From positions 1-35,233 of the IMG/VR virus record IMGVR_UViG_2529292998_000007: a DNA stretch of 35,233 nucleotides; one strand, given 5' to 3'. Within the stretch, counting starts at the first letter, position 1. The number at the start of each line of letters is the position of its first letter. Positions 1 through 35,233 of this stretch are shown here, in pieces. Origin of the DNA: a virus (lineage: Duplodnaviria; Heunggongvirae; Uroviricota; Caudoviricetes). The position numbers and the translations under genes were made by a program. Under the pieces are notes generated by a model. The model ran no database searches, was not told the origin of the DNA, and saw only the letters and a list, made by a program, of their open reading frames with translations.

Positions 1-1362
1 ATGTTTAAACCGGAACTCCTTTCCCCGGCGGGAACGCTGAAAAATATGCGTTACGCTTTCGCTTATGGCGCAGATGCTGTTTATGCGGGCCAGCCGCGTT
101 ATTCCCTGCGTGTGCGCAACAACGAATTCAACCACGAAAATCTTCAGCTCGGCATCAATGAAGCCCACGCGCTGGGGAAAAAGTTTTATGTCGTGGTCAA
201 CATTGCACCGCACAACGCCAAGCTGAAAACCTTTATCCGTGACCTGAAACCGGTGGTGGAAATGGGGCCGGATGCGCTGATTATGTCCGATCCAGGGCTG
301 ATTATGCTGGTGCGTGAGCACTTCCCTGAAATGCCGATCCACCTTTCGGTGCAGGCTAACGCCGTGAACTGGGCGACGGTGAAATTCTGGCAGCAAATGG
401 GCCTGACCCGCGTGATCCTCTCTCGCGAGCTGTCGCTGGAAGAGATTGAAGAGATCCGCAATCAGGTGCCGGATATGGAGATCGAGATCTTCGTTCACGG
501 CGCGCTGTGCATGGCCTACTCCGGTCGCTGCCTGCTCTCTGGCTATATCAACAAGCGCGACCCGAACCAGGGCACCTGCACCAACGCCTGCCGCTGGGAG
601 TACAACGTCCAGGAAGGGAAAGAAGATGATGTTGGCAACATCGTACACAAGTACGAGCCGATTCCGGTGCAAAATGTTGAGCCGACGCTGGGTATCGGCG
701 CACCAACCGACAAAGTGTTTATGATCGAAGAGGCCCAGCGTCCGGGCGAGTATATGACCGCGTTTGAAGATGAGCACGGCACTTACATCATGAACTCGAA
801 AGATCTGCGCGCCATCGCCCATGTAGAACGCCTGACCAAAATGGGCGTGCATTCGCTGAAAATCGAAGGTCGTACCAAATCTTTCTACTATTGTGCACGC
901 ACCGCACAGGTTTACCGCAAAGCTATCGATGACGCCGCTGCGGGAAAACCGTTCGATACCAGCCTGCTGGAAACTCTGGAAGGTCTGGCGCATCGTGGCT
1001 ATACCGAAGGTTTCCTGCGTCGTCATACTCACGACGATTATCAGAACTACGAATACGGTTATTCAGTTTCTGACCGCCAGCAGTTTGTTGGTGAGTTTAC
1101 CGGTGAGCGCAAGGGGGACCTCGCGGCGGTAGCGGTGAAAAATAAATTCTCCGTTGGCGACAGCCTTGAGCTGATGACGCCGCAAGGCAACATTAATTTT
1201 ACCCTTGAGCACATGGAAAACGCCAAAGGCGAAGCTATGCCGATAGCACCAGGCGATGGTTATACTGTGTGGCTCCCGGTCCCGCAGGATCTTGAGCTCA
1301 ATTACGCGCTGCTGATGCGTAATTTCTCCGGGGAAACCACGCGTAATCCCCACGGTAAGTGA
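1..1362 (+). CDS. yegQ: U32-family peptidase-like protein YegQ (tRNA hydroxylation protein TrhP); 5' end may lie upstream of the window
   Basis: 453-aa ORF whose length and sequence match E. coli YegQ as I recall it; host-like GC; the synteny yegQ-cyaR-ogr matches the E. coli K-12 locus. Confidence 0.88.
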   Translation: MFKPELLSPAGTLKNMRYAFAYGADAVYAGQPRYSLRVRNNEFNHENLQLGINEAHALGKKFYVVVNIAPHNAKLKTFIRDLKPVVEMGPDALIMSDPGLIMLVREHFPEMPIHLSVQANAVNWATVKFWQQMGLTRVILSRELSLEEIEEIRNQVPDMEIEIFVHGALCMAYSGRCLLSGYINKRDPNQGTCTNACRWEYNVQEGKEDDVGNIVHKYEPIPVQNVEPTLGIGAPTDKVFMIEEAQRPGEYMTAFEDEHGTYIMNSKDLRAIAHVERLTKMGVHSLKIEGRTKSFYYCARTAQVYRKAIDDAAAGKPFDTSLLETLEGLAHRGYTEGFLRRHTHDDYQNYEYGYSVSDRQQFVGEFTGERKGDLAAVAVKNKFSVGDSLELMTPQGNINFTLEHMENAKGEAMPIAPGDGYTVWLPVPQDLELNYALLMRNFSGETTRNPHGK

Positions 1363-1446
1363 TTAATTTCGATTATTTTTCCCGGATGGAAAATTCTTAG
1401 AAACCGATCACATACAGCTGCATTTATTAAGGTTATCATCCGTTTC

Positions 1447-1533
1447 GCTGAAAAACATAACCCATAAAATGCTAGCTGTACCAGGAACCACCTCCTTAGC
1501 CTGTGTAATCTCCCTTACACGGGCTTATTTTTT
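1447..1533 (+). ncRNA. cyaR: CyaR (RyeE) Hfq-dependent small RNA
   Basis: Sequence GCTGAAAAACATAACCCATAAAATGCTAGCTGTACCAGGAACCACCTCCTTAGCCTGTGTAATCTCCCTTACACGGGCTTATTTTTT matches the E. coli CyaR sRNA from memory, including the terminal hairpin and U-tract; located directly downstream of yegQ as in K-12. Confidence 0.85.
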
Positions 1534-1534
1534 A
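1507..1534. repeat. attL core: 28-bp direct repeat AATCTCCCTTACACGGGCTTATTTTTTA overlapping the 3' end of cyaR
   Basis: The identical 28-mer recurs at 34731-34758 downstream of the integrase gene; the two copies bracket a complete P2-like gene set. Confidence 0.85.
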
Positions 1535-1602
1535 CGCGTAATACGATGAAATAAAAGGATTTATTTCTGGTCACGTCCACACATTGACCACATCGACAAA
1601 AA

Positions 1603-1622
1603 AGCCCCTCGACTGAGGGGCT
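1603..1622 (-). terminator. Rho-independent terminator downstream of ogr (hairpin AGCCCCTC-GACT-GAGGGGCT, A-run on + strand giving a U-run on the - strand)
   Basis: Perfect 8-bp GC-rich stem with 4-nt loop; on the minus strand it is followed by TTTTTTGTCG just after the ogr stop. Confidence 0.6.
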
Positions 1623-1634
1623 TTCTGTTTGTAA

Positions 1635-1853
1635 TTACATCCACATAATTTGCTGCCCTGACGGCAACGGGTGCGGCCTTACGGCGTGGACTTCTCCCGG
1701 CTTCACGATGTATCGCTGTACCGACTCATAAGTGATGAACGTGGCGCTGCAATTCACGTTCTGGCACTGGTGATAACGCTCTTTTGTCGTGTCAGTGATA
1801 TAGCGACTTGTACGCGCATGTGCGGCATGCTGGCATAAAGGACAATGAAACAT
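1635..1853 (-). CDS. ogr: Ogr/Delta-family zinc-finger late transcription activator
   Basis: MFHCPLCQHAAHARTSRYITDTT...CQNVNCSATF is the P2 Ogr C-x2-C...C-x4-C zinc finger; 72 codons from the internal Met. The six-frame ORF extends further 5' to 1916 but P2 Ogr starts at MFHCPLC. Confidence 0.88.
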   Translation of the reverse strand: MFHCPLCQHAAHARTSRYITDTTKERYHQCQNVNCSATFITYESVQRYIVKPGEVHAVRPHPLPSGQQIMWM

Positions 1854-1934
1854 CGCGAGCACCTCTTCCGGTTTTGTTGATGGTGCCATTTTAGTTAATT
1901 TATCCTTATAAAACAAACAGATAAATAATAAACA

Positions 1935-3098
1935 TCACTCATCATCTTCTGTTTCGTACTCCACATCAGAAAGCCTGACCTCAAGCTCTAAGGACGTCGT
2001 GAAGCCGCTATTATTCAGAAAATGTGTCACCTTAGTGATTGTCCAGTCCTGCTCGTCTATGACGCGCTTAAAGCCTGACACTTTAACCGGTGTTTCCGTG
2101 TAAATATCTGCCCGACCGGTAGCCAGGCTGATGGAGAACTCCGCGACGCCCCGTTGCAGTTTGTCCCACTTTGCCTGAGCGGCGCGCATGGCCTGCGCTT
2201 TTGTGGCATATACCGTAGTCAGGGCAAAAACGTTGTCAGCTTCACCGGCCATGTATTCACCTTCGCGCGCTTCCGGTACTTTTGGCGCTTTCTTCTGCGT
2301 GACCGGTTTCGCTTTCGGGTGCTCCAGTGCGCGCAGGTGTTTTTCTTTCTTTTTGCGTTTCAGTTTTACCTTCTGCTTTTGCGGCTTCGGGTCTTTGGTG
2401 TGTAACCACTTTGCCGTTACGCCGGTGTAAGCTCCACGGTCAGCAATCGCAAAATGATGACGGTCGCCGTCGCTGCGGGTGATGGTAATCTGCGGGATTT
2501 TTTTACCGCTGGCCGTCACCCCCTGCCCTGCTTTGAGAAACAGCAGTTTTCCCATTTTTACCGACACCTCGCCGCCGTTGCGTTCAGCAAGACGGGTCAG
2601 GAATTTCACATCAGACTCCTGCGACTGGTCGATGTGCGGGATTTTAATTCCGGCCAGTGACGGAGCGACACTGGCTTCCAGCCTGTTACGGGAGGCTATC
2701 GCCTCAACAATCGCACCGAGCGTGGTGTCATGCCAGGAGCCTTCCCGGCGGGAATTGAGCGTCCCACGAAAATCTGCACTCCGGGCACGGATGGTGACCA
2801 CATCCGGTGCGCCCCGGTGTTCAACCTCATCAACGGTAAATTTCCCTTTGCATACCAGGGCAAAACCTTTCCAGCCGATATACACCGTCAGGACAGCGCC
2901 ACGACCCGGCAGCCCGACCTGCCCGTCGGCATCGTTCAGTTCAATATCAAGCTGGTCAGCCTCAAAGCCCCGGTTATCCGTCAGGGTCATGCTCATCAGA
3001 CGGTCGCTGATATTGCCGGTAATATCCCTGCTGTCGAGCATCAGCATGTAATCCGGCGTCAGCGTACTGCCTGCATCAAATGTCAGCGCATCCAGCAT
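1935..3098 (-). CDS. D: Tail protein D (late control/tail assembly)
   Basis: 387 aa, same length as P2 gpD; positioned between ogr and U as in P2. Confidence 0.85.
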   Translation of the reverse strand: MLDALTFDAGSTLTPDYMLMLDSRDITGNISDRLMSMTLTDNRGFEADQLDIELNDADGQVGLPGRGAVLTVYIGWKGFALVCKGKFTVDEVEHRGAPDVVTIRARSADFRGTLNSRREGSWHDTTLGAIVEAIASRNRLEASVAPSLAGIKIPHIDQSQESDVKFLTRLAERNGGEVSVKMGKLLFLKAGQGVTASGKKIPQITITRSDGDRHHFAIADRGAYTGVTAKWLHTKDPKPQKQKVKLKRKKKEKHLRALEHPKAKPVTQKKAPKVPEAREGEYMAGEADNVFALTTVYATKAQAMRAAQAKWDKLQRGVAEFSISLATGRADIYTETPVKVSGFKRVIDEQDWTITKVTHFLNNSGFTTSLELEVRLSDVEYETEDDE

Positions 3099-3577
3099 TA
3101 TCCCGCCCCCGTCATACCCGTGAATCTGGTCGCCATACTGCCAGCCTTACCGATGAGCGATTCCGCCTGTTTACCGATATCGCCATAAAGCGCGGCCAGT
3201 GATTCATCAACGCGGGTGAGCGACAGCGTAAAATCAATTTTCCGGGGTGTGCCGTCTGCAAAGAAAATACTCCCTGTTTCACTCACCCTGCTGATGACAT
3301 ACATGCCGTAAATCATGCCGGTGCCATCCAGCAACGGCCACGCCCGACCTTCCTCTGCCATCAGCCTGAGCGTGGTCATCGTCAGCTTTCCGCCTGTCAG
3401 TTCGGGATAAAGCACACCGGCAAGCGTAATGTTTTCCTCACCCACACCGAGAAACTGAAAGGCATCCCGTTTACCGATACGGGAATTTGACGGCCAGCGA
3501 TAATCTGATTCACGCTGCATGGCCTGGTGTGGCAGCGTCTGGCGCATAAAAACAAACATACCTAACGCGAGCATCAT
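3098..3577 (-). CDS. U: Tail protein U
   Basis: 159 aa; its start overlaps the D stop; position and size match P2 gpU. Confidence 0.85.
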   Translation of the reverse strand: MMLALGMFVFMRQTLPHQAMQRESDYRWPSNSRIGKRDAFQFLGVGEENITLAGVLYPELTGGKLTMTTLRLMAEEGRAWPLLDGTGMIYGMYVISRVSETGSIFFADGTPRKIDFTLSLTRVDESLAALYGDIGKQAESLIGKAGSMATRFTGMTGAG

Positions 3578-3591
3578 TTTTCGTCACCTCC

Positions 3592-6039
3592 TTAACCGTC
3601 ATGCATCATGCTGGCACGGGCGCGCGCACGTTTATCCCGCTCGTATTTTTCGAGCGCATCCTGTAACTGGCGGTCAAGCTGTGTTCCCGGCGCAGTACCG
3701 CCCGTCAGGTTGATGTGATATTCGTTTTTACTCTGGTCCACATAAGAGCGACCAGCCGGTGCCGTGACCGGCTGATAAGCCTGATAGCCTGCATAAGAGC
3801 TGGTCGCCGGAATATAACCACCGGTGCCATACGTGGCGGCATGAGTCCTTGCGGCGGTCTGGTCAAGTGTGTCTGACTCTTTGTTGATAACACCGAGTTT
3901 TTCCAGTACCCAGTCAATACCGCTGCGCAGTTTGTTGAACGCATTAAGCGGCAGCATCAGCGCGTCAGCCAGTGCCTGCCCGAACATGACGCCCGTGTCA
4001 CGGCAACGGTTCAGGGTGTCCTGGGTGGCTTTGACCGGGGCAATCAGGTTTTTAAACCACTGCCACGCGGCCTGTAACTTTTCGCCCAGCCAGTCAAACA
4101 CCGGTTTCAGTGGCGTGAACAGCTCCCCCACCGGCGCAAATGCCGCTTTCAGCCCTTCAACCACACCGCCAAAGAATGCGCTGACAGGCTCCCAGTATTT
4201 ACGGATAAGCAACGCCCCGGCGACAATGGCGGCCACCACAGCCACAACCGGCCAGCTAATCGCCCCGATGGCCGTCATAACGGCACTACCAACCGTCGTG
4301 AAGATTGCCCCCATTGCGCCTGCTGCCGCGATGATGGCATTGATGCCGGTGATAACCGGCCAGGCTACAAGACCAATTGCACCGATGATGCCAGTAAGCG
4401 CCAGCGCACCACCGGCAATGAGGCCAATGGTTGACGCCAGTGATTTGTTTTTCTGTATCCAGCCGTCGAGTTTTAACACATACTTTGTGGCCGTCTGCGT
4501 GAGCTTACGTAGCGCGCCTTCCTGCTGGTCAAACAGGTCAGTCCCCACCGCCTCATAAGCGGACTGAAACTCCTTAAAGTCACCGCCGAGGTTGTCCTGC
4601 ATGATATTTACCAGCTCTGCGGTCTTTCCGTCTGAGGCTTTAAACGCAGCGGTCAGTTTGTCCAGCTTTCCGGTTGAGGCGGCAGTCATCAGCACGGCGG
4701 CGGCTGAACTGGCCTCCTCCCCGAAAATGGTTTTCATGTATTCAGCCTGCTGGGCAGTACCGAGCCGGTTTTTCTCAAAACTGGCCTGCATTTCTTTCAG
4801 AATGGTAAATACTGGTCGGGTGTTTCCCTTACCGTCTGAGGTTTTCACACCAAGCTCTTTGAGTGCATCCCATGCTTTTCCCGTCGGTGCCTGCAGGCGG
4901 CTTAACACGGCACGGCTTCCCGTCCCCGCCATTGAACCGGTAATTTTTGCATCATGCAGCGCTCCGACCATTGCGGCGGTTTCTTCAATGCTGACACCGG
5001 CATTTTTTGCCACAGGTGCGGCATAGGTCAGCGCATCGCTCATGCCGTCAAAATCGGCGGCGGTTTTGTTCATCGTCATGGAGAGAACATCCCCGATATG
5101 AGCGACCTTATCGTTTGAAAGCTGAAAGGCGGATTTCATCCCCATCAGCAGGGCGGCGTTTTCTTCCATCGTGCGGCGGTTCGCCAGTGCCATATTCAGC
5201 GTGACCGGCGTTGCCGCCTGAATGGCATCAACATCCCCACCGGCTTTCGCAATGATAATCTGTGCACCGGCTGCATCATCCGCCGAGGCGGCAGTATTGT
5301 CACCGAGCTGGCGCGCCTGCTTGCGGAGCGCGGTCATTTCGGCGGAGTCTTTTGCCACACCGAGCACGGCCTGCAATTCTGAGTTTTTCTGCGCAAACTC
5401 ATAACCGGGCATCAGCAGCTTAACACCGGCCATCGTTCCCGCCGCCGCAATCCCCACACCGGCAGCGCCCACCGAGGCCATATTTCCTGCCAGTTCCTTT
5501 CCGGCCTGATAACGCTGTTTGACTGCGTTAAGTTTGGCCTGTTGCGCACTGACACGCGCCAGCGCGTCACGCTGACGGTTAAGTTGTGCGGTGGTTTCAC
5601 TGATACAGTTTTTCAGTCCCTGCTCATCATGTGCAAGATTGCGGGTATTAATTCCCACAGCGGCCAGTTCCCGCTGCTGGCGTTTAACGGAATCTGTCAG
5701 GCGGTTATATTTCGCCTGTAAGTCCTCCGCCGCACGCTTTGCGGATTCCAGCACTTTCGCCTGAGCACGGGTCGGACGTTCGGTGTTTTTAAACTGTGTG
5801 GCAAGGGCTTCGGCCTCCTGCCGTGCCTTTTCAAGTGCATGACCAGTTACGGCAAGCTGTGCGCTGGTCTTACGGAATCCCTCAATACGGGATGCCTGAC
5901 CGTTCAGCTCGCGCAGTGATTTTTGTGTTTCCCGGATATCCCCCGACAGCGACTTGCTCGCTGTGCGGATGGATTTAAACGGGCGGGATGCCTGGTCAAC
6001 AGCCCTGAGCAATACCTGTAATTTTACATTGTTACTCAT
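3592..6039 (-). CDS. T: Tail tape measure protein T
   Basis: 815 aa; N-terminal coiled-coil, Ala/Gly-rich hydrophobic central segments typical of tape measure proteins; same length as P2 gpT. Confidence 0.9.
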   Translation of the reverse strand: MSNNVKLQVLLRAVDQASRPFKSIRTASKSLSGDIRETQKSLRELNGQASRIEGFRKTSAQLAVTGHALEKARQEAEALATQFKNTERPTRAQAKVLESAKRAAEDLQAKYNRLTDSVKRQQRELAAVGINTRNLAHDEQGLKNCISETTAQLNRQRDALARVSAQQAKLNAVKQRYQAGKELAGNMASVGAAGVGIAAAGTMAGVKLLMPGYEFAQKNSELQAVLGVAKDSAEMTALRKQARQLGDNTAASADDAAGAQIIIAKAGGDVDAIQAATPVTLNMALANRRTMEENAALLMGMKSAFQLSNDKVAHIGDVLSMTMNKTAADFDGMSDALTYAAPVAKNAGVSIEETAAMVGALHDAKITGSMAGTGSRAVLSRLQAPTGKAWDALKELGVKTSDGKGNTRPVFTILKEMQASFEKNRLGTAQQAEYMKTIFGEEASSAAAVLMTAASTGKLDKLTAAFKASDGKTAELVNIMQDNLGGDFKEFQSAYEAVGTDLFDQQEGALRKLTQTATKYVLKLDGWIQKNKSLASTIGLIAGGALALTGIIGAIGLVAWPVITGINAIIAAAGAMGAIFTTVGSAVMTAIGAISWPVVAVVAAIVAGALLIRKYWEPVSAFFGGVVEGLKAAFAPVGELFTPLKPVFDWLGEKLQAAWQWFKNLIAPVKATQDTLNRCRDTGVMFGQALADALMLPLNAFNKLRSGIDWVLEKLGVINKESDTLDQTAARTHAATYGTGGYIPATSSYAGYQAYQPVTAPAGRSYVDQSKNEYHINLTGGTAPGTQLDRQLQDALEKYERDKRARARASMMHDG

Positions 6040-6459
6040 TCGTGTTTCCGCTTCGCCGGAGCGCCTTTTCGCGCCATGTGATGAGTTCGGTCAGGCTCAT
6101 GGGATACAGTTCTGATGGCGGCCAGTGAAATATCACTGCCACATCCGCCATCAGGTCATCGACCGACAGATTTTTCGGGAACGTTACTGCACCGAGTTCG
6201 GCGACAAAAAACCGACCACCTTACCGGCCAGCGCCACAAGGTCAGGCAGTTCCAGCGCGGCGACTTCCTGCTCGGTCAGCATCGGTGCCGTCATGCGCGG
6301 CAGCACCTTAATCAGTGCATCGACTTCTGAGTTTGCGACCGCAGCCAGACTGACACCGCGCAGCGTCCCCGCACTGGGTTTCATCAGCGTGACCTGTTCG
6401 ATAACCTGCTCACCACGCTTGACCGGACTGTCCAAGGTAATCACATTATCTTTGTTCAT
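6032..6459 (-). CDS. E': Tail assembly chaperone E+E' produced by -1 programmed ribosomal frameshift at TTTTTTG
   Basis: Slippery heptamer TTTTTTG (minus strand, + coordinates 6205-6211) near the 3' end of E; my manual translation of the -1 frame gives VAELGAVTFPKNLSVDDLMADVAVIFHWPPSELYPMSLTELITWREKALRRSGNTNE ending at 6032, overlapping the T start. Confidence 0.65.
6184..6459 (-). CDS. E: Tail assembly chaperone E
   Basis: 91 aa (MNKDNVITLDSPVKRGEQVIEQVTLMKPSAGTLRGVSLAAV...), located between FII and T; matches P2 gpE. Confidence 0.85.
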   Translation of the reverse strand: MNKDNVITLDSPVKRGEQVIEQVTLMKPSAGTLRGVSLAAVANSEVDALIKVLPRMTAPMLTEQEVAALELPDLVALAGKVVGFLSPNSVQ

Positions 6460-6515
6460 GGTTTTCTCACTTCTGAATCGGGGTTAACCGGTCAGCCAGG
6501 CTGACCGGATGAAAA

Positions 6516-7034
6516 TTACAGGCCGATATTGCGGCGGTGTTGCTCCAGCCGGTCGACGCCGTTCACCTTCTCAATCATGTTGATGGTGTCGATTTCGACC
6601 AGCTCCTTACCGTCCATCGTCAGCCGGAAATAGGTGCAGACCACGGAGATTTTCGACTCGGTGTCTTCTCCCTGTTTACCCTCGCCGGTGTCGATTTCTT
6701 TCTGACGTCCACGCATGACCACCTCGACGGCCACCGTTTCGCCGGTATCGTCGCGCTGGTAAGAGCCTGCAAAACGAATCGGCACGGCATCCACACCGGT
6801 TGCTGCGTAAAGCTCCCAGATAACCGAATCCGGGAAACCACCGAGCGACCACTCCATTGACAGCGCATCGTCATCAAGGCCGAGGTCTACCGGTGCGCTT
6901 CCGTTCATCCCCGCACCGCGATAGTTTTCGAGTTTACGGGTCAGTTTTGGCAGCGTGACGGACTTTGCAACGCCCTGATAGCTGTAGCCGTTCAGAAAGA
7001 CGTTCATTAACTTGAGTTTGCGCGGCATTGCCAT
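6516..7034 (-). CDS. FII: Major tail tube protein FII
   Basis: 172 aa; position and size match P2 gpFII. Confidence 0.88.
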   Translation of the reverse strand: MAMPRKLKLMNVFLNGYSYQGVAKSVTLPKLTRKLENYRGAGMNGSAPVDLGLDDDALSMEWSLGGFPDSVIWELYAATGVDAVPIRFAGSYQRDDTGETVAVEVVMRGRQKEIDTGEGKQGEDTESKISVVCTYFRLTMDGKELVEIDTINMIEKVNGVDRLEQHRRNIGL

Positions 7035-7046
7035 CGGTCAGGCTCC

Positions 7047-8237
7047 TTAATTGCTGTTAACCGAGGTGACCAGATTTGCCAGGTATTTATCGGTAATACG
7101 CTGGCGCAGGGTCAGGTTTTCGAGAGGAGGCACCGGTGTATAGTCGTAGTCGATATACAGTTTTCCGGCCTTGAGGGTTTCCGCATCGTTGGATTCTTCG
7201 CTGAACCAGCAGGTCGCATCCACGATATAGCCGTTTGTTTTCAGCTCACGGAATTTGGCATTGATGCCGTCAACGATGTCGCGAATCAGCGTTGCGGTGA
7301 TGGGCTTGTCCACCGCCCACATGTGCGCCTCAGCCATCGTGTCGGCCAGCACCTGCGCGGTGCGGGTGTAGTTTTCAAAGAGGAACAGCGGGTCATCAGA
7401 GCAGGTACGGTTACCCCAGAAGCGGAAACCGTCACGGCGAATCAGCGTTGTGACGCCTGACTCGTTAAGCAGGTCAGCATCGGTGCCGGACTCCTGCAAA
7501 TCCCAGAATACGGACGCGCTGATGCCGGTAACACCGTTCACCCCGACGTTGGACAGCGTTTTATGCCAGCCCTGCTCCTGGTCGATTTTAGCGCGCAGAC
7601 CCAGCGCACGGGCGGTGGCATACGCGGTGGCGGTGGTACTGGCGACCGTATCCCATGCGAGGAAATCCGGCCAGATGACCATCAGCTCACGCTGGCTGAA
7701 ATTCTGGCGGTAGGCTTTCACCTCGGAAATGGTCTTACAGCCCCATGCGCTGATATACCCGAAAGCGCGCAGCTTCTGACAGACTGATGCCAGTGCGACG
7801 GCAACCTCTTTGGTGTCCAGTCCCGGCACACCGAGAATACGCGGTTTAACACCGGTTACCGACTCCGCCGCCAGCAGGGCTTTCAGTCCGGTGTACTGAC
7901 CGTTTTCGTCGGTGGTGCCGATGATATTGGAAACGGTCTGCGCAAGTTTCGTTTCTTCGTCATCGCCGTTGCCGTCTTCCACGCGCACGACAACGGTGAC
8001 CGGTTTTGACTGGTCAGCGATGGCCTGCAACGACGCCGCCAGCGTGCCTTTTTTACCGGCCTTTGCAATTGCGCTCTGCACGTTGGTAATCAGCACCGGT
8101 TTATTGAGGGGGAAGGTTTCCGCATCCGCATCGCTGGCCGTGCAGACCATGCCGACAATGGCCGTGGATACGGTGGAAATGACGCGGGTGCCGTCGTTAA
8201 TCTCCAGCACCTGCACGCCGTGATGATAGTCACTCAT
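7047..8237 (-). CDS. FI: Contractile tail sheath protein FI
   Basis: 396 aa; position and size match P2 gpFI. Confidence 0.9.
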   Translation of the reverse strand: MSDYHHGVQVLEINDGTRVISTVSTAIVGMVCTASDADAETFPLNKPVLITNVQSAIAKAGKKGTLAASLQAIADQSKPVTVVVRVEDGNGDDEETKLAQTVSNIIGTTDENGQYTGLKALLAAESVTGVKPRILGVPGLDTKEVAVALASVCQKLRAFGYISAWGCKTISEVKAYRQNFSQRELMVIWPDFLAWDTVASTTATAYATARALGLRAKIDQEQGWHKTLSNVGVNGVTGISASVFWDLQESGTDADLLNESGVTTLIRRDGFRFWGNRTCSDDPLFLFENYTRTAQVLADTMAEAHMWAVDKPITATLIRDIVDGINAKFRELKTNGYIVDATCWFSEESNDAETLKAGKLYIDYDYTPVPPLENLTLRQRITDKYLANLVTSVNSN

Positions 8238-8632
8238 CCGTTTAACTCCGTGGTTAATGGGTGCAACTATTTTCTGTTGTGCAGAGCATGAGACGCTATT
8301 TGACCTGGCTGGTCAGTGGATGAAACAACAGATAAAGAAAAGGCGGGCAACTCGCCCGCCCGTCCTGATTTGTACTCACTCATTTTTCAACTGACAATTT
8401 ACCTAGCCCAAAAGCTATCAAATCAGACAGTCTGCTTTGAGCGAACAGCGGAAGTTCGGAATATATACTGACATAGACGTGTTTTCTTGCGGTGGCCAGT
8501 TTTTGTTGACCACTTCATTGTACCTAATCTTGGAGGTTGATCAGTTAACCCTCATTTTTGCGGGTTAACTGAAGTTAGGCTTACTGTGTATAGATAAAAC
8601 AAGCGTTTTTCCAAGTTACCTTAGAAAAAGCC

Positions 8633-9565
8633 TTAAGTTAGAAGCCGTTCCTCGTAATCGTCGGTTGTGGGCATTTTTCCGATCTCTGTCATGCGACACA
8701 CTAATCGGGATAAAAGCACTCGAACCTCAATTATATGCTCAACTAAAAAGTTATCTGACGTAGCTCCCCCATGCACTGCCTTCGAACGGTAGTCATACAG
8801 CTTCTTAACCCTACGATAGGTGGCTAAACGATCAGGTCCTCGCTCCTCAAGATATGCTGCGGCCATAAGAGCAAGACGAAAACGAAGCTCTGAATTGATT
8901 CCAAAGAGCGCTTCAAATCCTGCCCATAAAGCAGCAGCAGCCATTCTCAAATTCGCGTGTTGGTTGTGAGTTGTTAAAGAATCAATAGCGAGCCGGAATG
9001 CTGGTTGCTCTAGCAGATCTATCCAACGCTTGAGATTCTCTTGAACCCAGTCGAGAGACTCTACTGATATCTCTACACTTGGGCTTATTCTCCGAACTGC
9101 CGGCACGTCCTCAAGAAGTTGGACTTCACACGAGTTGGCTTGAAGAGCAGGGAATACATCCCAAGATGCACTTGCTACTGCAGGAACAAGTATATCGGTG
9201 AGTGTGCGGCATCGGATCGCGGATATGATCCACCATCCGATAGTCAGGTCTGATTGAGAAAATTTCGACTCACTGCTTTGCAACGCAAGCTCATGCGTAA
9301 CTGCGGGCATATGACGAGCAACAGCGCTGAGTAGCGACTTGCTCTTAAGCGCTGTGGCTAACTCTATCTCTCCTGGTGGATGAAGTACCTCCCTTAATTC
9401 ACCTACGTCTTGGAAAACATAAGGCCCGTTTCGAAACGTCAATCCTGACAAAGCGAAACAGATCTCATTCTGACTGGATAAACTAGATATTCGAGTTGCA
9501 GCGTATTTCTTGCGAGACTCGAAGTAGTTAAGTAAACCTGACAATTTTTCTTTGTTGATTTCCAT
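8633..9565 (-). CDS. Hypothetical 310-aa cargo protein at the P2 Z/fun position; no family assigned (contains one R-x4-H motif, RSKAVH, which is weak HEPN-like evidence only)
   Basis: Single long ORF flanked by non-coding DNA (8238-8632 and 9566-9718) between FI and G; composition differs from the neighbouring tail genes; no similarity to a P2 structural protein that I can recognise. Confidence 0.5.
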   Translation of the reverse strand: MEINKEKLSGLLNYFESRKKYAATRISSLSSQNEICFALSGLTFRNGPYVFQDVGELREVLHPPGEIELATALKSKSLLSAVARHMPAVTHELALQSSESKFSQSDLTIGWWIISAIRCRTLTDILVPAVASASWDVFPALQANSCEVQLLEDVPAVRRISPSVEISVESLDWVQENLKRWIDLLEQPAFRLAIDSLTTHNQHANLRMAAAALWAGFEALFGINSELRFRLALMAAAYLEERGPDRLATYRRVKKLYDYRSKAVHGGATSDNFLVEHIIEVRVLLSRLVCRMTEIGKMPTTDDYEERLLT

Positions 9566-9718
9566 ATTCCCAAGCTTAGAATTTTCGCTATTGTGTACCG
9601 TATATTACACAATAGCTTAGTTAGGGCGTAGGCGTCCGCTTTTGGTACAGAGCAGACTGTCAGATTAAGTTTTACTCTGTGCCATAGATACGTTAGCTCA
9701 CTCCAGATATCATACAAC

Positions 9719-10246
9719 TTATTGCGGTATTTCCGGCCATTCAGGATTTGCAGGATCCACACGGCTGACCAGAACGCTGTAGCGTTCCCATGACTCCAGT
9801 CGTGCGCGCTCCTCATCCGTCGCCATATTCAGCCTGACGGCGCGTTCCAGCGGCTGAATAACGCTTTCCGCTTCGGAAAGTAACGCGGCCTTTTGTGATT
9901 CTGCCTGTTGTTGCTGTTCATCTGCCGTATAAATCCGTTTAACCACAGCACCATCCTTAAACATCCATTTACCTGAGTCGTCAGCACGTCGATTGGAGGT
10001 AATATCAGGAACCTCAACAACGCTAAAACCTTCAGGATTAAGCGTTGAAGCATCTCTGGTGATGGCGACAATAATATTATTTTCATCGTAAACAATCTTT
10101 ATTGTGTCTGGCTGAAAGTTCTTCACTTCCTCATACCAGTTTTTTCCGTCTTCGGACCATAACCAGATAACATCAAAATTCTTTGTTAGCTGATATTGCT
10201 CTTTTGTTTTTGGATTACCTGACTTAATGTTCTTTAAATGCTGCAT
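9719..10246 (-). CDS. G: Tail fiber assembly protein G
   Basis: 175 aa, directly downstream of the tail fiber gene; acidic C-terminus typical of gpG-family chaperones. Confidence 0.82.
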
Positions 10247-10249
10247 AAC

Positions 10250-12259
10250 TTATACCTGCGCAACGTTATACCATGTGCCATTGATGTACTTTTGTATCGG
10301 CCTGAAGATGGCTTCATCATCGCCATCTACTTCACCAATGATTCTTAATCCGGTAATCGTGTGTCCGGCTTTTTCATAACGACCACCTCGCGCCATCAAT
10401 TGAACAACTCGCGTACCCAGGCGAACATCTTTCACATAGCGGGAATCGAAATTTCCCCAGTTGCTGGGTTGCATCTGACCGTTAACAGCAAATATTACCG
10501 AGTTATCTGTATTTCGCTGGCTATAGAAATGCCATCCGGCCTCATCGCCTAATTCTGCAACCACTGGACGGGTGGAAGCACCCCATAAATTAAAGGTAAT
10601 ATTCTTCGTGGATGTGTTAGAGCTGGATAGCGAGAACTTTTTACTATCCCCTGCCTGAATATTTTTAAAAGCAATAGCCACTCCATTCTGAAAACGGAAT
10701 ACTCGCTGACTGTTAGCATAAACATCAAGAATACCGTCTCCATTCTGTTTAAATCCGGTATCATTATCACCAAGAACAATTGAGCTACCACCTAGTGCAT
10801 TCGTCGTACCAACTCCAAAACAGCCATTAATGACGGCATTAACAAGAATATTTAGTGCATCCCATTTCAACGTCATCAGGTCTTTTGTTGTGGTACTCTG
10901 GCGGCTTCTCCATTTGAAATATTCATTGCCGTTATCCCCCGTTTCAAACCACATGTATGAATCAGTGTCACCATCGGCATCATTTTTAAATCCAATCTTC
11001 GCCCAGTCAGTATTTCGAATCCAGGCAAGGATTGAGTCGTTTTCAAAAGTAAGTCCACCGGACAAGGTATCGCCATTTTTTTGCACGGCGTTCCCGGCTC
11101 GGTTTACCGTTTCCTGTAAACCGAGATATTCGATAACGGCGGCAACGGTCGATTTAGCCAGAATATCCCGCCCGACTTTTGTCAAGGTCGCCAGGCTGGC
11201 AACATCATTCCCCGTAAAATACGGAAACCTGTCTGCCGCAGTAGCAAGCCCCGCCAGCGCCGTCAAAGTGGCATCTTTCGGTTGCTTACCCGCAAGCGCA
11301 TTAGTCATGGTGGTAGCAAAATTCGGGTCATTGCCCAGCGCCGCCGCCAGCTCGTTCAGCGTATTCAGTGCGTCAGGCGACGAGTCTACAAGGGCGGCAA
11401 TCGCGGCCATAACGAAAGCCGTGTTTGCGATCTGAGTATTATTCGTTCCCTGTCGCGCAGTTGGCGTCGTTGGCGTTCCGGTCAGTGCAGGGCTGTTTAA
11501 TGGCGCTTTCTTGTTCGTTTCATCCATTACCGTCTTAACGGCTTTTGGTGTTGCGGCGAGCGTTTCAGACATGCTGTTGGTCGCACTACTTAGCTGGACA
11601 AGACCTTTTCGCGCTGTGGTAGCGTCCTGTGCGGTATATTTCCCGTTAGCAAGGTCATATGCGGCCTTAACCGCTTTCGGCGTTGCGGCCAGTGTTTCAG
11701 ACGTGCTGTTGGTCGCATTGCTTAACTGAGTAAAACCTTTTGCGGTCAGCGAGGCGTCCGGGTGACGTCGTGACTGTTCATGCTCTGCAATTTTGTCATC
11801 AACGTAATCCTGAGTCGCCATCACCGTTGTGGTGTCAATGGTCAGCTCCACTGAGGCCACACTGCTGACGATGATGACCATGCGACAGGTCTGCGAACGC
11901 CCTGAGCCTTCGGCAAGAGCTGGCTTATAACTTTCGGCCATGTTCGCCACGGCAATTAATGTTCCCGCATCATCGTACAGGCCAAGCTCACGCATCCAGA
12001 AACCGCCCACCTCCGGCGGAATAACCAGCTCTGCGATAATATAATTACTGTTTCGTTTGTCCTGGCTGATTTTGTTCAGCGCATGTCGCCAGACTTCATG
12101 GATAAGCCCGGTCTGTCCGGCATCCGGGACAGGCAATTTACCACCGCCATCCCCGACGGCCATCGTGGTAATGTTGACCTTCCGCCCTCCCGGCGCGGTT
12201 GCCGCTGCCAGCTTTGCTGCACCGGCAGTGGTGATAACGGTTCTGAATTTTGTGCTCAT
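10250..12259 (-). CDS. H: Tail fiber protein H
   Basis: 669 aa; conserved P2 gpH-like N-terminus (MSTKFRTVITTAGAAKLAAATAPGG...); internal repeated motif SETLAATPKAVK; variable C-terminal receptor-binding region. Confidence 0.9.
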   Translation of the reverse strand: MSTKFRTVITTAGAAKLAAATAPGGRKVNITTMAVGDGGGKLPVPDAGQTGLIHEVWRHALNKISQDKRNSNYIIAELVIPPEVGGFWMRELGLYDDAGTLIAVANMAESYKPALAEGSGRSQTCRMVIIVSSVASVELTIDTTTVMATQDYVDDKIAEHEQSRRHPDASLTAKGFTQLSNATNSTSETLAATPKAVKAAYDLANGKYTAQDATTARKGLVQLSSATNSMSETLAATPKAVKTVMDETNKKAPLNSPALTGTPTTPTARQGTNNTQIANTAFVMAAIAALVDSSPDALNTLNELAAALGNDPNFATTMTNALAGKQPKDATLTALAGLATAADRFPYFTGNDVASLATLTKVGRDILAKSTVAAVIEYLGLQETVNRAGNAVQKNGDTLSGGLTFENDSILAWIRNTDWAKIGFKNDADGDTDSYMWFETGDNGNEYFKWRSRQSTTTKDLMTLKWDALNILVNAVINGCFGVGTTNALGGSSIVLGDNDTGFKQNGDGILDVYANSQRVFRFQNGVAIAFKNIQAGDSKKFSLSSSNTSTKNITFNLWGASTRPVVAELGDEAGWHFYSQRNTDNSVIFAVNGQMQPSNWGNFDSRYVKDVRLGTRVVQLMARGGRYEKAGHTITGLRIIGEVDGDDEAIFRPIQKYINGTWYNVAQV

Positions 12260-12269
12260 TATTCCTCAC

Positions 12270-12800
12270 TTATCCGGGGTAAACCGTAATTACATCGCCG
12301 TCGTAAGCCACACCACCGGCGAACAGATAGCCGGGAATGTCCCGGGTAATGTTCAGGCCAATAAGGTGGCGGCTTGCAGGTTTGGCATCGGCAATCAGCC
12401 GTTCCATTTCCTGATACATTGCCTCTGTGATACCGCTTTCCAGTACACCAATATCAAGCCGGAAGGTGCCGGGCGGGTCACTGTTTTCCCACCACTCCGT
12501 CACGTTGATGAGATAGCCGAGCGGCTCCACCACACGCCGGATTGCACCTATCGTGCCCTTATGACAGTGGATGAAATAGGCATCGCGGATAACGGCGCGT
12601 TTTGTCGCTTCCGGCCACTTTTCATCCCACCTGTCGACCGAAAACGCCCACGCCAGCCACGGCAGCAGATTTGCCGGGCAGGTGTCCGGGTTCCACAGCT
12701 CACGAATACTGACCGGCGTTTTTTCAATTTCCGCACAGGCTTTTGCGGCGGCGACCTCAAGCGGTGATGAGCCGGTCGGCAGCAGTCGCGAATCACTCAT
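12270..12800 (-). CDS. I: Baseplate/tail protein I
   Basis: 176 aa; position and size match P2 gpI. Confidence 0.85.
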   Translation of the reverse strand: MSDSRLLPTGSSPLEVAAAKACAEIEKTPVSIRELWNPDTCPANLLPWLAWAFSVDRWDEKWPEATKRAVIRDAYFIHCHKGTIGAIRRVVEPLGYLINVTEWWENSDPPGTFRLDIGVLESGITEAMYQEMERLIADAKPASRHLIGLNITRDIPGYLFAGGVAYDGDVITVYPG

Positions 12801-13701
12801 CCGAGCCTCCGGTCACGACGCGGTATTCGGTACAGAAAGATGCCTGCGTATTGTTGAGCACGATGTCGGCCAGTGGTGCGGCCAGCTCTACACGCTGCAC
12901 GCCTTCCACATGCAAAGCGGCATAAATGGCAGACAGACGGATGTCGCGCCCCAGCCGGTGCTGTGCCGTGATGTACGCTTCCAGTTTTTTCACGGCGGCA
13001 GCGCGTATGGGTTCGCTTTCGGGACCAGGGTAAAGGTAAAGCGTGGCGTTTATCTGGTATTCAACGATGGCGGCAGACTGCACGGTCACGCGGTCGGCCA
13101 CCGGCCTGACGTCCTCGCCATTAAGGGCGTTACGCACCACGGCCAGCAGGTCTTCGGATGCAACACCGTTATTTTCACGTGACAGCACAGAGATGGTGAC
13201 GCAGGCCGGAGACGGACTGGTTACAGAAATATCCGCGACACGCCCGTCGGCACTGCAACCATGATACTGATAAGCACCCACCGACCCGGCAACGCTTAAA
13301 CCTTCAAACGCCTGCTGAATACGCAGACGATAATCCGTGTCAGATTCCATCACTGCCGGTGTCGGCGGGATGGTCGAATCATCTGCCGGGGTGATAATCA
13401 GGCGCGTGGTGTTGTAATTGGCACCAATCACATCAAGGTCATTACCGGCGGCACAGGCCAGCATCACCGCCCGTGCAGCCTCATTCACACGCTGACGCCA
13501 GATAAGCTCACGATAAGCATTTTCTTCCAGCAGTTTGACGAGAGGCTCAGATTCCAGTGTCAGGCTACGGGCGACCGCCTCCTGCTGATCTTCCGGGTAA
13601 AGGGAAATCAGTGTCGCCTTGCGTTCAGCGAGAATGCTTTCAAAGTCCAGCTCCTCGACCACATCCGGTGCGGGTAGCTGGTTCAGGTCGATAATCGGCA
13701 T
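12793..13701 (-). CDS. J: Baseplate assembly protein J
   Basis: 302 aa; position and size match P2 gpJ. Confidence 0.88.
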   Translation of the reverse strand: MPIIDLNQLPAPDVVEELDFESILAERKATLISLYPEDQQEAVARSLTLESEPLVKLLEENAYRELIWRQRVNEAARAVMLACAAGNDLDVIGANYNTTRLIITPADDSTIPPTPAVMESDTDYRLRIQQAFEGLSVAGSVGAYQYHGCSADGRVADISVTSPSPACVTISVLSRENNGVASEDLLAVVRNALNGEDVRPVADRVTVQSAAIVEYQINATLYLYPGPESEPIRAAAVKKLEAYITAQHRLGRDIRLSAIYAALHVEGVQRVELAAPLADIVLNNTQASFCTEYRVVTGGSDE

Positions 13702-13705
13702 GGTT

Positions 13706-14053
13706 TCAACTCACAGGGATGGTTAATGAAAGTGGCTGGCCGGTGTCGTTGTGCTGGCCGGTTAACGTGACCGTCATTCGCCCGTCAAAACTGCGCTCAG
13801 TGGTGACGGATGACAGGGTGACGCGGGGTTCCCATTTCAGCACCGCCATGTAACAGGCGACCTTAATCTGCAACTCAAGCGCCGGGGTCTGCGGCTGGTC
13901 AATCATTGATGCCAGCAACGAGCCGTAATCACGACGCATCACCCGTGAGCCGACCGGTGTGCGCAGGATATCGCCGATACTCTGGCTGATATGCTCAAGG
14001 TCAGTGACAGTCAGGCCATCACTGCGATTCATTCCGAGATAACGCGCTGTCAT
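13706..14053 (-). CDS. W: Baseplate protein W (GPW/gp25 family)
   Basis: 115 aa; position and size match P2 gpW. Confidence 0.88.
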   Translation of the reverse strand: MTARYLGMNRSDGLTVTDLEHISQSIGDILRTPVGSRVMRRDYGSLLASMIDQPQTPALELQIKVACYMAVLKWEPRVTLSSVTTERSFDGRMTVTLTGQHNDTGQPLSLTIPVS

Positions 14054-14685
14054 AAAGGACTCCCGGTTGTGCCGCCGCTGTCGCCGGGGTGTTTATGGGT
14101 ATGCAGTACCTTACCGTTTGATGAGAGTTCACCGCCGGTGTGTTCAATGTTGCCGCGCATCGTCCCGCCCTTCTGCACTTCCAGCGTGCCGGTAATCAGC
14201 CTGTTGGTGCAGACCACCTCCGGGGTGTCCAGGGTGACGCGGGTTGATGCTTTCACCATGACCACCGGCACCGTGGCAGTAACAGAATCAGAAGCCGTCA
14301 CGCTGGCCGTTTTAATTCCGCTTACCGTGAGTGCACTGGTTTCGGGTTCATATTCAATCACCGCCCCGTCAGGGAAACGGATATGCAGGGCATCCGCCGA
14401 CGCAGACGGCGCGGGGTTATCGCCGGAATAAATCCCCGGCAGAACGAATGCCGTGTCGAGTTCACCGCCCACGGCCAGAATCAGCACCTGTTCCCCCACG
14501 GAAGGTGCCCACCATGTGCGCGAACGACCGGCGCGATGGGTCAGCCACTGAAGCCAGTCGGAGCACATGCCGCCGGTCTGCACACGGCAGCGACCGGCGT
14601 TAAGGTCGGTTTCGACGATAATGCCGGTGCGAATCATGTTGCGCAGTGCGCGCGCGAGTTCCTGAATATTTGCGAGAGTGTTCAT
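14050..14685 (-). CDS. V: Baseplate spike protein V
   Basis: 211 codons from the MNTLANIQELARALRNMIRTG start, which is the P2 gpV N-terminus; the six-frame ORF extends 6 codons further upstream. Confidence 0.88.
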   Translation of the reverse strand: MNTLANIQELARALRNMIRTGIIVETDLNAGRCRVQTGGMCSDWLQWLTHRAGRSRTWWAPSVGEQVLILAVGGELDTAFVLPGIYSGDNPAPSASADALHIRFPDGAVIEYEPETSALTVSGIKTASVTASDSVTATVPVVMVKASTRVTLDTPEVVCTNRLITGTLEVQKGGTMRGNIEHTGGELSSNGKVLHTHKHPGDSGGTTGSPL

Positions 14686-14768
14686 GCATGTGAGATTGCA
14701 CAATATATAAAAGTTATGCTATCTGGATTCATTTGTAGAACTACCAGACAACATTCAAGGAGAGCGTA

Positions 14769-15554
14769 ATGGTCAGCTATAATGTGACTAATGTGTGGGG
14801 GCTAATCGTTTTTTTCCTTTGTAGCTTTGCAGTATTAGCATTTTTTAGTTTTGGTAAAAGTAACCTTATGAGGCTTATTGCACATTATTTCAATTTTGGA
14901 TATTCAGACAAAAAATTAAAAAGACTTGACCGCGAGTGGCGCGACATTCAACTATTTAAAATAATTAACGGAATCAATGTATCAGGCATTGAAAATGTGA
15001 GAATGATACAGCAGGGACTGATTGATGGAAAACTAAAAACATCGTATTTTTTCCTTACTCGCATCTGGGGTGACATAACAAAACCACCACACATAATTAA
15101 AACAATAATTGTAATTCTGTCCAGTATTTTTTACATTCTCCTCGCATGTTACATACACAACGAACAATCCGTTATAGTAAGGGATGCCATAGGCATACCA
15201 TATAAAAACATGATGTACTATGTTTATAGTGACAAAGTTCTTTTATCCTTCAAAAATAAAGCAGTTGAATTTAATAAAACTTATAGCCTTGCCAATTGCA
15301 AGAGACTGCAAAACGTATTTATAAAAGACACACTTCCTGAGATCGCCTGCAATAAGCTCTTACAGCTAAACGAGGAGAACTCCGAATGGTTAAGCCAGGA
15401 GATTAAAGATAATAACAGTCACAAAAAAGCATTATTAATACTATCCCTCGTCTATTTCACTTCAGGTCTGGTTATATTCCTGTCATATACAAAATTCTTT
15501 TACGCCAATAAGAAGGTTTTAGAATACAAAGCATCAAATAAAAATCACTCATAA
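14769..15554 (+). CDS. Hypothetical 261-aa predicted membrane protein (moron at the S/V junction); function unknown
   Basis: Markedly AT-rich ORF on the opposite strand to all flanking late genes; three hydrophobic helix-length segments (VWGLIVFFLCSFAVLAFFSF, IIKTIIVILSSIFYILLACYI, ALLILSLVYFTSGLVIFLSYT); followed by a hairpin. Confidence 0.6.
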   Translation: MVSYNVTNVWGLIVFFLCSFAVLAFFSFGKSNLMRLIAHYFNFGYSDKKLKRLDREWRDIQLFKIINGINVSGIENVRMIQQGLIDGKLKTSYFFLTRIWGDITKPPHIIKTIIVILSSIFYILLACYIHNEQSVIVRDAIGIPYKNMMYYVYSDKVLLSFKNKAVEFNKTYSLANCKRLQNVFIKDTLPEIACNKLLQLNEENSEWLSQEIKDNNSHKKALLILSLVYFTSGLVIFLSYTKFFYANKKVLEYKASNKNHS

Positions 15555-15560
15555 ACCTCT

Positions 15561-15595
15561 AAACATTGAGCGACCAGCATGGCCGCTCAATGTTT
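15561..15595. terminator. Stem-loop (12-bp perfect stem AAACATTGAGCG / CGCTCAATGTTT, 11-nt loop) between the cargo gene and S; probable bidirectional terminator
   Basis: Perfect inverted repeat read directly from the sequence; lies in the 71-bp gap between two convergent genes. Confidence 0.5.
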
Positions 15596-15625
15596 AATTG
15601 CGCATCAGCCTCTGCCTGGATAAAA

Positions 15626-16078
15626 CTAACACTCAAGGTGAGCCAGGATAATCTCTTCAATCATCTGCACATCCTCACCGGTAAAGCCGAGCAGGGGACG
15701 CGCCGGATAATCAATTTTCTTACCGTCTTTCCGGTTTTCTTCCGACAGACCAAACTGATGCACACTGGCGATTTTCGGCGACTTCCCGCCGTAAAATTCC
15801 ATTGATGCCTGCTCCGGGCTGGCACGGATATGCAAAAAACGACTGGTAATAAGTTTCGCAAACATTTTTCGCTTAACGCGACCGGTCTTTTTTCTGACGC
15901 TCTGCTGCTGGCGTGGCGCGTAGGGTGTGCCGTCCGGGGCTTTCTGTGCCATCACCCGACGCTGCTGACTCTGCCGCAGACGTTTCGCCAGTTCGGCACT
16001 CAGTCGCCGACGCCCAGACGGTGACAGCGATTCAGTCAGTCCGGCCAGCCGGTCTTCAAAACGCTTAAACTCATTCAT
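15626..16078 (-). CDS. S: Tail completion protein S
   Basis: 150 aa; position and size match P2 gpS (virion morphogenesis family). Confidence 0.88.
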   Translation of the reverse strand: MNEFKRFEDRLAGLTESLSPSGRRRLSAELAKRLRQSQQRRVMAQKAPDGTPYAPRQQQSVRKKTGRVKRKMFAKLITSRFLHIRASPEQASMEFYGGKSPKIASVHQFGLSEENRKDGKKIDYPARPLLGFTGEDVQMIEEIILAHLEC

Positions 16079-16538
16079 CCCACTTGCTCACCAGTTCGCC
16101 ATTGATATACAGCTCCATCGGGCGGGTGACCGGCTCCGGCGGCGTGGGTTCCGGGATATTCTTCACATGCAGCGCGCCTTCCACCTCACTGACCAGCGTG
16201 CGCTCGGTCAGCATCAGGCTGATGCTGATATCAAAGCTGCTGTCATTGTTGATGTCTGCATAAAACGTGAAGCCCTTTTTCTGGCCTTCGTCGGTAGTCA
16301 TGATGTCGGGCTGATTTTCCCGCAGCCACGCCAGCACCGGCACGATGAGCAGGTCAAAATCACCGGTAAAGTCGGTCACAATGACATTGAGCGTGTAACG
16401 CTTTTCGAATGACAGCGACGTCGCCAGTGTGGAGGCAATACTCCCGTTATCCACGAATATCCGCAGCATATCGGGGTTAGTTTTCAGCACCGTGACGGCA
16501 TCAGTCAGCGCCCTGCGCAGGCTGTCGGGTTTGAGCAT
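16071..16538 (-). CDS. R: Tail completion protein R
   Basis: 155 aa; position and size match P2 gpR. Confidence 0.85.
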   Translation of the reverse strand: MLKPDSLRRALTDAVTVLKTNPDMLRIFVDNGSIASTLATSLSFEKRYTLNVIVTDFTGDFDLLIVPVLAWLRENQPDIMTTDEGQKKGFTFYADINNDSSFDISISLMLTERTLVSEVEGALHVKNIPEPTPPEPVTRPMELYINGELVSKWDE

Positions 16539-16791
16539 CGTTTTCGTCCTGACAGTGTTTAATCATTTTTACCTGGCTGGCACAGCGTGCCAGCGCGTTC
16601 TCAAGCTGCCGGATATCGGCACTTAAATCGCCGTTCTTCTGCGGGTCACTGCCCGGCATCGGGCAAAGACTCACTTTCGGGCAGGCGTTGTGGACAATCA
16701 CTGGCGTCTGCGCAGGCCGGGCGCTGGTGCAACCGGCGCACAGCATCAGGCAGGTCAGCACCGTACCAGCGGCGAAAATCTTCGTTTTCAT
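16501..16791 (-). CDS. lysC: LysC, Rz1-like outer-membrane lipoprotein (o-spanin), embedded out of frame in lysB
   Basis: MKTKIFAAGTVLTCLMLCAGC has a signal peptide with lipobox LCAGC; Pro-rich; lies in the +1 frame within and beyond the lysB 3' end. Confidence 0.6.
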   Translation of the reverse strand: MKTKIFAAGTVLTCLMLCAGCTSARPAQTPVIVHNACPKVSLCPMPGSDPQKNGDLSADIRQLENALARCASQVKMIKHCQDENDAQTRQPAQGAD

Positions 16792-17071
16792 TGAGTAACC
16801 TCGTGATGGTTTTCTCGCGCTGTGCTTCACGCTTCGCGGCGTTCTCCAGTTCCTGACGCAGTGCCACCTGCGCCAGCTCGTTTTTGTCTGCCCTGGTGAG
16901 TGCAACATGAAGCTGATTTTTCAGCATGGTGATGGTCGTCTGCTGCCCGCTGGCGACGCTGTTCGCCCTGTCCAGTGAGGTGCGCAGGCTGGCATTTTCA
17001 TGCTTCACCAGAAACAGCCCCGCCACCGCCAGTGATAACAACACAACCAGCACAATCATCAGCTTTGACAT
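16646..17071 (-). CDS. lysB: LysB, Rz-like inner-membrane spanin (i-spanin)
   Basis: 141 aa; N-terminal transmembrane segment followed by a coiled-coil periplasmic domain; P2 lysis-cassette position. Confidence 0.8.
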   Translation of the reverse strand: MSKLMIVLVVLLSLAVAGLFLVKHENASLRTSLDRANSVASGQQTTITMLKNQLHVALTRADKNELAQVALRQELENAAKREAQREKTITRLLNENEDFRRWYGADLPDAVRRLHQRPACADASDCPQRLPESESLPDAGQ

Positions 17072-17484
17072 GGTTCCCGCCCCTCAAAACGCTGACGGCA
17101 GGCCGTACGTATCAGCCGGAAGAACACCGACGCCACGAGGTAAATCAGCGCAGTAAAAATCCACCCGGCGGCAACCAGCGAGATAAACGTCGCCACCATC
17201 ACCACCAGACCCGCCGCCCGTCTGCACCACGGCACCGGCTGCAAAAACAGCGACGTGACAATCTTCACGGCCAGCGATTCCGGCGGCAGCTCCCGTCCGT
17301 AGCGCTCAAGTACATACTCAGTGGCATACACGCCGACACCACCGGCAACCACACAGATAACCGTCGCCAGAATCGCCCAGGCAGCGACAAAACTGACGGC
17401 CACGCTCTGCGGGTAAATCAGTGACAGTGCCAGCATCAGCGCCAGCGACACGTTCAGCATCAGTGAAAGGGATAATTTCTTCAT
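17059..17484 (-). CDS. lysA: LysA, lysis-timing membrane protein
   Basis: 141 aa with multiple hydrophobic helices; immediately downstream of the endolysin gene as in P2. Confidence 0.78.
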   Translation of the reverse strand: MKKLSLSLMLNVSLALMLALSLIYPQSVAVSFVAAWAILATVICVVAGGVGVYATEYVLERYGRELPPESLAVKIVTSLFLQPVPWCRRAAGLVVMVATFISLVAAGWIFTALIYLVASVFFRLIRTACRQRFEGREPCQS

Positions 17485-17498
17485 GGTGTTTACTCCGT

Positions 17499-17996
17499 TT
17501 AAGCCGGTACGCCGCCAGCGGTACGCCAGGCGGTGACCAGTTTTTCCAGTGAATGCTCACGCTGACCGTAACCGGCACCCGGCAGGGACGCCCAGATATT
17601 GCGACAGCGTGAAATGGCGCGCTCAATGCGTCCCGCCCGGATGTCATCCAGTGCACCGCGTTCGCGGATCAACTGAATGGCAAGTCTGTCCTGTGACAAC
17701 GGACTGAAATCCGGCAGGGCAAGCTGTTTGCGGTAATGCGGCCAGAACAGGTAAAGCTGCTGATAGCGACCGGAGGCCGTGGATTTTTCACCGCGACGGT
17801 TAAACACCTTCGCCGGTCGGCCATGCGCGAACGGGTGGTCACTGTAGTCGGTGAAAATTTCCGGCTTCCCGTCCAGTCCGGTGACTATCACGTCATAGCC
17901 ACGGTTTTTCGTCAGCGGATGATTCGCCGTCCCTTCGGACACGGCCAGCATGTCGAGAAAGGCGGCGATATTCTGATGCGTGTTAATTACCGGCAT
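17499..17996 (-). CDS. K: Endolysin K (phage lysozyme/muramidase)
   Basis: 165 aa; position and size match P2 gpK. Confidence 0.88.
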   Translation of the reverse strand: MPVINTHQNIAAFLDMLAVSEGTANHPLTKNRGYDVIVTGLDGKPEIFTDYSDHPFAHGRPAKVFNRRGEKSTASGRYQQLYLFWPHYRKQLALPDFSPLSQDRLAIQLIRERGALDDIRAGRIERAISRCRNIWASLPGAGYGQREHSLEKLVTAWRTAGGVPA

Positions 17997-18277
17997 TACG
18001 GTTTCCCCCTGCCCTTAAAGCGGCGCTGAATGGCAATCTCAATCACCTGATAACCGGCGATACCCAGCATGGAGCCGATGCCGCACACCGCAGGCAGTGA
18101 CAGGTCAGGAAACTGCACCAGAACAACACCGGCAACCATCGAGACAAAACCACCGAGCAACATGCGCCCGATAAACAGACGCGGGGTGATGGGTTCACCA
18201 CCGGCAAGCACCTTGCCGACAACAATCAGCACCCCAATCATGAAAAGCGACAGGACACTTTTTTCTTCTGCTGTCAT
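17996..18277 (-). CDS. Y: Holin Y
   Basis: 93 aa small protein with hydrophobic helices and a charged C-terminus (RRFKGRGKP); directly upstream of the endolysin gene. Confidence 0.82.
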   Translation of the reverse strand: MTAEEKSVLSLFMIGVLIVVGKVLAGGEPITPRLFIGRMLLGGFVSMVAGVVLVQFPDLSLPAVCGIGSMLGIAGYQVIEIAIQRRFKGRGKP

Positions 18278-18280
18278 GCG

Positions 18281-18484
18281 TTACTCCCACAGATTGACAG
18301 TTTCAGCCACGGGCGCGGTCTGAACGTCGGGCAGTTCGACGGCGGTGCCGTGCGGCAGCACCGCACCCAGTTCAGCCAGTCCCGGATTTGCGGCGAGCAC
18401 AGTCTCGACCACGCCCTCAGTGCGCCCGTAATACCGGACACAAATGGCGTCGAGCGTGTCGCCCTGTAGCGCAAAGGTCTTCAT
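18281..18484 (-). CDS. X: Tail protein X
   Basis: 67 codons from the MKTFALQGDTLDAIC start, matching the size of P2 gpX; its ATG overlaps the stop of L (ATGA overlap). Confidence 0.78.
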   Translation of the reverse strand: MKTFALQGDTLDAICVRYYGRTEGVVETVLAANPGLAELGAVLPHGTAVELPDVQTAPVAETVNLWE

Positions 18485-18993
18485 CAGATTTGACTCACGA
18501 TGCAGCGCGGCTTGCCCTGGATACGCGCCACCGCCCAGCGCATATCCCGCCACAGTTCATCAATGGTGCTGTCAATGCTGTCGGCCTTCTTGTCGCCTTT
18601 CGCACTGGCATCCACGCCGCGGTAACGCTCATAAAGCGACGCGGTCGCCATCGCACACACGGCGCGCTCGTAGTAAAAAACCTTGATGCTTTCACCGTCG
18701 ATGTCGTCCGCCGGGACGTCCGCCAGACGCGTAAAACCGGCGGCAATTTTCTGTTCGCGGTACTCGTACAGCTCCGCATTCGTCTCCGCCATGCCTGACT
18801 TGATGGCCTCACGCAGACGGGCGGGGGCGACGGTCTGCTCAAGGCGCATACGTTCCCGGACGCGCTTCGGGTCGATATCGGGAAAAAAGAACGTGTTTTT
18901 AATCACCGGCTCGTCGCCTGCCGGTTGCGGGATGACCACCGTACCCTCACCGGACACGGGAGCCTCCTTTCGCGGAATAATCAGCGTCATCAT
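18484..18993 (-). CDS. L: Capsid completion protein L
   Basis: 169 codons from the MMTLIIPRKEAPVSGEG start; position and size match P2 gpL; the six-frame ORF extends further 5'. Confidence 0.82.
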   Translation of the reverse strand: MMTLIIPRKEAPVSGEGTVVIPQPAGDEPVIKNTFFFPDIDPKRVRERMRLEQTVAPARLREAIKSGMAETNAELYEYREQKIAAGFTRLADVPADDIDGESIKVFYYERAVCAMATASLYERYRGVDASAKGDKKADSIDSTIDELWRDMRWAVARIQGKPRCIVSQI

Positions 18994-19092
18994 GACCACC
19001 TCTGAAAAGTCGGGCGGTGGACGCCGGTGCAGTGTCAGGTGATTCACCGTCACTGACCGGCGTGCCGCCCTGGCGCGGGGCGCATTCGGTTG

Positions 19093-19836
19093 TTAACTGG
19101 CTTTCTTTTTCGGGCGTCCACGTTTTGCCGGTGTCACGCTCCGGGTCTTACGCGGAGTGCGGGTGGCCGCTTTGGGCTGCGGCTCCGGCTTCGGTTTCAG
19201 CTCCCGCTCCAGTCGTTCAATCTCTTTTTTGACGCCTGCCTGACAGTCGAGCTGTGTCGCACGTTGCAGGTGCGCCAGCGCACCGGCGGCATCACCACCG
19301 TCACGCAGAAACAGACCGGTGATTTTGTGCAGCTTTGCGCGCACTTCATCAGGCATGTCAGCCGTGGCGGTCAGTTCGAGGGTGTCCGTCAGCAGGCGGG
19401 TATCCACAGACTCACCGGCAGCGTGGGCGCGCATGGCCGCAAGTGCCACCTCCTCGGTGAACATGTACGGCGGGGTGCGGCGGTGTTTACCCGGCATGGT
19501 CAGACCGTACTTCAGGGCATAACGGGCAATCTCCAGCGCACCGGCAATATCGCCGGTATCCAGACGCCACAGCATGACCGTCATCAGAATGTCATCCTGT
19601 GCACCTTTGCCCTGCTCCAGCACGCCGTTCACCCACGGCAACCAGAACGGCAGCAGTTCGCGTTTTTTCGCGGCCTTCAGCTCTTTTGAATAAATCGCTT
19701 TCAGTGTGCGCTGGTCTGCGGCCAGCTTGACCAGCATCTGCTCATAGACAGTTGCATGTCGCAGCGGGGCGGCTTCCCGCTGCGCGGTCATCGCTGCCGA
19801 GACCCGCATCATGTGGCGCTGTGCGGGACTCGTCAT
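19093..19836 (-). CDS. M: Terminase endonuclease (small) subunit M
   Basis: 247 aa with a basic C-terminal tail; position and size match P2 gpM. Confidence 0.88.
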   Translation of the reverse strand: MTSPAQRHMMRVSAAMTAQREAAPLRHATVYEQMLVKLAADQRTLKAIYSKELKAAKKRELLPFWLPWVNGVLEQGKGAQDDILMTVMLWRLDTGDIAGALEIARYALKYGLTMPGKHRRTPPYMFTEEVALAAMRAHAAGESVDTRLLTDTLELTATADMPDEVRAKLHKITGLFLRDGGDAAGALAHLQRATQLDCQAGVKKEIERLERELKPKPEPQPKAATRTPRKTRSVTPAKRGRPKKKAS

Positions 19837-19839
19837 CGG

Positions 19840-20913
19840 TTACGCTCCCGGCTCTGCGGTCGCCCTGGCCGGTGTGGAGAAATCACCGACCTTAATTTTT
19901 TCCACCAGACAACCGGCGGCATAGTCTTCCACCACGTAATCAATGTTCATTGACTCGTAGTTCTCCACGCGGTCGAGTTTCGGGTTTTCCACAATCACGC
20001 GGCGATGGCTGTCATCCATGTAGTAGATGGACAGGTTTTCCAGCTTCGTGATGAGCATCGCATCCGCCGGGAAGTACGGGACGCGTACCGCCGGCAGGTT
20101 ACCGATGCGTTTCTGGCTGATGATGACGTCAGCGGCCAGCATCTCGCTGTTATCCTGCTCCTTGTTGACGATAGGGAAATACTTGTCCGCCAGTAGCTGA
20201 CGTCCCACAATCACCACAAGGTCAGGGTCTTCCTGATACCACGGTTCAATCAGGTTGTTGGTCGCATCCATCACCAGTGCATCAAGGCTGGCATAATCAC
20301 CGCCCTTACCCACGCGGATAACCTCAGAGGTCGTGCGACCTTCCTCGTCAGTGACCTTGCTCATCACGCGCGCCGGGGCTTCATTGCGGTATTTCTGCAG
20401 CCAGCCGACCGCCACATCCTGCAGCATCGGATTGCTGCTGCGGTCAGAGGTTTCGGCACGCTTCACGCCGTTAAAACCGGCCATGATGAAATCAAGGGAC
20501 TGGCGTTTGATAATGGCGTTACGGACACGGAGCTGGAAATCCTGATAACGCGCCCACAGGTCAAGCGTTTTGTAGCGGATATAAAAATCGAAGTTAATCT
20601 GGTCGCATTCGTACTTGTTTGACGCCAGCTTCGAGAAGTCCTTCGGCTGACGCTCGGTGCCACCGGCGGTGTCGGTGGTGCTGGCGATGGAGCCGGTGAC
20701 ACCGATGCCAATTTTTTCCCCTTTCATTTCGCTGACCGGCACAATGTTGATGCGGGTCAGAAAGTCAGAGGACTCCTGCATGGTGTTCATCAGGGTCTGG
20801 GTGACCGACGGTTCAACGGTGAATTTTTTCGACACATCACCGGCGTCGATGCCGTTCAGTTCGGCAACACGGGACAGGTAGGCATTAAATTTAAAGCGGG
20901 TTTCCTGGCGCAT
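19840..20913 (-). CDS. N: Major capsid protein N
   Basis: 357 aa; position and size match P2 gpN. Confidence 0.9.
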   Translation of the reverse strand: MRQETRFKFNAYLSRVAELNGIDAGDVSKKFTVEPSVTQTLMNTMQESSDFLTRINIVPVSEMKGEKIGIGVTGSIASTTDTAGGTERQPKDFSKLASNKYECDQINFDFYIRYKTLDLWARYQDFQLRVRNAIIKRQSLDFIMAGFNGVKRAETSDRSSNPMLQDVAVGWLQKYRNEAPARVMSKVTDEEGRTTSEVIRVGKGGDYASLDALVMDATNNLIEPWYQEDPDLVVIVGRQLLADKYFPIVNKEQDNSEMLAADVIISQKRIGNLPAVRVPYFPADAMLITKLENLSIYYMDDSHRRVIVENPKLDRVENYESMNIDYVVEDYAAGCLVEKIKVGDFSTPARATAEPGA

Positions 20914-20971
20914 AGTTTTTCCTGAAATTAAGGGTTAATCGTGAAGGTTTTCCCGGACTGACTGACGCCGG

Positions 20972-21826
20972 TCAGCAGTTCGTCATCAGGGCGTCACCGC
21001 CACCACCGGTGGCCTTGCTGCGGCGCTGCTGGGTCAGACTTTCGGTGTGGTCGAGACTGTTTTTCAGGCGGGTGAATGCCTGGCTGGTTTCATCCGCCCT
21101 GTCAGTCACCTCCTGCTTAAGAGCGGAAAAGGCAGTTTCCATCTCAGCGAGGCGCTGCTCAGTGGCGCTCAGTTTTTCCTGCACATGTTCAGCAACAGCG
21201 GTCACCGCTTCATGCACGTCATTCAGACGGGCGTCATCGCTGGCCTGTTTGCGGCCAAAAATGGATTTCACCTTTTCGGTCAGGGCGGTGAACACGGTTT
21301 CAGGCAGGTCTTCAAATTCCAGCTCAACGGGCGTTGCCACTGAAATCAGGTTTTCAGGGCTTAATTTGAAGCGGTTCAGGGGGTTGTGTTTTGCGGTGCG
21401 GCAGAATTCCAGGTATTCCGTGCCGAGGCTTGCCGGGTCATCGGTGACGGCCAGCCCCACCAGATAACATTTGCCGGTGTTGGCAAAGTTCGGCTGAATT
21501 TCCATTGAGGTGTAGACCTTCTGCGCGGCCTTGTTCATCGCGATAAGGTCATCGGTCGGGGTGATTTTCGCAAACAGCGCCCATTTGCCTTTCAGCGCCG
21601 AATCATCGTCAATCTTTTCGGCCTTCAGTTCGACCACATCGCCATAACGTTTAAAAATACCGTCAGGCAGGATGCCGCGCAGATGTTCCAGGTTAATGCG
21701 GCAACCATAGACTCGCGGGTCAAAGTTTTCGGCCATTTCCTGAATATCCTGCGCACTGATGACACGCCCGTCACAGGTGTCACCCTCAACGCCGATACGA
21801 AAGAATTTTGAGACTTTTTTTGCCAT
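20972..21826 (-). CDS. O: Capsid scaffolding protein O
   Basis: 284 codons from the MAKKVSKFFRIGVEGDT start, the P2 gpO length; the six-frame ORF extends 22 codons further 5'. Confidence 0.85.
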   Translation of the reverse strand: MAKKVSKFFRIGVEGDTCDGRVISAQDIQEMAENFDPRVYGCRINLEHLRGILPDGIFKRYGDVVELKAEKIDDDSALKGKWALFAKITPTDDLIAMNKAAQKVYTSMEIQPNFANTGKCYLVGLAVTDDPASLGTEYLEFCRTAKHNPLNRFKLSPENLISVATPVELEFEDLPETVFTALTEKVKSIFGRKQASDDARLNDVHEAVTAVAEHVQEKLSATEQRLAEMETAFSALKQEVTDRADETSQAFTRLKNSLDHTESLTQQRRSKATGGGGDALMTNC

Positions 21827-21999
21827 TGTCAGGAGTCCTGAATAGTGATTAGAGGAGTCACATGTCGGCATCAGTTTCCCGACGATGCGCATCCTCCGCC
21901 ATCAGTCCCGGATGGCTTATCACTGACACAACAGCACCTTAGCGAATCGCGGGGCGCGACTCAGTAGCCTTGCCGTGTATTCATCACGGCGAGGTATTC

Positions 22000-23772
22000 A
22001 TGACCATCACCACAGACACCACTCTTTTACACGACCCGCGTCGTCAGGCGGCGCTGCTGTACTGGCAGGGGTTTTCCGTGCCGCAGATTGCCGCCATGTT
22101 GCAGATGAAACGCCCGACGGTGCAGAGCTGGAAACAGCGCGACGGCTGGGACAGTGTTGCCCCCATCAGCCGTGTCGAAATGAGCCTGGAAGCGCGGCTG
22201 ACCCAGCTCATCATCAAACCGCAGAAAACCGGCGGTGACTTCAAGGAAATTGACCTGCTGGGACGCCAGATTGAACGACTGGCACGGGTCAACCGTTACA
22301 GTCAGACCGGCAACGAGGCAGACCTTAATCCGAACGTCGCTAACCGCAACAAAGGCGGGCGTCGCAAACCGAAAAAGAATTTTTTCAGCGACGAAGCCAT
22401 CGAAAAGCTGGAGCAGATTTTCTTTGAGCAGTCTTTCGACTATCAGTTGCACTGGTATCGCGCCGGGCTTGAGCACCGCATCCGCGATATCCTGAAGTCC
22501 CGCCAGATTGGCGCGACGTTTTATTTTTCCCGCGAGGCGCTGCTGCGTGCCCTGAAAACCGGTCATAACCAGATTTTTCTGTCGGCCAGTAAAACGCAGG
22601 CGTATGTATTCCGTGAATACATCATCGCCTTTGCCCGTCTGGTTGACGTTGACCTGACCGGTGACCCGATTGTCCTGGGCAATAACGGCGCAAAACTGAT
22701 TTTTCTCGGCACCAACTCCAACACCGCACAGAGCCATAACGGCGACCTGTACGTCGATGAGATTTTCTGGATCCCGAATTTTCAGGTACTGCGTAAGGTG
22801 GCATCAGGTATGGCCTCACAGAGTCACCTGCGCTCGACCTATTTCTCCACCCCGTCCACGCTGGCGCACGACGCCTACCCGTTCTGGTCGGGTGAACTGT
22901 TCAACCGGGGACGCGCCAGCGCCGCCGAACGCGTGGAAATCGACGTCAGTCATAACGCCCTTGCCGGAGGTCTTCTTTGTGCGGACGGCCAGTGGCGGCA
23001 GATTGTCACCATTGAGGACGCGCTGAAAGGCGGCTGCACGCTGTTCGACATTGAGCAGCTCAAACGTGAAAACAGCGCCGACGATTTTAAAAACCTGTTC
23101 ATGTGTGAATTTGTTGACGACAAGGCATCGGTGTTCCCGTTCGAGGAGCTGCAACGCTGCATGGTCGACACGCTGGAAGAATGGGAAGACTATGCGCCGT
23201 TTGCCGCGAATCCGTTCGGCTCCCGCCCGGTCTGGATTGGTTACGACCCGTCACACCGTGGCGACAGTGCCGGATGCGTGGTGCTGGCACCGCCGGTGGT
23301 GGCCGGTGGCAAATTCAGAATACTTGAGCGTCACCAGTGGAAAGGCATGGACTTTGCCACCCAGGCGGAATCCATCCGCAAACTCACCGAAAAATACAAC
23401 GTCGAATACATTGGTATTGATGCCACCGGCCTCGGTGTCGGCGTGTTCCAGCTCGTGCGCTCGTTCTATCCCGCCGCGCGCGATATCCGCTACACGCCGG
23501 AAATGAAAACCGCAATGGTGCTCAAGGCAAAAGACGTCATCCGCCGTGGCTGTCTGGAATATGACGTCAGCGCCACCGACATCACCAGCTCGTTTATGGC
23601 TATCCGCAAGACCATGACCAGCAGCGGACGCAGCGCCACTTATGAGGCCAGCCGCAGCGAGGAAGCCAGCCACGCCGACCTCGCCTGGGCGACCATGCAC
23701 GCCCTGTTAAATGAGCCACTCACCGCCGGTATCAGCACCCCGCTGACATCCACCATTCTGGAGTTTTACTGA
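22000..23772 (+). CDS. P: Terminase ATPase (large) subunit P
   Basis: 590 codons from the MTITTDTTLLHDPRRQAALLYWQGF start, the P2 gpP length; divergent from O as in P2. Confidence 0.9.
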   Translation: MTITTDTTLLHDPRRQAALLYWQGFSVPQIAAMLQMKRPTVQSWKQRDGWDSVAPISRVEMSLEARLTQLIIKPQKTGGDFKEIDLLGRQIERLARVNRYSQTGNEADLNPNVANRNKGGRRKPKKNFFSDEAIEKLEQIFFEQSFDYQLHWYRAGLEHRIRDILKSRQIGATFYFSREALLRALKTGHNQIFLSASKTQAYVFREYIIAFARLVDVDLTGDPIVLGNNGAKLIFLGTNSNTAQSHNGDLYVDEIFWIPNFQVLRKVASGMASQSHLRSTYFSTPSTLAHDAYPFWSGELFNRGRASAAERVEIDVSHNALAGGLLCADGQWRQIVTIEDALKGGCTLFDIEQLKRENSADDFKNLFMCEFVDDKASVFPFEELQRCMVDTLEEWEDYAPFAANPFGSRPVWIGYDPSHRGDSAGCVVLAPPVVAGGKFRILERHQWKGMDFATQAESIRKLTEKYNVEYIGIDATGLGVGVFQLVRSFYPAARDIRYTPEMKTAMVLKAKDVIRRGCLEYDVSATDITSSFMAIRKTMTSSGRSATYEASRSEEASHADLAWATMHALLNEPLTAGISTPLTSTILEFY

Positions 23773-24806
23773 TGAGCAAGAAAAAAGGGAAAACACCGCA
23801 GCCAGCGGTGAAAACAATGACCGCCAGCGCCCCGAAAATGGAAGCATTCACCTTTGGTGAGCCGGTGCCGGTACTCGACCGCCGTGACATTCTGGATTAC
23901 GTCGAGTGCATCAGTAACGGCAGATGGTATGAGCCACCGGTCAGCTTTACCGGTCTGGCAAAAAGCCTGCGTGCTGCCGTGCATCACAGCTCCCCGATTT
24001 ACGTCAAACGCAATATTCTGGCCTCGACATTTATCCCGCATCCGTGGCTTTCCCAGCAGGATTTCAGCCGCTTTGTGCTGGATTTTCTGGTGTTCGGTAA
24101 TGCGTTTCTGGAAAAGCGTTACAGCACCACCGGTAAGGTCATCAGACTGGAAACCTCACCGGCAAAATATACCCGCCGTGGCGTGGAGGAGGATGTTTAC
24201 TGGTGGGTGCCTTCCTTCAACGAGCCGACACCTTTCGCGCCCGGCTCCGTGTTTCACCTGCTGGAGCCGGATATTAATCAGGAGCTGTACGGCCTGCCGG
24301 AATATCTCAGCGCCCTTAACTCTGCCTGGCTGAATGAGTCGGCCACGCTGTTCCGCCGCAAGTATTACGAAAATGGCGCACATGCCGGATACATCATGTA
24401 CGTCACCGATGCCGTGCAGGATCGCAATGATATCGAAATGCTTCGCGAAAACATGGTGAAGTCGAAAGGCCGCAACAACTTTAAAAACCTGTTTCTCTAT
24501 GCCCCGCAGGGGAAAGCTGACGGCATTAAAATTATCCCGCTCAGTGAAGTGGCAACGAAGGACGATTTTTTTAATATCAAAAAAGCCAGCGCCGCTGACC
24601 TGCTGGACGCGCACCGCATCCCCTTTCAGTTGATGGGCGGCAAGCCGGAGAACGTCGGGTCACTGGGCGATATTGAGAAAGTGGCAAAGGTCTTTGTCCG
24701 CAATGAACTTATCCCGTTACAGGACAGGATCCGCGAGATAAACGGCTGGCTCGGTCAGGAGGTCATCCGCTTTAAAAACTACTCACTGGACACTGACAAC
24801 GACTGA
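23772..24806 (+). CDS. Q: Portal (capsid vertex) protein Q
   Basis: 344 aa; position and size match P2 gpQ. Confidence 0.9.
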   Translation: MSKKKGKTPQPAVKTMTASAPKMEAFTFGEPVPVLDRRDILDYVECISNGRWYEPPVSFTGLAKSLRAAVHHSSPIYVKRNILASTFIPHPWLSQQDFSRFVLDFLVFGNAFLEKRYSTTGKVIRLETSPAKYTRRGVEEDVYWWVPSFNEPTPFAPGSVFHLLEPDINQELYGLPEYLSALNSAWLNESATLFRRKYYENGAHAGYIMYVTDAVQDRNDIEMLRENMVKSKGRNNFKNLFLYAPQGKADGIKIIPLSEVATKDDFFNIKKASAADLLDAHRIPFQLMGGKPENVGSLGDIEKVAKVFVRNELIPLQDRIREINGWLGQEVIRFKNYSLDTDND

Positions 24807-24975
24807 ACATCGCCGCCTGCGGGCGGCTTTTTTACATCCCGTCATCACGCCCTCACACGCTCACCACAGCACAAAACAGCCCGCAGACACAGCAACGCCC
24901 CGGCGCACAATCTAAACGCCATCACGACGCGCTGAGACGCTGAAAAAATAAAATCAGCACCACCGCCAGCGCGCA

Positions 24976-24994
24976 GTGCTTTCCCCGCCTCGCC
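24976..24994. other. cos site: 19-nt cohesive end, reverse complement of GGCGAGGCGGGGAAAGCAC
   Basis: The + strand reads GTGCTTTCCCCGCCTCGCC; together with adjacent sequence its reverse complement matches the left end of the P2 genome as I recall it. Confidence 0.75.
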
Positions 24995-25093
24995 CGCCCG
25001 CTTCGTGGGGCGGTTTTAATGCAGTTGCAGTTTTCTCCAAACAGCTTACCACCTCTGGACTTGCCCCGATTCAAAAACAAGCTGATATAAATG

Positions 25094-25123
25094 CAAAACC
25101 ATGCATGGTTATGCATGGTTTTG
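25094..25123 (-). terminator. Hairpin (13-bp stem CAAAACCATGCAT / ATGCATGGTTTTG, loop GGTT) just downstream of the ATPase gene stop
   Basis: Perfect inverted repeat read directly; T-containing tract on the minus strand after the stem; separates the cargo cassette from cos. Confidence 0.5.
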
Positions 25124-25127
25124 GTTG

Positions 25128-27065
25128 TTAGTTCAATAAATCTTTATCAAGAGCGGTATAATTTATCTTTAATGATTTATCATCTGGATTAAAATACCGA
25201 CCAACAATCAAATCGGTATTTTCATATTCTGGATTAATCTCCGATGTCGCATAAATTATTTGAAAATCATATTGATATGATTGAGTTTCTTGTACTATTA
25301 TTTTCTGCAGATTGTGACTGCGCTCTTTCTCCATTCCACCATCGTCAATTCCATCAAGCATTAGGAAACGAGGTAATCTCATGTATTTTTTTTCAATACT
25401 TGCAGTTAACAATGCTAAATGAAAGAGATGTCTTAATACAACTGCTGAACTTTCTGAAAAATACTTAGACCCATTTACATAAACAGTATTATCGGCAAAG
25501 CTAAAATTAACTTTTCTAGGATCAATAAATTCAGTCTGCAATGGAAGATCTTTTTTAAGAAGTCTTTTCATAATGTTTTCTATAGTTTTAGAAATATCCT
25601 TCTTCCTATATTCCTCTTTACTCTCCAAAGATTCAATTAAAGAGGACAATCTCTCCTTCTCTGACTGCAGACTATCACGATCTTTTTGCAAATCAGATAT
25701 TACATCACTAAGTTTTTGTAATTCACAAGCCTGTTTAATTTCTTCTTCAACACGTCCCAGAGCCTTAGTAAGAGTTTCAAACTCTATTTCATAGGCATTT
25801 TCCCAAACCTTAGAGACTTCTTCATATTCACGAATTAAATCTCGCACTTTTTGCTTTAAAGCAGGAGATTGGCTCTTAAGCTCTCTCAGTTTTACATAAT
25901 TATGCTCAAGAAGATCTCTGGATTCTTTTAATTGGATAGAAATCTCATTTTTCATCCTTAATAATTGAGGAGCATCACTACCCTCTGGCGCGTGATTTTT
26001 ACATAATGAGCACTCATTTTCAGAGGAAATATTCAACTCACTTAAACAACTGGGACAAAATTGAAATTTAACGTTGCTAAAATAGTCTCTGGCAATACTT
26101 GATTCATTAAGAGAGCGCAATCTGGATTCTAACTCATTAATGAACATTTCAGAGTCAGCTATCTCCATTTCTAACATATGGATACTGTCAATATTTTTTA
26201 CTTCTTCTTCCTTCGCTTTATTTAAATTTTTTCGAAGGTTGTTAGTTTTAGTTTTATCAGCATTTTTATCATTAACAGAAGAGTTATTACTCTCTTTGAG
26301 AGAGATAAGCTCGCCATTGATCTTTTCTTTCTTCTCTCTTAGCTCTTTTATTTTATCGTCAATAAAACTTACATGCTGCGATTGCCCAGAGCGTCCAAGA
26401 ACTTTAAATATGCTTTTCAGCTCAACAATTTTTGTCGAAAGTTCAGCATCAACCTGTTTAAGCCTAATCAAAGAGCTATAAAGTTTGTCATCAAATATAC
26501 CACATAAATAATCACCAATAGTCTCTCGTGTTAGAGCTCTATCAAAATTATCGTTCCTAAATATAGGACTATGAAGAGATGGCTGATCTGCATATAATAC
26601 ACGTAGGATTTGATGCATTGTTAAAATTGAAGCACCCTCTCCTTGAGCTAGAGGCATATCTAAAGCATTTAGAATTACCTGAGAAAAACTCAGTGATTTT
26701 TCTGAACGCTTAAAAGGATAAGTTTGCCACTGACTCGGTGATGAGTTAAGAGCTTTATCCATCGAGCCCCAAAAAATACTCAACGGTCGCATGGATTCTG
26801 AACTTATCTCCCGCTTAAAACAGGCAAGATTATTATTCAAAAGCACTTCAACCATGGTAAATGAACATAAAAGAGCTGTTGGTTTCAAGCTAATATTTTC
26901 AGCACCAAGTGAAAATGCTAAAAGATCCATAACAGTAGTTTTGCCAGAGCTATTTCGCCCCCTTATTACATTTACCCCTTTATGGAAAACACAGCTAAAT
27001 GCTTCATGCCCAGCTTGGAAAACTTTTAATTTACTAACAAAAAAAGATGGATTAAGAATAGTCAT
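25128..27065 (-). CDS. Rad50/SbcC/RloC-like ABC-type ATPase with central zinc-hook-like CxxC-x13-CxxC motif; last gene of the cargo cassette
   Basis: 645 aa; Walker A GRNSSGKTT at residues 35-43; long Lys/Glu-rich heptad-like segments flanking CPSC...CSLC at residues 337-355; C-terminal hydrophobic stretch ending in Asp (RFLMLDGIDDGG) consistent with Walker B; AT-rich. Confidence 0.7.
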   Translation of the reverse strand: MTILNPSFFVSKLKVFQAGHEAFSCVFHKGVNVIRGRNSSGKTTVMDLLAFSLGAENISLKPTALLCSFTMVEVLLNNNLACFKREISSESMRPLSIFWGSMDKALNSSPSQWQTYPFKRSEKSLSFSQVILNALDMPLAQGEGASILTMHQILRVLYADQPSLHSPIFRNDNFDRALTRETIGDYLCGIFDDKLYSSLIRLKQVDAELSTKIVELKSIFKVLGRSGQSQHVSFIDDKIKELREKKEKINGELISLKESNNSSVNDKNADKTKTNNLRKNLNKAKEEEVKNIDSIHMLEMEIADSEMFINELESRLRSLNESSIARDYFSNVKFQFCPSCLSELNISSENECSLCKNHAPEGSDAPQLLRMKNEISIQLKESRDLLEHNYVKLRELKSQSPALKQKVRDLIREYEEVSKVWENAYEIEFETLTKALGRVEEEIKQACELQKLSDVISDLQKDRDSLQSEKERLSSLIESLESKEEYRKKDISKTIENIMKRLLKKDLPLQTEFIDPRKVNFSFADNTVYVNGSKYFSESSAVVLRHLFHLALLTASIEKKYMRLPRFLMLDGIDDGGMEKERSHNLQKIIVQETQSYQYDFQIIYATSEINPEYENTDLIVGRYFNPDDKSLKINYTALDKDLLN

Positions 27066-27552
27066 ATCTAAACTCCATTAACTTCGTTCTATCTTTTAAA
27101 CCATCTTTTCCAACCAAATGGAATTTAGATAGTGTGTCTATGATAAATGTATTAATAGTTTTATTCGTATTAATAAAATTATTAATAGAAAGTAATAAGC
27201 CATCTGGAACAGACTTATCTGTTCTCTTTATAATGTTTTTCTCAAGACAATCCATCTCAACCAACCCAGTAGCTGCAAGACATCTTATTGCTGCCATTTG
27301 AATTTCATACATATCTCTGAATGTAGATGTAACATTAATAGGATCCCGATATATATTAGAATACTTCTTCGCTTCTTTCTTCATTGAAGAATAATTATGA
27401 GGCATTCTAATTTCAGATACCAAAGCAGGAAATAGCAGATAGAAGTCCAAAATCCTAGCCTTATCTACCTCAATTTCATTTACATGGTCTATAAGAGCAA
27501 TCATTCTGAATAAACAATGATATGCATCATATGCTGGATGGTAAATTAGCAT
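27052..27552 (-). CDS. Hypothetical 166-aa protein, third gene of the cargo cassette
   Basis: ORF overlapping both neighbours (by 7 bp upstream, 14 bp downstream), suggesting translational coupling; AT-rich; no recognisable motif. Confidence 0.55.
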   Translation of the reverse strand: MLIYHPAYDAYHCLFRMIALIDHVNEIEVDKARILDFYLLFPALVSEIRMPHNYSSMKKEAKKYSNIYRDPINVTSTFRDMYEIQMAAIRCLAATGLVEMDCLEKNIIKRTDKSVPDGLLLSINNFINTNKTINTFIIDTLSKFHLVGKDGLKDRTKLMEFRYDYS

Positions 27553-28109
27553 TTATCCCACCTTATATGGCAATTGCCACCCAGAAAAAATAGTAATCCC
27601 AAGAGATCTTTTGCTGTTAGCTCTAGCAAGTTCTCTCCCAAAGACGAATATAATTCATCAATTATTGAAGCGATTTTCTCATCAACAATCACTCTGGAGC
27701 TATCCGCTTCTATAAGTGGTGTTACTTTCGTTATAAAATCAAAATGAATTTGATCTAAAATTATTACAAATATTCTTTGTGCAGTTTTTGACGTCTGGCG
27801 ACGCATTATGGCTTTTGTCGCTTTTTCCTTCATCTGCTTAGCTAAAAACAACAAATCTTTTCTATTACTCTCGAGTAATTTAGCGTCTAACCCCCGAACA
27901 TCAATATCAGGCTGAAGGGACATATAATGCTCTAGTTCAGCACAAAACCCCGGAACCGCTTCCCCTATATCACCTCTCTTCAAACACTCATAAAGTTTCT
28001 GTATCTCCCTGTTAGTTCCTTTAACAGGATAATTGAATATATGATTAGTCTGATCACCAGAAATTATGTTGCCATTTGTTACGGTATTTCCTGACTGTTC
28101 GATAGACAC
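27546..28109 (-). CDS. Hypothetical 187-aa protein, second gene of the cargo cassette (Gly/Asn/Thr-rich N-terminus)
   Basis: ORF in the same operon-like arrangement; its N-terminus QSGNTVTNGNIISGDQTNH resembles the C-terminus of the upstream 63-aa ORF. Confidence 0.55.
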   Translation of the reverse strand: MSIEQSGNTVTNGNIISGDQTNHIFNYPVKGTNREIQKLYECLKRGDIGEAVPGFCAELEHYMSLQPDIDVRGLDAKLLESNRKDLLFLAKQMKEKATKAIMRRQTSKTAQRIFVIILDQIHFDFITKVTPLIEADSSRVIVDEKIASIIDELYSSLGENLLELTAKDLLGLLFFLGGNCHIRWDKC

Positions 28110-28120
28110 ACCAACACCTC

Positions 28121-28312
28121 TTAATGTGACCTATCCTGATTACCGCCAACAATACTTCCATTTGTAACACTGTTACCAGTTTGAGTAACTGTATGATTGT
28201 TTGAGTTCACGCTGGAATTACCAATTTGCTTTCTAGATGAAAACACGACACGAATCGACCAACCAGCTCCCAGTCCGACAAAGAAAGTGATGATATGTGT
28301 AATCCACTCCAT
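28121..28312 (-). CDS. Hypothetical 63-aa small membrane protein, first gene of the cargo cassette
   Basis: N-terminal hydrophobic helix (WITHIITFFVGLGAGWSIRVVF) followed by an Asn/Ser/Thr/Gly-rich tail; 12 bp upstream of the next ORF; could alternatively be a remnant of a duplicated 5' end. Confidence 0.4.
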   Translation of the reverse strand: MEWITHIITFFVGLGAGWSIRVVFSSRKQIGNSSVNSNNHTVTQTGNSVTNGSIVGGNQDRSH

Positions 28313-28814
28313 TCTTGTATCCTTAGCATAAATTTTTGTACTCTTATAATAAATCGAATACTTTCTATCTACAACTAAGGAACATCAACTAGTTATGTAA
28401 TGCAAATCACATACTCTCGATGTAACCACTGACAGACAAAACACAGATACTGCCGTTATAATTGCCAACGTTACTATTTAAACAATAATTCGTAGGATTC
28501 TATTGCTTTGCTTAGTGGTATATGACCACTGACAGCACGAATGATATACCCAATCCTAATTACAACGAATTAAACTAAGGCTCGCATATAACTCTATCAT
28601 TCTCTATTTCTCAGCAACCTCAAAAACTGTATAAAAACACAGTACCACATAACCACCAAAACAGGGAAGCAAAAAATTAAAGCCCTATTAACTGAATACT
28701 CTTGGTAACACTAATCGGTTTTACGATCTAAAAAATACAAAAACCGAGAATTGATTCAACACTTTGTTTTTTATATAAAAAGATACATTTTAGTACATTT
28801 AATACACTATTTGA

Positions 28815-31079
28815 TTAAAAACCAAACTGCTTATCAACAAGCTGATATGTGAATTTTTTTTCGCCATATACCAATGTCGCTCCACGCGCCAGCGCCTCAA
28901 GTTCCCATCGCTGCGGCCTGATACCGTTCTGAGCAAGGTCAACGCGGATACGGGTGATTTGCATTCGTTCTGACCGGGTCAGTCTGGCCGATGGCGCTAT
29001 TTCATGTGGTTTTAACGGTTTTCCGTTTCTTTGCTGACGGTTTGGTCTTCTCAGGCCGTGTTTTAATGCGCTTCTGAGCGCCCTCACGACCTCCGGGTCA
29101 TTCCATTCGATAACACCGTCATCAACCAGATTAAGCACTGCTGCGGCGTGTTCAGAAGGTGTGGGAGCCGGTAACGAAGCATCACTGCTGGCAGGCTTTC
29201 CACAGTTATTGACAGGACTCCGAGGCGCGGCGATGCCGCTTTTTAAAGTCAAAGGCTCAACGACCGGCACTTTCGGAACAATGCGCCAGTCCGTCGTTCT
29301 GGTGATATGAATATGACGCGCGCCGAGATGCGGCGCGTAAATGCCGACCACTCTCTCGACTTCTTCCTCGTACTCGTTAACTTCATCCGACGGACTACGG
29401 GCAACCCTGACAGTCTGACAATCGCGCGGGACATTTGCCCCGCCCTGCGCGCTGATATACAGCGCAAAATCACCACTGTCTGCGGCGGCGCGTGCAGCCT
29501 CCACGCGTTCGTCAAATTCATCAGCAATGCTGACGCCGCGAGGCAATTTACGTAGCTCACGGTAAGCTCCCATTGTCGGCAGGCCAACCGTTTTAAATTG
29601 CGGGATGCGCCACGTTGACGCCCATGCGGTAACAGCCGCCGCAGTATCTTTCAGCGGTCTGCCGGTATCGTTATCGAGCTGACCGTCCAGTGCATAGCCG
29701 TCGATATTTTTTGAAATGTATTTCGCGATATATCCCGCAGCACCGCCCCGGTTAAGGTGTTTTGCCTGAAAACGGTTTCGCGCGGCTCCTCTTTCGTCGC
29801 CATCCTCTTTGAGCGCATAGCGACGCATGATTTCGATAATCTGGTTACGCTGGCGTTGATTACAAAAAAGCATCATATGCCAGTGCGGCGTTCCGTCGTG
29901 GTGTGGCTCGACGACTCGCAAACCGTAGACCTGTAAATCATTATCCTTGAATGCCGTGCGCATCAGGCTCCAGATACGGCAGAGATAACGCTGCGCATCC
30001 TTTGGATTAAATGCCTCATCGTTCCAGCCGTGATTAAGCTGGACGGTTTTACTTTCGCCTTTTCCGACCTGACGTGTCGGGTGATACTTTGACGGCGCGG
30101 TCAGCGTGATAAACATGCCCACATCGCCCTCTGCGGCGGCGTAACGCTCAATACCGGCAATGGTGTTCATCAGCTCCATCCGGCGAATTTCAGGATTAGA
30201 AATACTGCCCATCACCTTACTGATAAGGTCGATGCGCTCGCCGGTTTCCCTGTTTTCAAGGTCACACGATTTAAGAAATTCCAGATTTGCCTGGCGGCGT
30301 GCACGCACATCACGAATGGCATGTTTACTGGCATAAGGAGAACGGTCTTTATTCACCTCCCCGACAGCAATCAGTAACGCCTCATGCCAGCGCATACGCT
30401 GGCCTTTGAGCTGATGAGTCCACCACTCATCGTTAAACAGACGGGCAATTGCAGAATATGCCTGCCTCGTGGTCATCTGTCCTTTACGATATTTTTTCCA
30501 GTAAAGCGGGGAAATATTGAAAGCACGTGCAGCGCCAGCAACATGACCATACAGATGCGCCTGCGCCTCATCCGTAAACAGCGATTCTTTTTCGCCATGC
30601 GCATCCACCCAGGCATCGCAGAGTTCCTCATACATCATGAAAAGCTGCGATGAGATACGGGCGGCAAACTTTTTCAGCTCCTTGTCATTCATTCCCGGCA
30701 GGCGCGCATACTGGTCGCGCTCTGCCAGAAACAGCAACGACGCGTCGGTGTTCATTTCATGGCGCTGATTCACGCGCTCAATGCGCGGCCATAAACGACG
30801 CTGAAAAGTGGATGTGAGGAAATAAAACCCGTGCACCGGGCTTTTATTGCGCCGGATGTAGTCATAGCGTGAAGTAAACAGCGAGCGCAAAAAGTAAGGC
30901 AGGCGGTTAATCGTGGATAAAACACCTTGCACCTGACGCATCTCGTCACGTGTAAGGGGTCTTTCGCGCCCGACGGCCTCGCGTGGCGCGTTCCATGCAT
31001 AAGCACCGGTAAACGCCTTACCAGTGCCTGCAGCAAATGCTGACGGAGGGACAAAACGCCCGGAGGCTTTAACGGCCAT
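28815..31079 (-). CDS. A: Replication initiation protein A (rolling-circle nicking enzyme)
   Basis: Conserved P2 gpA motifs (HHDGTPHWHMMLF, GAAGYIAKYISKNIDGY with the catalytic Tyr region); start placed at MAVKASGRF, with the six-frame ORF extending 14 codons upstream to 31121. Confidence 0.9.
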   Translation of the reverse strand: MAVKASGRFVPPSAFAAGTGKAFTGAYAWNAPREAVGRERPLTRDEMRQVQGVLSTINRLPYFLRSLFTSRYDYIRRNKSPVHGFYFLTSTFQRRLWPRIERVNQRHEMNTDASLLFLAERDQYARLPGMNDKELKKFAARISSQLFMMYEELCDAWVDAHGEKESLFTDEAQAHLYGHVAGAARAFNISPLYWKKYRKGQMTTRQAYSAIARLFNDEWWTHQLKGQRMRWHEALLIAVGEVNKDRSPYASKHAIRDVRARRQANLEFLKSCDLENRETGERIDLISKVMGSISNPEIRRMELMNTIAGIERYAAAEGDVGMFITLTAPSKYHPTRQVGKGESKTVQLNHGWNDEAFNPKDAQRYLCRIWSLMRTAFKDNDLQVYGLRVVEPHHDGTPHWHMMLFCNQRQRNQIIEIMRRYALKEDGDERGAARNRFQAKHLNRGGAAGYIAKYISKNIDGYALDGQLDNDTGRPLKDTAAAVTAWASTWRIPQFKTVGLPTMGAYRELRKLPRGVSIADEFDERVEAARAAADSGDFALYISAQGGANVPRDCQTVRVARSPSDEVNEYEEEVERVVGIYAPHLGARHIHITRTTDWRIVPKVPVVEPLTLKSGIAAPRSPVNNCGKPASSDASLPAPTPSEHAAAVLNLVDDGVIEWNDPEVVRALRSALKHGLRRPNRQQRNGKPLKPHEIAPSARLTRSERMQITRIRVDLAQNGIRPQRWELEALARGATLVYGEKKFTYQLVDKQFGF

Positions 31080-31344
31080 ATGAGCCAAAAGCCTCTGAAC
31101 AACGCTTGCTGAGTTGCTCAACCTGCGCGTTTAAATCAGCAAAAGACTTTGCGCTTCCGGTCAGAATATCGTGATGCATCAGGCCGGAAACGAGCTGGCT
31201 TAATTTCGGGTAATAACCAACCACCGCCAGCCATTCCTGACCGGCGTTTTTACCGCTTTCCGCTCTCTTTTTCTCGTGGAGAATAAACTGAAAGCTGTCA
31301 CTGGTAACGACATAACGTTCGCCAATTTCAATACGAATACTCAT
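31069..31344 (-). CDS. Hypothetical early protein (P2 orf83-like position)
   Basis: 91-aa ORF in the early operon immediately upstream of A. Confidence 0.55.
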   Translation of the reverse strand: MSIRIEIGERYVVTSDSFQFILHEKKRAESGKNAGQEWLAVVGYYPKLSQLVSGLMHHDILTGSAKSFADLNAQVEQLSKRCSEAFGSYGR

Positions 31345-31565
31345 GCCATTCTCCGGTAATGCTTGTTTTTTGCTTCAAAGACTGACTGGCAGGAAACACT
31401 ACGCGTGGCTGACGGATAAGCCGCACGACGGGCAGCAGGTATTGGCGCGTCACACTCTTCGCAAACCAGCGCAGAAACACCGCAATGCTTTACCCTTGCC
31501 GCGTTAATCTGGCGCTCCAGTAATTCAGCCTGTTGTTCCTGAATAAAATCTACGTTGTCCGGCAT
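31341..31565 (-). CDS. TraR/DksA-family C4 zinc-finger protein (P2 orf82-like)
   Basis: 74 aa with C-x2-C ... C-x2-C spacing (HCGVSALVCEECDAPIPAARR...SCQSV) typical of phage TraR/DksA-like zinc fingers. Confidence 0.65.
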   Translation of the reverse strand: MPDNVDFIQEQQAELLERQINAARVKHCGVSALVCEECDAPIPAARRAAYPSATRSVSCQSVFEAKNKHYRRMA

Positions 31566-31870
31566 TACCAGCTCCTTTTGTCGTTAAGTTTTTTAAATTC
31601 ATCAGCGCAATAGCTGGCAATTTCTGTCGTTAATTTTGTCAGTTCATCCACTGAGGAAATTTGCTTGTGGAATACAGCGCGTTTAACAAGTAAATTGACC
31701 ACATCAGACAGGAGATTTAATTCGTTCTGATAAATCGCGATAACAGACTCAGTTATTTCGCGTTTTTCTTTATCAAGACCAAGTTGAATAAGAGATAAAT
31801 CGCCATTTTTCATAACGGCGATTTTTAAGGCGTTATTCAGTAATACAACTGAACGAGAACAGGACATCAA
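31565..31870 (-). CDS. Hypothetical early protein (P2 orf81-like position)
   Basis: 101-aa ORF whose stop overlaps the next start; early operon context. Confidence 0.55.
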
Positions 31871-32091
31871 AGCACCTCCCCGTGAGACAATCCAATATTG
31901 TGAAATTTTTCCGACTCCTGACTGAGCAGCTCGACTATCTCCACGCGGGATAACTCCGCCTTTGTGATGTGGCGAATCATGGCGTCAAGATGAGAAGAAA
32001 AGCGCGTCGCTGCGTCGGCCTGTGCTTCGGTTCTGGCCTGTTGCAGCAGTAATGCGTATTTACCGCACTGATTTTCAGAAACTGTATGCAT
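31867..32091 (-). CDS. Hypothetical early protein (P2 orf80-like position)
   Basis: ORF in the early operon; start placed at the internal Met MHTVSENQ to avoid a long overlap; the six-frame ORF extends to 32124. Confidence 0.5.
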
Positions 32092-32154
32092 GACTTTCTC
32101 CAGGCAAAAAGAAGCCCCGCACAATTAAGTGCGTTAAAAACTCTGGTTAATTAC

Positions 32155-32661
32155 TTAATGCAGATATTGCTCTGGTTTTACCGACGTCAGAATTGTCGGT
32201 GCATACTCAAACAGGCTGAATAATTCACGTAATGCACGGAATAAAGCATCACGCCAGTAACATGATTCTTCATTAATTCGCCAGTATGGCTGGTTAAATT
32301 CTTTTTCAGTCAATCCGGCATGCATAAATAAAGTACGACGCTGACTGACTGTTAAAAAACTAATATATGCATACTCACTTGCGCCAACCTGACGGCGTTT
32401 TGAGAATGCCCCACGCAATTCATCAATTGCGCAAACCAGCCGTTCACGTTCGACGTCGTTCATTTCTTCAAAACGCATCGTTGCGTGACGTTGTTTTAAC
32501 TGCGCATGAAAGCAAACTGTTAGCCGTTCGCGCTCCATCATCTGATTATAATAATCACATGTATCCTGCCAGCGAGGAACGGCAAGATGCTTACCAATTA
32601 TCCGACGCATGGTTGCTGGCTGTTTTTCAACGAGATTGAGCGTCATCACTGTCATTTCCAT
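32155..32661 (-). CDS. B: Replication protein B (helicase-loader-like)
   Basis: 168 aa; position downstream of cox and size consistent with P2 gpB. Confidence 0.75.
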   Translation of the reverse strand: MEMTVMTLNLVEKQPATMRRIIGKHLAVPRWQDTCDYYNQMMERERLTVCFHAQLKQRHATMRFEEMNDVERERLVCAIDELRGAFSKRRQVGASEYAYISFLTVSQRRTLFMHAGLTEKEFNQPYWRINEESCYWRDALFRALRELFSLFEYAPTILTSVKPEQYLH

Positions 32662-32822
32662 ACCCTCCGGCTTTTCAGAAAGGTCAGGGCCTTTTTTAAC
32701 GGACTCTGTTTTTTGGTGCGGATAATGATTCCCTTACGCCCCTTACCGTGGGTGATGGTGAAGTCAATCGCCCTAGGGCTTTCGTTACGCAGTAACTGAG
32801 CAATACAACGAGGCTCATTCAT
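32652..32822 (-). CDS. Small basic hypothetical protein (P2 orf78-like position)
   Basis: Lys/Arg-rich ORF between cox and B; start placed at MNEPRCIAQ so that it does not overlap cox. Confidence 0.45.
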   Translation of the reverse strand: MNEPRCIAQLLRNESPRAIDFTITHGKGRKGIIIRTKKQSPLKKALTFLKSRRVWK

Positions 32823-32832
32823 ACGGTTCTCC

Positions 32833-33108
32833 TTAACGTGGTTCACCGAGACCTAACCACATCAACCAGCCGTCACGAATCTCTTTAGGGCGGCTTTCAT
32901 AAGCCAGTTTTAGTCCGTTATTCCATGCCGGAAGGTATACCCAATATTCACCTGCACGACCTGAAGCTGATTGTGGATCGGTCATATCAATTACAGGCAG
33001 CTTTCCTTTATCGATCATCCGACGAACCGCTCCTGTCGATTTTCCTATTAGTTTTGCGAACTCCTGATAAGGAATCGCATCAGTCATGAGTGTTACTTGC
33101 TTGCTCAT
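32833..33108 (-). CDS. cox: Cox: excisionase and transcriptional repressor of the lysogenic promoter
   Basis: 91 aa, the P2 Cox length; first gene of the early operon, divergent from C. Confidence 0.85.
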   Translation of the reverse strand: MSKQVTLMTDAIPYQEFAKLIGKSTGAVRRMIDKGKLPVIDMTDPQSASGRAGEYWVYLPAWNNGLKLAYESRPKEIRDGWLMWLGLGEPR

Positions 33109-33180
33109 GTCGTCCTCCAGCCCTCATGAATTGCGTTTAATGCCTTATAATGCCTTTTAGTGCCCACATCCAAGCACTAA

Positions 33181-33222
33181 ACAATCTACATCTAAACCAA
33201 ATACTATTGAGATCTAAACACC
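33181..33222. promoter_or_regulatory. Immunity switch region: two direct repeats ATCTAAAC (33190-33197 and 33212-33219) flanking a -10-like hexamer on the minus strand; candidate C-repressor operators at the early promoter
   Basis: 8-bp direct repeats spaced 22 bp apart in the cox-C intergenic region; P2-type repressors bind direct repeats flanking the -10 of the early promoter. Confidence 0.5.
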
Positions 33223-33522
33223 ATGTCAAACACGATAAGCGAGAAGATAGTCTTAATGCGAAAATCAGAGTATTTGAGCAGACAACAACTTGCTGATTTA
33301 ACAGGGGTTCCGTATGGCACGCTGAGTTACTATGAAAGTGGTCGTTCAACACCTCCAACAGATGTCATGATGAACATCCTGCAGACCCCACAATTCACCA
33401 AATACACTTTATGGTTCATGACCAATCAGATCGCTCCTGAGTCCGGGCAAATTGCGCCCGCTCTCGCACACTTTGGGCAAAACGAAACAACGTCGCCCCA
33501 CTCCGGTCAAAAGACTGGTTAA
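33223..33522 (+). CDS. C: Immunity repressor C
   Basis: 99 aa, the P2 C length; helix-turn-helix-like segment (LSRQQLADLTGVPYGTLSYYESGR); divergent from cox and upstream of int. Confidence 0.88.
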   Translation: MSNTISEKIVLMRKSEYLSRQQLADLTGVPYGTLSYYESGRSTPPTDVMMNILQTPQFTKYTLWFMTNQIAPESGQIAPALAHFGQNETTSPHSGQKTG

Positions 33523-33637
33523 CAATTCATCGTGAATATATTCATTACAAGTGCCTACTATTGGTGGCTAAATTTCAGCCACCACGAAAAAAGCGATTAG
33601 TAGTCGCAAAAAAACACACCACTCGGAGGGTTTTCTG

Positions 33638-34651
33638 ATGGCAATCAAAAAACTCGATGATGGTCGATATGAAGTGGACATCCGCCCTACTGGACGTAAT
33701 GGAAAACGCATCCGTAGGAAGTTTGATAAGAAAAGCGAAGCTGTCGCTTTCGAGAAATACACGTTGTACAACCACCACAATAAAGAATGGCTATCAAAAC
33801 CAACAGACAAACGACGTCTGTCGGAACTGACACAGATCTGGTGGGATTTAAAGGGTAAACACGAAGAGCATGGGAAATCTAATCTTGGAAAAATTGAAAT
33901 CTTCACAAAAATAACGAATGACCCATGCGCATTTCAAATCACGAAATCCCTTATCAGCCAGTACTGCGCCACCCGAAGAAGTCAGGGTATTAAACCTTCG
34001 AGTATCAATCGTGATTTAACATGTATTAGCGGCATGTTTACAGCCCTGATTGAAGCGGAGTTATTCTTTGGTGAGCACCCTATCAGAGGGACAAAGAGGC
34101 TTAAGGAGGAAAAACCAGAAACAGGCTATCTCACACAGGAAGAAATTGCCTTACTGCTTGCAGCACTTGACGGCGACAATAAAAAGATTGCGATTCTTTG
34201 CCTGAGTACAGGAGCACGTTGGGGAGAAGCAGCTCGTTTGAAAGCAGAAAATATCATCCATAACCGCGTCACGTTTGTTAAAACGAAAACAAACAAACCA
34301 CGCACCGTCCCGATCTCAGAGGCTGTTGCCAAAATGATCGCGGATAACAAACGAGGTTTTTTATTCCCTGATGCTGATTACCCTCGCTTCAGACGAACAA
34401 TGAAAGCAATAAAACCGGATTTGCCAATGGGGCAAGCCACACATGCACTAAGGCACAGCTTTGCCACTCATTTCATGATTAATGGAGGAAGTATTATCAC
34501 GCTACAACGGATACTAGGTCACACGCGGATTGAGCAAACGATGGTTTACGCTCATTTTGCGCCAGAGTACCTTCAGGACGCCATTTCTCTTAATCCGCTA
34601 AGAGGTGGTACTGAGGCCGAGAGTGTCCACACAGTGTCCACAGTAGAGTAA
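33638..34651 (+). CDS. int: Tyrosine site-specific integrase (P2 Int family)
   Basis: 337 aa, the P2 Int length; C-terminal catalytic signature HALRHSFATH...LGHTRIEQTMVYAHF with the conserved R, H-x-x-R and Tyr; adjacent to attR. Confidence 0.9.
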   Translation: MAIKKLDDGRYEVDIRPTGRNGKRIRRKFDKKSEAVAFEKYTLYNHHNKEWLSKPTDKRRLSELTQIWWDLKGKHEEHGKSNLGKIEIFTKITNDPCAFQITKSLISQYCATRRSQGIKPSSINRDLTCISGMFTALIEAELFFGEHPIRGTKRLKEEKPETGYLTQEEIALLLAALDGDNKKIAILCLSTGARWGEAARLKAENIIHNRVTFVKTKTNKPRTVPISEAVAKMIADNKRGFLFPDADYPRFRRTMKAIKPDLPMGQATHALRHSFATHFMINGGSIITLQRILGHTRIEQTMVYAHFAPEYLQDAISLNPLRGGTEAESVHTVSTVE

Positions 34652-34730
34652 CGTTTAAGGGCTTTCAGTGGTAATTTATGCCGCTCAAACCCGCATTGTA
34701 CCGTTGAAAGCCCCTACTGGTGACACCCTG

Positions 34731-34758
34731 AATCTCCCTTACACGGGCTTATTTTTTA
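34731..34758. repeat. attR core: second copy of the 28-bp direct repeat AATCTCCCTTACACGGGCTTATTTTTTA
   Basis: Identical to 1507-1534; lies 80 bp downstream of the int stop. Confidence 0.85.
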
Positions 34759-34915
34759 TGCATAAGCCCTATCCCTGGTCACCGTCTTCCATTGACCACA
34801 TCGATAGAATCTCCCTTCATAGCACGATGCCTTTCACGTAACGGCATCGTGCTCGCACAGGTTCCGGCTAAGCACAACCAGAACGCGCATGTTTGACGCT
34901 TACCAAAAAATATTC

Positions 34916-35233
34916 TCACTCTCCACATTTGAATGTCAGACGAGCGACGCCATGTAATCCTGCACCTTCTGTCTTCAGGTCAACTATCTGCATTTTTTTG
35001 CCCTGAGTAACACAGAAATGGGCTGCATCATTTTTTACTATATTTTCTGCACCAGATATTCTGCCCCTGGCTAAAGAAGCTTCGGCTTCGGTGTAGTATT
35101 GGTTATCGAGTTTACGCTGAATATTACTTTTATATGCAAGACCAAATTTACCGATACTTGTCTCATCATTATGCACAGCACAACCAGACATAATAAAAAT
35201 ACTAATTAATGATATAGCAGCTATCTTTTTCAT
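34916..35233 (-). CDS. yegR: Small lipoprotein, probable YegR homolog (host flank)
   Basis: 105-aa ORF with signal peptide and lipobox (MKKIAAISLISIFIMSGC); its ATG is the last three bases of the window; position matches the K-12 cyaR-ogrK-yegZ-yegR region. Identity recalled, not searched. Confidence 0.55.
   Translation of the reverse strand: MKKIAAISLISIFIMSGCAVHNDETSIGKFGLAYKSNIQRKLDNQYYTEAEASLARGRISGAENIVKNDAAHFCVTQGKKMQIVDLKTEGAGLHGVARLTFKCGE

Follow-up and report, generated by a model that had tools for sequence, protein, structure and literature searches.

What occupies the 3' end of the small RNA gene cyaR in this DNA, and why is the junction accompanied by a second, imperfect repeat? 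We analysed a stretch of 35,233 nt (the window), in which an initial annotation had proposed an intact P2-like prophage inserted into the 3' end of cyaR. The window very probably holds the junction pair of a bacteriophage P2 lysogen at its classical preferred site, the cyaR terminator, with what is most likely an older scar as the host-flank repeat and with swapped cargo.

The integration site and its core repeat

The host gene upstream, yegQ/trhP (1..1362, plus strand; Peptidase_U32 domains), carries this name in matching E. coli genomes. It is followed by cyaR (ryeE; 1447..1533, plus strand; RF00112), which is identical to K-12 cyaR at 87/87 positions, as are the 150 nt upstream. The Rfam model CyaR_RyeE matched 1445-1530 over its full length (model positions 1-85), scoring 100.7 bits where the gathering score is 47, and a terminator scan located the CyaR terminator stem-loop at 1498-1525, followed by a T-run. 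The earlier claim that the sRNA 3' end is restored on integration is borne out by this identity and by the full-model score: cyaR is undamaged, its 3' end regenerated exactly on prophage insertion.

Two exact copies of the 28-mer AATCTCCCTTACACGGGCTTATTTTTTA, and no more, are present in the window (1507-1534 and 34731-34758); by our own arithmetic, the chance expectation of such an exact pair in 35 kb is ~1e-8. The 28-mer corresponds to the annotated 27-nt attP core of P2 plus one base, and 5/7 of the next bases past it are still alike between the copies. The first copy, at the ogr-side junction, maps to the P2 attP core (24356-24382) and takes in the CyaR terminator from its loop through the 3' stem half to the U-tract. 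The second copy, at the int-side junction, is without the upstream stem half, and terminator prediction gave no call there. By P2 convention, attL denotes the int-side junction and attR the ogr-side one. The 28-mer said to be shared by attL and attR was thus found as an exact pair, but the two labels had been assigned in reverse.

Joined across the core, the outer flanks reproduce empty sites of other E. coli with 100% identity, and in an empty-site survey the site was contiguous or nearly so in 4563 of 5426 E. coli genomes. A P2 at the end of cyaR is ordinary, occurring in about 15% of E. coli genomes: the int-core-yegR flank junction of the window was present in 812 of the 5426 complete genomes. 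In the literature, P2-type prophages of E. coli W and B, as well as ogr-D' in K-12, are assigned to cyaR RNA as their insertion site (PMC3032704), ryeE is described as a known phage target (PMC3603311), and the P2 integration site has been given at the corresponding MG1655 position (PMC3448106). Wphi2 of E. coli W and P2*B of E. coli B match the window in both site and phage type (PMC3032704). As the core belongs to the attP of P2 itself and cyaR/ryeE has been published as a P2 site, there is no novelty here; what the initial annotation observed is supported, yet already known.

Phages at the ends of such RNA genes include 186 in tRNA-Ile, Fels-2/SopE-phi in ssrA, and P2-type phages at rybB (PMC3448106; PMC3032704; PMC3603311). 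As in phages that use the 3' ends of RNA genes, a phage copy of the gene's 3' end restores the gene upon integration. In contrast to the tRNA and tmRNA phages, this one targets not a tRNA-like structure but the terminator of an Hfq-type sRNA, and the shared sequence is short, at 27-28 nt.

In K-12, the locus had been said to hold only an ogrK/yegZ remnant, and it is indeed annotated as the cryptic prophage PR-X. Its yegZ corresponds to D', and the remnant is identical to the left prophage end of the window at 610/627 positions. PR-X has the same cyaR junction, the same P arm, and the same bacterial flank beyond, but it keeps only about 0.63 kb; a deletion runs from midway in gene D to midway in the second core copy.

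Gene content of the prophage

The 33.2 kb interval between the core copies is phage P2. Its DNA is 96.5-97.9% identical to P2 across three collinear blocks (about 97.5%), and 38 P2 proteins are full length at 94-100% amino acid identity, without a frameshift or stop; Int, C, Cox, and Ogr are each 100% identical. These proteins agree with the proposal of an intact P2-like prophage, and judging from its sequence, the prophage is apparently a complete P2 copy.

The ogr / F-operon terminator (1601..1624), also found by the terminator scan, showed 0/24 mismatches to the P2 feature. On the minus strand follow ogr (1635..1853), encoding the late transcription activator with an Ogr_Delta zinc finger; the tail genes D, U, T, E(+E'), FII, and FI (1935..8237; 97.8-100% amino acid identity to P2, full length, as are the next two groups); the tail fibre and baseplate genes G, H, I, J, W, and V (9719..14685; 98.1-100%); and S, R, lysC/B/A, K, Y, X, L, M, N, and O for tail completion, lysis, and capsid (15626..21826; 94.3-100%). 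The plus-strand genes P (large terminase) and Q (portal), at 22000..24806, encode proteins with 100% and 99.1% identity. The 19-nt cohesive end of cos, GGCGAGGCGGGGAAAGCAC (24976..24994), is identical to P2 cosL/cosR. The early genes A, orf83-80, B, orf78, and cox occupy 28815..33108 on the minus strand (95.9-100%, with Cox at 100%), and the C immunity repressor (33223..33522) and the tyrosine integrase gene int (33638..34651; Int_N and Phage_integrase domains) lie on the plus strand. The last ~7 residues of gpA differ from those of P2, because a hotspot breakpoint falls inside the 3' end of gene A.

P2 at its preferred site locI (AF063097 / NC_001895) has gene order and attachment site in common with the window, whereas fun(Z), old, tin, and orf91 of the phage have been exchanged in the window.

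Cargo loci

Three cargo loci had been noted, and all three positions were confirmed: Z/fun and old/tin are swapped, and orf30 is kept from P2. At the Z/fun hotspot (8457..9633, minus strand), which lacks similarity to P2, a single 310-aa ORF (8633-9565) takes the place of fun(Z). This ORF belongs to phrog_28161 and gave no Pfam or PADLOC match; it looks HEPN-like, as its homologues are named HEPN domain protein and R260-x4-H265 is invariant among them. The non-essential gene orf30 (14769..15554, plus strand; phrog_2407, unknown function) encodes a protein with 98.5% amino acid identity to P2 Orf30.

In the cos-proximal hotspot (24995..28829, minus strand), likewise without P2 similarity, old, tin, and orf91 are swapped for an ABC-3C/Lamassu-like cassette. 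Its four minus-strand genes encode an LmuB-like ATPase (25128-27065; Pfam AAA_23; PADLOC LmuB 4.5e-47), an MC5 protein (27052-27552; Pfam MC5), a CTD9 protein (27546-28109; Pfam CTD9), and a 63-aa membrane ORF (28121-28312). Among 5426 E. coli genomes, 19-34 carry this cassette; none of the phage records contains it, nor do they contain the combination of the two window cassettes. In E. coli W and B and hundreds of sequenced E. coli, the hotspot cargo varies by strain, the old/tin replacement of the window being rare. Variable cargo in P2-like defence hotspots has also been described between gpA and gpQ by cos and at the Z/fun position (Rousset et al. 2022; 2026 NAR survey; PMC9122126; PMC13586616). 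The two swapped P2 hotspots probably carry putative anti-phage genes.

Attachment-site arms, integration, and excision

The P arm, P' arm, Cox region, ogr terminator, and cos showed 0 mismatches to the annotated features of AF063097. The Int P-arm binding site (1569..1596, minus strand; 0/28 mismatches to P2 feature 24293-24320) contains two arm-type repeats detected by an arm-site scan, TGTGGACG at 1574-1581 and TGTGGTCA at 1585-1592; the published arm-site consensus is tgTGGaCa (PMC3448106). The P'-arm sites (34617..34643, minus strand; 0/27 mismatches to P2 feature 24470-24496), found by the same scan, consist of two perfect copies of TGTGGACA at 34624-34631 and 34635-34642. The Cox binding region of attP (34641..34714) showed 0/74 mismatches to P2 feature 24399-24472. 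Whereas these sites, the attP core, and cos are identical to P2, the IHF-site region (1532..1565), which maps to P2 IHF feature 24324-24357, has 6/34 mismatches and is one base apart from that of K-12 PR-X.

Established P2 biology, read together with these sites, suggests the following mechanism. P2 Int, a tyrosine recombinase, would pair the 27-nt attP core with the identical 3' end of cyaR with the help of host IHF, and would exchange strands inside the shared core. As the core identity covers the terminator loop, the 3' stem half, and the U-tract, the cyaR-side junction would read as an uninterrupted gene with CyaR unchanged, while the other junction, where the core is without the 5' stem half, would form no terminator. 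For excision, Int, IHF, and Cox would have to act at the arm sites and Cox boxes, all of which are identical to the P2 reference here save for the six IHF-region differences.

The prophage might only look intact and be a defective or 'grounded' P2 that neither excises nor forms particles. Sequence cannot prove function, the IHF-site region departs from reference P2, the C-terminal tip of gpA is altered at the hotspot breakpoint, and decayed P2 copies are known at the cyaR locus, such as K-12 PR-X and one with a truncated int in RM12761. Against this, all 38 core P2 proteins are full length without frameshift or stop, and no difference from P2 is seen in cos, either Int arm, the Cox region, or the core; a defective phage is therefore doubtful. 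K-12 PR-X has nearly the same IHF variant, but PR-X is itself decayed and thus uninformative on whether the variant works. P2 is called a non-inducible phage in the title of Bertani & Bertani 1970 (cited in PMC5009727), and by analogy the prophage should be non-inducible by DNA damage. Since P2 is non-inducible and the C repressor is identical to that of P2, absent excision after mitomycin C would count against nothing proposed here.

The second repeat in the host flank

Beyond the core, the initial annotation had described an extended imperfect repeat, and this is real. The segments 1567-1596 and 34775-34804 match at 24/30 positions ungapped and at 28/31 with two 1-nt gaps; the spacing of the pair is 16 nt off that of the core pair. 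The phage-side segment is P2's annotated Int P-arm binding site. The other lies in the bacterial flank (34759..34818), which resembles a decayed P2-type P arm: relative to the phage arm it is without 16 nt of the IHF-site region, and it keeps one arm-type site, TGTGGTCA, on the minus strand at 34793-34800.

A chance resemblance would be conceivable for a repeat only 30 nt long, but it is exceedingly improbable. The local alignment score was 38, a value that none of 1000 dinucleotide shuffles attained (15.6 +/- 2.1), and this shuffle test refutes chance. The two segments are also oriented alike and lie at almost equal distances from the core, and the match extends in other strains: two retain 12 further nt of flank that also match the phage arm.

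The repeat adjoins the junction, where a scar of this integration or of imprecise excision in the strain would form. Such a recent by-product is nevertheless very unlikely, and copies of the flank elsewhere refute it. The bacterial arm-like copy was found in empty sites with an identical flank, in K-12 beyond its remnant, and in all E. coli flanks aligned (n=11); the flank sequence was detected in 5424/5426 genomes, with a 100% match in several. Moreover, the two copies differ at 6/30 positions and by the 16-nt gap. The suggestion that the host side already held a phage-end remnant thus stands, the remnant being species-wide rather than strain-specific. We take this flank to be, in all likelihood, the scar of an earlier P2-like element.

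A different reading takes the bacterial arm-like sequence as a working part of the attachment site, for instance an Int arm-type site that might make this attB preferred or affect excision, and not as a mere fossil. TGTGGTCA is kept exactly, the surrounding 26-nt block is invariant in 11 diverse E. coli flanks, and the int-side junction of the lysogen looks like a whole attP in which the spacer has been shortened. However, further blocks of this flank are no less invariant, the flank has lost both the IHF site and the second arm repeat, and published accounts take attB as the core only (PMC3448106). A working role, which would be compatible with a fossil origin and not exclusive of it, seems unlikely. 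The putative working-site block in the host flank reads ATTGACCACAT.

Just beyond, at 34821..34853, where the phage arm has the ogr terminator, we read from the sequence a conserved host hairpin with an 11-bp stem and no T-run. It is largely kept in the 11 E. coli flanks, with scattered substitutions, and terminator prediction made no call on it.

A probable older P2-like element around yegR

In our view, the bacterial arm copy most likely stems from a P2-like element that entered the same core long before the present prophage, and whose two worn ends would now bracket yegR between cyaR and yegS. The small annotated gene yegR (34916..35233, minus strand) lies inside an AT-rich insert between these genes, which in E. 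coli measures ~0.8 kb at 38% GC; the equivalent K-12 yegR island has 38% GC, against 50-54% for the flanking genes. YegR homologues are almost confined to E. coli/Shigella; no phage homologue was found, the rare distant ones occurring in unrelated contexts, and no surviving phage genes were found inside the ~0.8 kb insert.

In most Enterobacteriaceae, yegS directly follows cyaR. It lay <=3 kb downstream of cyaR in 95 of the 120 species loci fetched, and within 200 nt in 57 of these 95, among them Escherichia sp. E1V33, the single non-coli Escherichia outgroup (n=1). The far end of the insert looks like a decayed core from the integrase side of P2: it aligns over 59 nt with the P2 int-side sequence plus core, and the alignment ends exactly where homology to the outgroup flank resumes. 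This right-end similarity is only moderately significant, being reached by 2/1000 shuffles for K-12 and 33/1000 for a second E. coli. P-arm sequences also adjoin cyaR in Citrobacter, Enterobacter, Buttiauxella, and an unclassified bacterium; some of these loci contain no phage.

Identity of the prophage and its insertion in cyaR

The top megablast match of the DNA between the repeats was Bacteriophage P2 (AF063097/NC_001895), which aligned in three collinear blocks: window 1507–8456 with P2 24382–17429 (96.5% identity), window 9634–24994 with P2 15358–1 (97.9%), and window 28830–34758 with P2 30283–24355 (97.4%). All 42 P2 proteins were compared; 38 were present at full length with 94–100% identity, and only fun(Z), orf91, tin, and old, all four non-essential cargo, had no counterpart. 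Int, the C repressor, Cox, and Ogr were each 100% identical to those of P2, and C, Cox, and Int represent the immunity and integration specificity. The 19-nt cos (24976–24994) was identical to that of P2, and the phage unit is 33,224 bp long, compared with 33,593 bp in P2. Based on these matches, we assigned the DNA between the repeats to phage P2 (Peduovirus P2). The initial annotation of an intact P2-like prophage was thereby upheld at the sequence level, where cos, core, and arms are identical to P2 and all cis and trans components appear intact.

A 76-nt direct repeat was also observed in the tail-fibre gene H (11534–11609 and 11666–11741; 83% identical, 132 nt apart). One copy matches the position of the other in P2 H, which suggests that P2 has this repeat too.

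The exact 28-mer AATCTCCCTTACACGGGCTTATTTTTTA, previously noted at both junctions, occurs at 1507–1534 on the ogr side and at 34731–34758 on the int side, and nowhere else in the window. After the 28-mer, five of the seven following bases also agree between the copies. The only Rfam family detected in the entire window was CyaR_RyeE (RF00112; 1445–1530), with a covariance-model score of 100.7 bits against a gathering threshold of 47 and coverage of the full model (positions 1–85 of 85). No tRNA was found across the window. Window 1447–1533 is identical to K-12 cyaR at 87 of 87 positions, as are the 150 nt upstream, which supports the earlier proposal that the phage inserted in the 3' end of cyaR and regenerated the end of the sRNA. 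The predicted cyaR terminator occupies 1498–1525 and is followed by a T-run, so the 28-mer spans the loop, the 3' half of the stem, and the U-tract. At the int-side junction the 5' half of the stem is absent, and the terminator scan called no terminator there. The window offers a clean worked example of how an sRNA terminator can serve as a phage landing pad with the RNA gene left undamaged.

Attachment-site elements

The repeats proved to be the annotated att elements of P2 itself. The 28-mer consists of the 27-nt attP core annotated in the P2 record (P2 24356–24382) plus one base, with no mismatches in the core. The Int P arm (P2 24293–24320; window 1569–1596), the Int P' arm (P2 24470–24496; window 34617–34643), and the Cox sites (P2 24399–24472; window 34641–34714) were likewise free of mismatches, as was the ogr terminator. 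The IHF site (P2 24324–24357; window 1532–1565) carries 6 mismatches in 34 positions, and this region differs from the K-12 remnant by one base. The labels attL and attR had been given by position in the window; in P2 usage, the int side is attL and the ogr side is attR, so the two names must be exchanged.

The phage copy of the second, imperfect repeat (1567–1596) is assigned as the Int P-arm site, because its stretch 1569–1596 matches the P arm annotated in P2 without a mismatch. On the minus strand it bears a pair of arm-type repeats, TGTGGACG and TGTGGTCA, both of which agree with the P2-type arm consensus tgTGGaCa (PMC3448106). This assignment is a modestly new point.

According to established P2 biology, recombination between attP and attB by Int and IHF would take place within the 27-nt core, and Cox would be needed for excision. 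The cyaR-side junction would then be identical to the original gene, leaving CyaR unaffected. P2 is called a non-inducible phage in the title of Bertani and Bertani (1970), cited in PMC5009727. Going by that title, mitomycin C, previously suggested for inducing the element, would be inappropriate as an excision test.

Occupancy of the cyaR site in E. coli

To reconstruct attB, the left flank through 1534 was joined to the right flank from 34759. The resulting 576 nt are 100% identical to the uninterrupted yegQ-cyaR-yegR loci of several E. coli. The locus is contiguous or nearly so in 4563 of 5426 complete genomes, and the junction of int, core, and yegR flank was found at ≥80% coverage in 812 (15%). 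With the same int-side junction in roughly one-seventh of sequenced E. coli, the insertion as initially reported adds nothing new.

The K-12 site carries only ogrK and yegZ (a D fragment), annotated as "cryptic prophage PR-X" and starting inside cyaR, in line with the initial annotation. PR-X matches the left prophage end of the window at 610 of 627 positions and terminates in a truncated second core, beyond which the bacterial flank is the same as in the window. A second type of decay was observed in E. coli O145:H28 RM12761, where a truncated P2-type integrase pseudogene adjoins the core on the yegR side, complementary to the ogr-D' remnant of K-12.

Allowing for the coordinate shift between MG1655 sequence versions, we take MG1655 position 2165238 to be the cyaR locus. 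This position has been given as the P2 integration site (Nilsson and Haggard-Ljungquist 2011; PMC3448106). Archer et al. (2011; PMC3032704) give "cyaR RNA" as the site occupied by Wphi2 (P2) in E. coli W, by ogr-D' in K-12, and by P2*B in E. coli B, and ryeE was already known as a phage target (Bobay et al. 2013, citing Wassarman 2001; PMC3603311). The presence of P2 at its canonical cyaR site is already known: this is a textbook phage at a textbook site.

A P-arm-like sequence in the bacterial flank

The second copy of the imperfect repeat (34775–34804) belongs to the bacterial flank, directly adjoining the intact core, and is not part of the prophage. The two copies match at 24 of 30 ungapped positions. 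Their local alignment scores 38, a value not attained by any of 1000 dinucleotide shuffles (15.6 ± 2.1), which indicates that the extended repeat is real. The same arm-like sequence is present at empty sites, beyond the K-12 remnant, and in ten other aligned E. coli flanks; it is not peculiar to the strain of the window. It retains one arm-type repeat, TGTGGTCA, at 34793–34800, and is missing the second arm repeat as well as 16 nt of the IHF-site region. MLI106K1 and EFF60 have 12 extra nt between the core (the cyaR T-run) and the arm-like sequence. These extend the match to the phage arm (GGATTGAT against GGATTTAT), and the scar appears to have suffered less deletion in these strains. The shuffle result and the longer match in these two strains bear out the initial suggestion that the host side of attB already carried a related phage-end remnant. 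When flank 34759–34915 was searched in the phage collection, it matched only two records, both of which include host flank, arguing against any extant phage arm as the donor.

Two further features of this flank were considered and set aside. The 10-mer AATCTCCCTT (34807–34816) was considered as a possible third partial core. Among 11 aligned E. coli flanks, this position reads AATCCTCCTT in five and TCCCCCTT in one, and because of this variability the 10-mer was treated as a chance occurrence. A hairpin at 34821–34853, about 60 nt 3' of the yegR stop codon, has an 11-bp stem (AGCACGATGCC...GGCATCGTGCT) and no T-run, and is largely conserved in the aligned E. coli flanks with scattered substitutions. 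Its interpretation as a diverged ogr terminator was rejected, as it shows neither sequence similarity nor a T-run.

The cyaR-yegS interval as a probable older P2-type scar

A cyaR pattern scan returned at least 120 species loci across Enterobacterales. Among the matches listed, 95 of 120 loci have yegS downstream of cyaR, in the same orientation and no more than 3 kb away; in 57 of these, one of them Escherichia sp. E1V33, the distance is at most about 200 nt. The gap in E. coli is about 890 nt, owing to an insert of ~0.8 kb (3322–4127 of the fetched K-12 locus L002; window 34759–35233 is its left part) that is absent from E1V33 and most Enterobacteriaceae. The insert comprises the arm-like sequence, the hairpin, yegR on the opposite strand, and ~300 nt of AT-rich DNA, and has a GC content of 38%, compared with 50–54% in the flanking genes. 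No recognisable phage genes were found in it.

At the far end of the K-12 insert, which resembles a decayed P2 int-side core, we detected a 59-nt alignment with the P2 int-side sequence and core. The alignment stops at a T-run, at the exact point from which the sequence is again homologous to the E1V33 flank. Its score of 31, against 17.8 ± 2.4 for shuffled sequences, was reached by 2 of 1000 shuffles in K-12; the result was weaker in a second E. coli, ECMA0423, where 33 of 1000 shuffles reached the score. In our judgement, the entire cyaR-yegS insert of E. coli probably derives from an earlier P2-like element that integrated into the core used by P2 and has since decayed. At the cyaR end, the core would have been preserved because it is the CyaR terminator, leaving the other core free to decay. 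This evidence for an older P2-type scar around yegR is again a modestly new point. The interval looks like layered P2-type debris, with an old scar containing yegR, PR-X in K-12, and an apparently live P2 here, and such layering would explain yegR as a lineage-restricted, AT-rich orphan.

A more far-reaching proposal, which we consider improbable, is that the preferred P2 attB of E. coli is not a naive bacterial sequence but the ogr-side junction left over from an ancient P2-like element, with its worn ends on either side of yegR. In this proposal, the arm-type repeat at 34793–34800 may still bind Int, which would make the int-side junction attP-like and could aid the strong preference of P2 for this locus or the stability of lysogens there.

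We also considered YegR as recognisable phage cargo. In phage records, it matched only those that include host flank, and this origin was rejected. Nearly all YegR homologues come from E. coli and Shigella; two distant ones (47–51% identity) sit in unrelated contexts (fetched loci L131–L135 were examined), in one case in an Enterobacter with IS elements on both sides. These contexts suggest that yegR may be a small mobile orphan gene, and it gives no support to the scar reading. Some E. coli (e.g., BEN2908) have an additional 170 bp near the 3' end of yegR, unrelated to the att region.

P-arm sequences were also found directly after cyaR in Citrobacter youngae, a Citrobacter sp., an Enterobacter sp., a Buttiauxella MAG, and another bacterium; in C. 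youngae, the arm is accompanied by fragments of ogr, D', P, and Q. Several loci gave no match to P2 proteins within the ≤3 kb of DNA searched downstream of such arms, and nothing convincing emerged as a second core copy in the 8-kb loci of other species with a P arm beside cyaR. Across the family, the cyaR 3' flank appears to act as a recurrent hotspot for insertion. Enlarged cyaR-yegS gaps of 650–2000 nt were observed in other species, and among six loci of other Enterobacteriaceae (L009, L038, L058, L087, L102, and L114), some show arms followed by 2–3 kb islands that are not phage.

Cargo at the variable positions

The initial annotation counted three cargo loci, and three were recovered: the old/tin/orf91 and Z/fun positions hold other genes, and orf30 is retained from P2. 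The hotspot between gpA and gpQ in P2-like phages is well documented (PMC9122126; PMC13586616).

In the cos-proximal hotspot (24995–28829), old, tin, and orf91 are replaced by a four-gene ABC-3C/Lamassu-like cassette consisting of an LmuB-like, SMC-like ABC ATPase (PADLOC LmuB, 4.5e-47; Pfam AAA_23), a middle component (Pfam MC5, 1.1e-52), a CTD9 protein (Pfam CTD9, 2.4e-29), and a 63-aa membrane ORF. An ATPase, a middle component, and a protein with an ABC-3C C-terminal domain together give the ABC-3C/Lamassu-type composition. The replacement breakpoint falls within the 3' end of gene A and changes the last ~7 residues of its product. The cassette is rare, occurring in 19–34 of 5426 E. coli genomes, and was found in none of the deposited phage records.

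The Z/fun position (8457–9633) is occupied by a single 310-aa ORF (8633–9565, minus strand), a member of phrog_28161. It had no match in Pfam (even at E ≤ 10), PADLOC, or NCBIfam. Its 221 homologues occur in Enterobacter, Pseudomonas, Burkholderia, and others, and some are named "HEPN domain-containing protein" in NCBI/UniRef. In a 19-sequence alignment reaching down to 41% identity, R260-x4-H265 (Rx4-6H motif) is invariant. The protein is a candidate single-gene abortive-infection RNase, and its DNA was absent from 50,697 phage records. Both the HEPN-like gene and the ABC-3C/Lamassu-like set are candidate anti-phage genes, and their absence from deposited phage genomes is a third modestly new point.

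The 63-aa ORF (28121–28312) has one predicted membrane helix and shares the motif GN(S/T)VTNG(S/N)I(V/I)xG(N/D)Q with the N-terminus of the adjacent CTD9 protein (27546–28109). In the ~500 nt of AT-rich DNA at 28313–28815, all ORFs are shorter than 50 aa.

Follow-up and report, generated by a model that had tools for sequence, protein, structure and literature searches.

The gene lying between the tail sheath and tail-fibre assembly genes of a P2-like prophage raises the question of what its product does and which partner benefits from it. The window, that is the whole stretch of 35,233 nucleotides analysed, holds a complete P2-like prophage reaching from a host peptidase U32 gene at the left end to an integrase gene (33638-34651). 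The gene and its neighbours are as follows.

7047..8237, minus strand: FI tail sheath gene, flanking (Pfam Phage_sheath_1)
8633..9565, minus strand: cargo ORF with ATG start, 310 aa, stop codon included (ORF list; RefSeq WP_001403134.1)
9719..10246, minus strand: G tail-fibre assembly gene, flanking (Pfam Caudo_TAP)

An initial annotation of this DNA had placed a 310-aa ORF between FI and G, with 395 bp and 153 bp of DNA on its two sides. This placement was borne out, since the ATG-started ORF was recovered, both flanking genes were confirmed by Pfam and the gaps measure 395 bp (8238-8632) and 153 bp (9566-9718). The position is also, as had been recognised, the variable Z/fun site: P2 has fun(Z) here and other P2-like phages have unrelated genes, among them orf44, a gene for a SMEK-domain protein and HAD plus NUDIX. 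Three validated defence systems have been described at this second P2 locus, the Z/fun hotspot, by Vassallo et al. (PMC9519451). The region is 99.6% identical to a prophage of E. coli LD27-1, and a divergent P2-like viral contig, the sheath of which is 72% identical, encodes, likewise between fibre and sheath, a homologue of 88% identity. The description of the ORF as isolated holds in so far as both gaps are non-coding, but has to be modified in that parts of the gaps are conserved P2 backbone, namely 8238 to approximately 8465, with the PF promoter region and a terminator, and 9633-9718. The remainder forms a discrete cassette, and GC is 0.45 across it compared to 0.57 in FI.

Two further regions of the prophage resemble cargo. 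A three-gene block of low GC (0.31-0.38) occupies 25128-28109 on the minus strand, in the tin/old hotspot, which is flanked by the portal side and replication gene A.

within 25128-28109, minus strand: LmuB-like SMC/AAA_23 ATPase, 645 aa (PADLOC LmuB, E 4.5e-47)
within 25128-28109, minus strand: ABC-3C middle component MC5, 166 aa (Pfam, E 1e-52)
within 25128-28109, minus strand: ABC-3C CTD9 protein, 187 aa (E 2e-29)

Judged by these matches the block is a defence system of the Lamassu/ABC-3C type, and both P2 hotspots are accordingly loaded in this prophage. Moreover, a 261-aa ORF (14769-15554, plus strand) lies in a sharp GC dip of 0.34-0.44 and is oriented against the baseplate and late genes around it. 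Neither Pfam nor PADLOC gave a match, the LD27-1 annotation calls the ORF hypothetical, and it may mark a third cargo site.

The distribution of the cargo gene in E. coli shows that it rides a small mobile cassette bounded by inverted repeats.

8429..9657, unstranded: 1229-bp cassette, consisting of the gene with 204 bp on its 3′ side and 92 bp on its 5′ side
8421..8452, unstranded: left arm of a 32-nt imperfect inverted repeat bounding the variable region, 81% complementary
9635..9666, unstranded: right arm of the 32-nt imperfect inverted repeat, 81% complementary
L003 6001-7229, L066 3001-4226 and L071 ~4911-6136: cassette copies in other genomic contexts

Only one of 5,426 complete E. coli genomes contains the entire 1481-bp region, and another 25 share only 8429-9657, at about 99% identity. 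Three further contexts, each with a 99% identical cassette, were found: a Qin-like lambdoid prophage, in the interval from hokD/rem to the DUF977/replication genes; a chromosomal island from paoD to IS1/tRNA-Pro; and another island with acyltransferase, MarR and autotransporter genes. Most of the examined E. coli copies occupy the hokD-DUF977 site. In the carriers inspected, several in number, the cassette ends agree to 1-3 nt across four contexts, the P2-like prophage included. The inner ~24 nt of the inverted repeat (GTCYGCTYTGWRCSAAMARCGGA) move with the cassette, and what lies further out in each arm belongs to the conserved P2 backbone. Homologous repeats are annotated as 'left/right inverted repeats' in the Z-region of P2-EC31 (AJ512677), where the left arm described here is the 'right inverted repeat'. 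No target-site duplication is visible at any cassette junction inspected, the 1.23-kb cassette encodes no transposase, and no genome with an empty lambdoid site was found: the hokD and DUF977 flanks are present separately in approximately 3,285 of the 5,426 genomes and never abut. The hokD-DUF977 interval is itself variable (L003, L065, Qin-like prophages), and in ATCC 25922 it holds a gene for a 595-aa DUF4209 protein.

The initial annotation could not assign the protein to a known family, and extensive searching led to the same outcome. None of the Pfam, NCBIfam and PADLOC models matched at E<=10, the sole family-model match being PHROG 28161, which is labelled 'unknown function', and RefSeq names the protein 'HEPN domain-containing protein'. 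The curated HEPN families covered (Pfam Abi_2, AbiV, DUF4145, HEPN_Apea, RiboL-PSP, Swt1-like and others; NCBIfam) gave no match to the query at E<=10. HEPN models likewise matched none of 35 diverse family members at E<=1, and model scans of 20 more distant relatives, Pfam HEPN models included, found no family. The query has no match in PADLOC-DB v2.0.0, which covers ApeA, the PD-T4/T7/lambda systems, PDC candidates and HEC systems, and the 35 members yielded a single spurious PtuA match (E 0.03, in one of them). A sequence-profile search of the PDB at E<=10 gave no HEPN chain, only spurious matches to vasohibin-binding protein, and a literature search by accession found no description of the family. 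The protein nevertheless belongs to a coherent set of proteins of ~300-320 aa, distributed over Enterobacteriaceae, Pseudomonas, Burkholderia, Planctomycetota, Acidobacteriota, Bacillota, Bacteroidota and other phyla. In an exhaustive profile search the number of matching cluster representatives was 3,746 at E<=1e-3, falling to 680 at E<=1e-10 and to 181 at E<=1e-30. A head-to-tail pair of diverged family paralogues (~289 and ~303 aa) is present in three Sphingomonas genomes (L038 6616-8396; L039 5334-7171; L040 4093-5870), which may represent a heteromeric variant of the system.

The genomic neighbours of the family bear on whether the protein acts alone. ORFs were called in 35 non-redundant family loci and the three genes on each side were clustered, and no neighbour cluster recurred beyond chance. 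This supports the standalone part of the effector role suggested in the initial annotation. The neighbours vary, and they are genes typical of defence islands or mobile elements: a RES + HEPN_RES_NTD1 protein, a 1309-aa NACHT protein, HerA helicase, SMC/AAA_23 ATPase, Nuc_deoxyrib_tr-like proteins and integrase. Some family copies are found at integrase-adjacent prophage ends. In Enterobacter hormaechei (L004 6262-8939) a 74%-identical homologue is located at the cargo end of an island with an integrase and a D5/Pox_D5 primase, where it divergently adjoins an FRG-domain gene with a YjhX toxin gene nearby.

These data also address the possibility that the protein is an addiction toxin of a toxin-antitoxin pair, which would stabilise the prophage or the cassette and would be held in check by an antitoxin peptide or RNA encoded in the non-coding DNA of the cassette. 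Two elements of that DNA are relevant.

8341..8361, minus strand: intrinsic terminator, GC-rich GGGCGGGCGAGTTGCCCGCC followed by a T-run, conserved P2 backbone
8592..8629, minus strand: AT-rich hairpin with a U-rich tract directly 3′ of the stop codon, from the fold of 8330-8640

The 3′ non-coding region (8330-8640, minus strand) folds into several hairpins and does so better than shuffled controls (z = -4.76), but part of this signal is due to the backbone terminator and the inverted-repeat arm, and the region is unconserved in more distant homologues. The hairpin at 8592..8629 is possibly a weak terminator of the cassette. Neither the 5′ nor the 3′ non-coding flank is conserved in homologues of 64-80% identity, a search of Rfam gave no match, and no MNT-type nucleotidyltransferase gene is adjacent. 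Taken together, the lack of a recurrent neighbour among the 35 loci, the unconserved flanks and the Rfam result make a conserved antitoxin or other partner unlikely, and a conserved antitoxin or non-coding partner was rejected on these grounds. We consider the toxin-antitoxin explanation rather unlikely.

A different possibility is that the gene serves the prophage's own cycle, its product being a ribonuclease for host RNA shut-off, transcript processing or the countering of host defence. The expression signals around the gene are in part compatible with this. Downstream of the cargo gene, the strong terminator at 8361..8341 precedes FI and the PF late promoter region, for which the P2 record annotates an activator site and a transcription start. 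On the other side of the gene, an inverted repeat of a different type was found.

9587..9616, unstranded: perfect 11-bp palindrome GCTATTGTGTA-N8-TACACAATAGC, 100% complementary, 22-51 nt upstream of the ATG and inside the cassette

From its sequence the palindrome is a possible operator or promoter element, and no regulator gene is encoded nearby. As a CRP site, a LexA box or a P2 Ogr site (TGT-N12-ACA) it was rejected by eye on half-sites and spacing, an Ogr site being unlikely also because the palindrome is too near the ATG for a site centred near -55. No sigma-70 consensus promoter was found upstream of the gene on the minus strand. Nor was a terminator found between G and the cargo start codon, and this prophage lacks the one located after G in P2, so read-through from the late V operon is possible. 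These two features, and the orientation of the gene with the late V-W-J-I-H-G operon, count in favour of this possibility. They are countered by the wider distribution of the family and of the cassette. Many family members reside in non-phage chromosomal neighbourhoods beside defence-type genes (NACHT, HerA, SMC, RES), the identical cassette occurs in unrelated phage types and in prophage-free islands, and tblastn against 50,697 sequenced phage records found no homologue. A ribonuclease acting for the benefit of the phage cycle is therefore an unlikely explanation.

The fold of the protein was predicted with AlphaFold2 from an alignment of 35 sequences, and the resulting model (pLDDT 91.7, pTM 0.89) has two domains. 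The C-terminal domain and its motifs are listed here.

8636..9070, minus strand: C-terminal all-helical HEPN domain, approximately residues 166-310 (AlphaFold2 model)
8771..8788, minus strand: R260-S-K-A-V-H265 (RSKAVH), predicted catalytic Rx4H (conservation; positional rule of PMC3710099)
8876..8890, minus strand: E226-L-R-F-R230, Ex3R at the start of helix 228-239 (conservation; rule of PMC3710099)

The initial annotation had regarded one RSKAVH motif, the coordinates of which were reproduced (residues 260-265, 8788..8771), as compatible with a HEPN-type ribonuclease site but as weak evidence for it, and had stated that the lack of a phenotype together with a structure prediction without a HEPN-like fold would speak against its reading. 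In the model the C-terminal domain has the four-helix up-and-down bundle core that defines the HEPN superfamily, made up of helices 206-221, 228-239, 244-264 and 271-295. The Rx4H motif is placed where helix 244-264 ends and the loop begins, with helix 271-295 next. According to the rules of Anantharaman et al. 2013 (PMC3710099), the residue after the R is polar, most commonly N, D or H, and a second acidic residue lies in helix 2, typically as Ex3[KR]. Here the polar residue is S261, a rarer choice, and the second conserved acidic motif is E226-x3-R230 (ELRFR), in agreement with Ex3[KR]. Conservation was counted in an alignment of 269 family sequences from many phyla, the denominators being the aligned members at each position. 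R260 is kept in 256/256 members and H265 in 253/255; G266 follows with 252/255, S261 with 241/255 (the others mostly C or N), E226 with 252/260 and R230 with 250/260. These motif residues (Rx4H, S261, E226/R230 and G266) are the most conserved positions of the whole protein. By our rough estimate ~0.4 Rx4H motifs are expected by chance in 310 residues, but R260 and H265 are near-invariant in the aligned family, and the motif is for this reason not a chance occurrence. The suggestion of a HEPN-type site is thus strengthened by the near-invariance of both residues, the helix-end position and the upstream Ex3R, and the C-terminal domain is a predicted HEPN ribonuclease of a large uncharacterised family. 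That the HEPN-like domain is instead a non-nuclease, binding a ligand or nucleotide or acting as a scaffold in a lysogenic conversion without RNA cleavage, is very improbable, as non-catalytic HEPNs typically lack the Rx4-6H motif (PMC3710099), whereas the R, the following polar residue, the H and the Ex3R pair are here the positions conserved best.

The second domain of the model is of a different nature.

9071..9565, minus strand: N-terminal alpha/beta domain, approximately residues 1-165 (AlphaFold2 model)

Its conserved residues are G41, P64, E92, R118, W135, E152 and D153, and a conserved W173 falls in the first helix of the C-terminal domain. Foldseek, one of the comparisons suggested in the initial annotation, was run with the whole protein against PDB and BFVD (viral models) and returned nothing significant; in these searches and in the family-model scans no structural or sequence counterpart of the N-terminal domain was found. 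We propose that this domain is a sensor or regulatory module. In more distant relatives the HEPN part at the C-terminus is all that is shared, and the N-terminal regions before it are longer and of other kinds, a pattern that fits a variable N-terminus with a constant effector. In relatives of 450-635 aa the similarity is confined to the C-terminal HEPN segment (query residues ~213-270), and their long, dissimilar N-terminal regions have no Pfam match (for example L043 5615-7522; L055 5837-7465; L056 5705-7363; L060 5768-7261, among others). This suggests that the family is modular, with exchangeable N-terminal modules.

The hypothesis that we find probable, though by no means assured, is that the cargo is a self-contained two-domain HEPN ribonuclease on a mobile cassette, which would be inactive at rest and, once triggered by a phage, would bring about abortive infection. 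The C-terminal four-helix domain would form a metal-independent RNase site from R260, S261 and H265 together with E226/R230, and by analogy with other HEPN enzymes this site would be completed by homodimerisation. The family-specific N-terminal alpha/beta domain would most likely keep the nuclease inactive until a phage-derived cue is sensed. The activated enzyme would then cut cellular and/or phage RNA (tRNA, rRNA or mRNA), and this cutting would abort the infection and so protect the lysogen population and the resident prophage. From HEPN chemistry the cut ends would be expected to carry a 2′,3′-cyclic phosphate. A role in defence is favoured because of the P2 Z/fun hotspot, the variable lambdoid site, the integrase-adjacent ends and the defence-type neighbours. 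The notion of an enzyme that is inactive at rest and triggered by phage is favoured because Tha-1 and HepS, discussed below, set a precedent.

One may speculate further that the N-terminal domain (~165 residues) is a new phage-sensing module that binds a conserved phage protein and allosterically activates the HEPN RNase; that thousands of proteins in different phyla belong to a new and widespread family of single-gene defences; and that the 1.23-kb unit is a true mobile defence cassette moved by recombination at the Z/fun-flanking repeats between P2-like phages, lambdoid phages and chromosomal islands. Taken jointly, these proposals are tentative and we regard the combination as doubtful.

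A HEPN protein in the Z/fun hotspot will not surprise the specialist. The kind of protein is known, that is a single-protein HEPN abortive-infection effector in prophage hotspots, and the family itself is undescribed and outside Pfam and PADLOC. If the proposed role is true, a large cross-phylum one-gene HEPN defence family has been missed by both resources, and the few solo HEPN proteins linked to abortive infection (ApeA, Tha, HepS) would be joined by a further family. As a possible new phage-sensing module, the N-terminal domain, which is folded with confidence in the model and has no match, lends itself to study. The cassette is a natural example of one predicted defence gene that is found with identical ends in chromosomal islands and in the hotspots of a myovirus and a siphovirus, and since its ends lie inside the inverted repeat it bears on how the P2 Z/fun hotspot gets reloaded.

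Among known systems, P2 Fun(Z) is the first to be compared, since its gene likewise lies between G and FI; according to the annotation of the P2 record it is non-essential and responsible for the exclusion of phage T5. The initial annotation had pointed to homology with Fun(Z) as a finding that would change its view. In pairwise BLASTP the best match to Fun(Z) (NP_046777.1) scored 25 bits (E 0.003, in a single comparison) and fell outside the HEPN region, and with no meaningful similarity homology was rejected. Fun(Z) has 528 aa and is encoded on the opposite strand relative to FI, whereas the 310-aa cargo gene is on the same strand as FI.

HepT/MntA type VII toxins (e.g. PDB 5yep, 7ae2, 8xdj) are single-domain proteins of ~130-140 aa which are always paired with an MNT antitoxin gene. 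The protein described here differs from these in that the window has no MNT ORF, no neighbour recurs in the 35 loci and a 165-aa N-terminal domain is added. ApeA was reportedly described by Gao and colleagues in 2020 as a single-gene HEPN defence system with a defence phenotype. Members of the ApeA/BMEI1217 family resemble the present protein in being single proteins with a family-specific N-terminal domain, a C-terminal HEPN and defence contexts (PMC3710099). ApeA-NTD1 is ~300 aa and mostly beta-strand (PMC3710099), whereas the N-terminal domain here is ~165 aa and mixed alpha/beta, and, apart from the spurious PtuA match, the models of Pfam and PADLOC, those for ApeA included, match none of the 35 family members.

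HepS of the Salmonella prophage Gifsy-1 is a solo HEPN that is inactive by default and acts by abortive infection (Sargen et al. 2026, PMC13043305); it is activated by siphovirus tail-tip proteins and cuts tRNA anticodon loops (PMC13043305). Its gene stands without a partner in an accessory locus close to the replication genes of a lambdoid prophage, and the hokD-DUF977 site of the cassette is comparable to this locus. Compared by description, HepS homologues are shorter (<250 aa), carry the motif at R100-H105 and lack an additional N-terminal domain, whereas the present protein has 310 aa, the motif at 260-265 and an N-terminal domain. No obvious HepS copy was found in Gifsy-1 of LT2, where the only ~200-aa candidate, STM2620, is without Rx4H near residue 100.

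The closest parallel in design is Tha-1 of Staphylococcus phage 80alpha, a prophage-encoded protein of 301 aa with R265-H270 (Rostol et al. 2024, PMC11087260), which is activated by phage tail proteins and degrades RNA non-specifically (PMC11087260). Homology was rejected: hhalign of the family profile gave E 0.64 against Tha-1 and a probability of 0.9% against the Tha family alignment. Pfam DUF4145 is found in some Tha homologues but matches 0/35 members here. Tha is accompanied by a cognate small inhibitor, Ith, encoded antisense. The 35 loci and the homologues of 64-80% identity show no comparable conserved neighbour or flanking sequence, though a lineage-specific inhibitor may be encoded elsewhere in the prophage. 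The N-terminus of Tha is predicted at low confidence in contrast to the confident alpha/beta fold found here. The architecture is nonetheless near-identical, an N-terminal half in which no known domain is recognised being followed by a C-terminal HEPN in proteins of 301 and 310 aa, with Rx4H at 265-270 in Tha-1 and at 260-265 here and an upstream E-x3-R that reads ELMCR and ELRFR, respectively. Both are prophage-encoded single effectors, the effector role being a prediction for the protein described here.

Follow-up and report, generated by a model that had tools for sequence, protein, structure and literature searches.

The window, by which we mean the whole stretch of 35,233 nucleotides that was analysed, carries at positions 14769 to 15554 of its plus strand an open reading frame with an ATG start encoding 261 aa, as given by the open reading frame listing. 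A Shine-Dalgarno sequence, AAGGAG (14757-14762), is located 6 nt 5′ of the ATG. The flanking genes are all on the minus strand. The left boundary is formed by V (14050-14685, minus strand), which opens the V late operon and encodes the baseplate spike gpV (Pfam Phage_base_V, 4.5e-20, and Phage_spike, 2.2e-28, together with the P2 annotation), and the right boundary by S (15626-16078, minus strand), which closes the O late operon and encodes the tail completion protein gpS (Pfam Phage_tail_S, 1.4e-43); gpR and gpW were also identified by Pfam. The GC content of the reading frame is 0.335 (GC3 0.36) compared to 0.56-0.61 for its flanks, that is about 33% versus about 58%. An AT-rich plus-strand reading frame amid minus-strand late genes, as described in the initial annotation, is therefore what we observe here.

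Comparison with bacteriophage P2 gave 97.5% identity over window positions 1507-24994 and 99.3% DNA identity over the locus itself (14650-15680). By BLASTP, 257 of 261 residues of the window protein are identical to those of P2 Orf30 (GenBank AF063097, protein AAD03281). The four substitutions S118A, I141T, N176D and N204D (window to P2) are the sole differences between the two, and the position between V and S, the strand, the upstream pV/Ogr region and the downstream hairpin are all the same. PHROG 2407, the family of P2 Orf30, covers the window protein from end to end (residues 1-261 of 261, E 1.6e-147). As judged by these alignments, the gene is P2's own orf30, long known, annotated as ‘nonessential’ in the P2 GenBank record and carried here by a P2-like prophage, an identity which we regard as essentially certain. 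The initial annotation had proposed a cargo gene that was acquired independently and is not the same as P2 orf30; homology to P2 orf30 was found, at the levels given above, and this proposal had to be given up.

According to the P2 annotation, V starts at the ATG at 14685 and not at an upstream TTG at 14703, so the V-orf30 spacer measures 83 bp (14686-14768). P2 record features mapped onto the window place in this spacer the late promoter pV and the binding site of the activator Ogr, in addition to the orf30 Shine-Dalgarno sequence. The Ogr site lies at about 14727-14754 on the minus strand, stopping 15 nt short of the start codon of orf30. No match to the sigma-70 consensus was observed on the plus strand 5′ of 14769 in a consensus promoter scan, and a pair of hexamers picked out by eye (TTGCAC...TATCTG) is too weak to be claimed as an orf30 promoter.

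Between the convergent orf30 and S genes lies an inverted repeat (15560-15596), which corresponds to positions 9397-9433 of the P2 record, annotated there as a putative rho-independent terminator of the O operon on the minus strand. The hairpin noticed initially downstream of the gene is real, as shown by folding: the plus strand forms a 13-bp outer stem followed by 3 further pairs (dG -22.4 kcal/mol, z -5.3) and the minus strand 18 continuous pairs (dG -28.3 kcal/mol, z -5.5), and none of 200 shuffled sequences folded as well, for either strand. A simple terminator scan made no call at this position because the hairpin has no clear T-run, and hence no clear U-tract in the transcript. It probably also ends the orf30 transcript.

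Architecture and relatives of the Orf30 protein

Three 19-residue Kyte-Doolittle windows exceed 1.6, at residues ~9-28, 108-128 and 221-240, consistent with the three hydrophobic segments already recognised in this 261-aa protein, and Orf30 is predicted to be a three-pass inner-membrane protein. Predicted TM1 (residues 9-28, 14793-14852, plus strand as for all the following segments) reaches a hydropathy of 2.4. It is followed by loop 1 (residues 29-107, 14853-15089), predicted from charge, conservation and the AlphaFold2 model to be cytoplasmic, basic and helical, with modelled helices at residues 30-40, 48-67 and 74-86. The most conserved motif of the family, D-x-Q-L-F-[KR]-x-x-N-G-I-N-V, is located in this loop, in which columns Q61, G68, D76 and G87 are conserved. 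Predicted TM2 (residues 108-128, 15090-15152, hydropathy up to 2.46) leads to loop 2 (residues 129-220, 15153-15428), predicted to be periplasmic on the basis of charge, a cysteine pair and the AlphaFold2 model, which places four beta-strands at residues 141-173, then helices, with block-mean pLDDT of 72-91 over the loop. The conserved pair consists of C177 (15297-15299) and C194 (15348-15350); C194 is invariant, and all 28 family members have a cysteine no more than 4 columns away from C177. Predicted TM3 (residues 221-240, 15429-15488, hydropathy up to 2.25) precedes a basic C-terminal tail (residues 241-261), predicted to be cytoplasmic. The mean pLDDT of the whole model is 79.3.

Over the 28 family members, the net charge per sequence is +5.0 for loop 1, around 0 for loop 2 and +2.2 for the C-terminal tail, and the N-terminus contains no K or R. 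This family-wide charge distribution, together with the conserved cysteine pair, indicates a predicted N-out/C-in topology with a basic, helical cytoplasmic loop of ~80 residues and a beta-rich periplasmic domain of ~90 residues, the latter probably carrying a disulfide bond. We also considered a lipoprotein signal, which was rejected: C18 is not conserved in the family and no lipobox is visible upstream of it. Similarly, a holin does not fit. Holins have roughly 60-150 aa and consist almost entirely of membrane helices, whereas Orf30 has 261 aa with ~170 residues in soluble loops and is encoded outside the lysis cassette (Y-K-lysA-lysB-lysC), where holin genes belong.

Among alleles, Orf30 changes fastest in its first two membrane helices. 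Conservation throughout the family is seen in the cytoplasmic motif and in the periplasmic pair of cysteines. TM1 is the most variable part of the protein, 75% of its positions varying among 46 alleles; 76% of TM2 positions vary in the same set. This variability may reflect a low constraint on helices serving as anchors.

Searches for described families were largely negative. The window protein has no Pfam family at E≤0.1 and no match in NCBIfam, and Orf30 matched none of the 5027 defence models of PADLOC-DB v2.0 at E≤1, nor did its Serratia and Enterobacter relatives. A sequence profile search of the PDB gave a single chance match (E 0.039). With the pLDDT 79.3 model, no Foldseek match had an E-value lower than 0.045 in BFVD or lower than 0.037 in the PDB; the top PDB rows, claudin/TARP-type folds with TM-scores of 0.15-0.2, were treated as not significant, and no pore-former or ion-channel match was observed in the fold search. 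Members of the family match PHROG 2407 only, apart from the undescribed phrog_24380 and phrog_31151 (one member each), and no characterised exclusion family. A ‘FliL’ label carried by the Buttiauxella homologue was discarded, as no FliL match was found in Pfam.

One weak link to an annotated domain could be drawn, to DUF6216. Nine of the 28 family members match the Pfam model weakly along its length (best E 8.7e-07), at scores that do not reach its gathering threshold of 27.3 bits (12-22 bits in the listed examples). The DUF6216 protein WP_000115390.1 is encoded in the retron-Eco1 prophage remnant of E. coli BL21-AI, like Orf30 in the S-V slot and on the opposite strand, and is similar to it in size (268 aa) and in having three hydrophobic segments. 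Its BLASTP E-value is 0.016 and hhalign against the Orf30 family gives a probability of 60% (E 8.4e-05), limited to the C-terminal 105 columns, in which the cysteine pair and the last membrane helix (TM3) align. The BL21 protein differs in its shorter loop 1, and no loop-1 motif was aligned. The true orf30 allele of B strains is carried by their second prophage; in strain B-DidR it corresponds to WP_000490543.1 and lies next to trhP/yegQ.

Distribution and evolution of the V/S cassette

orf30 was found in 464 of 5426 complete E. coli genomes (~8.5%). The V-S region is present in 1587 E. coli genomes, and in 460 of these at least 80% of the query, which includes orf30, is covered. orf30 is thus carried by about 29% of E. 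coli P2-like prophages and missing from about 70%, most of which have an empty V-S spacer of 66 bp: V and S are 66 bp apart at locus L002 and in 26 of 45 matches sampled at even spacing from the 1587 genomes. Other P2-like prophages have unrelated cargo in this slot. These alternative cargos (a 347-aa protein at L003, two small genes at L004 and a 273-aa protein at L084) have no match to a defence model and no informative Pfam match, and an attempt to deduce the function of orf30 from the company found at the slot failed, since they are uninformative.

Homology with empty-site prophages breaks exactly at the V ATG and resumes at the S stop codon, and the 83-bp spacer is without homology to their 66-bp spacer. 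As read from these junctions, orf30 is an optional cassette which replaces the whole V-S intergenic region and brings its own version of the pV/Ogr promoter region along with the hairpin, a putative terminator. That the V/S site is a known variable one, as the initial annotation held, is confirmed by the empty sites and the other cargos; consistently, published work already counts the orf30 locus, together with the Z and TO regions, among three sites of horizontal transfer in P2-like phages (PMC3091744; PMC6823313).

The features of orf30 recall the morons of lambdoid and other temperate phages, with which it shares its nature as an extra gene between genes adjacent in relatives, a deviant base composition and a downstream hairpin. 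However, orf30 has no detected promoter of its own, the upstream spacer carrying pV and the Ogr site. Moreover, a moron is a clean insertion, while the orf30 cassette replaces an intergenic region including the promoter of its neighbour.

Members of the family are hardly seen outside P2-like phages, and their position there is nearly fixed. All 80 IMG/VR loci of the family are at the V/S junction in the same divergent orientation, and relatives with identities down to 17-25% are found in this slot and orientation in genomes of Serratia and Buttiauxella as well as in unassigned contigs (metagenome and Logan). Full-length relatives at 16-45% identity share the conserved motifs and the cysteine pair. 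The Serratia homologue lies outside the pV region and overlaps S tail-to-tail; the Serratia-group alignment used as a query gave no confirmed locus in genome contigs, and the 28-sequence family alignment is too diverse for locus scanning. Relatives at 17-39% identity in the same slot of distant P2-like phages all have a GC content of 32-36%, and for this reason AT-richness is weak evidence for recent acquisition. Taken together, these comparisons show that the orf30 family has long resided in P2-like phages, locked to one position, and is not a recent arrival. A new, independent cargo merely using the P2 orf30 insertion point, which the GC contrast of 33% versus 58% might have evoked, has practically no probability left given the identity with P2 orf30, the presence of the same allele family in 464 E. 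coli genomes and the equally AT-rich divergent homologues in the same slot of other genera.

The orf30 gene is intact in 70 of 71 alleles. Its dN/dS is 0.37-0.67, below 1 in all ten pairs, without indels at up to 14% nucleotide divergence; that of neighbouring genes is 0.05-0.17 in most comparisons. The gene is under relaxed purifying selection. Its nucleotide diversity is 0.066, that of V 0.038 and of S 0.030; the values are 0.027 for the V-orf30 spacer and 0.017 for the orf30-S spacer. The V-orf30 spacer is near-invariant: the 71 alleles have 10 variants of it, none with more than 4 changes. Identity between the phages of E. coli and those of Serratia is 22% for Orf30 and 43-67% for its neighbours. 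The allele and dN/dS results show that orf30 is a real gene, in keeping with its assignment as a coding sequence from the reading frame, the P2 identity and PHROG 2407. A non-functional chance frame in an AT-rich spacer, as the lack of a family annotation, a function or a detected promoter could suggest, is hardly conceivable in view of this record, of the strong Shine-Dalgarno sequence, of full-length homologues at 17-45% identity with shared motifs and of an AlphaFold2 mean pLDDT of 79.

orf30 is also found intact in decayed prophages. In the defective prophage of E. coli B it is intact alongside truncated copies of S, D and the portal and tail tube genes, and in strain 1442 it is intact while V and S are frameshifted. 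A prophage remnant of Serratia rubidaea keeps an orf30 homologue and, in Pantoea, an orphan homologue lies beside an integrase fragment. As support for a role this retention is anecdotal, other phage genes being kept there too.

Possible roles of Orf30

orf30 appears not to be needed for virions and yet is kept, since it is absent from ~70% of relatives and intact in decayed prophages. No orf30 phenotype, exclusion included, and no expression data were found in the literature searched. Our reasoned guess, which we put forward tentatively, is that orf30 is an accessory envelope-level gene serving the lysogen, most likely by exclusion of other phages. Orf30 would serve the lysogen and not virion production; it would act at the cell envelope, where, much as in superinfection exclusion, it may hinder other phages at entry or at an early stage of infection. 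As an island of 33% GC, orf30 would probably be kept low by H-NS and be expressed only conditionally.

Several known systems offer partial parallels. The P2 genes old, tin and fun(Z) are, like orf30, non-essential and located at variable sites of P2, and have no sequence relation to it. They are low in GC, a property measured here for orf30 only. old and tin are proven phage-exclusion genes (PMC9122126) and are not annotated as membrane proteins (old encodes an AAA family ATPase in the P2 RefSeq record), while Orf30 is predicted to be polytopic. Membrane proteins encoded by phages or prophages that block phage DNA entry include T4 Imm, P22 SieA and HK97 gp15. YmfE/Kunado of e14, similarly a single prophage gene for a predicted membrane protein, is reported to be H-NS-silenced and to act after adsorption (preprint 10.64898/2026.09.05.749240). 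The analogy would be functional only: YmfE/Kunado was rejected as an Orf30 homologue, with an hhalign probability of 0.3% against the family profile and no PHROG or PADLOC cross-match.

The proposed silencing draws on the DUF6216 gene in the same slot of BL21-AI, which is reported to have an H-NS ChIP-seq peak and to be up in an hns/stpA double mutant (preprint 10.64898/2026.09.05.749240). The reported binding and silencing of this gene by H-NS argue against constitutive expression. The link to orf30 is a weak one, running by analogy through weak homology (hhalign 60%). In addition, as no sigma-70 consensus promoter is found upstream of orf30, its expression in the lysogen is unsupported.

The near-absolute V/S synteny and the near-invariant shared spacer may just as well point to a role linked with the expression of late genes. 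Orf30 would then be a lytic-cycle accessory protein, co-controlled with pV via the Ogr-bound spacer and not produced in the lysogen, with candidate roles in tuning lysis timing, in preparing the envelope for tail/spike passage or release, or in regulation or insulation at the boundary between pV and the O operon. The divergent orientation locked to V/S, in 80 of 80 IMG/VR loci as well as in Serratia, Buttiauxella, metagenome and Logan contigs, fits such a role, as does a spacer shared with pV that is far more conserved than orf30 itself, with an Ogr site ending 15 nt before the start codon and no independent sigma-70 promoter detected. Nevertheless, the gene is non-essential in the P2 record and absent from ~70% of E. 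coli P2-like prophages, it is intact where late genes are broken and stands alone in Pantoea. The Ogr site is centred ~40 bp 5′ of the ATG, which, inferred from the geometry of P2 pV, is misplaced for rightward activation, and the Serratia homologue lies outside the pV region, overlapping S tail-to-tail. We therefore consider a late lytic role unlikely.

An equally unlikely explanation is that Orf30 is a membrane-acting abortive-infection protein or toxic sensor-effector, which would depolarise or permeabilise the inner membrane upon perturbation by a phage and be H-NS-silenced because it is toxic. The predicted polytopic arrangement in the membrane, with one domain in the periplasm and another in the cytoplasm, would suit this role, and so would the AT-richness and the reported H-NS silencing of the gene in the same BL21 slot. 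P2-like prophages are rich in defence cargo (PMC9122126; PMC13586616), which counts in the same direction, and the prophage of the window itself carries a Lamassu-like/ABC-3C system. However, Orf30 has no similarity to a known Abi or defence model and no match to a pore-former or ion-channel fold, and the cassette is a single-gene one in E. coli, with no partner gene.

More improbable still is a conversion factor acting on host physiology and unrelated to phages, such as an immunity protein against a membrane-targeting colicin, tailocin or T6SS toxin, or a modulator of envelope stress or transport. The predicted three-pass inner-membrane architecture of Orf30 with a small periplasmic disulfide domain resembles the general layout of immunity proteins to pore-forming toxins, and the gene persists in prophage remnants; nevertheless, there is no homology to a named family, no linked toxin gene, and the family is almost confined to P2-like phages.

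Returning to exclusion of other phages by the lysogen, a broader version, which we regard as doubtful, would place Orf30 and DUF6216 in one hitherto unrecognised family of anti-phage factors, each encoded by a single gene and acting at the envelope. The family would have its own fold, occupy a dedicated third cargo slot of P2/186-like phages and normally be silenced by H-NS. This fold would combine three membrane helices serving as an anchor, a beta domain in the periplasm with a disulfide bond, and the conserved cytoplasmic motif. Such a family would explain the absence of an orf30 phenotype from the literature searched, silencing as reported for the BL21 gene in the same slot being a plausible reason for it.

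The gene and its locus are already known, as an annotated gene of a textbook phage and a listed horizontal-transfer site. What is new is its prevalence of ~29% among E. coli P2-like prophages, the distant relatives in the slot, the relaxed selection, the predicted topology and the link to DUF6216. Among the AT-rich accessory genes of P2, orf30 alone has no function reported in the literature searched. The predicted topology, the cytoplasmic motif, the periplasmic cysteine pair, a slot conserved across genera, and the presence of the gene in ~8.5% of complete E. coli genomes, with the allele of the defective E. coli B prophage intact, now offer handles on it. If Orf30 proved to be an exclusion factor, the V/S junction would be a third defence-cargo site, and the defence repertoire of P2-like phages would gain a new protein family.

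Identity of the gene and of its neighbourhood

The gene between V and S is a 261-aa ORF on the plus strand (14769..15554), which starts with ATG and carries a Shine-Dalgarno AAGGAG 6 nt upstream of it. As indicated by the initial annotation, it is an AT-rich ORF amid minus-strand genes: its GC content is 0.335 vs 0.56–0.61 in both flanks, and Pfam assigned the minus-strand neighbours to the P2-type baseplate spike V, tail-completion S and R, and W. The three membrane segments proposed for the protein were also recovered, as three 19-residue windows with a Kyte-Doolittle value >1.6 (TM1–TM3, approximately residues 9–28, 108–128 and 221–240).

The view of this gene as an independent cargo, separate from P2 orf30, did not hold, since the gene is orf30 itself. 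Positions 14650–15680 matched bacteriophage P2 over their full length by megablast, at 99.3% identity and on P2 features annotated 'orf30', 'S', 'V', 'terminator' and 'activator binding site', and the protein differs from P2 Orf30 at only 4 of 261 residues. It is thus an already known gene, labelled 'nonessential' in the P2 record. PHROG 2407 (database label: function unknown) covers the protein end-to-end (E 1.6e-147). Positions 1507–24994 are 97.5% identical to P2, and the window is therefore a P2-like prophage. Taken together, the initial observation was confirmed while its interpretation was supported in part: the S/V junction is indeed a known insertion point, P2-like phages being already known to carry horizontally acquired genes at the orf30 locus, as in the Z/fun and TO regions (PMC3091744). 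In the literature searched, no report was found on orf30 function or expression.

Surveys of defence hotspots in P2-like phages focus on the gpA–gpQ and Z/fun sites (PMC9122126; 10.1101/2024.10.15.618418; PMC13586616). At the gpA–gpQ hotspot, where P2 carries old and tin, an AT-rich island (~25100–28800) includes three minus-strand genes of 32–37% GC (25128–28109). They encode a 645-aa SMC/AAA ATPase (PADLOC LmuB, 4.5e-47), a 166-aa ABC-three-component (ABC-3C) middle component (Pfam MC5, 1e-52) and a 187-aa protein with a C-terminal Pfam CTD9 domain of ABC-3C systems (2e-29). As judged by these matches, a predicted Lamassu-like/ABC-3C defence system replaces old and tin. A 310-aa minus-strand ORF (8633–9565) occupies the Z/fun position, flanked by the tail-fibre assembly gene and the sheath gene, in a stretch of 44–46% GC; neither Pfam nor PADLOC gave a match, and it is therefore another uncharacterised cargo gene. 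The host flank encodes a U32-family peptidase (1–1362, plus strand; Pfam 5e-89). Since trhP adjoins the defective P2-like prophage of E. coli B (L008) at the matching position, the window prophage may, by position, occupy that integration site.

orf30 is an optional cassette

Among 5426 complete E. coli genomes, orf30 was present in 464, on the chromosome every time. The V–S region was found in 1587 of these genomes and included orf30 in 460 (~29%). In an evenly spaced sample of matches, most of those without orf30 span only 1155 bp, with V and S 66 bp apart. Homology between filled and empty sites ends exactly at the V start codon (ATG at 14685 in the P2 annotation) and restarts at the S stop codon, so that the cassette replaces everything between the two genes, pV promoter region and terminator included.

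The P2 pV late-promoter region is much studied. In the P2 record, its Ogr-activator binding site is located between V and orf30, at ~14727–14754 in the window. This region (14686–14768) is not homologous to the 66-bp spacer of the empty-site P2-like prophages, which are the commoner type (compared in L002, 937–1002), and the orf30 cassette has therefore brought or replaced its neighbour's promoter and the O-operon terminator. In the empty-site spacer, a GC-rich hairpin (GCCGCCGG...CCGGCGGC) immediately precedes V. The 83-bp spacer upstream of orf30 showed 10 variants with no more than 4 changes in 71 IMG/VR alleles, and a promoter scan found no consensus promoter upstream of orf30. The hairpin noticed downstream of the gene is real: the inverted repeat 15560–15596 folds at −22.4 and −28.3 kcal/mol on the two strands (z ~−5.4), none of 200 shuffles being as good, and the P2 record describes it as 'putative rho-independent terminator for O operon'. 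A clear U-tract is missing, and a simple terminator scan made no call there.

A different arrangement was observed in a Serratia ureilytica prophage (L006, 5886–6804), where a backbone-type pV region and GC hairpin are retained beside V and followed by the Orf30 homologue. The latter has its own AT-rich leader with TGCTAATAT, a possible extended −10 element (TGCTACAAT in locus L007). Its 3′ end and that of S overlap by 29 bp, no hairpin separates them, and late transcription of the O operon would therefore read through it in antisense.

Other ORFs in place of orf30 have been recorded (PMC6823313). The alternative cargos found here were a 347-aa ORF on the plus strand, two small ORFs on the minus strand and a second gene of 273 aa beside an Orf30 homologue; they gave no match to defence models or informative families. 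The 273-aa gene (L084, a relative's V–S locus, 4916–5737, minus strand) lies between the Orf30 homologue and S; its product has an N-terminal pair of hydrophobic segments and no NCBIfam or PADLOC match. The Orf30–S gap is similarly enlarged in three further relatives (L085, L087 and L088), and the phages with this second gene form a subgroup whose Orf30 homologue is 36–39% identical.

Conservation, persistence and predicted architecture

The Orf30 family is small, with 5 clusters at 90% identity among 5.8 billion proteins, and a profile search of 1.84 billion representatives retrieved 44 members, ~25 of them full length. Its genomic position is conserved across genera. An Orf30 homologue (34–99% identity) was found on the plus strand between minus-strand V and S at 80/80 IMG/VR loci, 4 of which are without one neighbour as they are cut by contig ends. 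The same slot is occupied at only 17–25% identity in P2-like prophages of Serratia ureilytica, Buttiauxella agrestis, a compost metagenome and Logan contigs. Divergence is greater in Orf30 than around it: the window and the Serratia phage share 22% identity for this protein, compared to 43–67% for J, V, R, W and S. Every homologue examined has 32–36% GC in a context of 46–59%; low GC is therefore a stable family trait and not a sign of recent arrival. One source names the Buttiauxella homologue (P0063) 'flagellar basal body-associated protein FliL', which looks misannotated since it has no FliL match in Pfam and is encoded at the V–S junction of a P2-like prophage.

Exceptions to this synteny were observed. 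A Serratia rubidaea remnant retains just ogr, V, the Orf30 homologue and an S fragment, and an Enterobacter copy stands at a contig end beside host genes. Two Pantoea loci (L093/L094, 6001–6777) carry an intact family gene (258 aa, 32% GC) without V or S, directly after a C-terminal fragment of a P2-type integrase and adjoining aroF-tyrA-pheA. In L093, another prophage, whose genes carry RelA_SpoT and TIR-fragment domains, is inserted alongside. In the defective P2-like prophage of E. coli B, orf30 is intact alongside truncated copies of S, D and the genes for portal and tail tube; in strain 1442 it is intact with V and S frameshifted. Such persistence, in anecdotal cases rather than a census, suggests that the host benefits from orf30 whether or not virions are made. 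The intact E. coli B allele is that of strain B-DidR, in its trhP-side prophage remnant.

orf30 encodes a real, selected and fast-evolving protein. Five alleles of 86–99% DNA identity showed no indel and no stop codon, and the 261-aa ORF was intact in 70/71 IMG/VR alleles, which encode 46 distinct proteins. The dN/dS was 0.37–0.67 across the five alleles vs 0.05–0.17 for V, W and S in nearly all comparisons, and nucleotide diversity was 0.066 for orf30, 0.038 for V, 0.030 for S, and 0.027 and 0.017 for the two spacers. Amino-acid variability is highest in the first two membrane helices (~75% of positions), compared to 25–38% of positions in the soluble loops. Invariant or near-invariant positions include G29, Q61, G68, D76, G87, C194, I212 and K254.

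Topology was predicted computationally. In 28 family members the N-terminal tail has no Lys or Arg, and net charge per sequence is +5.0 in loop 1 (29–107), ~0 in loop 2 (129–220) and +2.2 in the C-terminal tail. By the positive-inside rule, the N-terminus and loop 2 are thus predicted to be periplasmic, and loop 1 and the C-terminus cytoplasmic. The sole conserved cysteines are in loop 2: C194 is invariant, and 28/28 members have a Cys at C177 or no more than 4 columns away, a pair compatible with a periplasmic disulfide bond. An AlphaFold2 model built on 15 sequences (mean pLDDT 79.3, pTM 0.60) has a helical loop 1, four beta-strands then helices in loop 2, and a long helix from TM3 to the C-terminus.

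A possible DUF6216/H-NS link and a proposed role of Orf30

Pfam DUF6216 was matched by 9/28 family members, mostly under the gathering threshold and colinearly along the model. A second, 186-like prophage remnant of E. coli BL21-AI (L098), the one with retron Eco1, encodes a 268-aa 'DUF6216 family protein' (18404–19210) on the opposite strand between S and V, the same slot. This protein aligned with the Orf30 profile over 105 columns including the cysteine pair and TM3 (hhalign probability 60%, E 8e-5); a distant common origin seems likely. According to a 2026 preprint (10.64898/2026.09.05.749240), three H-NS ChIP-seq peaks occur in the retron Eco1 prophage, one of them at the BL21-AI gene, which is up-regulated in an hns/stpA double mutant. 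In the same preprint, H-NS silencing is shown for YmfE ('Kunado'), a predicted membrane protein from prophage e14 that blocks T5-like phages after adsorption. YmfE showed no homology to the Orf30 family profile, and this parallel is therefore an analogy only.

orf30 would benefit the lysogen rather than the virion, since it is dispensable, absent from most relatives and persistent in remnants. As a polytopic protein with a predicted periplasmic domain, Orf30 may act at the envelope, and the gene is probably H-NS-repressed, given its 33% GC, the lack of a consensus promoter and the BL21 precedent. The most plausible activity, which we put forward tentatively, would be to interfere with incoming phages as their genome enters the cell or just afterwards. 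Two rivals appear unlikely, and about equally so: a role late in the cycle, coupled to pV/Ogr, and an abortive or toxic membrane effector. A non-phage envelope function is the least probable of these.

The new points are descriptive and concern how prevalent orf30 is, a synteny kept strictly down to 17% identity, an AT-richness that stays constant, the predicted topology and the possible link to DUF6216 and H-NS; they mainly make a small, long-standing question of P2 biology, the function of orf30, easier to test.

What the first reader, a model, noticed from the sequence alone, without database searches (positions are those of the whole stretch)
26001..26057. Complete four-cysteine zinc-hook-like motif (CPSC-x13-CSLC) at the midpoint of the coiled-coil ATPase
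Verified by direct translation of the minus strand (C P S C L S E L N I S S E N E C S L C). Residues 337-355 of the 645-aa protein sit almost exactly at the centre, between two long heptad-like segments. Rad50 uses a single CxxC per monomer and needs dimerisation to complete the site, whereas the anticodon nuclease RloC carries a full CxxC...CxxC hook in one chain; this protein resembles the latter design but lacks any RloC-like nuclease domain.
Basis: seen in the sequence. Interest (0 to 1): 0.5.

Follow-up and report, generated by a model that had tools for sequence, protein, structure and literature searches.

The report
Double-CxxC zinc hook of Lamassu LmuB
The four-cysteine motif is real and strictly conserved, but it is the tip of the coiled-coil arm of LmuB, the SMC/Rad50-like sensor of a Lamassu (ABC-3C) anti-phage system carried by a P2-like prophage, and LmuB variants with two CxxC motifs have already been catalogued.

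Summary
The motif exists at 26001-26057 (minus strand) as residues 337-355 of the 645-aa ORF 25128-27065. The spacing is CPSC-x11-CSLC, not x13. It is not chance: 261 of 262 full-length homologues (28-100% identity) keep C-P-x-C ... C-x-[LV]-C, and 96% have an 11-13 residue linker.

The protein is a short LmuB. Evidence: PADLOC LmuB E=4.5e-47; the AF2 model's best Foldseek matches are solved LmuB chains (E=1e-15), then Rad50. It follows an LmuC (Pfam MC5) and an effector-domain-less LmuA (Pfam CTD9) in an AT-rich cassette in the P2 gpQ/gpA defence hotspot.

AF2 places the motif between an ascending helical arm (193-318) and a descending one (365-509). The apex location is therefore supported.

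Published work (PNAS 2025) already records short LmuBs with zero, one or two CxxC copies. The solved LmuBs whose hook is described have none or one. The RloC analogy fails, because the RloC papers describe a single CX2C.

My best reading, which is inferred, is an intrachain C4 zinc-ribbon-like cap that forms the apical docking and dimerisation platform.

In passing, a conserved 50-70 aa membrane mini-protein upstream shares a co-evolving motif with the LmuA N-terminus. It may be the missing effector.

The parts
26001..26057 (-). Four-cysteine motif CPSC-x11-CSLC, LmuB residues 337-355: two CxxC knuckles
   Evidence: Direct translation. The four Cys, the Pro and the [LV] are invariant or nearly so in 261/262 homologues.
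25920..26156 (-). Conserved apex module of LmuB, about residues 304-382: DS..F..EL..R...L.ES...R.YF....F.FCPxC...CxLC...Q.LRM.NE...Q.KES
   Evidence: Invariant and near-invariant columns in alignments A1 and A2. AF2 predicts a non-helical segment 319-364 with isolated beta bridges at 336, 343, 351 and 358, at pLDDT 48-59.
25128..27065 (-). LmuB: SMC/Rad50-like ABC ATPase of a short Lamassu / ABC-3C system, 645 aa
   Evidence: PADLOC LmuB E=4.5e-47. Pfam AAA_23 and SMC_N. Foldseek top hits are solved LmuB chains 9hqu, 9hqx, 9uxh, 9nyg and 9ux7. RefSeq annotates it 'AAA family ATPase'.
26112..26489 (-). Ascending coiled-coil arm, residues 193-318, with helix breaks at 227-234 and 260-268
   Evidence: AF2 secondary structure.
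25539..25973 (-). Descending coiled-coil arm, residues 365-509, with a break at 422-423
   Evidence: AF2 secondary structure. The apex fragment model is a helical hairpin.
26937..26960 (-). Walker A motif GRNSSGKT, residues 36-43
   Evidence: Regex on the translation. Invariant in A1.
25350..25367 (-). Deviant Walker B motif FLMLD-G, residues 567-572, with Gly where ABC ATPases have the catalytic Glu
   Evidence: L570, D571 and G572 through E579 are invariant in A1. The same LDGIDDGG occurs in distant loci.
27052..27552 (-). LmuC, the ABC-3C middle component 5, 166 aa. Its end overlaps the LmuB start by 14 nt.
   Evidence: Pfam PF20291 MC5 E=1.1e-52. RefSeq annotation.
27546..28109 (-). LmuA-like protein of 187 aa: CTD9 domain at 73-184 and only a short N-terminal region, with no enzymatic effector domain
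   Evidence: Pfam PF20285 CTD9 E=2.4e-29. 114 homologues, mostly about 181-195 aa (range 125-223), all annotated with CTD9 only.
28050..28094 (-). N-terminal G/N/D-rich motif of LmuA, SGNTVTNGNIISGDQ, residues 6-20
   Evidence: Conserved across LmuA homologues. It mirrors the C-terminus of the upstream mini-protein.
28121..28312 (-). 63-aa mini-protein with an N-terminal hydrophobic segment that reads as one transmembrane helix, plus a C-terminal motif. It is the first gene of the cassette.
   Evidence: ORF list. Annotated as a hypothetical protein. An identical protein is called on 732 contigs. A syntenic 50-72 aa ORF is present in 28 related loci examined.
28136..28177 (-). C-terminal motif GNSVTNGSIVGGNQ of the mini-protein, residues 46-59, paired with the LmuA N-terminal motif
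   Evidence: Cognate pairs score 55 against 38 for non-cognate pairs (permutation p about 5e-5). Shuffled controls score 19 +/- 4.5.
25094..25123 (.). Perfect 13-bp-stem palindromic hairpin 5 nt after the LmuB stop codon, likely the cassette terminator
   Evidence: Terminator-like scan.
25000..29000 (.). AT-rich cassette (30-39% GC) between P2 portal gene Q (23772-24806, +) and replication gene A (28815-31121, -)
   Evidence: Composition profile: flanks are 52-59% GC. ORF and RefSeq annotation. This is the P2 old/tin defence hotspot (PMC9122126).

Best explanation
The motif is the apical zinc-binding element of LmuB, the SMC/Rad50-like sensor ATPase of a short Lamassu (ABC-3C) abortive-infection system. 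The system is carried as a cargo cassette in the gpQ/gpA hotspot of a P2-like prophage.

Shown: the protein is an LmuB; the motif lies at the turn between the ascending and descending helical arms; four Cys, one Pro and one Leu/Val are essentially invariant across the clade; and the two knuckles are held 11-13 residues apart.

Inferred: the first knuckle (CPxC) is the ancestral Rad50/LmuB hook and the second (Cx[LV]C) is a clade-specific addition. Together they chelate one Zn within a single chain, as a small zinc-ribbon-like C4 knuckle-hairpin-knuckle that staples the turn of the coiled coil.

By analogy with solved LmuACB complexes, this rigid apex would pair with the apex of the second LmuB. 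It would also form the platform where LmuC (MC5) and the LmuA C-terminal domain (CTD9) are held in the resting state. DNA-end sensing by the heads would then release LmuA. On this reading, dimerisation would not depend on a shared metal ion as it does in Rad50.
For: Family:
- PADLOC LmuB E=4.5e-47.
- Adjacent genes are MC5 and CTD9.
- RefSeq annotates the neighbours as ABC-three component system proteins.
- The AF2 model (pLDDT 78.5) matches solved LmuB chains best: 9hqu_A E=1.4e-15, plus 9hqx, 9uxh, 9nyg and 9ux7. Rad50 and SMC heads come next.

Position:
- Helices 193-318 and 365-509 flank a non-helical stretch 319-364.
- The fragment model is a helical hairpin, and the Rad50 hook 1l8d ranks second with TM 0.57-0.61.

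Conservation: 261/262 homologues keep both knuckles, and 96% have an 11-13 residue linker.

Zinc-ribbon-like character:
- The narrow linker length.
- A hydrophobic residue at +1 and +4 after knuckle 1.
- AF2 beta bridges flank each knuckle at 336, 343, 351 and 358.
- Sub-threshold Pfam hits of the 42-aa apex peptide to Double zinc ribbon families DZR and DZR_2 (E=0.005 and 0.007).
- A weak profile hit aligns knuckle 1 with the first knuckle of the C4 zinc ribbon that follows the coiled coil of MSMEG_4306 (5y05, E=3e-4).

Functional precedent:
- The LmuB zinc hook is required for phage defence in the Salmonella system, and LmuA and LmuC sit next to the hooks.
- The hooks of two protomers are juxtaposed in BcLmuB.
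- The literature states that short LmuBs have 0, 1 or 2 CxxC copies and 'may employ divergent dimerization strategies'.
Against: - The apex has low confidence in both AF2 runs (pLDDT 48-59).
- No coordinates were available, so Cys-Cys distances could not be measured.
- All zinc-ribbon sequence hits fall below curated thresholds.
- A profile of the apex alone finds nothing significant in the PDB, and Foldseek on the fragment gives no significant match.
- None of the solved LmuBs whose hook is described in the papers read has two CxxC, so the intrachain arrangement is untested.
- One homologue (P0254) has lost the second knuckle while keeping CPLC. The first knuckle may therefore work alone, as a classical interchain hook.
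- Metal binding itself has not been demonstrated for any LmuB: the density was too weak in both cryo-EM studies.
Confidence: 0.55

Rival explanations
1. Interchain double hook. The two CxxC pairs do not share a metal within one chain. Instead each Zn is ligated by one pair from each LmuB protomer, giving two Zn ions at the dimer interface, a reinforced version of the Rad50 hook.
For: Every characterised hook in this superfamily is interchain. [quoted passage not shown] The first knuckle matches the canonical CPxC hook. Homologue P0254 keeps only the first knuckle.
Against: The tightly constrained 11-13 residue linker and the beta bridges flanking each knuckle in the AF2 monomer fit a compact single-chain unit. 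The weak sequence resemblances are to single-chain zinc ribbons. None of this is decisive.
Confidence: 0.27
2. One reading: an RloC-like self-contained four-Cys hook in a stand-alone coiled-coil ATPase that has lost its nuclease.
For: The protein is a Rad50-like ATPase with a coiled-coil insert in a defence context and no nuclease domain.
Against: RloC is described with a single CX2C. The protein scores as LmuB, not as a member of any RloC, PrrC or Rad50 family. It is encoded with LmuC and LmuA partners in every locus examined. Its closest structures are LmuB chains.
Confidence: 0.03
3. The cysteines are not a metal site. They would form disulfides or a redox-sensitive switch, or be conserved for some other packing reason.
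For: Zn has not been seen directly in any LmuB structure.
Against: Paired CxxC knuckles with a CPxC signature and 11-13 residue spacing in a cytoplasmic protein are the classical signature of structural Zn(Cys)4 sites (established knowledge). Homologous hooks in Rad50 bind Zn.
Confidence: 0.05

Closest known systems
Short Lamassu LmuB with two CxxC copies, catalogued by Haudiquet et al., PNAS 2025 (PMC12663957); ABC-3C ABC ATPase of Krishnan et al. 2020
   Same: ABC head with Walker A and a deviant Walker B. Coiled coil of about 300 residues and total length about 640 aa. Apical CxxC motifs. Operon with LmuC (middle component) and LmuA (C-terminal docking domain). Location in a defence hotspot.
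   Different: Nothing essential: this is a member. Walker B is hhhhD-G rather than the hhhhD[Q/S/T/E] quoted for short Lamassu. The two-CxxC form has no solved structure or biochemistry among the LmuB papers read.
Salmonella enterica LmuACB (9HQU, 9HQX) and Bacillus cellulasensis LmuAB: structurally solved LmuBs with a zinc hook
   Same: Best structural matches to the AF2 model (E=1e-15 to 1e-10). The hook lies at the distal end of a kinked coiled coil. LmuA and LmuC dock near the hook, and the hook is needed for defence.
   Different: Only 13-16% sequence identity. BcLmuB has one canonical CxxC per chain (285CQYC288); the Salmonella hook motif was not inspected here. The window protein has a roughly 46-residue apex with two knuckles. 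Its LmuA has no nuclease domain.
Rad50/SbcC zinc hook (for example 1L8D)
   Same: A CPxC-type knuckle at the apex of an antiparallel coiled coil that emerges from an ABC head. The fragment model resembles the hook hairpin (TM 0.57-0.61).
   Different: Rad50 has one CxxC per chain and completes the Zn site only in a dimer. Its coiled coils are much longer and it has an Mre11/SbcD partner, which is absent here. NCBIfam Rad50 models score 14-21 bits against cut-offs of 700-1087.
RloC anticodon nuclease
   Same: A defence-related ABC ATPase with a coiled-coil/zinc-hook insert.
   Different: RloC has a single CX2C and a C-terminal anticodon-nuclease domain in the same chain. The window protein has neither feature.
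Amyloid-signalling gene pairs: Bell/NLR with BASS motifs, and Bab/Agp in E. coli. This concerns the side observation only.
   Same: A small membrane-directed protein carries at its C-terminus a short G/N/Q/D-rich motif. The motif is repeated at the N-terminus of the protein encoded by the adjacent gene, and it co-varies within loci.
   Different: The partner is a Lamassu LmuA adaptor, not an NLR. The motif is shorter, at about 14-16 aa. The effector is a single predicted transmembrane helix rather than a Bell domain. No amyloid property has been tested.

Membership tests
Lamassu LmuB (ABC-3C ABC ATPase) | Sequence match to LmuB profile models | tested here: met
   Eleven PADLOC LmuB models match with E<1e-5, the best being PDLC03862 at E=4.5e-47 over residues 6-573.
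Lamassu LmuB (ABC-3C ABC ATPase) | Split ABC head (Walker A, signature, Walker B) with an inserted antiparallel coiled coil | tested here: met
   Walker A is GRNSSGKT and Walker B is FLMLD. The invariant FSESS at 536-540 is a signature-like motif. AF2 predicts helices 193-318 and 365-509 between the head halves.
Lamassu LmuB (ABC-3C ABC ATPase) | Fold closest to experimentally solved LmuB | tested here: met
   Seven of the ten best Foldseek pdb hits are entries named Lamassu/Lmu (9hqu, 9hqx, 9uxh, 9nyg, 9ux7), with E=1.4e-15 to 7.6e-10. Rank 2 is 9a6c, a YydD-YydB model, and Rad50 begins at rank 8.
Lamassu LmuB (ABC-3C ABC ATPase) | Operon partners LmuC (middle component) and LmuA (protein with a Lamassu C-terminal docking domain) | tested here: met
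   Pfam MC5 E=1e-52 and CTD9 E=2e-29 in the two genes immediately upstream. The same order is seen in all related loci.
Lamassu LmuB (ABC-3C ABC ATPase) | Deviant Walker B lacking the catalytic Glu | tested here: met
   Invariant D571-G572. The residue is Gly rather than the Q/S/T/E reported for short Lamassu.
Lamassu LmuB (ABC-3C ABC ATPase) | Confers phage or plasmid defence | not testable with these tools
   Context only: the P2 gpQ/gpA defence hotspot. A 'Lamassu missing a known effector' from a P4 hotspot gave no protection against 28 phages in one study.
Rad50/SbcC | Full-length match to Rad50/SbcC equivalog models, and an adjacent Mre11/SbcD nuclease | tested here: not met
   NCBIfam Rad50 models score 14-21 bits against cut-offs of 700-1087. 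No Mre11/SbcD-like gene lies in the cassette.
Rad50/SbcC | Single CxxC per chain at the coiled-coil apex | tested here: not met
   Two CxxC per chain, conserved in 261/262 homologues.
RloC anticodon nuclease | C-terminal anticodon-nuclease domain fused to the Rad50-like ATPase | tested here: not met
   The protein ends about 35 residues after the C-terminal head half. No further domain appears in Pfam, NCBIfam or PADLOC.
   The RloC papers describe one CX2C motif. No RloC sequence was examined directly.
C4 zinc ribbon fold | Two CxxC knuckles, each in a beta hairpin, that jointly bind one Zn | tested here: inconclusive
   The spacing, the flanking beta bridges and the sub-threshold DZR/DZR_2 hits fit. 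However, apex pLDDT is 48-59, no coordinates were available, and there is no significant PDB match.
Amyloid-signalling pair, BASS-like (side observation) | The same short motif at the C-terminus of an effector protein and the N-terminus of the adjacent gene's product | tested here: met
   The pairing was inspected in 23 loci and scored in 16 of them: cognate pairs score 55, non-cognate 38, and shuffled controls 19.
Amyloid-signalling pair, BASS-like (side observation) | The motif forms a transmissible cross-beta fold | not testable with these tools
The motif is shorter than my recollection of about 20 residues for BASS motifs; that length was not checked in the papers read.

The most novel reading that the evidence does not exclude
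In this Lamassu clade the apex has become a self-contained Zn(Cys)4 module, a docking platform rather than a metal-shared dimeriser. The 'missing' effector is the conserved 50-70 aa membrane mini-protein encoded first in the operon. On this reading, release and oligomerisation of LmuA (CTD9) would cluster its N-terminal G/N/D-rich motif. That cluster would then template or recruit the matching C-terminal motif of the mini-protein and drive membrane damage. This would be an amyloid-like or homotypic-motif relay, so far described for NLR-type sensors, operating in an SMC-based immune system.
Probability: 0.3. Interest if true: 0.75.

Novelty: already known. Interest (0 to 1): 0.3.

Why it matters
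The finding itself adds little to what is known. LmuB zinc hooks are described, and LmuBs with two CxxC copies are already catalogued.

It is still useful in one respect. It identifies a large, sharply defined clade: hundreds of 50%-identity clusters carrying C-P-x-C-x11-13-C-x-L-C. No structure exists for this form of the hook. The clade could show whether SMC-like immune sensors need a metal-shared dimer at all.

The more consequential lead lies upstream in the same operon. This clade's LmuA has no effector domain, and published work calls that a loss. Every locus I examined nonetheless encodes a membrane mini-protein whose C-terminal motif co-evolves with the LmuA N-terminus. If that mini-protein is the effector, it would explain how 'effector-less' Lamassu systems kill cells. 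It would also link SMC-based sensing to motif-templated effector activation.

Tried and rejected
1. phmmer of the protein against PDB sequences gave only an SMC head at E=0.05. A profile of 53 homologues gave only coiled-coil noise plus a weak hit to MSMEG_4306. Solved LmuBs are too divergent for sequence search and were reached only by fold comparison.
2. A profile of the apex alone against the PDB gave nothing significant, only Cys-pattern resemblance to RING halves at E>2.
3. Foldseek on the apex fragment model gave no hit with E<0.3. Generic helical hairpins dominate the list and the Rad50 hook ranks second. This supports only the hairpin topology.
4. Measuring Cys-Cys distances was not possible. 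The structure tool returns no coordinates and no model file appears in /data. Both AF2 runs give apex pLDDT 48-59, and a dimer cannot be predicted with the tool.
5. The original ABC-3C paper (Krishnan et al. 2020, PMC7544218) is not held. What it says about hooks is taken second-hand from PMC10586767.
6. The supplements of the PNAS 2025 and NAR 2026 papers are not held. I could not confirm that this system belongs to 'Clade O', or that the tested P4 'Lamassu variant' is the same subtype.
7. PADLOC does not recognise the MC5, CTD9 or mini-protein genes, so automated tools would call only an orphan LmuB here.
8. I considered Rad50/SbcC and RloC membership and rejected both.
9. I considered that the mini-ORF might be spurious and rejected that. 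It is syntenic and conserved in loci whose LmuB is only 37-39% identical.
Full report
**1. The observation**

The minus strand of 26001-26057 translates to CPSCLSELNISSENECSLC. This is residues 337-355 of a 645-aa ORF at 25128..27065(-). The spacing is x11, not x13.

The protein holds only 9 Cys, and four of them fall within these 19 residues. About 3e-4 chance occurrences of C..C-x10-20-C..C are expected in a protein of this size and composition.

Conservation settles the matter:
- All 120 homologues at 52-100% identity carry both pairs.
- So do 141 of 142 full-length representatives of 50%-identity clusters, down to 28% identity.
- The consensus is F-x-[FY]-C-P-x-C-[LFY]-x2-[LIV]-x7-9-C-x-[LV]-C-[KT].
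- The linker sequence is free, but its length is 11-13 residues in 250 of 261 sequences.
- The motif centre lies at 0.54 of the protein length (sd 0.006).

**2. What the protein is**

Sequence evidence:
- Pfam gives only generic AAA_23/SMC_N hits.
- PADLOC LmuB models match strongly, with a best E=4.5e-47 over residues 6-573.
- NCBIfam Rad50, SMC and related models score far below their cut-offs.

Context evidence:
- The two genes immediately upstream on the same strand are an ABC-3C middle component 5 (PF20291, E=1e-52) and a protein with the ABC-3C C-terminal domain 9 (PF20285, E=2e-29).
- RefSeq annotates the same genes in 19 complete E. coli genomes as AAA family ATPase, ABC-three component system middle component 5 and ABC-three component system protein.

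Structural evidence:
- An AF2 model built on 53 homologues has mean pLDDT 78.5.
- Its best Foldseek matches in the PDB are solved LmuB chains: Salmonella LmuACB 9hqu/9hqx at E=1e-15, type II Lamassu 9uxh, Vibrio LmuABC 9nyg, and LmuAB 9ux7.
- Rad50, SMC and JetC heads follow.

The protein is therefore a short LmuB of a Lamassu/ABC-3C system.

**3. Genomic setting**

The cassette from 25.0 to 29.0 kb is 30-39% GC, against 52-59% in the flanks. It sits between the P2-type portal gene (23772-24806) and the replication endonuclease gene A (28815-31121). This is the old/tin locus of P2, described as a hotspot of anti-phage systems (PMC9122126). A perfect 13-bp-stem hairpin follows the LmuB stop codon.

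**4. Where the motif sits**

AF2 predicts the N-terminal head half up to about residue 190. An ascending helical arm covers 193-318, with breaks at 227-234 and 260-268. A non-helical stretch covers 319-364. A descending arm covers 365-509, with a break at 422-423. The C-terminal head half follows.

The four Cys lie in the non-helical stretch. Isolated beta bridges are predicted just before and after each knuckle, at 336, 343, 351 and 358. A second model of residues 290-400 reproduces the helical hairpin and the same bridges.

The apex itself has low confidence in both runs (pLDDT 48-59). No coordinates are returned. The apex location is therefore supported, but the mutual geometry of the four Cys is not established.

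The flanks are conserved as well: DS..F..EL..R...L.ES...R.YF....F.F before the first knuckle and Q.LRM.NE...Q.KES after the second. The unit is thus a module of about 70-80 residues, not a bare loop.

**5. What is already known**

- In the Salmonella system the hook is required for defence. The hooks of the two protomers are juxtaposed, and LmuA and LmuC sit next to them. Zn density could not be resolved (bioRxiv 2025.03.14.643221).
- BcLmuB has one canonical hook, 285CQYC288.
- Vibrio DdmC has none.
- Haudiquet et al. state that long LmuBs have one CxxC, while short LmuBs have zero, one or two. They suggest divergent dimerisation strategies (PMC12663957).

The two-CxxC state is therefore catalogued. 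I found no structure or biochemistry for it.

Both RloC papers describe a single CX2C in a central loop.

**6. How it most likely works**

Shown: family, position, conservation and constrained spacing.

Inferred: the first knuckle (CPxC) corresponds to the ancestral hook, and the second (Cx[LV]C) is a clade-specific addition. The two probably bind one Zn within a chain, as a zinc-ribbon-like unit. The arguments are:
- the narrow linker length;
- the hydrophobic positions after knuckle 1;
- the AF2 beta bridges;
- sub-threshold hits of the apex peptide to Double zinc ribbon families (E=0.005-0.007);
- a weak profile alignment of knuckle 1 to the first knuckle of the C4 ribbon of MSMEG_4306 (E=3e-4).

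None of these is strong. The main rival is a double interchain hook with two shared Zn ions, and it is not excluded. One homologue (P0254) has kept only the first knuckle.

By analogy with the solved complexes, the apex would be the place where the second LmuB, LmuC (MC5) and the LmuA CTD9 are held in the resting state. In those complexes DNA-end sensing releases LmuA. I give the intrachain reading about 0.55 and the interchain reading about 0.27.

**7. Other features of this LmuB**

Walker A is canonical. Walker B is FLMLD-G with an invariant Gly, within an invariant LDGIDDGGME. The position of the usual H-loop His reads ATSE. My reading that ATSE occupies the H-loop position comes from inspecting the sequence. 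This is further from a catalytic site than the D[Q/S/T/E] quoted for short Lamassu. It suggests ATP binding with little or no hydrolysis.

**8. Side observation: a candidate for the missing effector**

The LmuA here is 187 aa, with CTD9 at 73-184 and no enzymatic domain. The 114 homologues found are mostly about 181-195 aa (range 125-223), and all are annotated with CTD9 only. [quoted passage not shown] I could not confirm that it is the same clade, because the supplements are not held.

Immediately upstream lies a 63-aa ORF (28121-28312). It has an N-terminal hydrophobic segment that I read as a transmembrane helix, followed by basic residues.

A syntenic 50-72 aa ORF of this kind is present in 28 related loci, counting near-duplicate contigs. 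These span Escherichia, Proteus, Phytobacter, Erwinia, Pseudomonas, Burkholderia, Paraburkholderia, Duganella, Massilia, Comamonas, Methylibium, Roseateles and Acinetobacter. Some of these loci have an LmuB only 37-39% identical to the query.

The C-terminus of this mini-protein carries a G/N/D-rich motif that mirrors the N-terminal motif of the LmuA encoded next to it:

| Locus | Mini-protein C-terminus | LmuA N-terminus |
|---|---|---|
| window | GNSVTNGSIVGGNQ | GNTVTNGNIISGDQ |
| L009 | SGNKVGGHMSGRDVNV | SGNTVLGHMGGRDVNV |
| L022 | GSIVGRDQ | GSIVGRDQ |
| L032 | VGRDDNS | VGRDDNS |

Over 16 loci, cognate pairs score 55 on average and non-cognate pairs 38 (permutation p about 5e-5). Shuffled LmuA N-termini score 19 +/- 4.5. 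The permutation test treats the 16 loci as independent, although some are closely related.

If the two motifs diverged independently after an old duplication, cognate pairs would be no more alike than non-cognate ones. The pattern therefore indicates co-evolution.

The genomic logic matches that used to define amyloid-signalling pairs: an effector C-terminus plus the N-terminus of the adjacent sensor. I found no paper linking this to Lamassu.

Whether the motif templates a cross-beta fold, or simply mediates a homotypic contact, cannot be tested here. A 'Lamassu missing a known effector' from a P4 hotspot gave no protection against 28 phages in one study. Whether that construct included a mini-ORF is unknown.

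**9. Verdict**

The structural placement is right. The RloC analogy is wrong.

The feature belongs to a known family in which it has already been catalogued. The finding itself is therefore of low novelty and modest interest. It does mark a well-defined clade in which the role of the hook could be tested.

The more novel lead is the paired motif between the membrane mini-protein and LmuA in the same operon.

Noticed in passing
window 28121-28312 (-) and 28050-28094 (-); also L002 2757-2936, L004 2771-2950, L006 2738-2950, L008 3806-3997, L009 3807-4004, L010 128-280, and L011-L032 at about 2240-2460: A conserved 50-72 aa ORF precedes LmuA in every related locus examined. It has an N-terminal hydrophobic segment that reads as a transmembrane helix. 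Its C-terminal G/N/D-rich motif mirrors the N-terminal motif of the cognate LmuA and co-varies with it (cognate 55, non-cognate 38, shuffled 19; p about 5e-5). It may be the missing effector of this 'effector-less' Lamassu clade, coupled by a homotypic or amyloid-like motif.
   Followed up: partly
window 25350-25367 (-), LmuB residues 567-579, and residues 606-609: Walker B is FLMLD-G with an invariant Gly in place of the catalytic Glu, within an invariant LDGIDDGGME. The usual H-loop His position reads ATSE. This is more degenerate than the hhhhD[Q/S/T/E] reported for short Lamassu, and it suggests an ATPase that binds ATP but does not hydrolyse it.
   Followed up: partly
window 25000-29000: The four-gene cassette is 30-39% GC inside a 52-59% GC P2-like prophage. 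It lies exactly between portal gene Q and replication gene A, the P2 old/tin hotspot. Only 19 of 5426 complete E. coli genomes carry the full cassette, whereas the flanking P2 sequence matches in more than 2000.
   Followed up: yes
window 25094-25123: A perfect palindromic hairpin with a 13-bp stem (CAAAACCATGCAT GGTT ATGCATGGTTTTG) lies 5 nt after the LmuB stop codon. It is probably a terminator at the cassette boundary.
   Followed up: no
E. coli Z142-6 record NZ_CP159690.1 (hit H2): A separate 4,312-bp record in one assembly consists almost entirely of this cassette (positions 104-4099, 99.4% identity). The chromosome of the same strain also carries it. This is either an assembly artefact or an excised circular copy.
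   Followed up: no
window 27546-27552 and 27052-27065: The LmuA/LmuC coding regions overlap by 7 nt and the LmuC/LmuB regions by 14 nt. The same overlaps recur in distant loci (for example L002 and L004: 3514-3520 and 4001-4014). This suggests translational coupling and fixed stoichiometry.
   Followed up: no
L008 5039-6100 (Comamonas aquatica): In this locus the LmuB gene is cut to 353 aa by an IS (DDE_Tnp_1) insertion, which removes the apex and the C-terminal head. The mini-protein, LmuA and LmuC genes remain intact.
   Followed up: no
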